Positions 1 through 64,000 of a stretch of 64,000 nt of DNA are shown in pieces. Made by a program: the position numbers and the translations under genes. Numbering within the stretch: position 1 is the stretch's first letter; every line of letters begins with the position of its first letter. Origin of the DNA: Malacoraja senta (taxonomy: Eukaryota); contig CM075990.1 in assembly GCA_038087875.1 (NCBI GenBank), positions 3,350,001 to 3,414,000 on the forward strand, written 5' to 3'. Under the pieces are notes generated by a model. That model was given only the letters and a program-made list of their open reading frames with translations. It had not been told where the DNA came from and ran no database searches.

Positions 1-322
1 CAAGCTACGACAAGGTAGGATAATTCAGTCGCCGGTACCTGTCGCCAGTTGACGTAGGTAGTCGCCAATGGAATTCACCGAAGTCAGCAGCAGCAACAAC
101 CTCCGTCATCCTGGCGACAGCACGTACGTCAGGCTACGATCATTGGCGTCAAGCCCACGGGCGGCGAAACGTTTTGAACATTTCAAAATCCAGCGGCGAG
201 CAGTAAAAAGGTACCACCCTTTGGACGACTGAGGAGACCATACAGGCGACACCCCAGCGACCATGTGGCGACAGCCTTGTTGCCTGTAGTCGCCTAAAAA
301 ATCGCCCAAGTGGGACAGGGGC
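1..322. mobile_element. PIF/Harbinger-type MITE, right part (left end outside window)
   Basis: Ends in aaaatcgcccaagtgggacaggggc, the reverse complement of the GGGCCTGTCCCACTTGGGCGATTTT TIR family; internal ttgaacatttcaaaatccagcggcga is shared with the MITE at 14841-15086. Confidence 0.75.
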
Positions 323-415
323 ATAAGAATGAATCTCTCCAAGGATCTGGGCACTTTCTTCCCTCTCTTCCCACAAGGTCCAACTTGGTCTGGCCCTTGG
401 GATTTATCCACCTTA

Positions 416-843
416 GTGCTTGTCTGTACGGAGTTTGTACGTTCTCCCGAAGGTAGACACTAAAATGCTGGAGTAACTCAGCGGGACAGGCAGCATCCCT
501 GGAGAGAAGGAACAGGTGACGTTTCAGGTCGAGACCCTTCTTCAGAGATGAGTTACTTCAGCATTTTGTCTCGACCTTCGATTGAAACCAGCATCTGCAC
601 TTCTTTCCTGCACAGTTTGTACATTCTCCCCGTGACCTGCATGGGTTTCCTCCGGGAAGCTCCAGATTCCTCCCACATTCCAAAGACGTACAGGTTTGTA
701 GGCCAATTGGCTTGGTATAATTGTAAATTGTCCCTAGTGTGTGTAGAATAGTGTTAGTGTGCGGGGATCGCTGGTCGGCACGGACTCGGTGGGCCGAAGG
801 GCCTGTTTCCGTGCTGTATCTCTAAGCTAAACTAAACTAAACT
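416..843 (+). mobile_element. HE1-type V-SINE (5'-truncated) interrupted by a PLE mini-element
   Basis: V-domain tgtctgtacggagtttgtacgttctcccc...tcctcccacattccaaagac; 3' ggtgggccgaagggcctgtttcc; (aaact)n tail. Confidence 0.85.
449..613. mobile_element. Penelope-derived fold-back mini-element with hammerhead-like motif (minus, 518-545)
   Basis: Inverted arms aaaatgctggagtaactc / gagttacttcagcatttt; 17-bp TSD agtttgtac(g/a)ttctccc at 432-448 and 614-630. Confidence 0.8.
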
Positions 844-914
844 GGTGCAATTTTAAACTGCCAATAACTCCTCTTTGGTCATTTTAAACCAAAGAAAACT
901 GGAGGATGGTACAT

Positions 915-1053
915 GTATTTCTTATCATGTATCTGTACACTGTAAATGGCTCGATTGTAATCATGTACTGTCTTTCCGCTGACTGGTTAGCACGCAACAA
1001 ATGCTTTTCACTGTACCTCGGTACACGAGACAAATTAAACTGAACTGAACTGT
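915..1053 (+). mobile_element. Rex1/Babar-like LINE 3' UTR fragment
   Basis: gattgtaatcatgt...gcttttcactgtacctcggtacacg matches the 3' end of the Rex1-like element at 10635-11190. Confidence 0.6.
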
Positions 1054-1059
1054 ACTGTT

Positions 1060-1195
1060 ATTAAGAAGGGCCGCAAAGAGACGACAGGGAACTACAGGCC
1101 GCTGAGCCTGACAACAATGGTGCGGAAATTACTGGTGGGGATTCTGACTGACAAGATCCGCCAGCACTTAGATAGACAAGACTGATTGGGAACAG
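1060..1195 (+). mobile_element. CR1 LINE ORF2 fragment (pre-RT region)
   Basis: Translates to KKGRKETTGNYRPLSLTTMVRKLL; NYRPxSL is a LINE RT-proximal motif. Confidence 0.7.
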
Positions 1196-2104
1196 TCCCA
1201 AAAGATAGATGGGAAAAGTATCTGATGAATACACATAATTGTTCCATTAATGCAAGACATAATTTAATTCAATTTAAATTATTACATAGACTATATTATT
1301 CAAAAACGAGGTTGAATAAATTTTACCCAAACGTCTCTCCCAGATGCGATAAATGTTTGTTTCAAAATGCCAATATAACACATTCATTTGTAGGATGTAC
1401 AAAGTTGAATACATTTTGGAGCGATATATTTGATATATTTACAAAGCTCTTCAAGTCAAGAATAGAACCTAATATGGAATGGATTATATTTGGAATAATA
1501 TTAGAAGATAGCAATTTAAACAAAGACCAGAAAGTATTCTTTAATTATGGGTTAATAATTGGAAAGAAATTGATACTTAAATTTTGGAAAAATACAGCTA
1601 TACCAACTATTAAAATGTGGATTAGGAATATGACGGACATAGCACACCTTGAAGAAATGAGACTCCGCCTAATAGATAAATATGACCAATTCTTAAGGAG
1701 TTGGTCCCCTTTCATCGACTTTTTGGAATCATGTTGATGCAGCAGTACCGTAAAGATTACTGATTTCAGATCAGGTCGTGGATAGATTTACATCTCCAAA
1801 CAAAGATTTGAAAATTTCTTTTTTAAGGGTCTTTTTCTCCTATTTCTACTTTCTATTTTTTCTTTTCTTATATACACACTTCACGTTTTTCTATTTTCTA
1901 CTATTTATTTTTCCTCTTTCTTTTCTCTATTTTTTTTTCTTTCTTTCTTTTTTATTTTTTACCTCCTTTTCAAAAACATAAAACTAGAGGTTGTACATAG
2001 AATGCATTACGTTATGACATAGTTGGCACCTAAAATTAGGTGCCACTGTATTGTTTTGTATTGTATTAACTTCTAATCAAATAAACAAAACAACAAAAAA
2101 AAAA
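1196..2104 (+). mobile_element. L1-clade LINE 3' fragment (ORF2 C-terminus, T-rich 3' UTR, poly-A)
   Basis: ORF to 1737 with QFKLLHRLYY and zinc-knuckle-like CDKC...H...C, ending WSPF; aaataaa plus A-rich tail at ~2080-2104. Confidence 0.85.
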
Positions 2105-2188
2105 GAGTTTTTTTTTAAACATTGCCACACATTTTACTCAAGTCCTTAGTATCATGATCTTCTGCGCCATAAAACTTGACGAGAAATC

Positions 2189-3311
2189 GGCCACGGTGGC
2201 GCAGCGGTAGAGTTGCTACCTTACAGCGCTTGCAGCACCGGAGACCCAGGTTCAATCCCAACTACGGGTGCTGTCTGTACGGAATTTGTACATTCTCCCC
2301 GTGACCGCGTGGGTTTTCTCCTGGATCTTCGGTTTCCTCCAACACTCCAAAGACGTACAGGTTTGTAGGCTAATTTTGATTGATTTGATTTGATTAAATT
2401 TATTGTCATTGTCTTCAATTAAGAGACAACAAAATTCTCTTTCCCTTACAGTCATACAAAAAATAAAATTTAAAAAACATAAAAACACAGAACACAATAG
2501 TCCACAACACAAACATCCCCACAGCGGCACCAAAGTTCCCCACTGTGAGGGAAGGAACCAAAGTCCAGTCAACCTCCTCGTCGATGTTCCCCAATGTTCA
2601 CCCGTGGTCGGGGCCTCCCGAGCACCCCCATAGTCGCCGCTACGGGCGGCCCGATGTTCAGGCCCACTCGCCGGGAACCTCTCGTTGGCCACCTTCCACC
2701 GTAGTCCGCGGCTCCCGATGTCCACAGGCTGCGCTGGGCAGAGATTCGCGCTGACGAACCCCGGCAAAGGGTCCCAGGACTCCGCGATGTTAAAGTCAGC
2801 GCCGCCCGCGTTGGGAGCTCCGCGAACCACAGCTCCACGATGTTGGAGCAGCGGCACAGCACTCCGGAGCTCCAAGCGACGATCCCAGGAAGGCCTTGCC
2901 CGTTCCGCGATGTTTCCAGCACCTCGCCGCCGCTGCTGAGGCTCTGGTCCAGTCCCGGCAGGAAAGGTCGCGCCAATCCAGCTGGTAGGCCGCGAGGGGG
3001 GGGGGGGCGAGGACGCGACTCAGATAGTAGCCGCATCCTCGCCGGGAAGCGACTGAAGGACGGTTTCCCCCCTACCCTTCCCGCTTCCCCCCACATAAAA
3101 TACCGAAAAACCCCTAAAAAACTAAAAAAACACACTCTAAACATAACAAAATAAAAAAAGACAGCCAGACCGTGAGCGGAGGCAGCTAGCAACAGCGCCA
3201 CCGGATGTCCTGTTCATCTTGGTATAAGTGTAAATTGTCCCTAGTGTGTGTAGGATGGTGTTAATGTGCGGGGATCGCTGGTCGGTGAGGACTCGGTGGG
3301 CCGAAGGGCCA
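2189..3311 (+). mobile_element. HE1-type V-SINE split by an ~830-bp insertion
   Basis: tRNA-like head (A box ggtggcgcagcggtag, B box ggttcaatccc) and V-domain to 2376; resumes at ~3217 (cttggtataagtgtaaattgtccc). Confidence 0.85.
2377..3208 (-). mobile_element. Non-coding, non-autonomous LINE-derived element with CpG-rich body
   Basis: Minus strand starts acatccggtggcgctg and ends gacaatgacaataaa plus (aatca)n tail; a related 3' part lies at 14347-14610. Confidence 0.65.
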
Positions 3312-4066
3312 TTTATCTTCAGAAGATTGTCGGGTTTGGATAATCCTGATTTTTTAAATTTCTAAAATGTGAAGTGTCATATTGATGAATTTCATACATA
3401 ATTACAGATGCACACAGTTTATTTATTATGGATTTTACACAAGTGCACATGTTTATATATGTGTATAAAGTAATGTGAGCTGTATTTAAAATCAAAGGCT
3501 CACTGGAAATGGCAGAAATATGCACCATTACTTGACGCATGAAGGCACTGAATTGTACATTTAACATGACCCTGTCAATTGGAACCTTTAATTACGAGTC
3601 CTCAATATCAGTTACACCAGGCTAGCACAGATGCTAAAATCTTCAAAAGCTTGGCTAGTCTACCTTACTTAATCTCAAAAGAACTAAAGCACAAACCATG
3701 TATCAAAAACAACATCAATGAAATATCATTGCTCCAATACCAGTCGCCAGTTATTGGCTGGTTAAACCTCACAGGGTCGAACCACATATTTTCTCACCAA
3801 CCCCCCCCCCCCCCCCTCCCCACACACTTCCACATATTTATTTTTTATTTACTAGGTTTATTTTTCAGGATCTAGTTTGGCATATACATGAGGCTCAGAA
3901 TGCTATAAAATTGCTGAGGTATAAAATCGAGTGTGCTCAAACTGTCCACATAGAAATATCTCACAGGCGACATTTCAGTGTAGCAATCTCACCACAATCC
4001 TCCTTGTAAATCAGCTTGTGTTTAGCTTGTTAGTTTGCTGCTGCAGGCCCCTGGTGTGGTGCGGGA

Positions 4067-4068
4067 GA

Positions 4069-4100
<32 letters not shown>
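4067..4100. repeat. (GA)n microsatellite
   Basis: Direct observation. Confidence 0.95.
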
Positions 4101-4105
<5 letters not shown>

Positions 4106-4359
4106 AGTGGCTGGGGATGCTATCTGCGGTAAAGGATCATAAAACTGAAGGAAATAATGGCAGCCTCCTCCCGTCTCCCTGCCCATAGTCAGGTCATGAT
4201 TGCTAGCTCATGCCTAGATGACACAGTGGTGGGAGCCCTGTATATCATAAACACACCGAGGAACGTCACCTATCAAGACAGTCTCCAGCAATTCAATTTA
4301 CTTCCGAGAGCCTTTCGGAGGCATGCCGTAAAAATGGTCAAATAATACACTTAAGAGGA

Positions 4360-5075
4360 TAGACACAAAGGGCTGGAGTAACTCAGCGGGACAGGCAGCA
4401 TCTCTGGGTGACAATACGGGTCGAGACCCTTCTTCAACCCAAAACGTCACCCGTTCCTTCTCTCCAGAGTTGCTGCCTGTTCCGCTGAGTTACTCCAGCA
4501 TTTTGTATCTAAATTAAAGCTGCTGATGTTGAAGGCACTGTAGAGGGCTTCAGACCCGAAACATCACCCTTCCTTGTTTATCCAGAGATGCTGCCTGTCC
4601 TGCTGAGTTAAGGGCCTGTCCCACGGGCATGCAACTCCATGCGGCAAGCGCGACCTAACCGCAAGCGGGGGCCGCGCGGAGGTCGCGGGGCCGGTCCCAC
4701 TTCGATCGCGGGAGCCGCATGGAGTTGTGCGGAGCTGGTCCCGACATCACGCGGGGCTCCGAAAAACTGACACTGTTCAAAAATTCCGTGCGGCAACGGC
4801 CTGCCACCCCGCAGCCGCATCGAGGCCCTGCGCGCCACATCGACGCCTCGCCGCAGTACGCACCATCTTGACGGCACTCGACCTCCGCGCGGCCCCCGCT
4901 TCCGGTTTGGTAGCGCTTGCCGCATGCAGCCGCATGCTGGTGGGACCGGCCCTGTACGGGGATCACTCGACCTCCGCGCGGCCCCCGCTTGCGGTTAGGT
5001 CGCGCCTGCCGCATGGAGTCGCACGCCCGTGGGACAGGCCCTTTACTCCACCATTTTGTGTCTATCTTCGGTGTC
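4360..5075. mobile_element. Composite PLE fold-back element hosting a MITE
   Basis: 13-bp TSD acacttaagagga at 4347-4359 and 5076-5088; inverted pLTR arms plus a second tandem arm. Confidence 0.75.
4611..5042. mobile_element. PIF/Harbinger-type MITE (GC-rich subfamily)
   Basis: TIRs agggcctgtcccacgggc...gcccgtgggacaggccct; TSD TTA at 4608-4610 and 5043-5045. Confidence 0.92.
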
Positions 5076-5399
5076 ACACTTAAGAGGAGATTTTTTTCCG
5101 TCCAGGTCATTGTTTTTCCCGTTGAGTTTTCAAACTCCAATTTTGGGTGCCGGCTTCATTTTTGCTGGATTTATGTAAAATGTGTGCGCCGGCTGTAAAA
5201 ATAGATCACTTTGAATCTATTTCACCTCTTGGTAAAGCAGCAAGTCCACAAGTCAGGTCAATAAAAGAATAATCAATGGGCAAGTTACGTATATTTAAGG
5301 AGGTCAAAAGACAGATTGATCAGCAAACAGAATAAGTAACAATTAAATTATCCATTACATGGGTCACTCTGTGGCTAAATATTCCTTTTAATTCCTTTG

Positions 5400-5505
5400 T
5401 CCATCAGTCTGAAGAAGGGTCTCGACCCAAAACGTCACCCATTCCTGCTCTCCAGAGATGCTGCCTGTCCCGCTGAGTCACTCCAGCATTTTGTATCTGT
5501 CTTCC
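5400..5505 (+). mobile_element. PLE pLTR fragment with hammerhead-like motif (G12 to A variant)
   Basis: ctgaagaagggtctcgacccaaaacgtc at 5409-5436. Confidence 0.75.
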
Positions 5506-5653
5506 TTTTAAATCCATATGCGATGACTTGCAAGAATACACGTGGTGTATTTTGCTGCCATTGTGATAATGAGGTGAAAGGCACTTGCAAAAGAAATAAG
5601 ACACCAGGTGCTGGAGTAACTCAGCGGGTCAGACTGCATCGCTGGAGAACATG

Positions 5654-6254
5654 GATAGACAATAGACAATAGACAATAGGTGCAGGAGTAGGCCATTTGG
5701 CCCTTCGAGCCAGCACCGCCATTCAATGTGATCATGGCTGATCATCCCCAATCAGTACCCCGTTCCTGCCTTCTCCCCATATCCCCTGACTCCGCTATCT
5801 TTAAGAGCCCTATCTAGCTCTCTCTTGAAAGCATCCAGTGAACCTGCCTCCACCGCCCTCTGAGGCAGAGAATTCCACAGACTCACCACTCTCTGTGAGA
5901 AAAAGTGTATCCTCGTCTCCGTTCTAAATGGCTTACTCCTTATTCTCAAACTGTGGCGCCTGGTTCTGGACTCCCCCAACATCGGTAACATGTTTCCTGC
6001 CTCTAGTGTGTCCAAGCCCTTAACAATCTTATATGTTTCAATGAGGTACCCTCTCATCCTTCTAAACTCCAGAGTGTACAAGCCCAGCTGCTCAATTCTC
6101 TCAGCATATGACAGTCCCACCATCCCGGGAATTAACCATGTAAACCTACGCTGCGCTCCATCAATAGCAAGAATGTCCTTCCTCAAATTATGGGACCAAA
6201 ACTGCACACAATACTCCAGGTGTGGTCTCACTAGGGCTCTGTACAACTGCAGAA
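5654..6254 (-). mobile_element. CR1/HER1 LINE 3' fragment inserted in a PLE mini-element (5600-6377)
   Basis: YRALVRPHLEYCVQFWS...RTRRHSLRI ORF2 C-terminus; (ctattgt)n tail. Confidence 0.92.
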
Positions 6255-7344
6255 GGTGATGTTTCAGGTCGGGATCCTTCTTTAGTCTGAGTCGGAAGAT
6301 TCCTAACTCAAAACCTCACCTAACCATGTTCCCCTGAGATGCCGACTGACCCGCTGAGTTACTCCAGCACTCTGTGACTTAGAGAATTGCAATTTGGCTG
6401 CATTGTGCAGGCCAATGTATACCTGAATACTTCATTTGTATCAGTTACAAGTGTTTTTAATAAATGTATTACAAGTATTATTTTCAAATTCTTTTACATA
6501 ATTTAATTATTTTATATTATTCGAATCAATGTTTTCCAGAGATGCTGCCTGACCCGCCGAGTTACTCCAGCACTTTGTGTGTCATTTTTGGTAAACCACC
6601 ATCTGCAGTTCCTTGTTTCAGCTTGTATGAAATGTTGGCCATTACTGTGGCTCGTAAGACTTAAGTCAAAGTCAGAGTATAGAAGAGGAGGTAGTTGAGG
6701 CAGGTTTGAAGAGACAGGTACATGGATAGGACAGGTTTGGAGGATATGGGCCAAACGCAGGCAGGTGGTTCTAGTCTAGATGGGACATGTTGGTCGGTAT
6801 GGGCAGGTTGGGCCAAATGGCCAGTTTCCATACTGTATGACACTATGATCCTATAAGACATAGGAGCAGAATTTGACCATTCAGCCCATCGAGTCTCATC
6901 CCTGGCTTGGCAGCAGCTCCCCCACCTCCAGATTGTGGGTCTGGTGTTAATGATGTTTCGTGACTGAGCTTCCATCCAGAGGCCTGGGGCAGTGATCCAG
7001 AGACAAGAGTTCAAATCTCACCACGGTAGCAGGGGAATTTAACTTCAAGTAATTAACTAAATTCAGGATTTTATTTTTAAACTTGCATCGGTGATGCTTG
7101 CTGCCACGCAAGCTCAGAGTGCTGGTAACATAATCGTGGGCACCAGTGTTAAATAGAGGCGGTGAGGCTCACGAGACATTTCAGATGTCGATCTCCTTAC
7201 AGGTGAAGTTATCAGATTGTTGCAAAAAACCATGTGATTCCTTCATGTCATTTCGGGAAAGAACACTATCGTCCTTAGCAAGAAAAACATATGCTGGTGG
7301 AGGAACTCGGCAGGCCAGACGAAAGACGATGTCAAGCCCGAAGA

Positions 7345-7550
7345 AGGCAACCGAGAGACCGCGTAGACCAAGACGGACTGAGCGTAAGCGTTCAGTGAAA
7401 CGACCGGCGAGTCTGAGCTTGGTCCCGCCGATATATAAGAGCCCACCTTGAGAACAATGGATACAGTCGACGAGGTTGGAGGAGGTGCAAGTGAATCTCT
7501 GCCTCACCTGAAAGGACTGTCGGAGTCCCTGGATGGAGTCGAGGGAGGAA
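7345..7550 (-). mobile_element. Penelope-like element GIY-YIG endonuclease fragment (degenerate)
   Basis: FTCTSSNLVDCIHCSQGGLLYIGGTKLRLAGRFTERLRSVR matches the PLE Uri/GIY-YIG pattern; flanked by pLTR pieces at 7290-7345 and 7560-7690. Confidence 0.85.
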
Positions 7551-7693
7551 CCACAATAGGGTGCAGAAAGGAACTGCAGATGCTGGTTTAAATCGAAGAT
7601 AGACACAAAATGCTGGAGTAACTCAGCGGGACAGGCAGCATCTCCGGAGAGGAGGAATGGGTGAAGTTTTGGGTCGAGACCCTTCTTCACCCT

Positions 7694-8005
7694 TGGGCGA
7701 GTCCAGAACCAGGGGCCACAGTCTTAGAATAAAGGGGAGGCTGAGGTGAGAAAAAACTTTTTCACCCAGAGAATTGTGAATTTGTGGAATTCCCTGCCAC
7801 AGAGGGCAGTGGAGGCCAAATCACTGGATGGATTTAAGAGAGAGTTAGATAGAGCTCTAGGGGGTAGTGGAATCAAGGGATATGGGGAGAAGGCAGGCAC
7901 GAGTTATTGATTGGGGACGATCATCCATGATCACAATGAATGGCGGTGCTGGCTCGAAGGGCCAAATGGCCTCCTCCTGCACCTATTTTCTATGTTTCTA
8001 TGTTT
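7694..8005 (+). mobile_element. CR1/HER1 LINE 3' fragment
   Basis: gagtccagaaccaggggccacag...gcacctattttctatgtttctatgttt tail. Confidence 0.9.
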
Positions 8006-8775
8006 CAGACTGATGTCAGGGGAGAGTCTGAAGAAGGGTCTCGACCCGAAACATCACCCGTTCCAGCATTTTGTGCCTATCTTCGAACTACAGTAGAGTA
8101 GCTGGTCGTATCTCCTCATTGTTTGTGGGACCTTACCACACCCAGATATCTGTCACTTTTCCCATACACTAACAGTAGCAACTCGTCACAGAAAGATTAG
8201 TTGTAAAAACATGTTGGCACTCCTGCAATGAAAGTTAAATCTTTCTTTGTCGAACCATTGCTCATATTACAGCATGGCCAAGCATTTTTGTGGGGAAAAT
8301 AAAATATGGCTTTAACATAGGATTAGTGTAAGAGTTGGTGATTGTCAGGAACTCAGTGTGCTTCCGGAACAATTTCCATGATATATTTCTCAATATTACT
8401 GAGTTTGATATATCTTTCAAATGGTGAGTTTGCTTCATGCTAATGCTCCTTAACCAATTGCCTCTAGGTGCAGCGAAGAAACATTTGTATTCAATAACTT
8501 ATAGCCGTTAATGTGTTTTCAATATATGTGATCTTTGTGCATTTTTGCTATTAGTTAACAAGATGGACGTGACAATGGCCCAGATTACAACCATACGTTA
8601 GTTAAACGCGATTGTCAATCGCTATTGCTTTAATACGCCATTACCCTCAGGGAAAGTCAATATTTGTGGATCATGTGCATCTACCTGATAACCCATGTAG
8701 TACAGAGCCTGTTTGGTTTGGTTTAATTTAGTGTCATTTAGTTGAGATTAATTTATTTTAGTTTAGTTTAGTTTC

Positions 8776-9203
8776 TTCTCCGTGGATTGTCACCTTGTTG
8801 TGGTGGAGAAGCTTGTGTGGTCCTGAGATCCTGAGAGCGATGCCGTCTGGAGCTATGCTCCTGGTAGGGCCACCCATGGTGGTAAGGTCGAGGGGGAGGT
8901 CTCTGACAAAGAGCAATCCAACCAAGACCTCAACGGTGGAACAGGCGGAGGACGATGGCTGACCTTAGTGGAGCGTCACAACAGCTGGGAAGGCGGATGG
9001 ATGAAGGCTGCAGCAGAAAAGGGTCTCCGGTCATCTTGGACTCAATGACTCTGGATCCTGACCCAGATCAGTCAAGGACCGTGGGGTGGCTGTCTGTGCA
9101 CCAGTCTCCCCACGATAAACAAAGTCACACACAGGCTTCCTCTATATAGGGAATAGCACCCTGGAGACACCCATGGTCAGCCATGACCGAAGGGGGCCTA
9201 AGG
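8776..9203 (+). mobile_element. RTE-LINE-derived non-autonomous element, copy 1
   Basis: 5' gtggattgtcaccttgttgtggtggagaagcttg resembles RTE-clade 5' ends; near-identical to 53593-53950; inserted in a (tttag)n array. Confidence 0.7.
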
Positions 9204-9314
9204 AGTTTAGTTTAATTTATTTAAGTTTAGTTTAATTTATTTTATTTTATTTTAGTTTAGTTTAGTTTAGTTTAGTTTAGTTTAGTTTATCCGGATACTT
9301 AGTTGAGAGAACAG

Positions 9315-9568
9315 TGGTTCAGCTGGTGAGAGAGCCGCTGTCTCACAGCGCCAGAAACTCGGGGTCGATCCTGACCTCGGGTGCTGTCTATGTGGAGCTT
9401 GCATGTTGCAGGGTTACTTGGCTTCTGTAAATTGCCCCCTAGTGTGAAGGGAGTGGATAGGAAAAGCAGGATAACATAGAATTAGTGTAAAAGCGGGTGA
9501 TCGATGGACGGCACGGACTCGGTGGGCCGAAGGGCCTGTTTCCAAGCTGCATCTCGAAACTAAACTAA
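9315..9568 (+). mobile_element. HE1-type SINE (internally deleted variant)
   Basis: tRNA-like head and CR1-related 3' tail. Confidence 0.75.
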
Positions 9569-9859
9569 AGAAGGGCAGGGCTGGCAGTCCAATGGTCCAG
9601 GTTTGAGATGTGTTAGAAGCGACAGAGAGAGATGGGAAAGAGATTGGGGAGTTGCATTACTGATGCAGTAGACTGTGATGGCTGAACTATGAGAGGACAT
9701 GAGATTCATCCTGGGAGGCTCCACGGATAGAACTCAAGAATAAAAAAGGTGCAATCACCAAGATAGTTATTCTACAGGACTTCCAATAGCAGGTGGGAGA
9801 AAGTGAAACAGAATATACAGGCACATTATGAAGATATAAAAAACAGAAGGGTTATTTTA

Positions 9860-10390
9860 GGGTGACACGGTGGCAAAGCAGTAACACTACTGCCTTACAG
9901 TGGCAGAGAACCAGGTTCGATCCTGACTACGGGTGCTGTCTGTACGGAGTTTGTACGTTCTCCACGTGACCTGCGTGGGTTTTCTCCACGACCTTTGGTT
10001 TCCTCCCACACTCCAAAGACGTACAGGTTTGTAGGTTGATTGGCTTGGTATAATTGTAAATTGTCCCTCGTGAGTGTCGGATAGTGTTAGTGTGCGGGGA
10101 TCACTGGTCGGTGTGGATGTCTGTGGAATTCTCTGCCTCAGAGGACGGTGGAGGCAGGTTCTCTGGATACTTTCAAGGGAGAGCTAGATAGGGCTCATAA
10201 AAATAGTGGAGTCAGGGGAGAAGGCAGGAACGGGGTACTGATTGGGGATGATCAGCCATGATCACATTGAATGGCGGTGCTGGCTCGAAGGGCCAAATGG
10301 CCTACTCCTGCACCTATTGTCTATTGTCTATTGTATATTGACTCGGTGGACTGAAGGGCCTGTTTCTGCGCTGTATCTCTAAACTAAAAC
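9860..10390 (+). mobile_element. HE1-type V-SINE with nested CR1 3' fragment (10120-10338)
   Basis: Full SINE head and V-domain; CR1 tail (ctattgt)n inserted before gactcggtgg. Confidence 0.85.
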
Positions 10391-10634
10391 CATATGAAAC
10401 CCGTGGGTGTTGTTATAAGGAGAGATTGGAGAAGCTGGACTTTCTCTCTGGAACATAGAAGACTTATAAAAGTTTATAAAATTACGAGGAACATAGATAT
10501 AATAGTCAGAGTCTGTTCACCAGGGCAGGAGAGACTGGAACTAGAGGGAACGGATTTCAGGTGAGAGCGGGCACATTTAAAGAGTGGCGCTTGACTGGAA
10601 CGTGATGCCAGAGAAAGTCCAATTTTGATCTATG

Positions 10635-11190
10635 TCCTTTAACTCCCTACAACTCTCAGCAATTCTACAGATACACCGTCGGAAGCATTTTACCGGGATG
10701 CATCACAGCCTGCTTTGGCAACAGCTCCAACCAAGACCGCAAGAAATTGGAGAGAATTGTGGACGTAGCCCAGACCATCACACAAACCAACCTCCCTTCC
10801 ATTGACTCCATCTACACTTCACGCTGCCTTGGCAAGGCCGGCAGCATAATCCTCTCCCATCGGGCAAAAGGTGCAGAAGTGTGAAAACGCACACCTCCCG
10901 ATTCAGGGACAGTTTCTTCCCAGCTGTTATCAGGCAATTGAACCATCCTATCAACAACTAGAGAGCGGTCCTGAACTACTGTCCAGCTCTTCAGAAACCC
11001 TCGGACTATCTTTGATCAGACTTTACTGGGCTTTATCTTGCCCCAAACGTTATTCCCTTTATCCTGCATCTGCACACTGTGGGTGGCTCGATTGTAATCA
11101 GTCCGCTGACTGGATAGCACGCAACTAAAGCTTTTCACTGTACCTCGGTACACGTGACAATAAACTAAACTAAACTAAACTAGACTAACT
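10635..11190 (+). mobile_element. Rex1/Babar-like LINE 3' fragment
   Basis: Degenerate translation FYRYTVGSILPGCITACFGNSSNQDRKKLERIV...LPSIDSIYTSRCLGKAGSII; gtgacaataaa plus (ctaaa)n tail. Confidence 0.8.
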
Positions 11191-11584
11191 GATTGCGGTG
11201 AGCTTTGGATAAATTACTGTGCAGCAGGGGAAGAAAAAAAGAAAGCTGAACATGGGTGCCATATTATCAATAAGAGAGACAGAAGTACAATCCCTGTTAT
11301 CGGTCTTTGCAAACCTAATCTAAGCACTGGCAGTAAGATCTATGCTAATTGGTGGCATTTAGATCTCTGCTAATTGCAGGCTGTAAGCGGCAGATATGGA
11401 GTGTCATTTTAATTCCAATGACAATTTCATTTTTCAACCGACGTTGATTAATGTAACCGAATATATGGGATGGTTGTCCCGCGAGATCCTTCCCAGTAAT
11501 TTAGTGGAATGAAAGGTGTTTGTCCTAAACCGTTTAACACCGTGAGGTGAGGTGCCGTGAAGATGTTTCGCAGGTGGATTTGTG

Positions 11585-11885
11585 GGCGGCACGGTGGCGC
11601 AGCGGTAGAGTTGCTGCCTTAGAGCGCCAGAGTTCGATCCTGACCACGGGTGCTGTCTGTACGGAGTTTGTACGTTCTCCCTGTGACCTGTGTGGGCTTT
11701 CTCCGGGTGCTTCGGTTTCTGCCCGCACTCCAAAGACGTGCAGGTTTGTAGGTTAATTGGCTTTGGTAAAACAATTGTAGTGGTAGCGTACGGGGTGATT
11801 GCTGGTCGGCATGGACTCGGTGGGCTGAAGGGCCTGTGTCCGCGCTGTGGTCTCTAAAGTGTGTCTGTAAAGTTTGAAGTCTAAA
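11585..11885 (+). mobile_element. HE1-type V-SINE
   Basis: A/B boxes, V-domain and tail. Confidence 0.85.
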
Positions 11886-12136
11886 GATGTGTTGGGCAAT
11901 TTCTTTTTACACAGAGGGCTTGGAGCGTGCTGCCAGGGATGGTGGTAGAGGCAGATACAATGGTGCCTATAAGAGGCATTTAGATAGGCACATGGATATG
12001 CAGGGAATGGAGATATATTGATCATGAGCAGTCAGAGGAGATTGGTTTAACTTGGCATCATGTTCGGGACAGACAATGCGGGCCGAATGAGCTATGTTCT
12101 ATTATCAATAGAAACTTATACTATAATAGGATCGTA

Positions 12137-12705
12137 TAGAAACATATAGAGGCAGGAAAAATGTTCCCAATGTTGGGGGAGTCCAGAACCAGGGGTCACA
12201 GTTTAAGAATAAGGGGGAGGCCATTTAGGACTGAGATGAGGAAAAACTTCTTCACCCAGAGAGTTGTGAATCTGTGGAATTCTCTGCCACTGAAGGCAGT
12301 GGAGGCCAATTCTCTGGATGTTTTCAAGAGAGAGTTAAATTCAGCTCTTAGGGCTAACGGAATCAAGGGATATGGGGTGAAAGCAGAAATGGGGTACTGA
12401 TTTAGCAATAGACAATAGACAATAGGTGCAGGAGTAGGCCATTCGGCCCTTCGAGCCAGCACCGCCATTCAATGTGATCATGGCTGATCATCCCCAATCA
12501 GTACCCCGTTCCTGCCTTCTCCCCATATCCCCTGACTCCGCTATTTTTAAGAGCCCTATCTAGCTCGCTCTTGAAAGCATCCAGAGAACCTGCCTCCACC
12601 GCCCTCTGAGGCAGAGAATTAGGATGATCAGCCATGATCATATTGAATGACGGCACTGGCTCGAAGGGCCGAATGGCCTTCTCCTCCACCTATTTTCTAT
12701 GTTTC
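12137..12705 (+). mobile_element. CR1/HER1 3' fragment with an antisense CR1 fragment (12405-12620) nested in its 3' UTR
   Basis: MFPMLGESRTRGHSLRI ORF; the plus copy resumes at ggatgatcagccatg 12622. Confidence 0.85.
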
Positions 12706-13146
12706 CATATCATAAGTGTCACAGGAGCGCCAGCATGCTTGTGTTCATTGTTCTCACGCCTGTTAGGTCCATATTCACCTGGAGATCTTGCAGTGTGAAT
12801 GTACAAAACATGCCTTAGGTCAGGGAAACCTTGTGCAGCACTGAGTCTTGAGATTAATACAAGCATCAAATGTTCAAGCCTGAACAGCCCTTGCACATGG
12901 AGAGGTTTTGACAGCCTGTTAGGTTGCTAAAAATATTATGAATTAATTGTGCCATTCCAAAATTTGAAATAAAATATTAAACAGAAATATCTGAACGCTT
13001 TAAACACAAAACAATTAAAAATACCTCACACTCACAAAGAAAACTGTACATTACCTGAATCCTTCCGCCCTCCCTCACATCCGTGTAGACCCAGGACTGT
13101 TGCACTAACACAAGCTTCCCTCAGTATCGCACACACCCCACATGAA

Positions 13147-13530
13147 GGCACAGTGGCGCAGCTGTAGAGTTGCTGCCTTACAGCGCCAGGGACCCGGGTT
13201 CGATCCTGACCACCGGTGCTCTCTGTACGGAGTTTTGTACGTTCTCCCTGTAGGACCGCGTGGATTTTCTCCAGGTGCTCCGGTTTCCTCCCACGCTCCA
13301 AAGACGTACAGGTTTGTAGGTTAATTGGCCATCTGTAAGCTGTAAAATTGTCCCGTGTGTGTGTAGCTTAGTGTACGGGGCGATCGCTGGTCGGCACGGA
13401 CTCGGTGGGCCGAAGGGCCTGTTTCCGCGCTGTTACTTGTGGGCAGGAGCACCAAGGCAAATTCCTTGTATGTGAATACTTGGCCAATAAACTTACTTAC
13501 TTACTTACTTACTTACTGTATCTCTGAACA
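13147..13530 (+). mobile_element. HE1-type V-SINE with LINE-tail insert ending (ACTT)n
   Basis: SINE motifs; insert 13435-13517 ends caataaacttacttact. Confidence 0.8.
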
Positions 13531-14051
13531 AAACAAGCTTCCCTCAATATCTCCCGCACCCCAAAGATGTGCAGGTTTGCTCTGTAAAATTCCCTTACTG
13601 GGATAACATGGAACTAGTGTGAATGGGTGATCGATGGTTGACGTTGGCCAGAGGACTTGTTTTTATGCCGTCTCATCCAAGCAATCAACCAGGTTAAAAA
13701 GATGGAGGGAAGATGGAGGGAAAGGAAGTCCTGCATTAATATAGCCCATATCTTGATAGTGGTTTGGGTGATGGTTTCCTTTGAAGTATCATTCATTGCT
13801 ATGTGCTCACTGACATAGGAGACACTGTACATTTGAGAGCAACCATAGACAACAGCATTTTGGGTCCTTCCTTGGTAAAGCAGCTTCTGCAAGTTCCTTG
13901 TTGCTACGAAAGTCAAGTGTGTTTATTTCATATGAATGGGAAATTCTAACTTGCCGCATTATTACAGTAAACTAACCCAACAACATAATGCATAAATACA
14001 ATTATGAATAACAACATTAATTATCAGTTATATTTGTCACCTGACCAGGCA

Positions 14052-14332
14052 TCAGAGACCCAGGTTCGATCCTGACTACGGGTGCTGTCTGTACGGAGTT
14101 TGTACGTTCTTCCCGTGACCGCGTGGGTTTCCTCCGGGTGCTCCGGTTTCCTCCCACACTCCAAAGACGTACAGGTTTGTAAGTTAATTGGCTTCGGTAA
14201 AATTGTAAATGATCCCTAGTAGTGTGTCGAAGTAGTGTGTCGTTAGTGTGCGGGGATCGGTGGTCAGCGTGGAATCGGTGGATGAAGGGCCTGTTTCCAC
14301 GCTGTATCTCTAAACTGAAATAAACCAAACTA
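14052..14332 (+). mobile_element. HE1-type V-SINE
   Basis: B box, V-domain and tail. Confidence 0.85.
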
Positions 14333-14840
14333 ATGATAGACACAAAAAGTAAAGTAAAGTATCCTTTATTGTCATTCAGACATTTCAGTCTGAACGAAAT
14401 TGTGTGCCTTGCAGTCATAACATAGAATAAAATAACAAAACATGCACTTAACATAGTTTAACATCCACCACAGTGAGTTCACCAGGCACCTCCTCACTGT
14501 GATGGAAGGCAAAAGTCTTAAAGTCCTTGTCTCTTCCCTCCTCGTCTCCCTCTGCATTGAGGCGATCCAGCTTTCGATGTAGGGACCCTGCCGGGTGACG
14601 GTACGATGGTCAAACGCTGGAGTAACTCAGTGTGTAAGGCCGCATCTCTGGGGAAAAGGAATAGGTGACGTTTCGGGTCGGGACCCTTCTTTAGACTGAG
14701 AGTCAGGTGAAAGGGAAACAAGAGATACAGACGGTGATATAGAGAGATATAGAACAAATGGATGAAAGAAATGCAAAAAAGTGACGATGACAAAAGAAAC
14801 AGGCCATTGGTGGCTGTGGGCTGGGTGAAAAGAAAACTAA

Positions 14841-15086
14841 AGGGCCTGTCCCACTTGGCGTTTTTTTCGGCGACTGCCAGCGTCATATCAGTGTCGCCAA
14901 AAGATTTTGAACATTTCAAAATCCAGCGGCGACAAAAAAATGTTGCGACACCTGAGAAAACACCGCGCGTCAATACGTTATCACGCCGCGTCACGTTGCA
15001 TCACGTCGCAAATTTTTTGGTGACCTGTTACGTCAGTCAATGATGGCGGCAGTTGCCAAAAAAAATCGCCAAGTGGGACAGGCCCT
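14841..15086. mobile_element. PIF/Harbinger-type MITE
   Basis: TIRs agggcctgtcccacttggcg / cgccaagtgggacaggccct; TSD TAA at 14838-14840 and 15087-15089; abuts a PLE 3' UTR fragment (14613-14840, minus). Confidence 0.92.
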
Positions 15087-15179
15087 TAAACCTTAGACCA
15101 AGTCCATAGTTGATGCTGACATGGGTTTGTGTATAGGGGGTTGTGTAATCTGGCTCAAGAGCCTGGTGGTTGATGATAA

Positions 15180-15442
15180 ACAATAGACAATAGACAATAG
15201 GTGCAGCAGTAGGCCATTCGGCCCTTCGAGCCAGCACCGCCATTCAATGTGATCATGGCTGATCATCCCCAATCAATACCCCTTTCCTGCCTTCTCCCCA
15301 TATCCCCTGACTCCGCTATTTTTAAGAGCCCTATCTAGCTCTCTCTTGAAACCATCCAGAGAACTGAGGCAGAGAATTCCACAGACTCACCACTCTCTGT
15401 GAGAAAAAGTGTTTCCTCGTCTCCGTTCTAAATGGCTTACTC
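15180..15442 (-). mobile_element. CR1/HER1 LINE 3' fragment
   Basis: (ctattgt)n tail and 3' UTR as at 5654. Confidence 0.9.
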
Positions 15443-15708
15443 TGGCTTTTTGGAGTTGGCTTTTAAGGAGTTGGCTTTTATCCGTTTTTTTGCCTCCCCC
15501 AGGAGATCACGCGGTTCTTGGGGTGGAGAGGGGTGATAGCGATATAAAGGGGAGGGTAGTGTCTTGTGTTCTGTGTCTTGTGTCTACTGTTTGTGGGTAA
15601 GGGTGTCTGTTTAGTGTTCAGCCATGAGCGAATGGCGGTGCGGGCTCGATGGGCCTGGTGGTCTACTCTCGCACCTACTTTCTATGTTTCTATGTTTCTA
15701 AGGAGTTT

Positions 15709-15740
<32 letters not shown>

Positions 15741-16032
15741 TGTGGTGAAGGAATTACAGAGATGATGACTGGCAGTTGAAGGCCTGGTCACCAAGAGTGG
15801 ACCATTGACAATGAAAGGGTGAGCAGGAGTCCAGCATGGAGGTGCACAGAGGTCTCGGAGAGTCGGAGTGGGTTGTGGGGAGAAGGAGGGTCGATGTCAA
15901 GGAGGGATTTAAATGACAAGGATGAGAATTTTAATATCAAGAATATCTAGGGGACTAGGAGCGAATGTACAGAAGCAGGGTGAGGATGTGAAAGAGGATT
16001 CAGGGGGCAGAGCGGCTGAATTGAAGTGGATA

Positions 16033-16326
16033 GTTTAGTTTAGTTTAGTGATACAGTGCGGAAACAGGCCCTTTCGGCCCACCGATCCCCGCCCATTAAC
16101 ACCATCCTACACCCACTAGGGACAATTTTTACATTTACCAAGCCAATTAACCTATAAACCTGTACGTCTTTGGAGTGTGGGAGGAAACCGAAGATCTCGG
16201 AGAAAACCCACGCAGGTCACGGGGAGAGCGTACAAACTCCGTACAGACAGCACCGGTAGTCGGGATCGAACCCGAGTCTCCAGCGCTGCATTCGCTGTAA
16301 GGCAGCAACTCCACCGCTGCGCCACA
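16033..16326 (-). mobile_element. HE1-type V-SINE
   Basis: Reverse-complement SINE motifs and (tttag)n tail. Confidence 0.85.
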
Positions 16327-16540
16327 AGGAACTGCAGATGCTCATTTATTGAAAAAAGACACAAACTGCTGGAGTGACTCAGCAGGTCAGGCAGCTTCCC
16401 TGGAGAACATGGACGGGTGACGTTTCGGGTTGGGATTCCCCCTCAGTCTGAAGAAGGGTCTCGACGCGAAACATCACCTGTTCATATCCTCCAGAGATGC
16501 TGCCTGGCCCGCTGACTTACTCCAGCACTTTGTGTCTATA
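16327..16540. mobile_element. PLE fold-back mini-element with hammerhead-like motif at 16448-16475
   Basis: Inverted arms; ctgaagaagggtctcgacgcgaaacatc. Confidence 0.8.
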
Positions 16541-16917
16541 TTTTTCAGCTGAGTTGATCCCAGGATAAATCTATGGGCCAACTTTTAAATGGTTGAGTTT
16601 CAGTTTGGTTTATTGTCACCTGCACCGAGGTACAGTGAAAAGATTTGTTGCGTGCTAACCAGTCGGCGGAAAGTCTTTCCTATTTGATTAATTATGGCCT
16701 AAAATCCAGAAACAACTTCGGAAGTCCCATTTAAAATTGTTGTGCTACGTCCTTTTGACAATATTAATATCCAGAGATGTTCAGGTGTGATTGAAAACAG
16801 CTCCACCGTCTACACCACTGTGCCAGCCGCTGTGACTCACTTAAAGATAGTTGGAAAGATAAAGGAATTGAACAAAAAGTTATAAACAATTTTGAGGGTT
16901 GTCAGAAACTGTTTAGT

Positions 16918-17380
16918 TTGTATTTCGCTTGGGCAGCTTACAACCTGACGCAATGAAATTGATTTCTCTAACTTCAAGTAACCCTTGCTTTCCCCCTCTC
17001 TCCACCCTCCCCCACCCTAGTTCTCCGACTAGTTCCACTGTCCTCCTGATTAATTGTACAGTTTAGACAATAGACAATAGACAATAGGTGCAGGAGTAGG
17101 CCATTTGGCCCTTCAAGCCATTCAATGTGATCATTGCTGATCACGTTTGTAAGTTTGTAAGCCTCGTTGTCACCTACCCCTCAGCCAACAATGAACCATT
17201 CTACATTTCCTTGACCATCGACTGCTTTGATCTGTTCTTTTCACACCTTACCCTCCCATATCCCTAGTTCCATTCTCCCCTGACTCTCAGTCTGAAGAAG
17301 GGTCTCGACCCGAAACATCACCTTCTCTCCAGAGATGCTGCCTGTCCCGCTGAGTTACTCGAGCATTTTATGTCTATCTT
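16918..17380 (+). mobile_element. Penelope-like element 3' end: ORF C-terminus, 3' UTR and pLTR with hammerhead-like motif
   Basis: FRLGSLQPDA...DFSNFK* (stop at ~16980), pyrimidine-rich UTR, then ctgaagaagggtctcgacccgaaacatc at 17292-17319. Confidence 0.85.
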
Positions 17381-17399
17381 AACTGTTTATTAGTTTCAA

Positions 17400-17700
17400 T
17401 TTTAGCTTAGTTTAGAGATACGGTGCGGAAACAGACTTTTCAGCCCACCATGTCCGCGCCAACCAGCGATCCCCACACACTAACACTATCCTACACACAC
17501 TAGGGACAATTTACATTTATTCCAAGCCAATTAACCTACAAACCTGTACGTCTTTGGAGTGTGGGAGGAAACGGAAGATCTCGGAGATCACGCAGGTCAC
17601 GCAGGTCACGGGGAGAACGTACAAACTTCGTGCCGACCTGCGGTCAGGATCGAACCCGGGTCTCTGGCGCTGTAATGCAGCAACTCTACCGCTGTGCCAG
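17400..17700 (-). mobile_element. HE1-type V-SINE
   Basis: SINE motifs. Confidence 0.85.
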
Positions 17701-17961
17701 CGTGACTTGGCAGAAGCTGAAGCTGAGCCTGGCAGAGAGAAACACCTGGAGCTAAAGATCGTGAGAACAGCATCACCAATAAAGTGAGATGGCTGTTTCT
17801 CTATAACTGAAGCAATGAGAATGTTTTAATAGCCTGACCTTCAACCCAGATGAGACGTGGACTTGTCAGGGTCAGTGACAATGCTGGTGTAGCACATTCC
17901 TGTCTTTGTTACGAGCTTGGTTGAAAAATGCACTGACACATCACCTCTGCAAACTACTAAC

Positions 17962-18114
<153 letters not shown>

Positions 18115-18152
18115 AGAGGCCGAGAATGAGATCATCAGCTCTCTCCTCTGAG

Positions 18153-18885
18153 CTAGACACAAAATACTGGAGTAACTCTGCGGGACAGGCAGCATCGCTG
18201 GAGAGAAGGAATGGGTGACATTTGGGGCCGAGACCCTTCTTCAGATTGAGTGTCGGGCGAGAGAGAGACATAGAGATATGGAAGTGTTTAAGAAAGAACT
18301 GCAGATGCTGGAAAAATCGAAGGTAGACAAAAATGCTGGAGAAACTCAGCGGGTGAGTTTCTCCAGCAAACTCACCAGACCCTGGTCTCGACCCGAAACA
18401 TTGCCTATTCCTTCGCTCCATAGACGCTGCCTCACCCGCTGAGTTTCTCCAGCATTTTTGTCTACCTTAGAGATATGGAAGGGTAAGGTGTGAAAACTAG
18501 CCATCAAAGAGGAAGAAGTCAAGGAAAATGTAGAATAAATCATAGTTAGCTCGGGGAAGTTGACAACAAAGCTTACAAAGTAACATTTAATCAGGAGGAC
18601 AAAGTTAATTTTATTTTGTAAGCCTCGTTGTCACCTTCCCCAAGCTAACAATGACATATTCGACATTTTCCTTGAACTTTGTCCCCTTTGATCTCTCGTT
18701 TTCACACCTTACCCTTCCATATCTCTCGTTTCCCTCTCCTCTGACACAGTATGGAAGAAGGGTCTCAACACAAAACGTCACCCGTTCCTTCTCTCCAGAG
18801 ATGCTGCCTGTCCCGCTGAGTTACTCCAGCATTTTTGCATCTATCTCCGGAGTCAACCAGCATCTGCAGTTCCTTCCCACACACT
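18153..18885. mobile_element. Long PLE fold-back element with a nested second-subfamily PLE mini-element (18285-18467)
   Basis: Outer inverted 3' UTR plus pLTR arms; inner insert has a 14-bp TSD tagagatatggaag (18271-18284 and 18468-18481). Confidence 0.8.
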
Positions 18886-19073
18886 TCTCCACTGAGGCAG
18901 ATAGAAACTGAACGGTTCCTGACAACCCCCAACTTGGTTTTCAATTTTTTGCTTGAGGCTGATCGATGGTCAGCATGAACTGGATGGGCCGAGGGGCCCG
19001 TTTCCATGCTGTATCTTTAACATTAAACTTAAGACGTGGTGTGCTGCTTCATCCAGGACCCAGAATGTATTAG

Positions 19074-19437
19074 TTCATAAGTGATAGGAGCAAAATTAGG
19101 CCATTCAGCCCATTGAGTCCACTCCGCCACTCAATCATGGCTGATCCATCTTTCCCTTTCAACCCCATTCTCCTGCCTTCTCCCCATAACCCCTGACACC
19201 CGTACTAATCAAGAATCTATCTACACCTTAAAACTATCCATGAACTTGGCCTCCACAGTCCTCTGTGGCAATGAATTCCACAGATTCACCACCCTCTGAC
19301 TAAAGAAATTCCTCCTCAACCCTTTTCTAAAGGTACCTCCTTTTATTCTGAGGCCGTAGCCTCTGGTTGTAGACTCTCCCACTAGTGGAAACATCCTATC
19401 CACATCCACTCTATCCAGGCCTTTCACCATTCGGTAA
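19074..19437 (-). mobile_element. CR1 LINE 3' fragment
   Basis: KGLDRVDVDRMFPLVGESTTRG...NLWNSLPQ. Confidence 0.85.
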
Positions 19438-20034
19438 CTGCCACTGGTTGAGAAGATAAGTTATGTCCTGGAGATTATAAAAACCTGCGGATGCTGGAAT
19501 CTTGAGCTAAACACAAAGTGCTGGAGAAACCCAGTGGGTCAGGCAACATCTGTGGAGGGAATGGACAGATGGCATTTAGGGTTGTGATTTGATTTGGATT
19601 GCTGTCGATTTGTGATCTTGCAATTCATAATAAACTAAAGGTGTCATAAGATTCAACAATTGATCGATAGGTGGAGGGTTGATTTATTGATAGATACAGT
19701 ATGGAAACAGGCCCTTCGGCCCACAGTGTCCATGCCGGCCATTGATCACCCGTTCTCACTAGTTCTATGTTATCCCACTTTTATATCCACTCGTTACACA
19801 CTAGGGGTCTTTTCCAGTGGCCAATTAATTGACAAATCTCCCATGCCTTTGGGATGAGGGGGGAAACCGAAGCACCTGGAGGAAACCCCCGAGGTCACAG
19901 GGAGAACGTGTAAACTCCGCACAGCCAGCACTCGGTCAGGATCGAACCAGGGTCACTGGTGCTGTGAGCATTCTGCCGCCCACAGTAAATACAGTTTCCA
20001 CTACATGGAAGAGGGATTAAAATTCTTTCCCATA

Positions 20035-20673
20035 CTCGGAACATTAGAATTAAATCAAACATTTACAACAACACAAAGAAACTTTATTGATTATAGTATA
20101 ATAACAGGAAAAAAATTAATTCTAAAATTTTGGAAAGGCCCTACGTCCCCCACAATCAAAATGTGGATTATAGAAATGACGGAGACCTTAAACGTGGAAA
20201 GAATCAGATTTTCCCTGTTGGACAAACAGGAATTATTCGTTGGAACATGGGCTCCCTTTATTGATTATTTAAAGGGTCAGAATGGTTCAGCACAGGAACC
20301 TGACTAATACTCGGGCTAAAGAATGGATGAAATGTTATACTCTGAAATGTACGAATATATCTCGAATGAAGTTTTTTATTTTAATACATTTTTCCATTCT
20401 TCTTTAACCATCTTTTTCTTTTTTTTGTTTTTTTTTTGTTTGTTTTTGTTTTGTTTTTTTGTTTTCTCTTTTCTCTTTTTCTTCTCACTCTTTTCTTTCT
20501 TTACTTCATCTATCTTTTTAGTTCTATCTAGTTTAAAAAAAAAAAAAGGCAAAAGGTATTGGAGACAATGTAATAATAATTGATAATATTATCAATTTAA
20601 AAATTTAAGACTAATGATGTTAATAGGTTGTGTACTTTTCTCCAATAAAAAATATTTTCAAAAAAAAAAAAAA
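20035..20673 (+). mobile_element. 5'-truncated L1-clade LINE with poly-A and TSD
   Basis: KKLILKFWK...IKMW ORF2 C-terminus similar to 1196-1737; aataaa plus poly-A; 16-bp TSD aaaattctttcccata at 20019-20034 and 20674-20689. Confidence 0.9.
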
Positions 20674-20764
20674 AAAATTCTTTCCCATATCTTTTAATGA
20701 CAGATGCGGAGTGGAGAACAGTCCTGACTCCCACCAACCTCATTGAGAAACTCCAAATTATCTT

Positions 20765-21100
20765 TAGTGTAGTTTAGTTTTTAGTTTAGAGATACAGCGT
20801 GGAAACAGGCCTTTCGGCCCACCAAGCCCGCCCCGACCAGCGATCCCCGCACACCATCACTACCTCACACATACCAGCGGCAATTTACATTTAAACATTT
20901 AAAGATGTACAGGTTATTTAACCAACAAACCTGTACATCTTTGGAGTGTGGGAGGAAACCGAAGATCTCAGAGAAAGCCCATGTGGTCATGGGGAGAACA
21001 TACAAACCCCATACAGACAGCACCCGTAGTCAGGATCAAACCCGGGTCTCGGGTCTGCAAGCGCTGTAAGGCAGCAACTCTACTGCTGTAACACCATTGC
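20765..21100 (-). mobile_element. HE1-type V-SINE
   Basis: SINE motifs. Confidence 0.85.
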
Positions 21101-21249
21101 ACTGTTAATTGGACTTTACTGGACTAGCTTGCACTGAACGTTATTCCCTTTATCCTATATCTGTACACTGTGGATGGCTTGATTGTAATCATGTATTGTC
21201 TTTTCACCGACTAGCTAACACACAACAAAAAAGCTATTAACTGCACCTA

Positions 21250-21387
21250 TGAAGAAGGTCTGAAGAAGGGTCTCGACCCGAAATGTTGCCTATTTCCTTC
21301 GCTCCATAGATGCTGCCTCACCCGCTGAGTTTCTCCAGCATTTTTGTCTACCTTCGATTGTCCAGCATCTGCAGTTCCTTCTTAAAC
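21250..21387 (+). mobile_element. PLE pLTR (subfamily B) inserted in a Rex1-like 3' UTR
   Basis: ctgaagaagggtctcgacccgaaatgtt at 21260; flanked by aactgcaccta / aactgtacta. Confidence 0.75.
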
Positions 21388-22831
21388 TTGAACTGTACTA
21401 TTATTGAACACATACACGTGACAATAATAGTGATAAACTAAACTAAATAGTTTCATTGGGAAATTGGAAAATTCTCAGGAGAGGTCTGAGAATACATTGG
21501 TTACAAATTTATTTAGGGGCACAGAATTTTTGTATGTAATAGGACCAGATTATTGATAGAACATTAAAGGCTCTAATTGAATGGATATTCTTATCAGTCG
21601 GTTTACTGATGAGAGGCTAATTTTACAGCTGAACCTTTAACCTTGGAGGAACGAACAAGATGAGGAAACCAATTTTTAAAAAGATAAGTGAATGTGCAAT
21701 TTTAGCATACTTTCAGTGACAAAATATCATCAATGCAGCAAATTTAAATAAAACTGGTAAAATAAAGGGGGAAAAATTTTGCTTTATTTTTTTTTTCCTT
21801 GCTGGTTAACGATGGCTTGGACGTCTTGGGTTCAATTTTAATTTAACATCCAGGCTATGCAGAGACTGATTCAAAAAACAATCATTCCCCTTAACTGCAA
21901 GTACATCGGGCAAATGCGGCAATGTTCGTGTCTGACAGTTTATACATTAAAATGAATTACCTAACCTTTCCAACTTCCAGTGACAAAACAGAAAAAATGA
22001 AAGATAATGGGTTATTATTCACTGAAGGATCCTATACATAATAATGATATCATTAATAATCACTGTGATACTCAGGAGTTCCTGCAGCTTTTAAAAAACA
22101 TTTAATGGTATTACATTTTGAATCATCAGTCCTAGTCCAGTCCTAGTTATTCAGCTGGAAAGCAGAGAGAAAAATGTATTGTATTATATTTCTTGCAGTC
22201 TGTTACCGAGCCAGTCATGAGTCAATTTGGCAAATAATGCAAGCAGAACCGGAGGAGAAAGCACATCAGCACCTGCTTAAAGTGCAAGACAGTAAGCATA
22301 CGATAGATTTACAAGCTGTCGCAACATGCATCTGACAAAAGCAATAACGAGAATTAGCTTACAGAAGCTTTGCTGATAAATTTTATTTACCATCACCAGT
22401 GCTGGAGCCATGCGGGTCAAACACTTTCAAGTCCCCGCCGCTGGCTGGCTCGACTTAGAGAGGTGGCTGGGGGCACAGAGAGGGAGTGGGGTGTGGGAAG
22501 GAACTGCTGACGCTGGTTTACACCGAAGATAGACACCAACAAAAAGCTGGGGTAACTCAGCGGGGTCAGGAGGCATCTCTGTAGATAAGGAATGGGTGAC
22601 GTTTCGAGTCAAGACCCTTCTTTAGTCCCCGGTTGCACCACAGGACTTGATTTTATTTCTTTTTGCTTACATGCTAGGCTTGATATTCAGAAGAATGACT
22701 AACACTTAATAAAATGCCAATGGTTGATGGAAGAGCAAGTGGATTTGTGAAAAGGTGCTGAGCTGCTTATAACATCATGGATGACACAGTTCGCATAGGT
22801 ATATATGTATTTATATATATAGATAGATAGA

Positions 22832-22931
22832 TCTATATATATACATACATAGACATACGCCTCAGGCCGCCCCCTCCCCTCGCAACCGCGCGTTGCGGGA
22901 ACAGGACCCAACGGGTCTGCACTTGGTCTAG
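22832..22931 (+). mobile_element. Mini-Helitron (100 bp, non-autonomous)
   Basis: 5' TCTATATAT after an A; 3' CTAG followed by T; hairpin GACCC-AAC-GGGTC (22905-22917) 10 nt upstream of CTAG; no TSD. Confidence 0.7.
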
Positions 22932-23440
<509 letters not shown>

Positions 23441-23749
23441 TAAACCACTGCTATTTAAACTGGCGATTTGTCATTTATTTTCGACGGTGGCTCCACACAG
23501 TAGGTGATTGCTGGTGAGTGAGATGGAAAGCAGAGGTGATATCAGACAGAACCGATCTCTTGTTTTTTCTCAGCCGATTTCTTTCCATCATTTACCAGCC
23601 TGCGCTATTTGCTACGACTCACAAGGCAGAGTGGTGATTCTCGAGTGGCGTGTATCAAAAACGAGCAGCAAAGGAACGTCTGTGGCCCCTGAAACACTTC
23701 CCTCTTCATGAGGAGGGATGTGGGCATGGTAGGCCCACCCCCTTTCTGA

Positions 23750-24000
23750 GTAGGAGAGAACTGCAGATGCTGGTTTAAATCGAAGGTAGACACAAAATGC
23801 TGGAGTAACTCAGCGGGACAGGCAGCATCTCTGGAGAGATGGAATGGGTGATGTTTCGTTTCAGTCACGAGATCGCGTAATTTGCATGCCAAGGACACGT
23901 AAGTGGGACAGGCCCTTTATTCCAACATTTTGTGTCTACCCTCACCCCTTCATGACCTTCTTCTAAAGAAGGGTCCCAACCCGAAACGCCACCTAGCCAT
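23750..24000. mobile_element. PLE mini-element containing the right end of a Harbinger-type MITE (to 23916)
   Basis: taagtgggacaggccct followed by TTA and ttccaacatttt, the pLTR continuation. Confidence 0.7.
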
Positions 24001-24065
24001 TCTTTAGACTTTAGCCTTAGAGAGATACAGCATGGACAGCCATGTGGGCGAGGAGGTACACAGTG

Positions 24066-24370
24066 GGCAGTCACGGTGGCGCAGCGGTAGAGTAGCTACC
24101 TTATAGCGCTTGCAGCGCCGGAGACCCAGGTTCGATCCCGACTATGGGCGCTGTCTGTACGGAGTTTGTACGTTCTCCCCGTGACCCACGTGGGTTTTCT
24201 CTGAGATCTTCGGTTTCCTCCCACACTCCAAAGACGTACATGTTTGTAGGTTAATTAGCTTGGAAAATATAAAAATTGTCCCTAGTGTGTGTAGGATAGT
24301 GTAAGTGTGCGGGGATCACTGGACGGCACGGACTCGGTGGGCCAAAGGGTCTGAACTAAATTGAACTAAA
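24066..24370 (+). mobile_element. HE1-type V-SINE
   Basis: Full head, V-domain and tail. Confidence 0.9.
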
Positions 24371-24772
24371 TAACAAGGAAGTTGGCCATTGGAACCATGT
24401 TGGATCCAAGAAGCAATGCCATTATCTCCTTTCCCCCTCTCCTTATTTCCCTGTAGCCATCCTAGTTATTATGTCCATACCACTTTGATTCAGCTGCCAC
24501 ATAAAAACAGGGAGATCTCCACTTAAGACAGAGTTTAATTTCTTTGTGTGGCAACTTTCCACATTCAATAATCCATCAGCAGATCTTTGGAATGGATCTT
24601 TAGATCTTTGGAATCTTCAGTGGAGATGGAAACTGGGGCACCTTGAAGATACAAACTCCACAAAGGGGAAGATACAAACTCCACAAAGATGGCTCTGGAG
24701 ATCAGGATTGAACCCAGATCTCGGGAGCTCTAAAGCATCTCACCTTCTGTTGTGCCGACCCTTCAGTTTCAC

Positions 24773-24965
24773 CGAAGATAGACACAAAGTGCTGGAGTAA
24801 CTCAACGAGTCAGGCAGCGTCCCAGGAGAAAAAGGACGGGTGGCACAAAATGCTGGAGTTTACCCATCCTTTTTCACCAGAGATGCTGCCTGACCTGCTG
24901 AGTTACTCCACCATTTTTGTGTCCATGCTCGGCATAAACCAGCATCTGCAGTTCCTTCCTACACT
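24773..24965. mobile_element. PLE fold-back mini-element
   Basis: 12-bp TSD cttcagtttcac at 24761-24772 and 24966-24977. Confidence 0.8.
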
Positions 24966-25016
24966 CTTCAGTTTCACTCTTCATTGGCAATGGCCGGGTT
25001 AAATGTGATGATGGGA

Positions 25017-25480
25017 ACAAGGAACTGCAGAAGCTGGTTTCCAAGAAAAGTCAAAAAAGTGCTGGAGTAACTCAGCGGGTCAGGCAGCATCTCCAGAGAA
25101 CACGGATGGGTGGCGTTTTGGGTTGGGACCCTTCTTCAGATTGGTTATGGTGTGGAGGGGGGGGGGACGGCACTGGAAGAGAGGAGGGGGCAGGACAAAG
25201 CAGGCCAGGTAATAGTTGAACGCAGGAAAGGGGGTGTTTCAGAGGCAGAGGCCAGATATGAAGAAAACGGAAGGTGCGAGACGAAAAGATTGAAGAGTTG
25301 TGAATTGTGAAGCCAGAGGAAGGAATCTGGGTGGAGGGGGAGGGGGAGAAATATAGTGCGAGTTCGTTGGGGCACAGGGGAGGGGGAGAAGAAGAAAGGG
25401 GGGATGTGGGGAAGAAAGGAGAAGGGGAGGGGGTGGTTGTAGTGGCCACCTGAAGTAGGAGAATTCAATGTTCACACCTG
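25017..25480 (-). mobile_element. Penelope-like element 3' end (ORF end GVNIEFSYFR, UTR, pLTR)
   Basis: Minus-strand ORF terminus at ~25450-25478; degenerate hammerhead core at ~25112-25139. Confidence 0.75.
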
Positions 25481-25917
25481 TAAGGCACAGATAACATTGC
25501 ACTAAAACAGAGATAAGTTGTACAAACAGCTGTAACCGCAAGAAACTGCCTATGCGGCAAGAAAGGGTTTAACTGAGATGTAAATAGCTACTGCGCTTGC
25601 TTAATGAATTAAATGAATATTACATATACGACCCTGATCGGGAAACTGCTAATTACCATGCACATGCGATGTATGATCTGGGAGGTTCATGGGCGACACG
25701 GGAAGATTGTGCACCTCGGCGCTCTAATTGGAAGGAGCCAGAAGGACAGGATGATTCAGCAAATTGTGTGGTATAAGGAGAGGGGATATTCCTTGTCTCG
25801 GTGTGTCTCGGTTTGGAAAGGCACCCGGCTCTGCAGACTCGTAATAAATGAATTCTTGTTTCATGACTTTGTCTCTGGCATCGTGATTGTGAACACCGAA
25901 GTACATCTCACACACCT

Positions 25918-26228
25918 TTAGACTTTAGACTTAAGAGATGAATCGCAGAAACAGGCCCTCTGCCCACCAAGTCTGCACTGACTAGTGATCACTCCATACA
26001 CTAGCACTATCCCACACACACTAGGAACAATTGATAATTTTGCCAAAGCCAATTAACCTACAAACCTGCATGTCTTTGGAGTGTGGGAGGAAACCGGAGC
26101 ACCCGGAGAAAACCCAAGCAGTCACGGGGAGAAGGTACAAACTCCGTACAGACAGCAGCCGTAGTCAGAATTGGACCCAGGCCGCACTGTAAGGCAGCAG
26201 CTCCCCCGCTGCTGCGCCACCGTGCCGC
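25918..26228 (-). mobile_element. HE1-type V-SINE
   Basis: SINE motifs. Confidence 0.85.
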
Positions 26229-26235
26229 TCTGAGT

Positions 26236-26348
26236 GGGCCGCTGGGTTGGAAGTTACCCAAGTGGAGTATGAAATGCTGCTCTTCCAGTTTGCGTGTGGC
26301 CTCACTCTGACAATGGAGGTGGCCCAGGACAGGAAGGTCAGTGTGGGA
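26236..26348 (-). mobile_element. PLE endonuclease C-terminal fragment
   Basis: SHTDLPVLGHLHCQSEATRKLEEQHFILHLGNFQPSG. Confidence 0.8.
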
Positions 26349-26447
26349 AGAGAATTGCTGCAGGGCTGCAGGAGGTACTTTGTCTTTACTCAACGAGATT
26401 GCACTGTCAGGAGAGACCATTGATGTAACGAAGGAAGAGAAACAAGA

Positions 26448-26752
26448 GGGTGGCACGGTGACGCAGCGGTAGAGTTGCTGCCTCACAGCCCCACAGACCC
26501 GGGTTCGATCTTGCCTACGGGTGCAGCCTGTACGGAGTCTGTACGTTCTCCCTGTGACTCGTGTGGGTTTCTTCCGAGATCTTCGGTTTCCTCCCACACT
26601 CCAAAGACGTGCAGGTTTGTAGGTACATAGGCTTGGTGTAAATGTGAGTTGTCCCTAGTGCGTGTAGGGTAGTGTTGGTGCGCGGGGATCGCTGGTCGCC
26701 ACGGACTCGGTGGGCCGAAGGGCCTGTTTCCGCGCTGTATCGCTGAACTAAA
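26448..26752 (+). mobile_element. HE1-type V-SINE
   Basis: SINE motifs. Confidence 0.88.
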
Positions 26753-27095
26753 GGAAAAGTAAACTCGAGAGAGCGCGGAGGACATAAACAGCGGCCAAGA
26801 AGGGGAACAGAGTGAGATGATAAAGGAACATAACAGCAGGAACGGAGAGAGACTGACACTCAGGGTGACAAAGGAGAAACAAAGTGAAATCGATGCCGGG
26901 AATAATAGAAGAACAACAGAGAGGGAGTGTCAGGGAGAGAGAGTAATGGAGGAGAAACAGAGCAACAGCAACACAGGGAGTAATGATGGAGACTTGGAGT
27001 CAAGCAGACGGAGGCATTCATTGTGCTGAGAAAGACCAGGTTGTAGGCCCCACTCAGTCATGACTGACCATGGGTGGGGAAAGACCAAAGCTGAG

Positions 27096-27709
27096 ACATC
27101 CTTCTGCAGTTGTACAGGGCCCTAGTGAGACCACACCTGGAGTATTGTGTGCAGTTTTGGTCCCCTAATTTGAGGAAGGACATTCTTGCTATTGAGGGAG
27201 TGCGGCGTAGGTTTACAAGGTTAATTCCCGGGATGGCGGGACTGTCATATGCTGAGAGAATGGAGCGGCTGGGCTTGTACACTCTGGAGTTTAGAAGGAT
27301 GAGAGGTTATCTTATTGAAACATATAAGATTGTTAAGGGTTTGGACACGCTAGAGGCAGGAAACATGTTCCCGATGTTGGGGGAGTCCAGAACCAGGGGC
27401 CACAGTTTAAGAATAAGGGGTAAGCCATTTAGAACGGAGACGAGGAAACACTTTTTTCTCACAGAGAGTGGTGAGTCTGTGGAATTCTCTGCCTCAGAGG
27501 GCGGTGGAGACCAGTTCTCTGGATGCTTTCAAGAGAGAGCTAGATAGGGCTCTTAAAGATAGCAGAGTCAGGGGATATGGGGAGAAGGCAGGAACAGGGT
27601 ACTGATTGGGGATGATCAGCCATGATCACATTGAATGGCGGTGCTGGCTCGAAGGGCCGAATGGCCTACTCCTGCACCTATTGTCTATTGTCTATTGTCT
27701 ATTGTCTAT
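27096..27709 (+). mobile_element. CR1/HER1 LINE 3' fragment
   Basis: YRALVRPHLEYCVQFWSP... ORF; (ctattgt)n tail. Confidence 0.92.
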
Positions 27710-28431
27710 CTGAGCAACATCGCAGGTACTAATCCCAGCGTTTAAGAAGCAGTTAGACAGGTACATGGATAGGACAGGTACTGAGGGATATGGGCCTAAC
27801 GCAGGCAGGCGGGACTAGTGTAGATGGAACATGTTGGCTGGTGTGTGCATGTTGGGTCGAAGGGCCTGTTTCCGTGCTGTAAGACTCTATGACTCTATGG
27901 CATTAAGACACAGGGAGAAAGATGGGAGCTTCCGTACGATCCCAGACAGAGAGAAATGTCTCGGAGACACAAGGGACTGGGCGGGAAAAAAAAGTGCCGG
28001 AGTTACTCAGCTGGTCAGGCAGCATCTGTGCAGGGAATGAACAGGTGACGTTTTGCGTTGGGACCCTTCCTCAGACTGATAGGGGGTGGGGGGGGGGGGG
28101 GTTGTGGAAAAAACTGGAAATGAGAGGTGGGGGCAGGACAAAGCCTGGTAAGTAATAATTGAAATGTGTAGGAAGGAACCGCAGATGCTGGTTTACACCG
28201 AGGATAGATACAAAGTGCTGGAGTAACTCAGCGGGTCAGGCACCATCTCTGGAGATAAAGGATGGGTGACGTTTCAGGTCGGGACCTTTCTTCATGACCC
28301 CAAAACTTTACCTTTTCATGTTCTCCAGAGAGGCTGCCTGACTTGCTGAATTACTCCAGCACTTTGCGTCTTTTTCCCTGTCAACCAGCATCTGCAGTTG
28401 CTTGACTGTACAAAGGGACGAAGCGGGCCAA

Positions 28432-28745
28432 GGGCAGCACGGTGGCGCAGCGGTAGAGCTACCGCCTTACAGCGCCAAAGACGCGGGTTCGATCCTGACT
28501 ACGGGTACTGTCCGTATGGAGTTTGTACGTTCTCCTGGTGACACGCGTGGGTTTTCTCCGAGATCGCCGGTTTCCTCCCCACGTGCCAAAGATGTAAGTG
28601 AATTGGCTTGGTACAATTGTGAAATTTGTCCCGAGCGTGTGTATAGGATAGTGTTGATGTGCGGGGATCGCTGGCCGGCGCGGACTCAGTGGGCCGAAGG
28701 GCCTGTTTCCTCGCTGTGTCTATAAACTAATCGAAACTAAACTAA
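28432..28745 (+). mobile_element. HE1-type V-SINE
   Basis: SINE motifs. Confidence 0.85.
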
Positions 28746-29059
28746 GCATGGATGGCTGAAAGACTAGGGGTCTTCAGACCTTTGATTACTGAAATCTTGA
28801 CAGAGAGTATTAGCGTCGAAATAAACAGTAAGAGCAATGGAGTGAAGGGGTGAAGCTGCCAGAGTAATAAAGGGAAAAAAGGTGTAATGGAGAAGAAATA
28901 GAGTGAAACTGATACAGGAATTAGTGGTGCAGAAAGAATGGAACCAGCACATGAGTATTAGAGAGGCAACAGTAAGCTTGACACAGAAGTAATAAACTAG
29001 GTACATGTGCAGTAGTGGAGGGTGAAATGGAGTAAAACACTCACAGGGAATTATGAGTA

Positions 29060-29890
29060 GTGTGGGAAGGAAGTGCAGATGTTGGTTTAAACCGAAGTTA
29101 GACACCAAATGCTCGAGTAACTCAGTGGGACAGGCAACATCTCTGGAGAGAATGAATGACAATAGACAATAGACAATAGACAATAGGTGCAGGAGTAGGC
29201 CATTTGGCCCTTCGAGCCAGCACCGCCATTCAATGTGATCATGGCTGATCATCCCCAATCAGTACCCCGTTCCTGCCTTCTCCCCATATCCCCATTTTCT
29301 AGCTCTCTCTTGAAATCATCCAGAGAACCTGCCTCCACCGCCCTCTGAAGCAGAGAATTCCACAGACTCACCACTCTCTGTGAGAAAAAGTGTTTCCTCG
29401 TCTCCGTTCTAAATGGCTTACTCCTTATTCTTAAACTGTGGCCCCTGGTTCTGGACTCCCCCAACATCGGGAACAGGTTTCCTGCCTCTAGTGTGTCCAA
29501 GCCCTTAACAATCTTATATGTTTCAATGAGATATCCTCTCATCCTTCTAAACTCCAGAGTGTACAAGCCCAGCTGCTCCATTCTCTAGGCATATGACAGT
29601 CCCGCCATCCCGGGAATTAACCTTGTAAACCTACGAATGGGTGACGTTTCGGGTCGAGACCCTTCTTCAGACAGGGGAAAGGGAAATGAGAGGTATAGAC
29701 GGTGATGTAGAGAGATATATAGAATAAATTAATGAAAGATATGCGAAAAAAGTAACGAAGCTAAAGGAGGCTGGCCATTGATAGCTGTTTGCTAGGTGAG
29801 AACGAGAAGCTGGTGCGACTTGGGTGGGGGAGGGATGGAGAGAGAGGAAATGCAGGGGTTACTTGAAGTTAGAGAAATCAATATTCATAA
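29060..29890 (-). mobile_element. PLE 3' end (MNIDFSNFK*, UTR, pLTR) split by a CR1 insertion at 29159-29634
   Basis: Perfect hammerhead-like motif on minus at 29643-29670; ORF end at ~29860-29890; CR1 flanked by gaatg. Confidence 0.85.
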
Positions 29891-29979
29891 TGGAATGAGA
29901 GTGAAAGTGACAAGGGGCAATAAATAGTGTAACTAGTGTAACACTGGGTGTAACTGAGCGATAGAGGAGGTCACAGGGT

Positions 29980-31260
29980 CATAGAGTCATAGAGTGATAC
30001 AGTGTGGAAACAGGCCCTTTGGCCCAACTTGCCCACATCGGCCAACATGTCCCAGCTACACTAGTCCCACCTGCCTGCGTTTGGTCCATATCCCTCCAAA
30101 CCTGTCCTATCCATGTACCTGTCCAACTGTTTCTTAAATCATCCTTGCCTCAGCTACCTCCTCTGGCAGCTTGTTCCATACACCCACCACCCTTTGTGTG
30201 TAAACATTACTCCTCAGATTCCTATTAAATCTTTTCCCCTTCTCCTTAAACCAATGTCCTCTGGTCCTCGATTCACCTACTCTGTGCAAGAGACTCTGTG
30301 CATCCACCCGATCTATTCCTCTCATGATTTTATACGCCTCAATAAGATCACCCCTCATCCTCCTGTGCTCCAAGGAATAGAGTCCCAGCCTACTCAACCT
30401 CTCCCTATAGCTCAGACCCTCTAGTCCTGGCAACATCCTCGTAAATTTTCTCTGAACCCTTTCCAGTTTGACCACATCTTTCATATGAAACGGTGCCCAG
30501 AACTGAACACAATACCTTAAATGCGACCTCACCAACGTCTTATACAAGGTAACATGACCCCCGACCTTCTCTACTCAATACTCTGACTGATGAAGGCCAA
30601 AGTGCCAAATGCCTGTTTGACCACCTTATCTACCTGCGACTCGACCTTCATGGAACCATGCACCTGTACTCCTAGATCCCTCTGCTCTACAACATTACCC
30701 AGAGGCCTACCATTCACAATTTCGATCCTGCCCATGTTAGACTTCCCTAAATGCAACACCGCACATTTCTCTGTATTAAATTCCATCAACCATTCCTCCG
30801 CCCACCTGGCCAATCGATCAAGATCCTGCTGCAATTTTTTCACAACCACCTTCACTATCTGCAAAACCACTCACTTTTGTATCATCTGCAAACTTGCTAA
30901 TCTTATCCTGTATGTTCTCATCAAAATCATTGATATAGATGACAAACAGTAACGGACCCAGCACCGAACCCTGAGGCACAAGACTAGTCACAGGCCTCCA
31001 GTCCGAGAAGCAACCTTCCACCATCACCCTCTGCTTCCTTCCATGGAGCCAATTTTCTATCCACTCAGCTATCTCTCCTTGGATCCCATGCGATCTAACC
31101 TTTCGGAGCAGCCTACCATGTGGAACCTTATCAAATGCATTGCTGAAGTCCATGTACACAACATCTACAGCTCTGCCCTCATCGACCTTGTTGGTCACGT
31201 CTTCAAAAAACTAATTCAGAATTGTGAGACGACCTCCCACGTACAAAACTATGCTGACCT
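29980..31260 (-). mobile_element. CR1 LINE fragment including RT domain (frameshifted)
   Basis: DVVYMDFSNAFDKVPH...VPQGSVLGPLLFVIYIND...KFADDTK; continues through ORF2 C-terminus to (ctctatga)n tail. Confidence 0.93.
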
Positions 31261-31699
31261 CCTCAGCCCATGATTTTTGCACTGACACAAGCTTCCCTCA
31301 GCATCTCACACATCCCACTGGGTGGAACGGTGTTACAGCGCCAGAGATCCAGGTTCGATCCTGACTACTGGTGCTGTCTGTATGGAGTTTGCACATTCTT
31401 CCCTGTAACCGTGTGGTCTTTCTCCATATCCTCCCACACTCCAAAGACATGCAAGTTTGTAGGTTAATTGGCTTCTGTAAATTGTCCTAGGGTGTAGGAT
31501 AGTGGGCCGAAGGGCCTATTTCCACGTTGTATCTCTGAACTAAACAACAGTCGGTCTTAGGCCTACTGGATAGTAATCCTTGAGACAGATCACAATATTT
31601 TTCTTGGGGATTGAAATAATGGAGGTTATAATGAAGCAGATGTGGGCAGAAGATTGTTCAAGTGAAAGACTGATGATTTCGATGAAGAGTTTGGCCAGT

Positions 31700-32322
31700 T
31701 TTAGTTTTTGGTTTTAGAGATACACCGTGTCCGCACCAACCAGCGATCACCCCGTACACTAGGACTATCTTATACACCAGGAACAATTTACGATTTACTT
31801 TACTGAAACCAATTAACCTACAATCTTCTACTGTATGTCTTTGGAAATAGACATAAGATGCTGGAGTAATTCAGCGGGACAAGTAGCATCTCTGGATAGA
31901 AGGAATTGGTGACGTTTCAGGTCAATACACTTCTTCAGCCTCTACCCAAAACGTCGCCCATTCCTTCTATCCAGAGATGCTGCCTGTCCCACTGAGTTAC
32001 TCCAGCATTTTGTGTCTATCTTCAGTGTAAACCAGATTCTGCATTTCTTTCTTACACTGTACGTTTTTGGAATGTGGGAGGAAACCGGAGCACCCATGGA
32101 AAACCCACGAGGTTCAGTATTCGTGCCTACTATGTTCGGGTGTGCTAAAGCAAAGCAAGAATTTCATTGTCCTATCAGGGACACATGACAATAAAACTCT
32201 CTTGAACTCTCTTGAACTCTTGAGGTCACGGGGAGAACGTGCAAACTCCGTACAGACAGCACCCATAATCAGGAGCGAACCCGGGTCTCTGGCGCTGTGA
32301 GGCAGCAACTCTACCGCTGCGA
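31700..32322 (-). mobile_element. HE1-type SINE with nested PLE mini-element (31847-32055) and Rex1-like tail (32114-32222)
   Basis: PLE flanked by a 17-bp imperfect TSD actgtatgtctttggaa / actgtacgtttttggaa. Confidence 0.8.
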
Positions 32323-32540
32323 ACCCGTGCAGACTATAATTAAATGCTTTGTAAGTTTGATAATGACCCTCATCTGCGCAAGTCCCATGGACAATCACGA
32401 CCCCCTATAATGAATTTACAAGACTGAGGCCCTAAGCTACAGGGAGAGGTTGAGCAGGCTAGGACTTTATTCCTTGGAGTGCAGGAGGATGAGGGGCGAT
32501 CTTATAGAGCCGGACAACCATGAGAAGAATAGATCAGGTA

Positions 32541-32950
32541 AATTCAAGATTCATGATTCAAGAGAGTTTATTGTCATGTGTCCCTGATAGGACAATGAAA
32601 TTCTTGCTTTGCTTCAGCACAACAGAACATAGTAGGCATGAATACAGAACAGATCAGTGTGTCCATATACCATTGAATATATATATATACACACATAAAT
32701 AAACATATAAAGTGCAGTAGGCTAATTAAAGTTCAGATTTTGTTTGAGTTGAGTTTAATAGTCTGATGGCTGTGGGGAAGCAGCTATTCCTGAACCTGGA
32801 TGTTGCAGATTTTAGGCTCCTGTACCTTCTACCTGAAGGCAGCGGAGAGATGAGTGTGTGGCCAGGATGGTGTGGGTCCTTGATGATGCTGCCAGCCTTT
32901 TTGAGGCAGCGACTGTGGTAGATCCCCTCGATGGTAGGGAGGTCGGAGTA
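32541..32950 (-). mobile_element. Rex1/Babar-like LINE 3' fragment nested in CR1 (32420-33230)
   Basis: LPTIEGIYHSRCLKKAGSIIKDPHHPGH...PLPSGRRYRS...SRFRNSCFPTAIRLLN. Confidence 0.85.
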
Positions 32951-33445
32951 GGGGTATTGTGAACCAGCGGACATTTATTTAAGGTGAGGGGGGAAAGATT
33001 TAATAGGAACCTTTTTTTACACAAAGGATGGTCGAGGAAAGTATGGAAAGTTGCCGGAGGAGGTAGTTGAGGAAGGTACTATGGCAACATTTAAGAAACA
33101 TTTAGGCAGGTACATGGATAGCATAGGTTTAGAGGGATATGGGCCAAACACCGGCAAGTGGGATTAGTGTAGATGGGGCATGTTGGTCGGTGTGGGCAAG
33201 TTGGGCCGAAGGACATGTTTCCATGCTGGAACATATGTCTCCGAAAAACACATTCTCCCTGGCACGATCTTGATCTCGGGATCACCTTGGCAATGAGAAC
33301 ATCTATCAAGATACTGGTCATTGACGACAGCTCAGCCTTCAATACCATTACATCAAATAAATTCATCACTAAATGTCCGGAGATTGGTCTTGATCTTCAA
33401 TCTGCAACTGGTTTGCGGACTTCATGGCCAGCAGTCAGTTCCCCT

Positions 33446-33820
33446 AAGGGTTACACCCCAGCGGTATGAAGATAGACTTCTCTAACTTCAAGTAGCCCTT
33501 GCTTTCCCTCTCTCTCCATCCCCTTCCCCTTCCCAGTTCTCCCACCAGTCTTACTGTCTCCGACTACATTCTATCTCTGTTTGGTTTGTTGTCACCTTCT
33601 CCCAACTAACAATGATCTATTCTACATTTTCCTTGATCTCCATTCCCTTGGTACCGTTTTCACACCTTATACATCCTTATCTATACGCTTCTTTATCTAT
33701 GTATCTCCCTCTCCCCTGACATCAGTCTGAAGAAGGGTCTCGACCCAAAACGTCACCCATTCCTTCTCTCAAGAGATGCTGCCTGTCCCGCTGAGTTACA
33801 GCTGCATTTTGTGTCTATCC
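33446..33820 (+). mobile_element. Penelope-like element 3' end with hammerhead-like motif
   Basis: LHPSGMKIDFSNFK* then UTR and ctgaagaagggtctcgacccaaaacgtc at 33727-33754. Confidence 0.85.
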
Positions 33821-34009
33821 GTTGAGGGTTATGTGCTCAGTCCCTTATTCGGCTCCTATAAACTGTGGCGTCGAGGAATTGACGGCAGGTCAAAATGACT
33901 GCACCGACATTCACCGTAGTGAACTCACGGAAAATGGTTTACCTATGGTGACAAGGAAGTCCAGCTCCACAAGGGGGGCGCTGTCCTCATCATCAGTGCG
34001 TATGTTAGG

Positions 34010-34385
34010 AGGTGCTGCCGATCTCGGGGTTGTCCTGGCAGCTCAGTCCTGGTCTCGAAGGAGAAGGCATGGTGGTCTCATGCTTGTCCCTGCACTTCAC
34101 CCTTGCCTCAAGACGAGGCGCTGGCCGTCTCAGGCTTGTCCTGGCGGTGCAGTCTTTGGGCTTGGAGGAGGTGTGGTGATCTCATGCTTGTCCCTGCAGT
34201 TCACCCTTGCCTTGAGAGGAGGCGCTGGCGGTCTCAGGGTTATCCTGGTGGCTCAGTCGTTGCCTCTCTCTGTCCCTCGTTTTCTGTGGGCAGGTAAGAG
34301 GCACTGGCGGTCTCAAGCATGCCCCAGCCACTCACTTTGCCTCTGTGGGAGGTGCTGGCTGTCTAGGGCTTGTCCCGGCAATTCA
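34010..34385. repeat. Degenerate GC-rich minisatellite
   Basis: Recurring gaggcgctggcggtctca(g/t)gcttgtccc units. Confidence 0.7.
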
Positions 34386-34492
34386 GTCTTGACCACAAAC
34401 GCTGGTCCCAGTTCTCCAGTCTTCCTCCAGACCTACAATAGGGGAACACAACCAGCAAGAAGACCCCACTTTCTCTCCCTTCCTTTCTCTCC

Positions 34493-34650
34493 TCCTCCCT
34501 CTCCCTCTCCCTCTCCCTCTCCCTCTCCCTCTCCCTCTCCCTCTCCCTCTCCCTCTCCCTCTCCTTCTCCTTCTCCCTCTCCCTCTCCCTCTCCCTCTCC
34601 CTCTCCCTCTCCCTCTCCCTCTCCTTCTCCCTCTCCCTCTCCCTCTCCCT

Positions 34651-34681
<31 letters not shown>

Positions 34682-34700
34682 ACTCGCTCTCTCTCCCTCT
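34493..34700. repeat. (CTCTCC)n / (CT)n pyrimidine repeat
   Basis: Direct observation. Confidence 0.95.
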
Positions 34701-35085
34701 CACTCTCTCCTTCCTACCTTCCTTTGTTCCATTGTTAAAAAATTGAGGCCAACTGTTCAAGGGAAATACCCCAAAAAACATCTTTTGAACTCGGGAGCTA
34801 TTTTGATCTGGAACTCATTGGCTGTTGGGAAGTAGAGTCAGAAGGTCATGTCCACTGACGATTATCCGGCATCCTTGGTTCCAGAGTCTTGCCGAATTAT
34901 CCGTTTTGCCGGACCAACAGAAGTCATGGCCTCGGGGGACCAGGATACAGGCCCGCAAGGTCAGCCTCAGAAGTCGGCTATATCACTATACAGAAGTGCT
35001 TAGATACCTCAGATAAGCATCTCACGTACAGTACAAGTGTATACTATTGTTACACTGAGACAGTTTGGCGCCATTTTGAAGTCCC

Positions 35086-35392
35086 AGTTTAGTTTAGTTT
35101 AGAGATACAGCACGGTAACAGGCCCTTCAGAGTCCACACCGACCAACATTCCCCAGATATTTGTCCCTACCCTATACTAGGGACAAATTACACTTATATC
35201 AAGCCAATTAACCTACAAGCACGTCTTTGGAGTGTGGGAGGACACTGAAGACCTTGGAGAAAACCCACGTGGTCACGGGGAGAACGTACAAACTCTGTAC
35301 AGACAGCACCCATAGTCGGGATCGAACCCCGGTCTCCGGCGCTGCAAGCACTGTAAGGCAGCAACTCTACCGCTGCGCCACCATGCCGCCCG
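35086..35392 (-). mobile_element. HE1-type V-SINE
   Basis: SINE motifs. Confidence 0.85.
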
Positions 35393-35791
35393 TTGTTGTA
35401 AGCGCAGGATTGTTGACCTGACCATGAAGGCCCGTTGTCATGGCAGCAATGCAGGGTTGGATTGGGCCTAATGATATCACTCTAGCAGGACTAGTCAGTG
35501 ATTTAATGGGCCCAGTAACCTCCTCCTGTGTTGTACCAATCCCATGACTGTGGATGGCCGATGATTGTCACTTAATCATATCGGTAAAGCATATAATGTG
35601 GTCATTAAAACGTTGCCGTTTGTGGGATCTTATTGGCTTAAACTAGTCCCCTCACTTCCTGGATTTCACTTCAAAAATACTTAGTTACGTTTTAATTTAG
35701 TTTAAAAATACATAGTTCAAAGGTTCATAAGTGATAGGGGAAGAATCAGGCTATTCGGCCCATCAAGTCTACCCCGCCATTCAATCATGAC

Positions 35792-36072
35792 TGATACAGT
35801 GAGGAAATGGGCCCTTCGGCCCATCGAGTCAACGCTGACCAGCGATCCCCGCACACTAACACTATCCTACACGCACTGGGGGCAATTTACAAGCCTAACA
35901 AACTTGTACGTCTTTGGAGTGTGGGAGGAAACCGGAGCACCCAGAGAAAACCCACGCAGGTCACGGGGAGAACGTACAAACTCCGCACAGACAAGCACCC
36001 GGAGTCGGGATCGAACCCGGGTCTCCGGCGCTGTGAGGCAGCATCTCTACCACTGCAACACCGTGCCGCCCC
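35792..36072 (-). mobile_element. HE1-type V-SINE
   Basis: SINE motifs. Confidence 0.85.
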
Positions 36073-37184
36073 GTGAAGCAGTCTGGGGCATCCGTTGAAA
36101 TGAAAGGGTGTAAGTCGACTAACCACCGTGCTTAGGTGAGGCTAAAGAACGGTTGCTAGGACCAGGGTTGTTAAGGAGGACGTTTGCCATGTTGATATCT
36201 CAGCTTGTTTAACACTTAGACTCTACAATAGGCAGGCAGGTATGGGCCCGAGCAATTAGGAGGCTAAAAAAAAGAGTTTTTTTTATTTAAATGGCGTTCA
36301 GAAGAGGGGCCTTTGACCTTTGTGTAAGGTGGGGGCAAGCTGACAAGGTGGTAAAAAAAAGAGCATAATGGTGGATTCAGGCTGAAGTGAGGGAAGTCAA
36401 TAACAGTTAAAAAAAAATACAGGTTCAGATAAAAGAGGAATGTGCAGCGCTTTGTGCTGGCGTTTTATTACCCCCCAAAAAAACGAAAAGCATTTGAGGC
36501 GGAATTGCAAGCCTTAGTGGCAGGCGCAGCCAGTGAGAATTAGTATCACAGCAGGATCACCCTGTGAGACGCAGTGGATCTGGGCACACAGGCACAAAGA
36601 CATAAGCAATGTGGAGGAGTGGCAATCTTGGTAAGGGCTGACATAACCGCAGAAGCAATTTGAGTAGAAATTAGTAATGATAGGGGAACAAAGTTATAAT
36701 TGCCGACTGCTATTGACTGGCAGCTCAAGGTGAAAAGGTAAAGAGAAGGCTCCTAGGCAAAGTAGGGAGGTGGCAATTATTGTAATCTGATGATCACTGG
36801 GGACTTTCAATAACTCAGTGGTAATGTAGGCAGATCAGGAGCCATTGAAAAGGAGAGCTGAAAGCAAGCAATTCCAAAGAAGTAATGAATGATTGTTTCT
36901 TAACACAACACGAGAAGCAGGTACTAGAGCCGATTTTAAATTAGGTTTAATATTCAGCAGTCCAGCAGAAAAGGACTCGTAAATTGAATGGAAGTGAATG
37001 CTTGAGCTGCAGTGATCATTTCGATAGCAGGAGATTTGCAAGTGAGGGCTCTCTCTCATCCAATATAAATAATTCATTCAGAAGGTCTCTGACTGTGCTT
37101 TTCACAGGTGCAATGGGACAGGATCCATGTTTACAACCCCCTCGTTGCAGCTTAGATTCCAGCACATGCACAGAAACAAACAGC

Positions 37185-37478
37185 CGGCCTGAAGAAGGGC
37201 CTCGACCCGAAACGTCACCCATTCCTTCTATCCAGGGATGCTGCCTGTCCCACTGAGTAGTGTCAGTAGGAGCTGCAGATGCTGGTTTAAACCGAAGATA
37301 GACTTAAAATGCTGGAGTAACTCGGCGGGACAGGCAGCATCTCTGGAGAGAAGGGATGGGTGGTGTTTCAGGTCGGGCAGTCTGAAGAAGTGTCTCGACC
37401 TGAAACGTCACCCATTCCTTCTCTCCAGAGATGCTGCCCTGTCCCGCTGAGTTACTCCAGCATTTTCGTGTCCATCTT
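37185..37478. mobile_element. Two adjacent PLE pLTR mini-elements
   Basis: Hammerhead-like cores at 37189-37216 and 37382-37409. Confidence 0.75.
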
Positions 37479-37999
37479 TAAGAAGAATCGGGGTGGGGTC
37501 TCACCTTCCGCGCCGTTGAGGTCGGCTGCTGGAGGCGCCTCCAGGGCACGAAGGCTGAAGGTGTCCGGGCGAGGAGAGGGACGACGGTTCGCGGGACGAT
37601 CCAAACGGAGGCGACGGCTGCAACGGGCCTTCATGGCCAACTACAGCCAGGACTGGACAATGGTGCCAATACCTGGCGACTCTTGCATATGGACTCAGTG
37701 GGCTGTTTCTATGCATTCTGCACTTAACTGGCGATTGGACTTATGTATGGCAATAATCTTACTGATCTGTATGCAGAAAAAAATGTTTTGCTGTACCTTA
37801 ATACAGGTGGAAATGAAGAACCATTGACCCATTGAACAAGACAGCGGCCATTGTGTCAAAGTGCAAGAGGAAAATTGTTGCCTGTAGCTGACTCTGCAAG
37901 CATCCAGCGATTGAAACAACAACATTAACCTCCATATGTGCAGCATCTTTAATGGTATGGACAAATCCCGAGAGGTCCCATGTACGACTTCTGTACTTG

Positions 38000-38842
38000 T
38001 TTTAGACTTTTAGAGATACAGCACGAAAACAGGCCCTTCGGCCCACCGTGTCCCCGCACATCAAAGGGCCTGTCCCACGGGCATGCGACTCCATGCGGCA
38101 AGCACGACCTAACCGCAAGCGGGGGCCGCGCAGAGGTCGAGTGATCCCCGTACAGGGCCGGTCCCACCAGCATGCGGCTGCATGCGGCAAGCGCTACCAA
38201 ACCGGAAGCTGGGGCCGCGCGGAGGTTGAATGACGTCAAGACGGTGCGCACGGCCTCGATGCGGCTGCGTACGGTGTCGAGACGGTGCGCACGGCCTCGA
38301 TGCGGCTGCATATGGTGTCGAGGCGGTGCGCACGGCCTCGATGCGGCTGCGTACGGTGTCGAGACGGTGCGCACGGCCTCGATGTGGCTGCGGGGCGGCA
38401 GGCCGTTGCCGCGCGGAATTTTTGAACAGTGTCAGTTTTTCGGAGGCCCGCGCGATGTCGGGACCAGCTCCCACGGGCACAACTCCATACGGTTCCGGCG
38501 ATCGAAGTGGGACCGGCCCCGCGACCTCCGCAAGGCCCCCGCACGGCTCCCGCTTCCGGTTAGGTCGCGCTTGCCGCATGGAGTCGCATGCCCGTGGGAC
38601 AGGCCCTTAACACTATCCGACACACACTAAGGACAATTTACACATACACCAAGCCAATTAACCTACATACCTGTACGTCTTTGGAGTGTGGAGGGAAACC
38701 AAGGATCTCGGAGAAAAGCCACGTGGTCACGGGGAGAACGTACAAACTCCGAACAGACAGCACCTGTAGTCGGGATCGAACCCGGGTCTCTGCTACAAGG
38801 CAGCAAGTGCTATAAGGCAGCAGCTCTACCGCTGTGACACCA
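38000..38842 (-). mobile_element. HE1-type V-SINE hosting a MITE
   Basis: SINE sequence is continuous across the insertion at ccgcacat|taacact. Confidence 0.85.
38065..38607. mobile_element. PIF/Harbinger-type MITE, same subfamily as 4611-5042, with internal 41-bp tandem repeat
   Basis: TIRs agggcctgtcccacgggcatgcgactccatgcggcaag; TSD (C/T)AA. Confidence 0.92.
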
Positions 38843-39414
38843 TAGTTTAGTTAAACTAAACTAAACTAATATTCTTCCTATGGCAGGGTTAGAGTAGAAT
38901 TGATGGGCTGAAGGGCCTGCTTCCGTGCTGTCCATCACTCTATGACTATGACTATAACGCTAAAATGGTGTTTCCTGCATGAGTTTAATGTTAGTGAGAG
39001 ACAGGATGGTGGAAAAAAATGGCACAAAATGTTTTGTAAGAACATTGGCGTTGAAGTGAAAGAGTGTTCTCAACTCTGGTGTGGTATCTGAACAGGGACA
39101 GGCCACGTCACGCATCGTGAATTGTTGGATATCGGTGTTGATCAAATAAGATAATGTCCCATTTATAGCACCAGTCCCTCTTTGTAATCCCGTCAGAGTG
39201 GTTTACGTCATGGTCGCAACTTGCTCTTGCGTGAATGGGCCACGAGTCTGTGGTTGGGTGTGCAGTGGTGAATGCAGGGCAGAGAATGAGTAGCGGAAAT
39301 GGGCAGGATGCTGAACAAGGCTGGGATACCAAGCAAAAAACACTTGTCCTACTCAGAGGAGATTAGCTGCATTTCCTGCGACTTCTACTTAAGCAGCAGT
39401 GAAAATTATTCCTC

Positions 39415-40057
39415 TATTTACTTCGAGAGGGCTAGAATACAAAAAATAACGGGACGTAATGATGAGGCTTTACAAGGCACTGGGCAGATGGCATTTGGAG
39501 TAGTGTTAGCAATTTTGGTCCGCATATCTGAGGAAGGATCTGCTGGTGCTGGAGAGAATCTAGAGGAGGTTTACGAGGAAGATTCCATGGAATGATTGGG
39601 TTAACATATGATGAACGTTGACGGCGCTGGGCCTGTCCTCGCTGGAGTTTAGAAGGATGAGGGGGAACCTCATTGAAACTTACTGAATAGTGAAAGGCCC
39701 GGATAGAGTGGATGTGGAGAGGTTGTTTCCACTAGTGGGAGAGTCTAGGACCAGAGGTCATTGCCTCAGAATAAAAGAATGTTTCTTTAGAAAGGAGATG
39801 AGGAGGAATTTCTTTATTGAATCCATGGTGGTGAATCCATGGAAATCTTTGCCACAGACGGCTATGGAGGACGTCAATGGGTATTTTTAAGGCAGAGATG
39901 GACAGATTCTTGATTAGTACGGGCGTCAGGGCTTATGGGGAGAAAGCAGGAGAATGGGGTTGAGAGGGAAAGATAGATCAGCCGTGACTGAATGGCAGAG
40001 TAGACTCGATGGACCGAATGGCCTAGTTCTGCTCCAAGAACTTATGAACTTATGAAC
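39415..40057 (+). mobile_element. CR1 LINE 3' fragment (degenerate)
   Basis: DRVDVERLFPLVGESRTRGH; (cttatgaa)n tail. Confidence 0.85.
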
Positions 40058-40526
40058 AGATTAACTCATTATTTGGGGCCCTGTTAACTTAGGAATGTCT
40101 GCGGAATTCTCTGCCTCAGAGGGCGGTGGAGGCAGGTTCTCTGGATGCTTTCAAGAGAGAGCTAGATAGGGCTCTTTAAATATGGAATATGGGAAGAAGG
40201 CAGGAACGGGGTACTGATTGGGGATGATCAGCATGATCACATTGAATGGCGGTGCTGGCTCGAATGGCCGAATAGCCTACTCCTGCACCTATTGTCTATT
40301 GTCTATTGTCTAACCAGTCAGCAGAAAGACAAAGCAAAGGCCCCCTTCCTTGGCACAATTTTGAAAATGATCGATGGAATTACCTCTGATGTCTTGAATA
40401 ATATTCATCTGTCAATCCACAGTTCGCAAAACAGGTCATCTTGTCAGTGTCATCCTGCTGTGGGTGGGAGTTTGCAATAATTCATCAGGGGCGGCACGGT
40501 GGCGCAGCGGTAGAGTTGCTGCCTTA

Positions 40527-40737
40527 AGGGCCTGTCCCACTTGGGCGTTATTTGCGCGTCATTTACGCGACGTCATTTACGCGTCATGATGCATTACGCG
40601 CGCATGGCACGTGTTGAGACGTGGTGACGTGGGCAGTGACACGTGTTAGCTCGCGGCGCCCCAGGATTTTGGAATTCTCAAAATCCTCGCGCGCCACCTG
40701 CGTGACGCGCAAATGACGCCCAAGTGGGACAGGCCCT
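40527..40737. mobile_element. PIF/Harbinger-type MITE inside an HE1 SINE head (40488-40812)
   Basis: TIRs agggcctgtcccacttgggcgt / acgcccaagtgggacaggccct; TSD TTA at 40524-40526 and 40738-40740. Confidence 0.92.
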
Positions 40738-42404
40738 TTACAGTGCCAGAGACTTGGGTTCGATCCTGACCGTGGTTAGTGTCTGTACCGAGTATGTACG
40801 TTCTCCCCATGACCGTGCCAGCGGAAAGACAACATGTGATTACAAGGTTCTGCCCAGGCCTCTGCTCGTGGTATTGCAATACCACAGGAGAAAATTGTCC
40901 CGTTGTTAAAATGTGCTGCAAAATGGAAATGTCGGTGCCATCGTGTTGCATACTCTGGCTCACACTGACTTTAGACTGTAGAGATACACAGCGCGGAAAC
41001 AGGCCCTTCGGCCCACCCAGTCCATGCCGACCAGCGATCACTCCGTACACTGGCACTATCGTACACACGAGGGACAATTTACAATTTTTTTTACATGCAG
41101 CCAATTAACCTGCAATCCTGCGTGTCCCTGGAGTGTGGGAGGACAACCGGAGTACCCGGAGGTGTGCAAACTCCGCATGGGCAGCAACTATAGTCATGAC
41201 TGAAACCGGGCCTCAGGCGCTGCCAGGCAGCATCTATACCGTGCCACTGTGCTGCCCCCATGAACTGATTCAGTTCAAGCATCTAACTGAAAGCCTAGTA
41301 CAAATTGCAACGTCGGACTTTTGGAAACAGGGGAATAACAGATGGGGTTATGATTTGGAAAATAACCGACATAAGCATACCTTGGAGTCCAGCGTACCAT
41401 GAGTACAAGGGTACAACAATTGTAGTGTAAGAATAGTGGATTTCTTTTGATGCAATACCTAAAGAGTCGCCATGTTTAGGTGCCATCTTGTACCTTCCAA
41501 ATACCGGATACCCACCAGTTTTCCAGCAACTGGTGGTCCGGAACCTGCTTTAATTCAGACAAAGTTACCAGCGCGCTCTTGAAATACCCCCCCAGATGTT
41601 CAGACGAAAATGTGGTGCCGGCTGAGGCGGCTGGTCTCGACCTCATCGGGACTTCTGCGGCCGATCGGTGGGTCGAATTTACCCCCATGTGGCCGGGGCT
41701 TTGGAGCCGGCAGATCCGTTCCCACAGCCGACTTACATTCCGACTTTGCGGCCTAGGCAGACCGTTCTAGTGGAATTCTTTGCCACAGAAGGCTGTAGAG
41801 GCCAAGTCAGTGGATATTTTTAAGGCAGAGATAGATCGATTCTTGATTAGTACGGGTGTCAGGGGTTGTGGGGAGAAGGCAGGAGAATGGGGTTAGGAGG
41901 GAGAGATAGATCAGCCATGATTGAATGGCGGAGTAGACTTGATGGGCTGAATGGCCTAAATCTACTCCTATCCCTTATGACCTTATGGTACCGTTGGCCT
42001 CTTCTCGGAAGTTGCACGGCTCTGGAACCAAGGGTGCCGGAGAAACTCAGTGGTGGACCAGTATCAAGTTCTTAAAAATATCAAGTCTCATCTTGGCTGT
42101 AAACGGCCGTTGTCCTTGCGACGGCACTGGGTCGGTGTTGCTGGGGTCGGCCTGGCCTCTCGCAGAGTCCAAGCAGATGGAAGTCACCTTGTGCATTGTG
42201 ATCTTTGTTATTTGCCATTTATAAAGGGCTTGGATGGGAATGTCGGGGGTTAGTCTAGTGGGTTTGCAGACAACCAAAACTTGGCGGAGTCGTAGATCCC
42301 GGAGGTTTTTAAAAGATACAAGGGAGATAAATCAGCTGGAAAGTTGGGCGGGGTGGTGACAAGTGGAATTTAACCCAGACAGCTGTGAAGTAAAGCACTT
42401 TAGT

Positions 42405-42791
42405 GAGGGGATCTTATTGAAACATATTCAATTATAAAAAGGACTGGACAAGCTAGATGCAGGGAAAATGTTCCCAATGTTGGGCGAGTCCAGAACCAGG
42501 GGCCACAGTCTTAGAATAAAGGGGCAGCCCATTTGAGACTGAGGTGAGAAAAACTTTTTCACCCAGAGAGTTGTGAATTTGTGGAATTCCCTGCCACAGA
42601 GGGCAGTGGAGGCCAAGTCACTGGATGGATTTAAGAGAGAGTTAGGTAGAGCTCCAGGGGCTGGTGGAATCAAGGGATATGGGGAGAAGGCAGGCACGGG
42701 TTATTGATTTGCGACGATCACAATGATTGGCGGTGCTGGCTCGAAGGGCCGAATGGCCTCCTCCTGCACCTATTTTCTATCTTTCTATGTT
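42405..42791 (+). mobile_element. CR1/HER1 LINE 3' fragment
   Basis: 3' ORF and UTR as in other copies. Confidence 0.88.
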
Positions 42792-43371
42792 TAAGAGGTC
42801 CTAGTTCTGGTTGGACATAGAGAGTAAATGGTAGGGAGAAGGGCATTGCCTACAGAGAGATGCCGGGGTACAGGTCTATAGCTCTGTGAATGTGGTGACA
42901 CAGATGGACAAGGTAGTGAAGAAGATCCCCCCTCCCCAGCCTAACCCCCACCCTAGACGTCCTACCAGATCTACTGTTCGCATCCTTGTATCACTCTTGA
43001 TACCACCTCTTCCCCAGCCAACAATAGGCCGTTATGGGCTCCACCCTTCCGCAGGTCATTTATTGCCAGCCCTGAGTTGTCCTGGCGTTTCTCGCTTCCA
43101 GTTTATCCCCCCCGACCCCCCCACTCACCCCCCACTCCACCCCAATGCCCCACCACTTTCAGACTGAAGAAGGGTTCCGACCCAAAATGTCGCCTATTCT
43201 TTTTCTCCAGAAGTGCTGCCTGGCCCGTTGAGATACCCCAGCATTTTGTGTCTTTCTAAACCAGCATCTCCAGTTCCTTCCTACACACGGTATCTGCTAT
43301 ACTTGCCTTGATAAGCCGAGGCGTTGAGAATAAGAGTTGGGGCGCCATGTTGCACTTGCACAAAACAATGG

Positions 43372-43690
43372 TTAGTTTAGTTTAGTTTAGAGATACAGAG
43401 CGGAAACTGGCCCTTCGGCCCGTCCAGTCCGCACCGACCAGCGATCCCCGCACATTAACACTATCCTACACACACTAGGGACAATTTACACATACACACC
43501 AAGCCCATTAACCTCCACACCTGTACGTCTTTGGAGTGTGGGAGGAAACCGAAGATCTCGGAGAAAAGCCACGCGGTCACGGGGAGAAAGTACAAACTCC
43601 GTACAGACAGCACCCGTAGTTGGGATCGAACCCGGGTCTCTGGCGCTGCAAGCTCTGTAAGGTACCTCGGTGCCACCGTGGCCACCCTTA
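43372..43690 (-). mobile_element. HE1-type V-SINE
   Basis: SINE motifs. Confidence 0.85.
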
Positions 43691-44315
43691 ACCGCCCATT
43701 AGCCTGCACTTAGAATATTGTATACAGTTCTGGTCACTACAGAACAGAAAAAACGTGGCAGCAATAAAGGGGGCGCAGAAGAGACTTGCCGGGATGTTGC
43801 CTGCAATAGAGGGCTGTAGTTATAAGGTGATAATTAGATGATGTGTTTATTCTGACTGGCGTACAGGAGGTTGAGGGGTGACTATGGAAGTCTATTCAAT
43901 TGTAAAATTGTTAAGGGCATAGATAAGAAAGATGAACTATCCTTTACCCTGGGCATGGGAGTCTAGACCTAGACAGTGGTAGAGCTGCTGCTTCTCAGCA
44001 CCAGAGACCCAGGTTCGATTCTGACATCGGGTGCTGTCCGTGTGGAGTTTGCACGTTCTCCCTGTGACTGCTCCTGTATCGTCTCACAACCCAAAAATGT
44101 GCGGGTGTGTGTGTTGGTTGTGGGCCTCTGCAAAATTGCCCCTGGTGTGTGGGGAGTGGGTGTGAAAGAGGGATAACGTAGAACTAGTGTGAACGGGTGA
44201 TAGATGGTGGGCACGGACTCGGTGGGCTGAAGGGCCTGTTTCCATGCTGTACCTTCCAATCAATAGGGAGCACAAGTTTAAGGTGAGAGGGGATAAATTT
44301 ATTGGAGATCTGGGA

Positions 44316-44600
44316 GACAATAGACAATAGACAATAGACAATAGGTGCAGGAGTAGGGCTTTCGGCCCTTCGAGCCAGCACCGCCATTCAATGTGATCAT
44401 GGCTGATCATCCCCAATCAGTACCCCATTCCTGCCTTCTCCCCATATCCCCTGACTCCGCTATCTTTACGAGCCCTATCTAGCTCTCTCTTGAAAGCATC
44501 CAGAGAACCTGCCTCCACCGCCCTCTGAGGCAGAGAATTCCACAGACTCACAACTCTCTGTGAGAAAACGTGTTTCCTTGTCTCCGTTCTAAATGGCTTA
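44316..44600 (-). mobile_element. CR1/HER1 LINE 3' fragment nested in an older CR1
   Basis: (ctattgt)n tail. Confidence 0.88.
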
Positions 44601-45527
44601 GATGAGAGGCAAGATGTTCGCACAAAAAGTGGTGAATGTGTGGATGGAGTAAAGGCGGAGGAGGTGGTGGATGCAGGCACAATGACAAGCTTTAAGAGAC
44701 ATTTGGACAGGTACCTGGACACAGTCACAATGGGCCTAATGCGAGTAGATGGGATTAGCGTAGAAAGGCATAGTGATTGTCATACATAAAGTGGACAGAA
44801 GGGCCTATTTTTGCTCATAATTTCATAAATTCTAGGAGCAGAAGTAGGCCATTCGGCCCATCGAATCTACTCCGCCATTCAATCATGGCTTGTTGTGCTG
44901 TACGTTTCTATGGTTCCATGATTCTGCAAGTTTTACCTCCACTTCAAGGCCCACAGCCCCTAAAGTATTTTAGTTTACAGCGCGGGTACAGGCCCTTCGG
45001 CCCACCGAGTCCGCACCCATCAGCTATCCCCGCACACTAACACAACCCTACACACACTAGGGACAATTTACACTTATACCAAGTCATTAAACCTACAAAC
45101 CTGCACGTCTTTGGATAGGAAACCGAAAATCCCAGCTAAAACACGAGCAGGTCACGGGGAGAACGTGCAAACTCCGTACAGACAGCACCCGTAGTCAGGA
45201 TCTGTACGTGTAACCTGTACATTTACCATGTCGCATCCCTATTCCCCACATCCCATTCCCTCAGCCCCTCACACAGTAGGTTGGCTCCCTTTCAGCTCTC
45301 GTGGGGCTGAATCAGTTTAGCTTATTGTCACGTGTACCCGAGGTACAGTGAAAAGCTGCTGTTGCGTGCTAACCAGTCAGCAGAAAGACCATCTCACGGA
45401 ACGAGTGAAACTCCGAAACCTCGGCCCTGCTTCGAGTGGAAGCTGGGATTCGCGATCGTACCCTGCTTCCTACAACCAATCAGTTCCAACCAAGTCAGGC
45501 CCCGAGCTATCCAGCTTTTAAACCACT

Positions 45528-45730
45528 GGGGAGAAGGAATGGGTGATGCTTTGGTTTGAGACCCTTCATCAGACTCTGCCTGAAGATTCAGATTCGGTCC
45601 GAAGAAGGGTCTCGACCTGAAACGTCACCCATTCCTTCCCCCCAGAGATGCTGCCCGTCCCGCTGAGTTACTCCAGCATTTTGCGTCTATCTTCGGTGTA
45701 AACCAGCATCTGCACTTCCTTGCTGCACAA
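45528..45730. mobile_element. PLE fold-back mini-element
   Basis: Opposed hammerhead-like cores (minus ~45545-45572, plus ~45599-45626). Confidence 0.75.
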
Positions 45731-46295
45731 GCTTTTACACCAACTTATTGAGCTGGGGGGGGCTGCCTCCGTGTGTCAAACCTACATCTTCAACGGCTCA
45801 GCGTTAAACCTAATTTTTATTTGCGATTTTTTTTGTGTGTGACACAAAAACTGAAATTGGATAGTCATTTAGCTCACCCTTAAAGTTTATTACAATGGGG
45901 TTATCTCTCACAGAAGAATCGTTTCCTTCCTAAAGTGTCATTGCTTTTATTGTTTGCCACGGTATTTTTTGAGGTAATTTTCCTGCTTATTGGTCACTAT
46001 TGTGTCTGACCCCGTCTCCTGCAGATGGATAGTGATTACCAATTAATGATGAAGGTGAGCAATGACAGCTGAGTCCACCCACTCCAGCTGCCCTTCTCCA
46101 CCACGGCCTTTCCAAGTGACATTACTCCCTCCGCACAAATCCCCAACAACTCAATAAGACCAACAACAACAACAAAAAGACAGGCCACCGCGTCTAACGC
46201 AAGAATGAGGGAGGTTTGTTTTTTAAATGTGACTGTCGAGTCAAACACAACCCGAGGGAAAGTTTAGTTTGAGTCAAGGAAAATTGTGAGAGGTT

Positions 46296-47160
46296 ATGTG
46301 TGTGTGTGTGTGTGTGTGCGTGCGTGTGTGCGCAGTTGTGTGTGTGCTTGTGCGTGCAGTGTGTGTGTGTGTTAGTTTGTGTGTGTGTGTAGTTGTGTGT
46401 GTGAGCGTGTGTGAGCGTGTGTGTGTAGGCGTGTGTGGTTGTGCGTGCAGTGTGTGTGCAAGTAGATGTGTGTGTTCATGTATGTGTGCGTGTGCGCAGG
46501 CATGTGTATGTGCGTGTGTGTGTTGTGTGTGTGTAGTGTGTGTGTGTGCATAGATGTGTGCGGTATGTGCATGTAATTGTGTGTGCGCGTGTGTGGAAGC
46601 ATACATGTGTACATGTGCGTGTGTGTGTTGTGTGTGTGTAGTGTGTGTGTGTGCATAAGTGTGTGCGGTATGTGCATGTAATTGTGTGTGCGCGTGTGTG
46701 GAAGCATACATGTGTACATGTGCGTTTATTTGTGTGCATGTGAAGAGTGTTTGGGCGCGTGTGTGTGTACTCGTGCTTGCGCGAAGGTGTGTGCGTATGC
46801 GTGTAGTGTGCGTGCATAGATGTGTGTGCATGCGTGGGTGCACATGCATGCGTATTTTGTGTGTGTGTGTATGTGTGTAGTGTATGCATGTGTGTGCATG
46901 TGTGTGTTGGTGTGTGTGCATGTAGGTCTGTGTGTACATGTGTATGTGTATGTGCATTTGTGTTTGTGTGTGTGCGCGCGTGTGTAGATGTGTGCACATG
47001 TAGGTGTGTGCGTACGTGGGTGTGTGCATGTATGTGTATGTGCATATCTGTTTGTGTAATGTGTGTACGTAGTGTGTGTGTGTGTACATGTGTATGTGTG
47101 CATGCATGTTTATGTGTGTGTGTATTTGTATGTGTGTGTGTGTGTGTTTGTGTACGTGTA
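46296..47160. repeat. Long degenerate (TG)n repeat with internal duplication
   Basis: Direct observation; block ~46510-46615 repeated at ~46615-46722. Confidence 0.95.
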
Positions 47161-47509
47161 TAGATATCTTTAAGCATAGCCTGCTTTGAATGTAGTCCTT
47201 AGACGATGCACGTCGATCAAACATGTGCAAAGAAACCCCCATCGCCAGATGAAGCACCTGCTGACCTCAGCGTGACCTCCAGCCCAGGATAATGAAGTTG
47301 AGTTGCAGAGAGACACCCATTGCTCCCCCCATCAACGCCCCAACCTCCCCTCTCAACGAGCAGAGCGGGCGGGGAAGGAAGAGAACTGGTGGGCCGCAAA
47401 CAGCTGCGGGTCCCTCTCACCCCCTCCCTCCGACCCCAACCCCCCCCCCCCCGCCCCCCCAAACACCACGACCCATCCAATAATCTCACATCTCCTCGCA
47501 AGAGAAGGG

Positions 47510-49030
47510 GGGTAGGATTTTATTATCACGCGACATAAAGAAATGGGGCACTGGGGAATGAAAGGCGAATTTTTCTCATCCAAAATGGATTGCGATATCC
47601 CCCCATTTAGCACCTGAAGGTAATTAGCTCAAAGAGATTGTGGAGTGAGAAACACGTTCACGGAACATTAGCTCTCATGCATTCTCCAGTTGCAGTGAAT
47701 TAATAGGAAAGATTAAAGTTTAAAGAGAGCAAAGTGGCATTACCTCACATCCACCTCACCGCAGCGCTTCCGATCAAACACTAAAACCCAAACTCTGAGT
47801 CGCTTTTACTTTCCTCGAACCCAAATCCCTCCATCCCAGCCCCGCACACAAACCCACCTTTTAATTCATTCCCCTCTACCCTGCCAACCAGCAGCAGACG
47901 ATACACCGTTTTTTAAAAGATGTTTTTATTAATAAATATTTCCACCGCGGCCGCCTTTGCGACTCGTCATGTGCTAATTGCTAGTTTGTCGCCCGTTAGG
48001 ACGGCGTGCTAAGGAAATGTAAATGCGAAAGCGCAATTTCATAAAGGTCTTAATGGTAAATTATCACGCTAAATAAGGCAGATATTCTTAATTACACTGG
48101 AGTGCCGAACGCGATCAGACCCAAATTCCCTCAGGTACATCTTAGAAAATTCCGTCAGCATTTGCTTAGTAAGATTTTGTTAAGTTTCAAGAGCGCCTGC
48201 CTTCGATAATCAAACGTGGACAAACCTTTCAGGAGGAAAAAATGAAATTGAGACATGGGAGAATTTATTGCCCAGAAAATTCCATTGTGCTATCTACTTC
48301 AAAGTCCAGTCCTCCCAGCTTGAGAAAATCTATTTCCCTCATTTTAATACCCCACATAGCAGTCTTCATAATTCATTCGAGTGTGCTAAGCACAGTTTTA
48401 TTAGATCTGAAACAAATTTTGGTGGGAGATCCTATAGGTCATTAACCATGGAGTAATTTTATCCTTGTTTCCCTAATGATGCCATAATGGCGAGTGAATT
48501 TCTTAACTAAAGACCAAAGAACATTCTGAAGGTCAGCTTCATCTGCAAGCTCCTTCAAGCGATTCTCCGAGAGATTGGAAAGTCGGAGATTTTTGAAGAG
48601 TCATTAATAATGTTAAAGCTGAAAGGCTGCCTATTTGCCTTTCCGTTTTGCACCTTTAATTTCATACTTTTTTTTTTGTGCTTCCACTCTCCTGCACTTG
48701 TCGTCAAGCAGAAAGATTGGAGTGTGGAGCATGGGGCAAAATGGCAGCAATGTGACACACTACAATCCCAGATGTGAGGCCATGATAATTTAAATTTTAT
48801 GCCTTTGTTATCACTTTAATCATTTTCTTTATTCGTTTTGTCTCAGTGATCAGAGAGACACCTGATAGGCAAAATATCAGGGGAACAATTTTTATTTTGA
48901 ATGTGGTGAGAACCCTAATTAGAATTTGAATTTTGCTGAGCCTTGTAATGGTTGGTACTTTATCCTGATCACCTTAAATATTGTTCAGAGTCAATCATTT
49001 GTCATAGCGCGCGGCATGCCGGGAAGGTTC
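47510..49030. promoter_or_regulatory. Putative conserved non-coding element (enhancer-like), core ~47940-48930
   Basis: About 1.5 kb without recognisable transposons in a transposon-saturated window; AT-rich with dense TAAT/ATTA and CATTGT/ACAAT motifs; no credible ORF; conservation inferred, not measured. Confidence 0.6.
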
Positions 49031-49489
49031 CCGCTAATCTGATTTCTTTTTTTTTTCTGCTGTCATTGCATTTTGGTCAGAGGTGCAGAGGCTAAGATGC
49101 AGAAGGGAGGACATAGGGACTGTGGCTTAAAGCACACGGACCCTCTGTTTATGCTCCAGAAGGAAGTAAGAATGATAAAAAGGGAATAAAAGAGCCCTTT
49201 CTCTTTGCTTTTCCTGGTTCAGATGCACTTTGGGGACCATCTATGATTGTGCTCTTTAGATAAAAGTTGTCCCCGGAGATTGAAATGAGGGGGGGGGGGG
49301 GGTGAGCTATGTTCCCTCCTACATAGCTAGTACAGCTCGGCAACGGGACCCTGTCAATGCCCGTTATGGATAAACGTGTCTTTGCAAGGAAATGTAATCA
49401 TGGCACATCGTGCTGATGTTTTATCCACAAGCTGGGAGCAAAAAGGGGCCTTTGCGGACAAATCAGAGCTGACAGGCTTTAAGATTCTC

Positions 49490-49622
49490 GCAGTCTGAAG
49501 AAGGGTCTCGACCCGAAACGTCGCCCATTCCTCCTATCCAGAGATGCTGCCTGTCCCGCTGAGTTACTCCAGCATTTTGTGTCTATCTTCGGTGTAAACC
49601 AGCATCTGCCGTTCCTTCCTAC
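49490..49622 (+). mobile_element. PLE pLTR with intact hammerhead-like motif
   Basis: CTGAAGAAGGGTCTCGACCCGAAACGTC at 49495-49522 followed by pLTR and tail. Confidence 0.85.
49495..49522 (+). ncRNA. Minimal type I hammerhead ribozyme-like motif (representative copy)
   Basis: CUGAAGA core, extra A, stem II GGGU/ACCC with CUCG loop, GAAA, palindromic ACGU stem III, GUC triplet; activity not demonstrated. Confidence 0.7.
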
Positions 49623-50323
49623 GCGGTAAGATTTAGAAGCCCTCCAATCTGATGGAACGTTACATTTGAGGTTCCTTTCACTGTGTGATAGTGATAGTGG
49701 CAATAATGGTATATCTTGAAGGAACACTTTAAATATGTCCTCGGAAGGAACTGTAAATGCTGGTTTACACTGAAGATTTGAGTTTGATGTTTAGTTTCTT
49801 GTCACGTGTACCGAGGTACATTGAACACCTTCAGCTGCGTGCAAACCAGCCAATGGAAAGTCAATACATGATTACAATCGAGCCATCCACAGTGCACAGA
49901 TACATGATAAAGGGAATAAAGTGAATAGCGTTTAGTGCGAGATAAAGAGAGTAAAGTCCGATCAAGGACAGTCCGAGGGTCTCCAATGTGGTAGATAGTA
50001 GTTCAAGACTGCTCTCTAGTTGTTGGTAGGACGGACATCAAATGCTGGAGTAACTCAGCGAGCCAGGCAGCATCCCCTGAATCTCCGTCTGAAGAAGGGT
50101 CTCGCCCCAAAATGCCTCCTCTTCCTTTTCTCCCGAGATGCTGCCTGACCCGCTGAGTTACTCCAGCTTTTTGTGTCTATCTTAAATTTGTCTCCTGCTT
50201 TATCATCTCTCACCCCACTCTCTCTTTTATTGAGTATCAATTGTAACTGCAGTGAAGTATGAGCTAACTGCAGCAAGAGTTGGCTTAGAACAACAGCTGG
50301 AACTGAAGTAGAAGTCAAAGGGT

Positions 50324-50623
50324 GTAGGGAGAAACTGCAGACGCTGGTTTAAACCGAAGATAGACACAAAAGGCTGGAGTAACTCAGCGGGTCAGGCAGC
50401 ATCTCTGGAGAAAAGGAATTGGTGACACTTTGGGTCAAGACCCTTCTTCAGACTGGGAGTCAGGAAAAAGTTTTATATCTCTCGATATCATCGTCTGTAT
50501 CTCTGGTTTCTCTTTCCCCTGACTCTCAGTCTGAAGAAGGGTCTCGAGCCGAAACGTCACCTGTTCCTTTTCTCCAGAGATGCTGCCTGACCCGCTGAGT
50601 TACTCCAGCTTTATGCGTCTATC
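50324..50623. mobile_element. PLE fold-back mini-element
   Basis: 15-bp TSD tagaagtcaaagggt at 50309-50323 and 50624-50638; hammerhead-like core at 50531-50558. Confidence 0.85.
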
Positions 50624-51375
50624 TAGAAGTCAAAGGGTTTCATTTTAAATGCTTCTTTGGAGTCCATCTCAAGCCTAGCATACCTGAGGATGTTGTACGC
50701 AGTAAGCATGACAAAAATGATTTATAAATTATGTAATCTCCCTTCATTTAAGGGACTTGTTGCTTCATCAGATGAAATTACAAACAGGTTTAGGTTCATT
50801 ATTGTCGCCTCTACCAAGGTACATTAAAAAGCTTTCTTTGCATGCTATCCAATCAGATCAGATAATACGGTACATGGATGCCATCAGGTCAAACTCAAAT
50901 ACAATAGTGGAGCAAAGGGGAATATAGTTCTCAGCATTGTAGCACATCAGTTCCACAGACAAAGCCCAATGTCGACAATGGGGTAGAGGTGAATCGGACA
51001 GTACCCTAAATTAAGGCCATTCAGCCCATCAGGTTTACTCCACCATTCAATAGGGTGGCACGGTGGCGCAATGGTAGACTTGCTGCCCTACAGCACCAGA
51101 GACCCGGGTTTGATCCTGCCTAAGGGTGTTTGCCTGTACGGAGTTGGTACGTTCTCCCCGTGACCTTGTAACTTGTCCCTAGTGTGTGTAGGATAGTGTT
51201 AGTGTATGGGGAACGCTGGTCTGCACGGACTCCGTGGGCCGAATGGCCTATTTCCGCACTGCATCTATAAACAAAACTAAACAATCATGGCTGATATGGT
51301 CAAAACCTTGACAGGCACATCATGTAGATTCAAGAAGATCTAAGATTCTTAGCTGCTTACAAAGTTAATACAGGT

Positions 51376-51877
51376 CAATAGACCATAGACAATAGACAAT
51401 AGGTGCAGGAGCAGGCCCTTCGAGTCAGCATCACCATTCAATGTGATCATGGCTGATCATCCCCAATCAGTACCCCGTTCCTGCCTTCTCCCCATATCCC
51501 CTGACTCCGCTATCTTTAAGAGCCCTATCTAGCTCTCTCTTGAAAGCATCCAGAGAACCTGCCTCCACCACCCTCTGAGGCAGAGAATTCCACAGACTCA
51601 CCACTATCTGTGAGAAAAAGTGTTTCCTCATCTCCGTTCTAAATGGCTTACTCCTTATTCTTAAACTGTGGCCCCTGGTTCTGGACTCCGCCAACATCGG
51701 GAACATGTTTCCTGCCTCTAGTGTGTCCAAGCCCTTAACAATCTTATATGTTTCAATGAGATGCCCTCCCATCCTTCTAAACTCCAGAGTGTACAAGCCC
51801 AGCTGCTCCATTCTCTCAGCATATGACAGTCCCGCCATCCCGGGAATTAACCTTGTAAACCTACGCTGCACTCCCTC
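51376..51877 (-). mobile_element. CR1/HER1 LINE 3' fragment
   Basis: QRRFTRLIPGMAGLSYAERM... ORF and tail. Confidence 0.9.
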
Positions 51878-51955
51878 TGATACATGTTAATGCTCTTTGA
51901 AATCAAATATCTAATTTTTGAAGACTTTAATGCTCATCTTGAGTTGCTGTCTGCT

Positions 51956-52278
51956 TAGTTTAGTTTAGTGTAGAGATATAGAGCGGAAACAGGCCCTTCG
52001 GCCCACCAAGTCCATGCTGACCAGCGATCCCCGTACATTACCACTATTCTACACACACTAGGGACAATTTTACATTGATACCAAGCCAATTAACCTACAC
52101 ACCTGTATGTCTTTGGAGTGAGGGAGGAAACCGAAGATCTCGGAGAAAATCCACGTGGTCACGGGGAGAACGTACAAACTCCGTACAGACAGCCCCCGTA
52201 GTTGGGATCGAACCCGAGTCTCTGGCGCTGAAAGCACTGTAAGGCAGCAACTCTACCGCTGCGCCACCATGCCGCCCA
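51956..52278 (-). mobile_element. HE1-type V-SINE
   Basis: SINE motifs. Confidence 0.88.
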
Positions 52279-52319
52279 TCTGTTGGTTCGGTGTAAGCGA
52301 GATACTTGTTAACACTTTT

Positions 52320-52678
52320 AGCCAGGCTAGATGCAGGAAGATTGTTCCCGATGTTGGGGAAGTCCAGGACAAGGGGTCACAGCTTAAGGATAAGGGGGAA
52401 ATCCTTTAAGACCGAGATGAGGAAAAACTTTTTCACACAGAGAGTGGTGAATCTCTGGAACTCTCTGCCACAGAGGGTAGTTGAGGCCAGTTCATTGGCT
52501 ATATTTAAGAGGGAATTAGATGTGGCCCTTGTGGCTAAAGGGATCAGGGGGTATGGAGAGAAGGCAGGTACGGAATACTGAGTTGGATGATCAGCCATGA
52601 TCGTATTGAATGGCGGTGCAGGCTCGAAGGGCCGAATGGCCTACTCCTGCACCTATTTTCTATGTATCTATGTATCTA
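52320..52678 (+). mobile_element. CR1 LINE 3' fragment
   Basis: RLDAGRLFPMLGKSRTRGHSLRI; (ctatgtat)n tail. Confidence 0.88.
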
Positions 52679-53592
52679 AAATATCTGTGGTACACAATTC
52701 ATCCATTAGAGTAACCTTTTGTGGCCATTACTGATTTATGCTGTTGCTTCAGTAACTGATATCCCGTAGCTTATCAAACAATGTCACAGAGGAGAATGTG
52801 AAGAATGCTGTTTATGGTGTGAATTATTATGATTGGGGATGCACAGCCTGCGTGAGTGTTTTTATGTGTGAAACGAGCTTGTGTTTTGAGCATTTCACCA
52901 CTGTTCCAACCCGCTACGGTTTAGGTTAGCTTAGAGGTACAGCATGAAAACAGGCCCCCTTGGCCCACCGAGTCCACGCCGACCAGCGATCACCTCGCAC
53001 ACTAACACAACCCTGCACACTTGGGACAATTTACAGTTTTACTGAAGCCAAGCAACCTATGAACCTGTGAGTGTGAGCGTGGGAGGAAACCGGATCACCC
53101 GGAGAAAACCGACAGGGCCACGGGGAGAACGTGCAAACTCCGCACAGGCAGCACCCATTGTCAGGAACCAACCCGGGTCTCTGGCGCTGTGAGTCAGCAA
53201 CTCTTCCGCTGCACCACCGTGCGGCCTGTTGAATCTGTCCATGTCAAAATATATCACAGGCAATCCTCACCTTTGCGATTCAAACGTTCAAATCACGGAC
53301 TTCATCTGAATCATCTTCATATGATGGCCATTAAGGTCAGTGAGTGTATGTCATTGAAACATAGAAACATGGAAACTAGGTGCAGGAGGAGGCCATTCAG
53401 CCCTTCGAGCCAGCACCGCCATTCAATATGATCATGGCTGATCATTCAAAATCAGTACCCTGCTCCTGCTTTTTCCCCATATCCCTTGAATCCATTAGCC
53501 CTAAGAGCTATATGTAACTCTCTTGAAAACATCCAGTGAATTGAACTACACTGCCTATTGTGGCAGAGAATTTCACAGATTCACAACTCTCT

Positions 53593-53994
53593 CTGTGGAT
53601 TGTCAGCTTGTCGTGGTGGAGAAGCTTGTGTGGTCCTGAGATCCTGAGAGCGATGCGGTCTGGAGCTATGCTCCTGGTAGGGCCACCCATGGTGGTAAGG
53701 TCGAGGGGGAGGTCTCTGACAAAGAGCAATCCAACCAAGACCTCAACGGTGAAACAGGTGGAGGATGATGGCTGACCTTAGTGGAGCGTCACAACGGCTG
53801 AGAAGGCGGATGAAGGCTGCAGCAGAAAAGGGTCTCTGGTCATCTTGGACTCCATGCCACTGGATCCTGACCCAGATCTGTCAAGGACCGTGTGTGGTGG
53901 CTGTCTGTGCACCAGTCTCCCCACGTTAAACAAAGTCACGCACATGCGTCCTCCATGAGAGGACAGTCATACTCGTTTTGAGTGACCGCCGATG
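53593..53994 (+). mobile_element. RTE-LINE-derived non-autonomous element, copy 2, inserted in an antisense CR1 (53357-54028)
   Basis: 10-bp TSD acaactctct at 53583-53592 and 53995-54004. Confidence 0.8.
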
Positions 53995-54419
53995 ACAACT
54001 CTCTGGGTGAAAAAGTTTTTCTTCATCTCATGTCGCTGAAATGCATTTGGGATAGAGTCATAGAGTCATACAGCGTGGAAACAGGCCCTTTGGCCCAACT
54101 TGCCCATACTGGCCAACATGCCCCATCTACACTATTCCAACCTGCCGAAGGGCCTGTTTCCAAGCTGTATAACTCTAGAACTAAATGGTGCAGTGGTTGG
54201 GACTGAACTGAGAGCTAAGGTTCCGGACCATTGATCCAGAAGCACAAGTTAAAATCCCATTGTGGCAGCTGGGGATTCAAATTCAAGTTTTATTGAATAA
54301 ATCTGGTCCTTAATTTCAAAGAAGAATCAAGTACAGGTTACAGTGATGATAGGCACAAAACCGTGAGATTATTGGAGCACCTCTCTGTTCCACAGGTACC
54401 TTTCTCTGTTTTGGTCAGA

Positions 54420-54962
54420 TCTGCTCTTCTAATTTGAGGAAGGACATTCTTGCTATTGAGGGAGTGCAGTGTAGGTTCACCAGGTTAATTCCCAGGATGG
54501 CGGGACTGACATATGATGAAAGAATGGATCGACTGGGCTTATATTCACTGGAATTTAGAAGGATGAGAGGGTATTTATAGAAACATATAAAATTCTTAAG
54601 GGATTGGACAGGCTAAATGCAGGAAAAATGTTCCCCATGTTGGGGGAGTCCAGAACCAGGGGTCACAGTTTAAGAATAAGGGTTAGGCCAGTTAGGACAG
54701 AGATGAGGAAAAATCTTTTCACCCAGAGAGTTGTGAATTTGTGGAATTCTCTGCCACAGAAGGCAGTGGAGGCCAATTCATTGATGTTTCCAGAGAGAGT
54801 TAAAGATACCTGTAGCTCTTAGGGCTAATAGAATCAAGGGATATGGGGAGAAAGCAGGAATGGGGTAATGATTTTGGATGATCAGCCATGATCATATTGA
54901 ATGGCGGTGCTGGCTCGAAGGACCGAATGGTCTACTCCTGCACCTATTTTCTATGTTTCTAT
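54420..54962 (+). mobile_element. CR1/HER1 LINE 3' fragment
   Basis: ORF2 C-terminus and (ctatgttt) tail. Confidence 0.9.
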
Positions 54963-55890
54963 ATGTCACAGAATCATACAGCAAGTAAAGTGGCCCTTCA
55001 GCCCACTGATTCTACACTGACTATCCCACACCCCCCCCCCCACAAAAAAATCCAATAAATAGCCACGATTTTTCCACTTTAGTTTTGGCTTATTTTGTTT
55101 AGTTAAACTAAACTAATTTCCCCTGGAAGATCGGAATTCATCCCACCTCGCAGAGACATGCGGGTTGATAGGTTAATCACTGTAAATTGCCTCTAGAGTG
55201 TAGATCTCCACTAGGTTAAACTAAAACCCAAAGTTGATCTCAGCATCTATTCTGGACAGGGCAAAGTCAAGCCCAGCCCAGGTGATCTTCTAAATTTATT
55301 CTCAAAAACATGAATGGGACAGGTTTAGAGGGATATGGGCCAAACGCAGGGAGGTGGGACCAGTGTAGATGGGGCATGTTGGGCTGAAGGGCCAGTTTCC
55401 ACACTGTATGACTCTATGACTCTATAACATTATAATGGTACAGTGGCACAGCGGTAGAGTTGCTGCCTTATAGCGCCAGTGACCCGGGTTCAATCCTGAC
55501 TACAGGTGCTGCCCGCAGGGAGTTTGCGCGTTCTCCCCGAGACCGCGTGGGTTTTCTCCGGGTGCTCCGGTTTCCTCCCACACTCCAAAGACGTGCAGCC
55601 TTGTGCACGTCAATTGGCTTTGGTAATCCCACATTCTCAACCACTCCCTCCACACCAAGGGCAATCTGCAAGCCTGCACGCCTTTGGGACGTGGGAGGAA
55701 ACTGGAAGAAACCCAGGCGGTCACAGGGAGAACGTGTAAACTCCGTACAGACAGCGTCAGGATAGTCAGGATCGAACTCGGGTCTCTGGCGCTGTGAGGC
55801 AGCAGCAGTCCATATGAACCATTTATGAACCCAACCTCTGCACCAATGGTTTCCAATCTTCAAAAGTAGCTTTAAACACTTACAATTTTC

Positions 55891-56174
55891 AGGGGGTGGA
55901 GGGGGGGGGGGGAGGGGGAGGACAGTGGGGCATATCTCCCTCTTCTTTTTACTCATTTATCTTCTTTCTTCTTGCACTTCTTTGGTAGTTTAGGGGTCTT
56001 TTCTTCTCTCTGTCTTTTGCATTTTTTTTCTTTTTCTTCATTCTTTCTTTTTTTTTTAATTTATGTATTAACGTTAAAAATGAAGCTGTACGAAAATTGT
56101 ATAACTTTCATGTCCATTGCTTTATTCTCGTACAATTGCTTCTAATAAAATGAATTAAAAAAAAAATTAAAAAC
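55891..56174 (+). mobile_element. L1-like 3' UTR fragment with poly-A
   Basis: G-run, T-rich UTR, aataaa, A tail; 15-bp TSD acactta(c/a)aattttc at 55876-55890 and 56175-56189. Confidence 0.7.
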
Positions 56175-56598
56175 ACACTTAAAATTTTCGTTTCATATAT
56201 CGTAAAGGAAGTTCTCAATTATAAGCCAAGGACACGTCAGAAAAAGGCATGAGAAAGTGCTGAACAATCACTTTATTACCCAAAAATCTGCAACAAAAAA
56301 AAAAAGTATCGTCAAATGCTATGTACATTATTAACATGATGACATTACAACATAATGTAACATAACATCAACATCTTTAACATCACAACGCTGTAATTAG
56401 GACTGCTGAGTGATTAAAACCGTAATTGTTATTGATCATGCGATCTAACAAAAAAATAAACGTGAGTTAATTGTGGCTTTAATCGTGTTACGAAGCCATA
56501 ACAGAATACTAATACGTCAGTGCGAAGCGGAAGGAGGCATTTCCATTGAAAAGGTAAGGATGGAAGTGAAAGAACACAGGGGGAGGATTAGAGGGAGT

Positions 56599-56810
56599 GC
56601 CTGTAGTCGCCTAAGAAATCGCCTAAGTGGGACAGGCCCATTATGGGCCTGTCCCACTTAGGCGATTTTTTAGGCGACTACAGGCGACTGGCGAAAAACT
56701 TTCAGCATGTTGAACATTTTTCAGCGATAGTGGCGACAATTTGGGCCGTCGTAGGTTGTCGCCAGGTTAACTTAGGTTGTCGCCGGGTGCTGACCTCGGT
56801 GAATGCCATG
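56599..56810. mobile_element. Two abutting Harbinger-type MITE ends separated by one TTA
   Basis: ...gtgggacaggccca (to 56640), TTA, tgggcctgtcccactta... (from 56644). Confidence 0.8.
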
Positions 56811-56904
56811 TGGAGAGGTGGGAAGGGTACAGAAGTAAAAGGAGGAGGGAGAGAGTGAGAGAGAGAAGGGGGATGGTGCGTCAATTCTTGACATCAACGT
56901 GCGT

Positions 56905-57240
56905 GGGTGGCACATTGCTGCAGCGGGTGGAGCCCCTGCCTCACTGCGCCAGAGACCCCGGGTTCGATGCTAACCTTGGCTGCTGTCTGTGTGGAGTTTG
57001 CGTGTGCTTCGCTGTGACCGCGAGGGTTTCTTCCGGGTTTCTTCTGGTTTCCCACCACATCCCGAAGTCATGTGGGTTTGCAGGTTAATTGGCCCGCTGT
57101 AAATTTGGTCCCGATTGTGTTGGGAGTGGATGAGAAAGTGGGATGACATAGAGCTGGTGTGATAGGGTGGGAGAAGGCTGGCACAAACCCGATGGGCTGA
57201 AGGGCCTGTTTCCATGCGATTTGTCTATACTCTAAACTCA
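56905..57240 (+). mobile_element. HE1-type SINE (diverged)
   Basis: SINE motifs. Confidence 0.75.
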
Positions 57241-57496
57241 AAACATACACATACATTAACACACACTGACACAAGCACAGCGACTGCATGCATATATGTT
57301 TAGCGTGGACTTGATGGTTCGAAACGCCTGTTTCCATGCTGTACCTCAAATCTAAACATGCACAAAATCATGAGAGGAATAGATCAGGTAAACACAGAGA
57401 CTCTCTTGCCCAGAGTAGGGGAATCGAGAACCAGAGGACATGGGTTTGAGGTGAGGGGGGAAAGATTTAATAGGAACCTGAGGGGCAGCTTTTTCA

Positions 57497-57676
57497 CTCA
57501 AGTCAAGTCAAGTCAAGTTCTATAGCACATTTAAAAAAACAACTCTCGTTGGCCAAAGTGCTTTACATTGGTGGAGATACTAACGTTATACAACATTGGT
57601 TCATAGATTAAGTACATACATAAGTACATACATATAGCCCTCCCTCAGAGGACGTCAAGAAAGGCTTGAGAGTAAA
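57497..57676 (-). mobile_element. L2-like LINE 3' end nested in CR1
   Basis: Minus strand aaagcactttg...aaatgtgctat plus (cttga)n tail. Confidence 0.6.
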
Positions 57677-59903
57677 GGGTGGTGGGTGAATGGAATGAGC
57701 TGCTGGAAGAGGTAGTTGAGGCAGGTACTATCACAATGGTTAAGAAACATTTAGACAGGTACATGGATAGGCGGGGTTGGAGGGATTTGGGCCAAACGCA
57801 GGCAAGTGGGCCTAGTGTAGATGGGGCATGTTGGCCAATTTGTCAGGCACAAATCTAATGATGGCCAATAGATAAAGGACTTTTTCTATTGATTCGTCCA
57901 GAACCAGGAACTAAAAGGGAGTCTACAATATAGGTTAATGTCATAGGAGCAGAATTAGGCCATTCAGCCCATCGAGTCCACCCCACCATTCAATAATGGC
58001 GGATTTAGCTTTCCCTCTCAACCCCATTCTCCTGCCTTCGCGTAACCTTTGAAATACTACAACGTCGGCAATGACAAAGTATTTCCATTGTAAATTATCC
58101 ACGCTGCAAGTGAACATGGTGTAAGGCTTTAAGGTCGCAAGTTGTGATTGATGATAAGTCATTAGTGGGATAGATGGTCCCATTATGGGGAAGGTTTCCT
58201 CTGGCAGGCAGTTCACCTCTTGCCCTCAGTAAGCAGCATAGTCAGTCTCAGGACTTATTCAGCCAAGCTTTCATAAGTTCATAAGTTATAGGAGCAGAAT
58301 TAGGCCATTCGGCCCATCAAGTTTAATCCGCCATTCAATCATGGCTCATCTACCTTTCCCTCTCAACCCCATTCTCCTGCCTTCTCCACATGACCCCTGA
58401 CACCTATACAAATCAACAATCTGTCAATCTCCACCTTAAAAATATCCATTGACTTGGTCTCCATCTCCAATTCCACACATTCTCCACCCACCGACTAAAG
58501 AAATTGTTCCTCATCGCCTTCCTAAAGGGACGTCCTTTTATTATGACGCCATGGCCTCTGGTCCTAGACTCTCCCACTAATGGAAACATCTTGCCCACAT
58601 CCACTCTATCCAGGCCTTGCACTATTCGCTAAGTTTCAACGAGGTCCTTCCAGAGTGCTACAGAAGAAGAAGTTCCAGAACATGGGCTGGAAAAGGTGCA
58701 GAGAAGATTTACAAGGATGCTGCCAGGTCTCGAGAGCCTGAGCTATAGGGAGAGGTTGAGAAGGCACAGTTGCACAGCGGTAGAGTTGCTGCCTTACAGG
58801 GCCAGAGACCCGTGTTTAATCCTGACTATGGGTGCTTCCTGTACGGAGTTTGGAAGTTTTCCCTGTGACTGTGTGGGTTTTCTCCTGGTGCTCCGGTTTC
58901 CTCCCACATTCCAAAGACGTGCAGGTTTGTAGGTTAATTGTCTTTGGTAAAATTGTAAATTGTCCCTACTTTGTAGGATAGTGCTAGCATACGGGGTGAT
59001 CGCTGGGCGGCACGGACCTGGTGGGCTGAAGGGCCTGTTTTCACCCTGTATCTCTAAAGTCTAAAGTCTAACTGCTATGACTTTATTCCTTAGAGCCTAG
59101 GAGGATGCGGGGTGATCCTATAGTGTATAAGATCATGAAAGGAATAGATAGGGTGAATGCACAGTCTTTTACCCAGATTAGGGGAATTAAGAATCAGATA
59201 ACATAGGTTTAAGGTGAGGGGGTGAAAGATTTAATAGGAACCTGAAGGGCAACTTTTTTACTCAAAGTGTGGTGGGTGTATGGAACAATTTGCCAGAAGA
59301 GGTAGTTGAGGCAGCTTCCATCATAACATTTCTCCCTCATCCTCCTGTGCTTCAAGGAATAGAGTCCTAGCCTGCCCAACCTCTCCCTACAGCTCAGGCT
59401 TTCGAGTCCTGACAACATCCTCGTAAATCTTCTCTGCTCTCCTTCCAGCTTAACAATATGGTGATTGGATTCTACCTTGTTAGAGATGGTCAATGTCAGA
59501 CTTGAATCATACAAAATGGCGACAGAAACATGCCGACTCTTGCGAAGCAGGGTCTCGACCCGAAAGGTCACCCATTCCTTCTCTCCAGAGATGCTGCCTG
59601 TCCCGCTGAGTTACTCCAGCATTCTGTGCCTGTCTTTTGTGACTCTTCTACACTGCCTCAGTGTAATGTACTACTGGTACACTCTTGTACTTAGGTATGA
59701 TGGTGCCTATGTACAGTAAGGTTTTTACTGAACTGTACGCAATAAAGGAATTTCACTCTCCCTAGGTACACGTGGCAATAAAGTACCATTGCTCATCATA
59801 TTCATTTACTGATTACTTGAAGGAATAACTGGTTTAGTTGCACGTAGTGATCTCAAGTAGGAAGTTATAGGGCCTGGATATCATGTCCCAACTGAAAGAC
59901 TTA

Positions 59904-60233
59904 TGGGCCTTTCCCACGTACGCAACTTTTTCGGCGACTGCCGGCACCCGTCATAGATCGTTGCAGGTTGCCGAAAATGTTCAACATGTTGAAAATCCAG
60001 CAGCGACCAGGACAAGGTGCGACTCTTTGGGCGACTACTCACGACCATACAGGCTTCACCCCACGACATGTCGCCTGTACGGTCGTGAGTCGTCTCCTCA
60101 GTCGCCCAAAGAGTCGTAGCGCCTTTCTGGTCGCCGCTGGATTTTCAACATGTTGAACATTTTCGGCGACCTGCAATGACCTATGACAGGTGCCGGCAGT
60201 CGTCGAAAAATTTGCGTAAGTGGGACAGGCCCA
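59904..60233. mobile_element. PIF/Harbinger-type MITE (mirrored at 62277-62604)
   Basis: TIRs tgggcctttcccacgtacgcaa / ttgcgtaagtgggacaggccca; TSD TTA/TCA. Confidence 0.88.
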
Positions 60234-60548
60234 TCAGACCTACAGTAGACCAGATAACTATCAATACCTTGTTGCTGAATATTTTTATTTCTGGCTAAGT
60301 CATAGAGTCATAGAGATATACAACATGGAAACAGGACCTTCTGAACATCTTGCCCATGCTTAGTTTAGTTTAGTTTCGAGAGACAGTGTGGGAACAGGTC
60401 CTTCGGCCCACTGTGCCCATGCCGGCCAGCGATCACCCGCACACTAGCTCTATCCTACGCTGACCAAGTTGGCATAGTGGGCTAGTCCCATTTGCCTGGA
60501 TTTGTTCCGTAGCTGTTTAAATTACAAGTGGACAATGTCACACTGACG

Positions 60549-60760
60549 TGTTAAAGAAGGAACTGCAGATGCTGGAAAATCGAAGGTAGACAAAAATGCT
60601 GGAGAAACTCAGCGGGTGCAGCAGCATCTATGGAGCGAAGGAAATAGGCAACGTTTCGGGCCAGTCTGAGGAAGGGTTTCAGCCCGAAACGTTGCCTATT
60701 TCCTTCGCTCCATAGATGCCGCTGCACCCGCTGAGTTTCTCCAGCATTTTTGTGTACCTT
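60549..60760. mobile_element. PLE fold-back mini-element, subfamily B (mirrored at ~61754-61963)
   Basis: 16-bp TSD caatgtcacactgacg at 60533-60548 and 60761-60776; core ctgaggaagggtttcagcccgaaacgtt at 60666-60693. Confidence 0.88.
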
Positions 60761-63700
60761 CAATGTCACACTGACGCCAGGTGAAATATCAGATAATACC
60801 ACAGAGCCAGAAAGTGACTCCAACGTGTGAGGCAGGCTCGGAGATTATTGTATGTTTGTCTTCAGTTTCAGTTTTTAGTTTCAGTTTCAGAGATACAGCG
60901 TGGTGGAAACAGGCCCTTCGGCCCATCGAGTCCATGCCGACCTTATACTGGTTCTATTTATTTTTAAGGTGGAGATCCTTGGTTACTAAGAGTGTCAGGG
61001 GTTATGGGAGAAGGCAGGAGAATGGGGTTGAGAGGGAAAGGTAGATCAGTCATGATGGAATGGCGGAGTAGACTAGATGGGACGAATGGCCTAATTCTAC
61101 TACCAGAGCTTATGAACTTATCCTACACTCTAGGGTCAATTTACAGAAGCCAATTAACCCACGAACATGGATAGACGCAAAGTGCTGGAGTAACTCAACG
61201 GGTCAGGCAAAATCACTGGAGAAAAACCATGGGTGACAATTCAGGTCAGGACCCTACTTCAGACCAGACCCAAAACGTCACCCATCGTTTTTGTCCAGAG
61301 ATGCTGCCTGACCCGCTGACCTACTCCAGCACTTTGGGTCTATCCATGTTCGTGGGTTAATTGGCTTCTGTAAATTGACCCTAGAGTGTAGGATAAGTTC
61401 ATAAGCTCTGGTAGTAGAATTAGGCCATTCGTCCCATCTAGTCTACTCCCGCCATTCCATCATGACTGATCTACCTTTCCCTCTCAACCCCATTCTCCTG
61501 CCTTCTCCCATAACCCCTGACACTCTTAGTAACCAAGGATCTCCACCTTAAAAATAAATAGAACCAGTATAAGGTCGGCATGGACTCGATGGGCCGAAGG
61601 GCCTGTTTCCACCACGCTGTATCTCTGAAACTGAAACTAAAAACTGAAACTGAAGACAAACATACAATAATCTCCGAGCCTGCCTCACACGTTGGAGTCA
61701 CTTTCTGCTCTGTGGTATTATCTGATATTTCACCTGGCGTCAGTGTGACATTGAAGGTACACAAAATGCTGGAGAAACTCAGCGGGTGCAGCGGCATCTA
61801 TGGAGCGAAGGAAATAGGCAACGTTTCGGGCTGAAACCCTTCCTCAGACTGGCCCGAAACGTTGCCTATTTCCTTCGCTCATAGATGCTGCTGCACCCGC
61901 TGAGTTTCTCCAGCATTTTTGTCTACCTTCGATTTTCCAGCATCTGCAGTTCCTTCTTTAACACGTCAGTGTGACATTGTCCACTTGTAATTTAAACAGC
62001 TACGGAACAAATCCAGGCAAATGGGACTAGCCCACTATGCCAACTTGGTCAGCGTAGGATAGAGCTAGTGTGCGGGTGATCGCTGGCCGGCATGGGCACA
62101 GTGGGCCGAAGGACCTGTTCCCACACTGTCTCTCGAAACTAAACTAAACTAAGCATGGGCAAGATGTCAGAAGGTCCTGTTTCCATGTTGTATATCTCTA
62201 TGACTCTATGACTTAGCCAGAAATAAAAATATTCAGCAAAAGGTATTGATAGTTATCTGGTCTACTGTAGGTCTGATGGGCCTGTCCCACTTACGCAAAT
62301 TTTTCGACGACTGCCGGCACCTGTCATAGGTCATTGCAGGTCGCCGAAAATGTTCAACATGTTGAAAATCCAGCGGCGACCAGAAAGGCGCTACGACTCG
62401 GGCGACTGAGGAGACGACTCACGACCGTACAGGCGACATGTCGTGGGGTGAAGCCTGTATGGTCGTGAGTAGTCGCCCAAAGAGTCGCACCTTGTCCTGG
62501 TCGCTGCTGGATTTTCAACATGTTGAACATTTTCGGCAACCTGCAACGATCTATGACGGGTGCCGGCAGTCGCCGAAAAAAGTTGCGTACGTGGGAAAGG
62601 CCCATAAGTCTTTCAGTTGGGGACATGATATCCAGGCCCTATAACTTCCTACTTGAGATCACTACGTGCAACTAAACCAGTTATTCCTTCAAGTAATCAG
62701 TAAATGAATATGATGAGCAATGGTACTTTATTGCCACGTGTACCTAGGGAGAGTGAAATTCCTTTATTGCGTACAGTTCAGTAAAAACCTTACTGTACAT
62801 AGGCACCATCATACCTAAGTACAAGAGTGTACCAGTAGTACATTACACTGAGGCAGTGTAGAAGAGTCACAAAAGACAGGCCACAGAATGCTGGAGTAAC
62901 TCAGCGGGACAGGCAGCATCTCTGGAGAGAAGGAATGGGTGACCTTTCGGGTCGAGACCCTGCTTCGCAAGAGTCGGCATGTTTCTGTCGCCATTTTGTA
63001 TGATTCAAGTCTGACATGACCATCTCTAACAAGGTAGAATCCAATCACCATATTGTTAAGCTGGAAGGAGAGCAGAGAAGATTTACGAGGATGTTGTCAG
63101 GACTCGAAAGCCTGAGCTGTAGGGAGAGGTTGGGCAGGCTAGGACTCTATTCCTTGAAGCACAGGAGGATGAGGGAGAAATGTTATGATGGAAGCTGCCT
63201 CAACTACCTCTTCTGGCAAATTGTTCCATACACCCACCACACTTTGAGTAAAAAAGTTGCCCTTCAGGTTCCTATTAAATCTTTCACCCCCTCACCTTAA
63301 ACCTATGTTATCTGATTCTTAATTCCCCTAATCTGGGTAAAAGACTGTGCATTCACCCTATCTATTCCTTTCATGATCTTATACACTATAGGATCACCCC
63401 GCATCCTCCTAGGCTCTAAGGAATAAAGTCATAGCAGTTAGACTTTAGACTTTAGAGATACAGGGTGAAACAGGCCCTTCAGCCCACCAGGTCCGTGCCG
63501 CCCAGCGATCACCCCGTATGCTAGCACTATCCTACAAAGTAGGGACAATTTACAATTTTACCAAAGACAATTAACCTACAAACCTGCACGTCTTTGGAAT
63601 GTGGGAGGAAAACCGGAGCACCAGGAGAAAACCCACACAGTCACAGGGAAAACTTCCAAACTCCGTACAGGAAGCACCCATAGTCAGGATTAAACACGGG

Positions 63701-64000
63701 TCTCTGGCCCTGTAAGGCAGCAACTCTACCGCTGTGCAACTGTGCCTTCTCAACCTCTCCCTATAGCTCAGGCTCTCGAGACCTGGCAGCATCCTTGTAA
63801 ATCTTCTCTGCACCTTTTCCAGCCCATGTTCTGGAACTTCTTCCTCTGTAGCACTCTGGAAGGACCTCGTTGAAACTTAGCGAATAGTGCAAGGCCTGGA
63901 TAGAGTGGATGTGGGCAAGATGTTTCCATTAGTGGGAGAGTCTAGGACCAGAGGCCATGGCGTCATAATAAAAGGACGTCCCTTTAGGAAGGCGATGAGA

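What the first reader, a model, noticed from the sequence alone, without database searches (positions are those of the whole stretch)
449..61963. Dispersed family of hammerhead-ribozyme-bearing Penelope mini-elements
Seen in sequence: more than 20 copies of CTGAAGAAGGGTCTCGACCCGAAACGTC or close variants. Plus-strand copies start at 5409, 8028, 16448, 17292, 21260, 33727, 37189, 37382, 43164, 49495, 50531 and 60666; minus-strand copies include 518-545, 14667, 29643-29670 and ~50425. The motif parses as a hammerhead core: CUGANGA, one extra A, stem II GGGU-CUCG-ACCC, GAAA, a near-absent palindromic stem III (ACGU) and an NUH triplet (GUC, AUC or GUU). Established knowledge: Penelope-like elements carry minimal type I hammerheads in their pLTRs, and such minimal motifs are thought to cleave as dimers. 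Inference: a non-autonomous, ribozyme-carrying retroelement family has amplified to roughly one copy per 3 kb here. If the locus is transcribed, the intact copies are potential self-cleavage sites in either orientation.
Basis: partly seen in the sequence, partly recalled or inferred. Interest (0 to 1): 0.85.

Follow-up and report, generated by a model that had tools for sequence, protein, structure and literature searches.

The report
Penelope retroelement ends with minimal hammerheads
These are hundreds of thousands of short, mostly decayed end-pieces of a Penelope-type jumping gene in what is likely a shark or ray genome, each carrying a known kind of minimal self-cutting RNA motif, and their edges suggest that they were likely copied from uncut RNA that starts three letters before the motif.

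Summary
In detail: all 16 cited coordinates are right. The window has 36 motif copies (0 by chance) and 56 fragments, and the genome has 18,728 exact 28-mers. The motif lies in the pLTR of a Neptune-type Penelope-like element (RT, CX4CXXC linker, GIY-YIG). Relatives at 40-55% protein identity carry the same fold at the same place with covarying stems. It is a minimal type I hammerhead of the kind described in 2014; this scan noted the kind before in another genome.

Corrections: stem I is only 2 bp; only 4 window copies are intact; the 'G12A' variants are CpG decay; the family is genome-wide; no mini-only subfamily appeared, so 'non-autonomous family' is not shown.

Not found in print: 77% of copies that reach the ribozyme begin at its 5' edge rather than at the cut site, often behind an extra non-template G. 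This points to run-off reverse transcription of uncut, probably capped RNA starting at TCAGT. Inverted pairs mostly join one tailed and one untailed arm (49 of 63). Cleavage was not testable.

The parts
49491..49623 (+). Solo mini copy (-4..+129; +1 = C3 of the core at 49495), strictly intact hammerhead, with tail and a 7-nt target-site-like repeat
49495..49522 (+). Minimal hammerhead core, stem II, stem III and cleavage triplet; predicted cut after 49522
29633..29674 (-). Intact hammerhead, copy cut off at +38 next to a LINE fragment; upstream resembles the 3' UTR (by eye)
442..613 (.). Head-to-head pair (442-546 minus, 547-613 plus)
4353..4610 (.). Head-to-head pair 4353-4437/4434-4518 plus copy 4538-4610; fragment 5043-5092 lies nearby
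5404..5523 (+). Solo mini copy, G12A by CpG decay
5591..5659 (-). Fragment +30..+98
6237..6617 (.). Pair 6237-6290/6285-6380 and fragment 6529-6617
7367..7531 (-). Fragment of the element's GIY-YIG endonuclease region, directly behind copy 7562-7693
7562..8092 (.). Copies 7562-7693 (minus, with tail) and 8025-8092 (plus)
14609..14834 (-). Copy with about 135 nt of 3' UTR
16321..16544 (.). Head-to-head pair joined on the TCAGTCTGA palindrome; one tailed arm and one untailed arm
17156..17394 (+). Copy with about 131 nt of 3' UTR
18146..18882 (.). Cluster: 18146-18249(-), pair 18286-18357/18384-18479, 18754-18882(+) with about 140 nt of UTR
19479..19584 (-). Fragment +15..+123
21257..21386 (+). 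Solo mini copy, subfamily with GUU triplet
22492..22628 (-). Solo mini copy with tail
23750..24005 (.). Fragments 23750-23858(-) and 23962-24005(+)
24766..25143 (.). Pair 24766-24842/24860-24964 and copy 25017-25143(-)
26240..26350 (-). Fragment of the C-terminal endonuclease region (approximate ends, by eye)
27991..28403 (.). Copy 27991-28079(-) and pair 28166-28294/28299-28403
29060..29158 (-). Fragment +32..+130
31837..32056 (.). Head-to-head pair, short arm and long arm
33722..33824 (+). Copy with short UTR, G12A by CpG decay
37187..37493 (.). Copy 37187-37266(+) and pair 37262-37377/37378-37493
43159..43286 (+). Old copy (15% diverged) with tail
45523..45728 (.). Head-to-head pair
50011..50632 (.). 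Pairs 50011-50077/50085-50189 and 50323-50455/50526-50632
59544..59642 (+). Copy (mirrored at 62880-62966)
60551..60768 (.). Head-to-head pair; the plus arm has an intact hammerhead (60666); mirrored at 61747-61961
61167..61375 (.). Head-to-head pair at the centre of the 5.5-kb palindrome

Best explanation
The repeats are pLTR end-pieces of a Neptune-type Penelope-like retroelement that carry a minimal type I hammerhead fold, and most were likely made when the element's reverse transcriptase primed about 100 or 130 nt inside the RNA and ran off the 5' end of an uncut, probably capped transcript. Shown: the unit runs from about -4 to +98 or +131 (+1 = C3). It follows the stop codon and 3' UTR of an RT/GIY-YIG ORF and, in partial tandems, precedes the ORF's start codon. 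The fold covaries across related families. 5' ends pile up at the ribozyme's 5' edge and not at its cut site. Inferred: transcription starts at the A of TCAGT (-3; a second start at -6), which also explains the 2-bp stem I. The two 3' ends are two RT start sites, as measured for the Anolis element. Head-to-head pairs are two such cDNAs, one per start site, joined at palindromes. The ribozyme would cut only as a protein-assisted dimer in RNA of source elements. The dispersed copies are mostly dead and decay neutrally.
For: Element: HHR unit directly 3' of long RT/EN ORFs in most of 29 ORF-bearing loci; Pfam RVT_1 and GIY-YIG, below curated cut-offs; best named hits are shark and ray proteins at 60-69%; L016 and L097 run UTR-HHR-tail-ATG-ORF. 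Ribozyme: 13 of 36 related metagenome loci have the descriptor 95-151 nt after the endonuclease, 0 on the antisense strand and 0.0 in shuffles; 31 cells change on both sides, 0 of 500 shuffles reach this; subfamily changes fall only at permissive positions. Run-off: 189 of 245 at-risk copies end at +3..-15 (0.043 per nt) against 0.006-0.010 per nt at +21..+50 and upstream of -15; letter matches fall to near background at -6; 29 of 36 in the evenly spaced sample. Extra G before A(-3): G/A ratio 4083/3332=1.23 against 921/2281=0.40 one letter further out and 0.68-0.83 expected; 37 of 37 UTR-continuing copies have C there; 37 of 40 fetched G loci are insertion junctions; in the 100 listed ribozyme-ribozyme joints the non-C letters are G30 A3 T5 (counted by eye). 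Two ends: peaks near +98-102 and +124-130; 49 of 63 classifiable inverted pairs are long plus short, p=1e-5. Target-site-like repeats in 17 of 97 solo copies, 4.5 expected.
Against: Copies that read through from the ORF start (one subfamily, chosen by a start-codon motif) stop at the ribozyme's edge only 1 of 17 times (one of the 16 classed by eye). A simple single-start linear RNA does not predict this; circles, end jumps or multi-unit templates must be added. About two thirds of edge copies with AGT still have the template C at -4 (44 of 66). Some G junctions are microhomology (L262, L278). The genome-wide G excess is only 1.5-1.8 fold. The 13 relatives were picked by a descriptor that demands pairing, so one search is partly circular, and 23 of 36 relatives showed no motif. 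The modelled double hammerhead (-6.7 kcal/mol) lies far above the dimer minimum (-23.1), and stem II probability is 0.00-0.42 in window copies against 0.99-1.0 in 3 relatives. No RNA end data and no cleavage assay.
Confidence: 0.72

Rival explanations
1. The minis are a self-propagating SINE-like non-autonomous family: copies that keep the internal promoter and ribozyme are transcribed on their own and re-copied by the Penelope protein.
For: Sharp shared boundaries and very high copy number; the same extra-G signature is expected; mini-only fraction is 0.84-0.90 in the two oldest subfamilies; a 384-bp x13 ORF-less tandem array of UTR, hammerhead and ORF start exists elsewhere in the genome, like the retrozymes of bioRxiv 10.64898/2026.07.22.740005.
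Against: All 5 subfamilies have UTR-continuing members and stop fractions are alike (0.67-0.90). No shared 5' flanks among 201 unmatched copies except local duplicates. The flank of 49495 is unique in the genome.
Confidence: 0.17
2. Ordinary random 5' truncation of LINE-like copies; the pile-up is caused by hairpins or palindromes (TCAGNCTGA, stem II) that stop the RT or guide joining, not by an RNA end.
For: At least 9 inverted junctions centre on TCAGNCTGA and 2 on the stem II/GAAAC palindrome; the end rate already rises at +4..+20 (0.015-0.020 per nt); read-through copies pass the site.
Against: Solo copies also stop there (107 of 156); a palindrome does not explain the position-specific G; a structural block should also stop read-through cDNAs, and it does not.
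Confidence: 0.08
3. The motif descends from a hammerhead but no longer cleaves in this lineage; it is kept as promoter or protein-binding sequence.
For: Stem I is 2 bp against 2-5 bp in relatives (11 of 13 have 3 or more); the fold is not predicted; no pile-up of 5' ends at the cut site (18 of 366, 0.008 per nt); Anolis hammerhead mutants still insert in vitro (PMC11167929).
Against: Subfamily changes keep pairing (U-A to U-G in stem I, C to U at H17); 2-bp helix I occurs in published PLE hammerheads (PMC4209133 supplement); ribozyme-ribozyme tandem joints are enriched (343 against 54), and 27 of 100 listed joints land at +27/+28, the cut site (by eye). This rival is partly compatible with the best explanation.
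Confidence: 0.2

Closest known systems
Minimal hammerheads (min-HHR) in pLTRs of metazoan Penelope-like elements (Cervera and de la Pena 2014, PMC4209133)
   Same: Same consensus (CUGANGAH, G10.1-C11.1, palindromic 15.2-16.2, no loop 3); same place in the pLTR; mostly single copies plus opposite-strand pairs; the Acropora Neptune motif in their Fig. S3 is nearly the same design.
   Different: No cartilaginous fish in the supplement parts read (parts 1-2 of 3). Their highest counts were about 4,000 and 9,000; here 18,728 exact 28-mers and a rough 230,000-460,000 motif copies. Stem I is at the short extreme. They give no map of 5' ends.
Neptune clade of EN+ PLEs (passages of PMC8557442)
   Same: RT, CX2-5CxxC linker (here CX4CXXC), C-terminal GIY-YIG with conserved C, C, H, H; partial tandems; inverted 5' copies; 30-40 bp tail at one end.
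   Different: Nematis also has the linker; no tree with reference clades was built, so the clade name rests on the linker, the vertebrate host and the resemblance to the Acropora Neptune motif.
Poseidon element PAc of Anolis (Frangieh et al. 2024, PMC11167929)
   Same: Two internal RT start sites that define the tail; hammerhead upstream of them; uncut RNA serves as template.
   Different: In PAc the ORF starts inside stem II; here the start codon lies about 35 nt past the tail. PAc is of another clade. Run-off minis and an extra G are not described in the text read; its Fig. S2 could not be seen as text.
Non-LTR retrozymes (bioRxiv 10.64898/2026.07.22.740005)
   Same: PLE-derived, hammerhead-bearing, non-coding; one such tandem array exists in this genome.
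   Different: Retrozymes are defined by tandem units; the window's copies are solo or inverted.

Membership tests
Metazoan PLE minimal type I hammerhead | Core CUGANGA ... GAAA ... NUH with bulge before stem II and G10.1-C11.1 | tested here: met
   invariant in 5 subfamily consensuses
Metazoan PLE minimal type I hammerhead | Helix II of 4 bp or more with covariation | tested here: met
   100% of cells paired, 2 of 4 pairs change on both sides, 17 sequences; relatives were chosen by a pairing descriptor
Metazoan PLE minimal type I hammerhead | Helix I closing the core (usually 3-5 bp) | tested here: inconclusive
   only 2 bp here; covaries in relatives; 2-bp cases are published
Metazoan PLE minimal type I hammerhead | Palindromic helix III that requires a dimer | tested here: met
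   ACGU in the consensus; broken by CpG decay in many copies
Metazoan PLE minimal type I hammerhead | Located in the pLTR, sense to the ORF | tested here: met
Metazoan PLE minimal type I hammerhead | Self-cleavage after NUH | not testable with these tools
   no assay; no raw RNA reads
EN+ Penelope-like element, Neptune type | One ORF with RT and C-terminal GIY-YIG | tested here: met
   Pfam hits below curated cut-offs; 669 homologues; all ORFs seen are interrupted, longest open stretch 586 aa
EN+ Penelope-like element, Neptune type | CX2-5CxxC linker between RT and EN | tested here: met
   C305, C310, C313 conserved in alignment A1; translations
EN+ Penelope-like element, Neptune type | Partial tandems, inverted 5' copies, 30-40 bp tail | tested here: met
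EN+ Penelope-like element, Neptune type | RT tree placement in Neptune rather than Nematis | not tested
   no reference sequences were on hand
Non-autonomous SINE-like family | Own lineage without coding partners | tested here: not met
   5 of 5 subfamilies have UTR-continuing members in 261 copies; the sample is small against the genome
Non-LTR retrozyme | Two or more tandem units, each with a hammerhead | tested here: not met
   no such array in the window; met elsewhere at G000:C1:28902509-28907143

The most novel reading that the evidence does not exclude
This genome holds a fossil record of the Penelope replication cycle. Capped RNA starts 3 nt before the hammerhead. Uncut RNA gives hundreds of thousands of strong-stop-like minis marked by a cap-derived G. 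One RT dimer fires both internal start sites to make long-plus-short inverted pairs. Ribozyme-cut, circularised or end-jumped RNA gives the partial tandems, which pass the start site 16 of 17 times. That would give the PLE hammerhead a defined job: removing the cap end and switching the RNA from message to template.
Probability: 0.3. Interest if true: 0.72.

Novelty: new member of a known kind. Interest (0 to 1): 0.4.

Why it matters
The ribozyme kind is known, and most copies in the window are dead, so the catch itself is ordinary. Two things add value. First, the number: this appears to be the largest set of minimal hammerheads among the papers read. Second, the role of PLE hammerheads is an open question (stated as unclear in PMC8557442), and copy edges here give testable coordinates: a start at -3/-6, RT starts near +98 and +131, no footprint of cut RNA among minis, and read-through among ORF-start copies.

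Tried and rejected
Rfam scan: no hit at gathering score; this says nothing against a minimal hammerhead.

Local amplification: rejected, the family is genome-wide.

5' ends set by ribozyme cleavage: rejected, background rate at +27..+32.

CAG|T as splice acceptor with a shared first exon: rejected; no shared upstream sequence among 201 unmatched copies, and the -4/-5 letters follow the template.

Fixed cDNA length: rejected; tailed and untailed copies both start at the edge (67 and 97 copies).

G before AGT as a template variant: rejected (37 of 37 C; 3 of 40 loci UTR-continuing).

5' transduction from 49495: flank unique, one test only.

An error of mine, corrected: one search counted inverted arms as UTR-continuing (99 of 217); replace it.

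Selection on genomic copies: mixed. Non-CpG core 3.9% against body 7.2% but stem II 9.2%, and G12 22.5%; not taken as support.

Whole-unit folding: z=-0.34.

Expression: no RNA holder listed; contigs cannot show ends.

Host exons: 0 Pfam hits in 134 of 144 candidate ORFs submitted.

Earlier scan notes: none by place or by sequence.
Full report
Numbering: +1 is C3 of the hammerhead core (window 49495 in the model copy); the predicted cut follows +28.

1. Observation. All 16 cited sites carry the motif. The window has 17 copies within 3 mismatches and 36 within 7, with none in shuffles. A profile of the unit finds 56 fragments, 8.7% of the window. The window is G000:C14:3350001-3414000 of a 1.94-Gb genome that holds 18,728 exact 28-mers. 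Twenty evenly spaced 10-kb sites on contigs C1-C9 hold 34 motif copies and 71 fragments. This extrapolates roughly to 230,000-460,000 motif copies (Poisson limits only). The window is two to three times denser than those sites.

2. The element. A window ORF (7181-7723, minus) reads like a PLE endonuclease (recognition recalled) and has 37,463 first-look candidates in the genome. In 29 fetched ORF-bearing loci the unit lies, in most, 100-300 nt after the stop codon, behind a pyrimidine-rich 3' UTR that differs among subfamilies. The ORF has RT and GIY-YIG matches and a CX4CXXC linker, the Neptune/Nematis mark according to passages of PMC8557442. The closest named proteins are from sharks and rays at 60-69%, with coral-type hits near 50%, so the host is likely an elasmobranch. 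L016 and L097 are partial tandems: UTR, hammerhead, body and tail run straight into the ORF's start codon about 35 nt later. The unit is therefore both the 3' end and the 5' leader of the element. No uninterrupted ORF was seen. In 261 near-complete copies the median divergence from the subfamily consensus is 7%, and none is identical to it.

3. The ribozyme. The motif fits the min-HHR consensus of PMC4209133 (read: parts 1-2 of 4 of the main text and parts 1-2 of 3 of the supplement). From 80 metagenome loci I took the 40 whose match reached the endonuclease end; 36 had at least 250 nt downstream. Of these, 13 carry the descriptor 95-151 nt after the ORF match, sense strand only. With 4 own-genome copies they show paired changes in stems I and II, with the caveat that the descriptor selected for pairing. 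Among 5 subfamily consensuses the changes within -5..+30 are at +13, +14 (loop II), +28 (H17) and +29 (U-A to U-G). Core, stem II and stem III change at 0 of 21 positions against 16 of 66 downstream (p=0.007). Against activity in the copies: stem I is 2 bp; the fold is not the predicted minimum; G12 is G>A in 52 of 249 copies, like C>T at the partner C (46); 42 of 261 pass the strict test, and 4 in the window. Published assays found no monomer activity and low dimer activity (PMC4209133), and protein-assisted cleavage that is not needed for insertion (PMC11167929, parts 1-2 of 4 read).

4. Anatomy of the ends. 3' ends peak near +98-102 and +124-130, a tail of about 35 nt. Head-to-head neighbours outnumber tail-to-tail ones 102 to 47. 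Of 85 tight pairs, 63 could be classed and 49 join a long with a short arm. After removing duplicated stretches (463 fragments, 437 usable), 189 of 245 copies that reach +3 end between +3 and -15, while the rate at the cut site is background. In 107 solo copies the match to the template fades from +3 to -5 and is near background from -6. Their upstream DNA is of ordinary composition, and 17 of 97 show target-site-like repeats. The letter before A(-3) is G more often than expected: ratio to A 1.23, against 0.40 one letter further out and 0.68-0.83 expected. It is C in 37 of 37 UTR-continuing copies, and 37 of 40 fetched G loci are junctions. In 100 of 343 listed ribozyme-ribozyme joints the non-C letters are G30, A3, T5, and GATCAG occurs 6 times (by eye; p=7e-10). 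That an RT adds a letter opposite a cap or at a template end, and that TCAGT is an initiator consensus, is recalled knowledge. Passages of PMC2377424 show an internal, initiator-type promoter in Drosophila Penelope.

5. Mechanism. Most likely the RNA starts at -3 (or -6), the RT primes at +98 or +131 of the 5' pLTR and runs off, and the product inserts alone or joined head-to-head with a second cDNA. A 3-nt leader also limits stem I to 2-3 bp. The main counter-result: among 58 loci chosen by the start-codon motif, copies that read through from the ORF stop at the edge only 1 of 17 times (p=4e-9 against 189 of 245). Those must come from templates without a free end there: circles, as proposed in PMC4209133, end jumps, or multi-unit transcripts. 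I could not separate these. The SINE-like rival predicts the same edges; it is weakened but not excluded by the lack of a mini-only subfamily.

6. Novelty. The kind is known. Single copies, opposite-strand pairs and the one-sided tail are described (PMC4209133, PMC8557442), and one cartilaginous fish was surveyed for retrozymes in bioRxiv 10.64898/2026.07.22.740005 (parts 1 and 3 of 5 and passages read; its supplements are closed and may list this family). The scan's note e1-7857333 reached the same class on another genome. Searches found no paper on this family, on the 5' pile-up or on the extra G. The library lacks most subscription journals and repeat databases, and Fig. S2 of PMC11167929, which maps copy ends, was not readable.

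7. Verdict. Observation confirmed, interpretation partly supported. New member of a known kind, interest 0.4, raised by the copy number and by the testable footprint of the RNA's start.

Noticed in passing
window 58510-63999: A 5.5-kb palindrome (98.7%) centred on the head-to-head pair at about 61255; window 52519-61344 recurs at 100% just past the window (G000:C14:3417525-3426350). Likely a fold-back assembly artefact or a very recent inverted duplication.
   Followed up: partly
G000:C1:28902509-28907143 (L118-L130): 13 tandem 384-bp units of 3' UTR, hammerhead, tail and ORF start: a retrozyme-like array in which dimer cleavage is geometrically possible. Other short spacings (254-349 bp) are listed.
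   Followed up: partly
L019:923-1058; L022:2406-2471: Tiny tandems of the ribozyme alone (34 and 38 bp period). 343 such joints genome-wide against 54 for a control; landing sites cluster at +27/+28 and +31..+36 (by eye).
   Followed up: partly
L104-L173: Many copies with the ORF start end 27-70 nt after the start-codon motif, perhaps a third RT start site.
   Followed up: no
window 5593-6315, 27091-27704, 29094-29635, 30134-31258, 51376-51877, 54416-54967: 3' fragments of a LINE (RVT_1 at 30821-31210, E=6e-18); CR1/L2-like by recall.
   Followed up: no
window 1186-1737 and 19858-20307: LINE ORF2 C-terminal fragments; zf-RVT match at the first (E=7e-5, below cut-off); L1-like by recall.
   Followed up: no
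window 4607-5074 and 37999-38611: GC-rich related repeats with internal 89-, 41- and 21-bp tandems, between inverted ends starting AAGGGCCTGTCCCA; possibly a non-autonomous DNA element.
   Followed up: no
window, about 30 copies (e.g. 9311-9572, 11578-11861, 14049-14338): A second abundant repeat of about 290 bp, SINE-like by recall.
   Followed up: no
runs X1, X8, X19, X23 (organisms A, C, D, G): The same unit with the same boundaries is abundant in other organisms (3,630 to 158,705 contigs laid).
   Followed up: partly
L086:1100-2090; L097:1540-1780: The ORF's N-terminal region holds a variable 27-bp tandem repeat.
   Followed up: no
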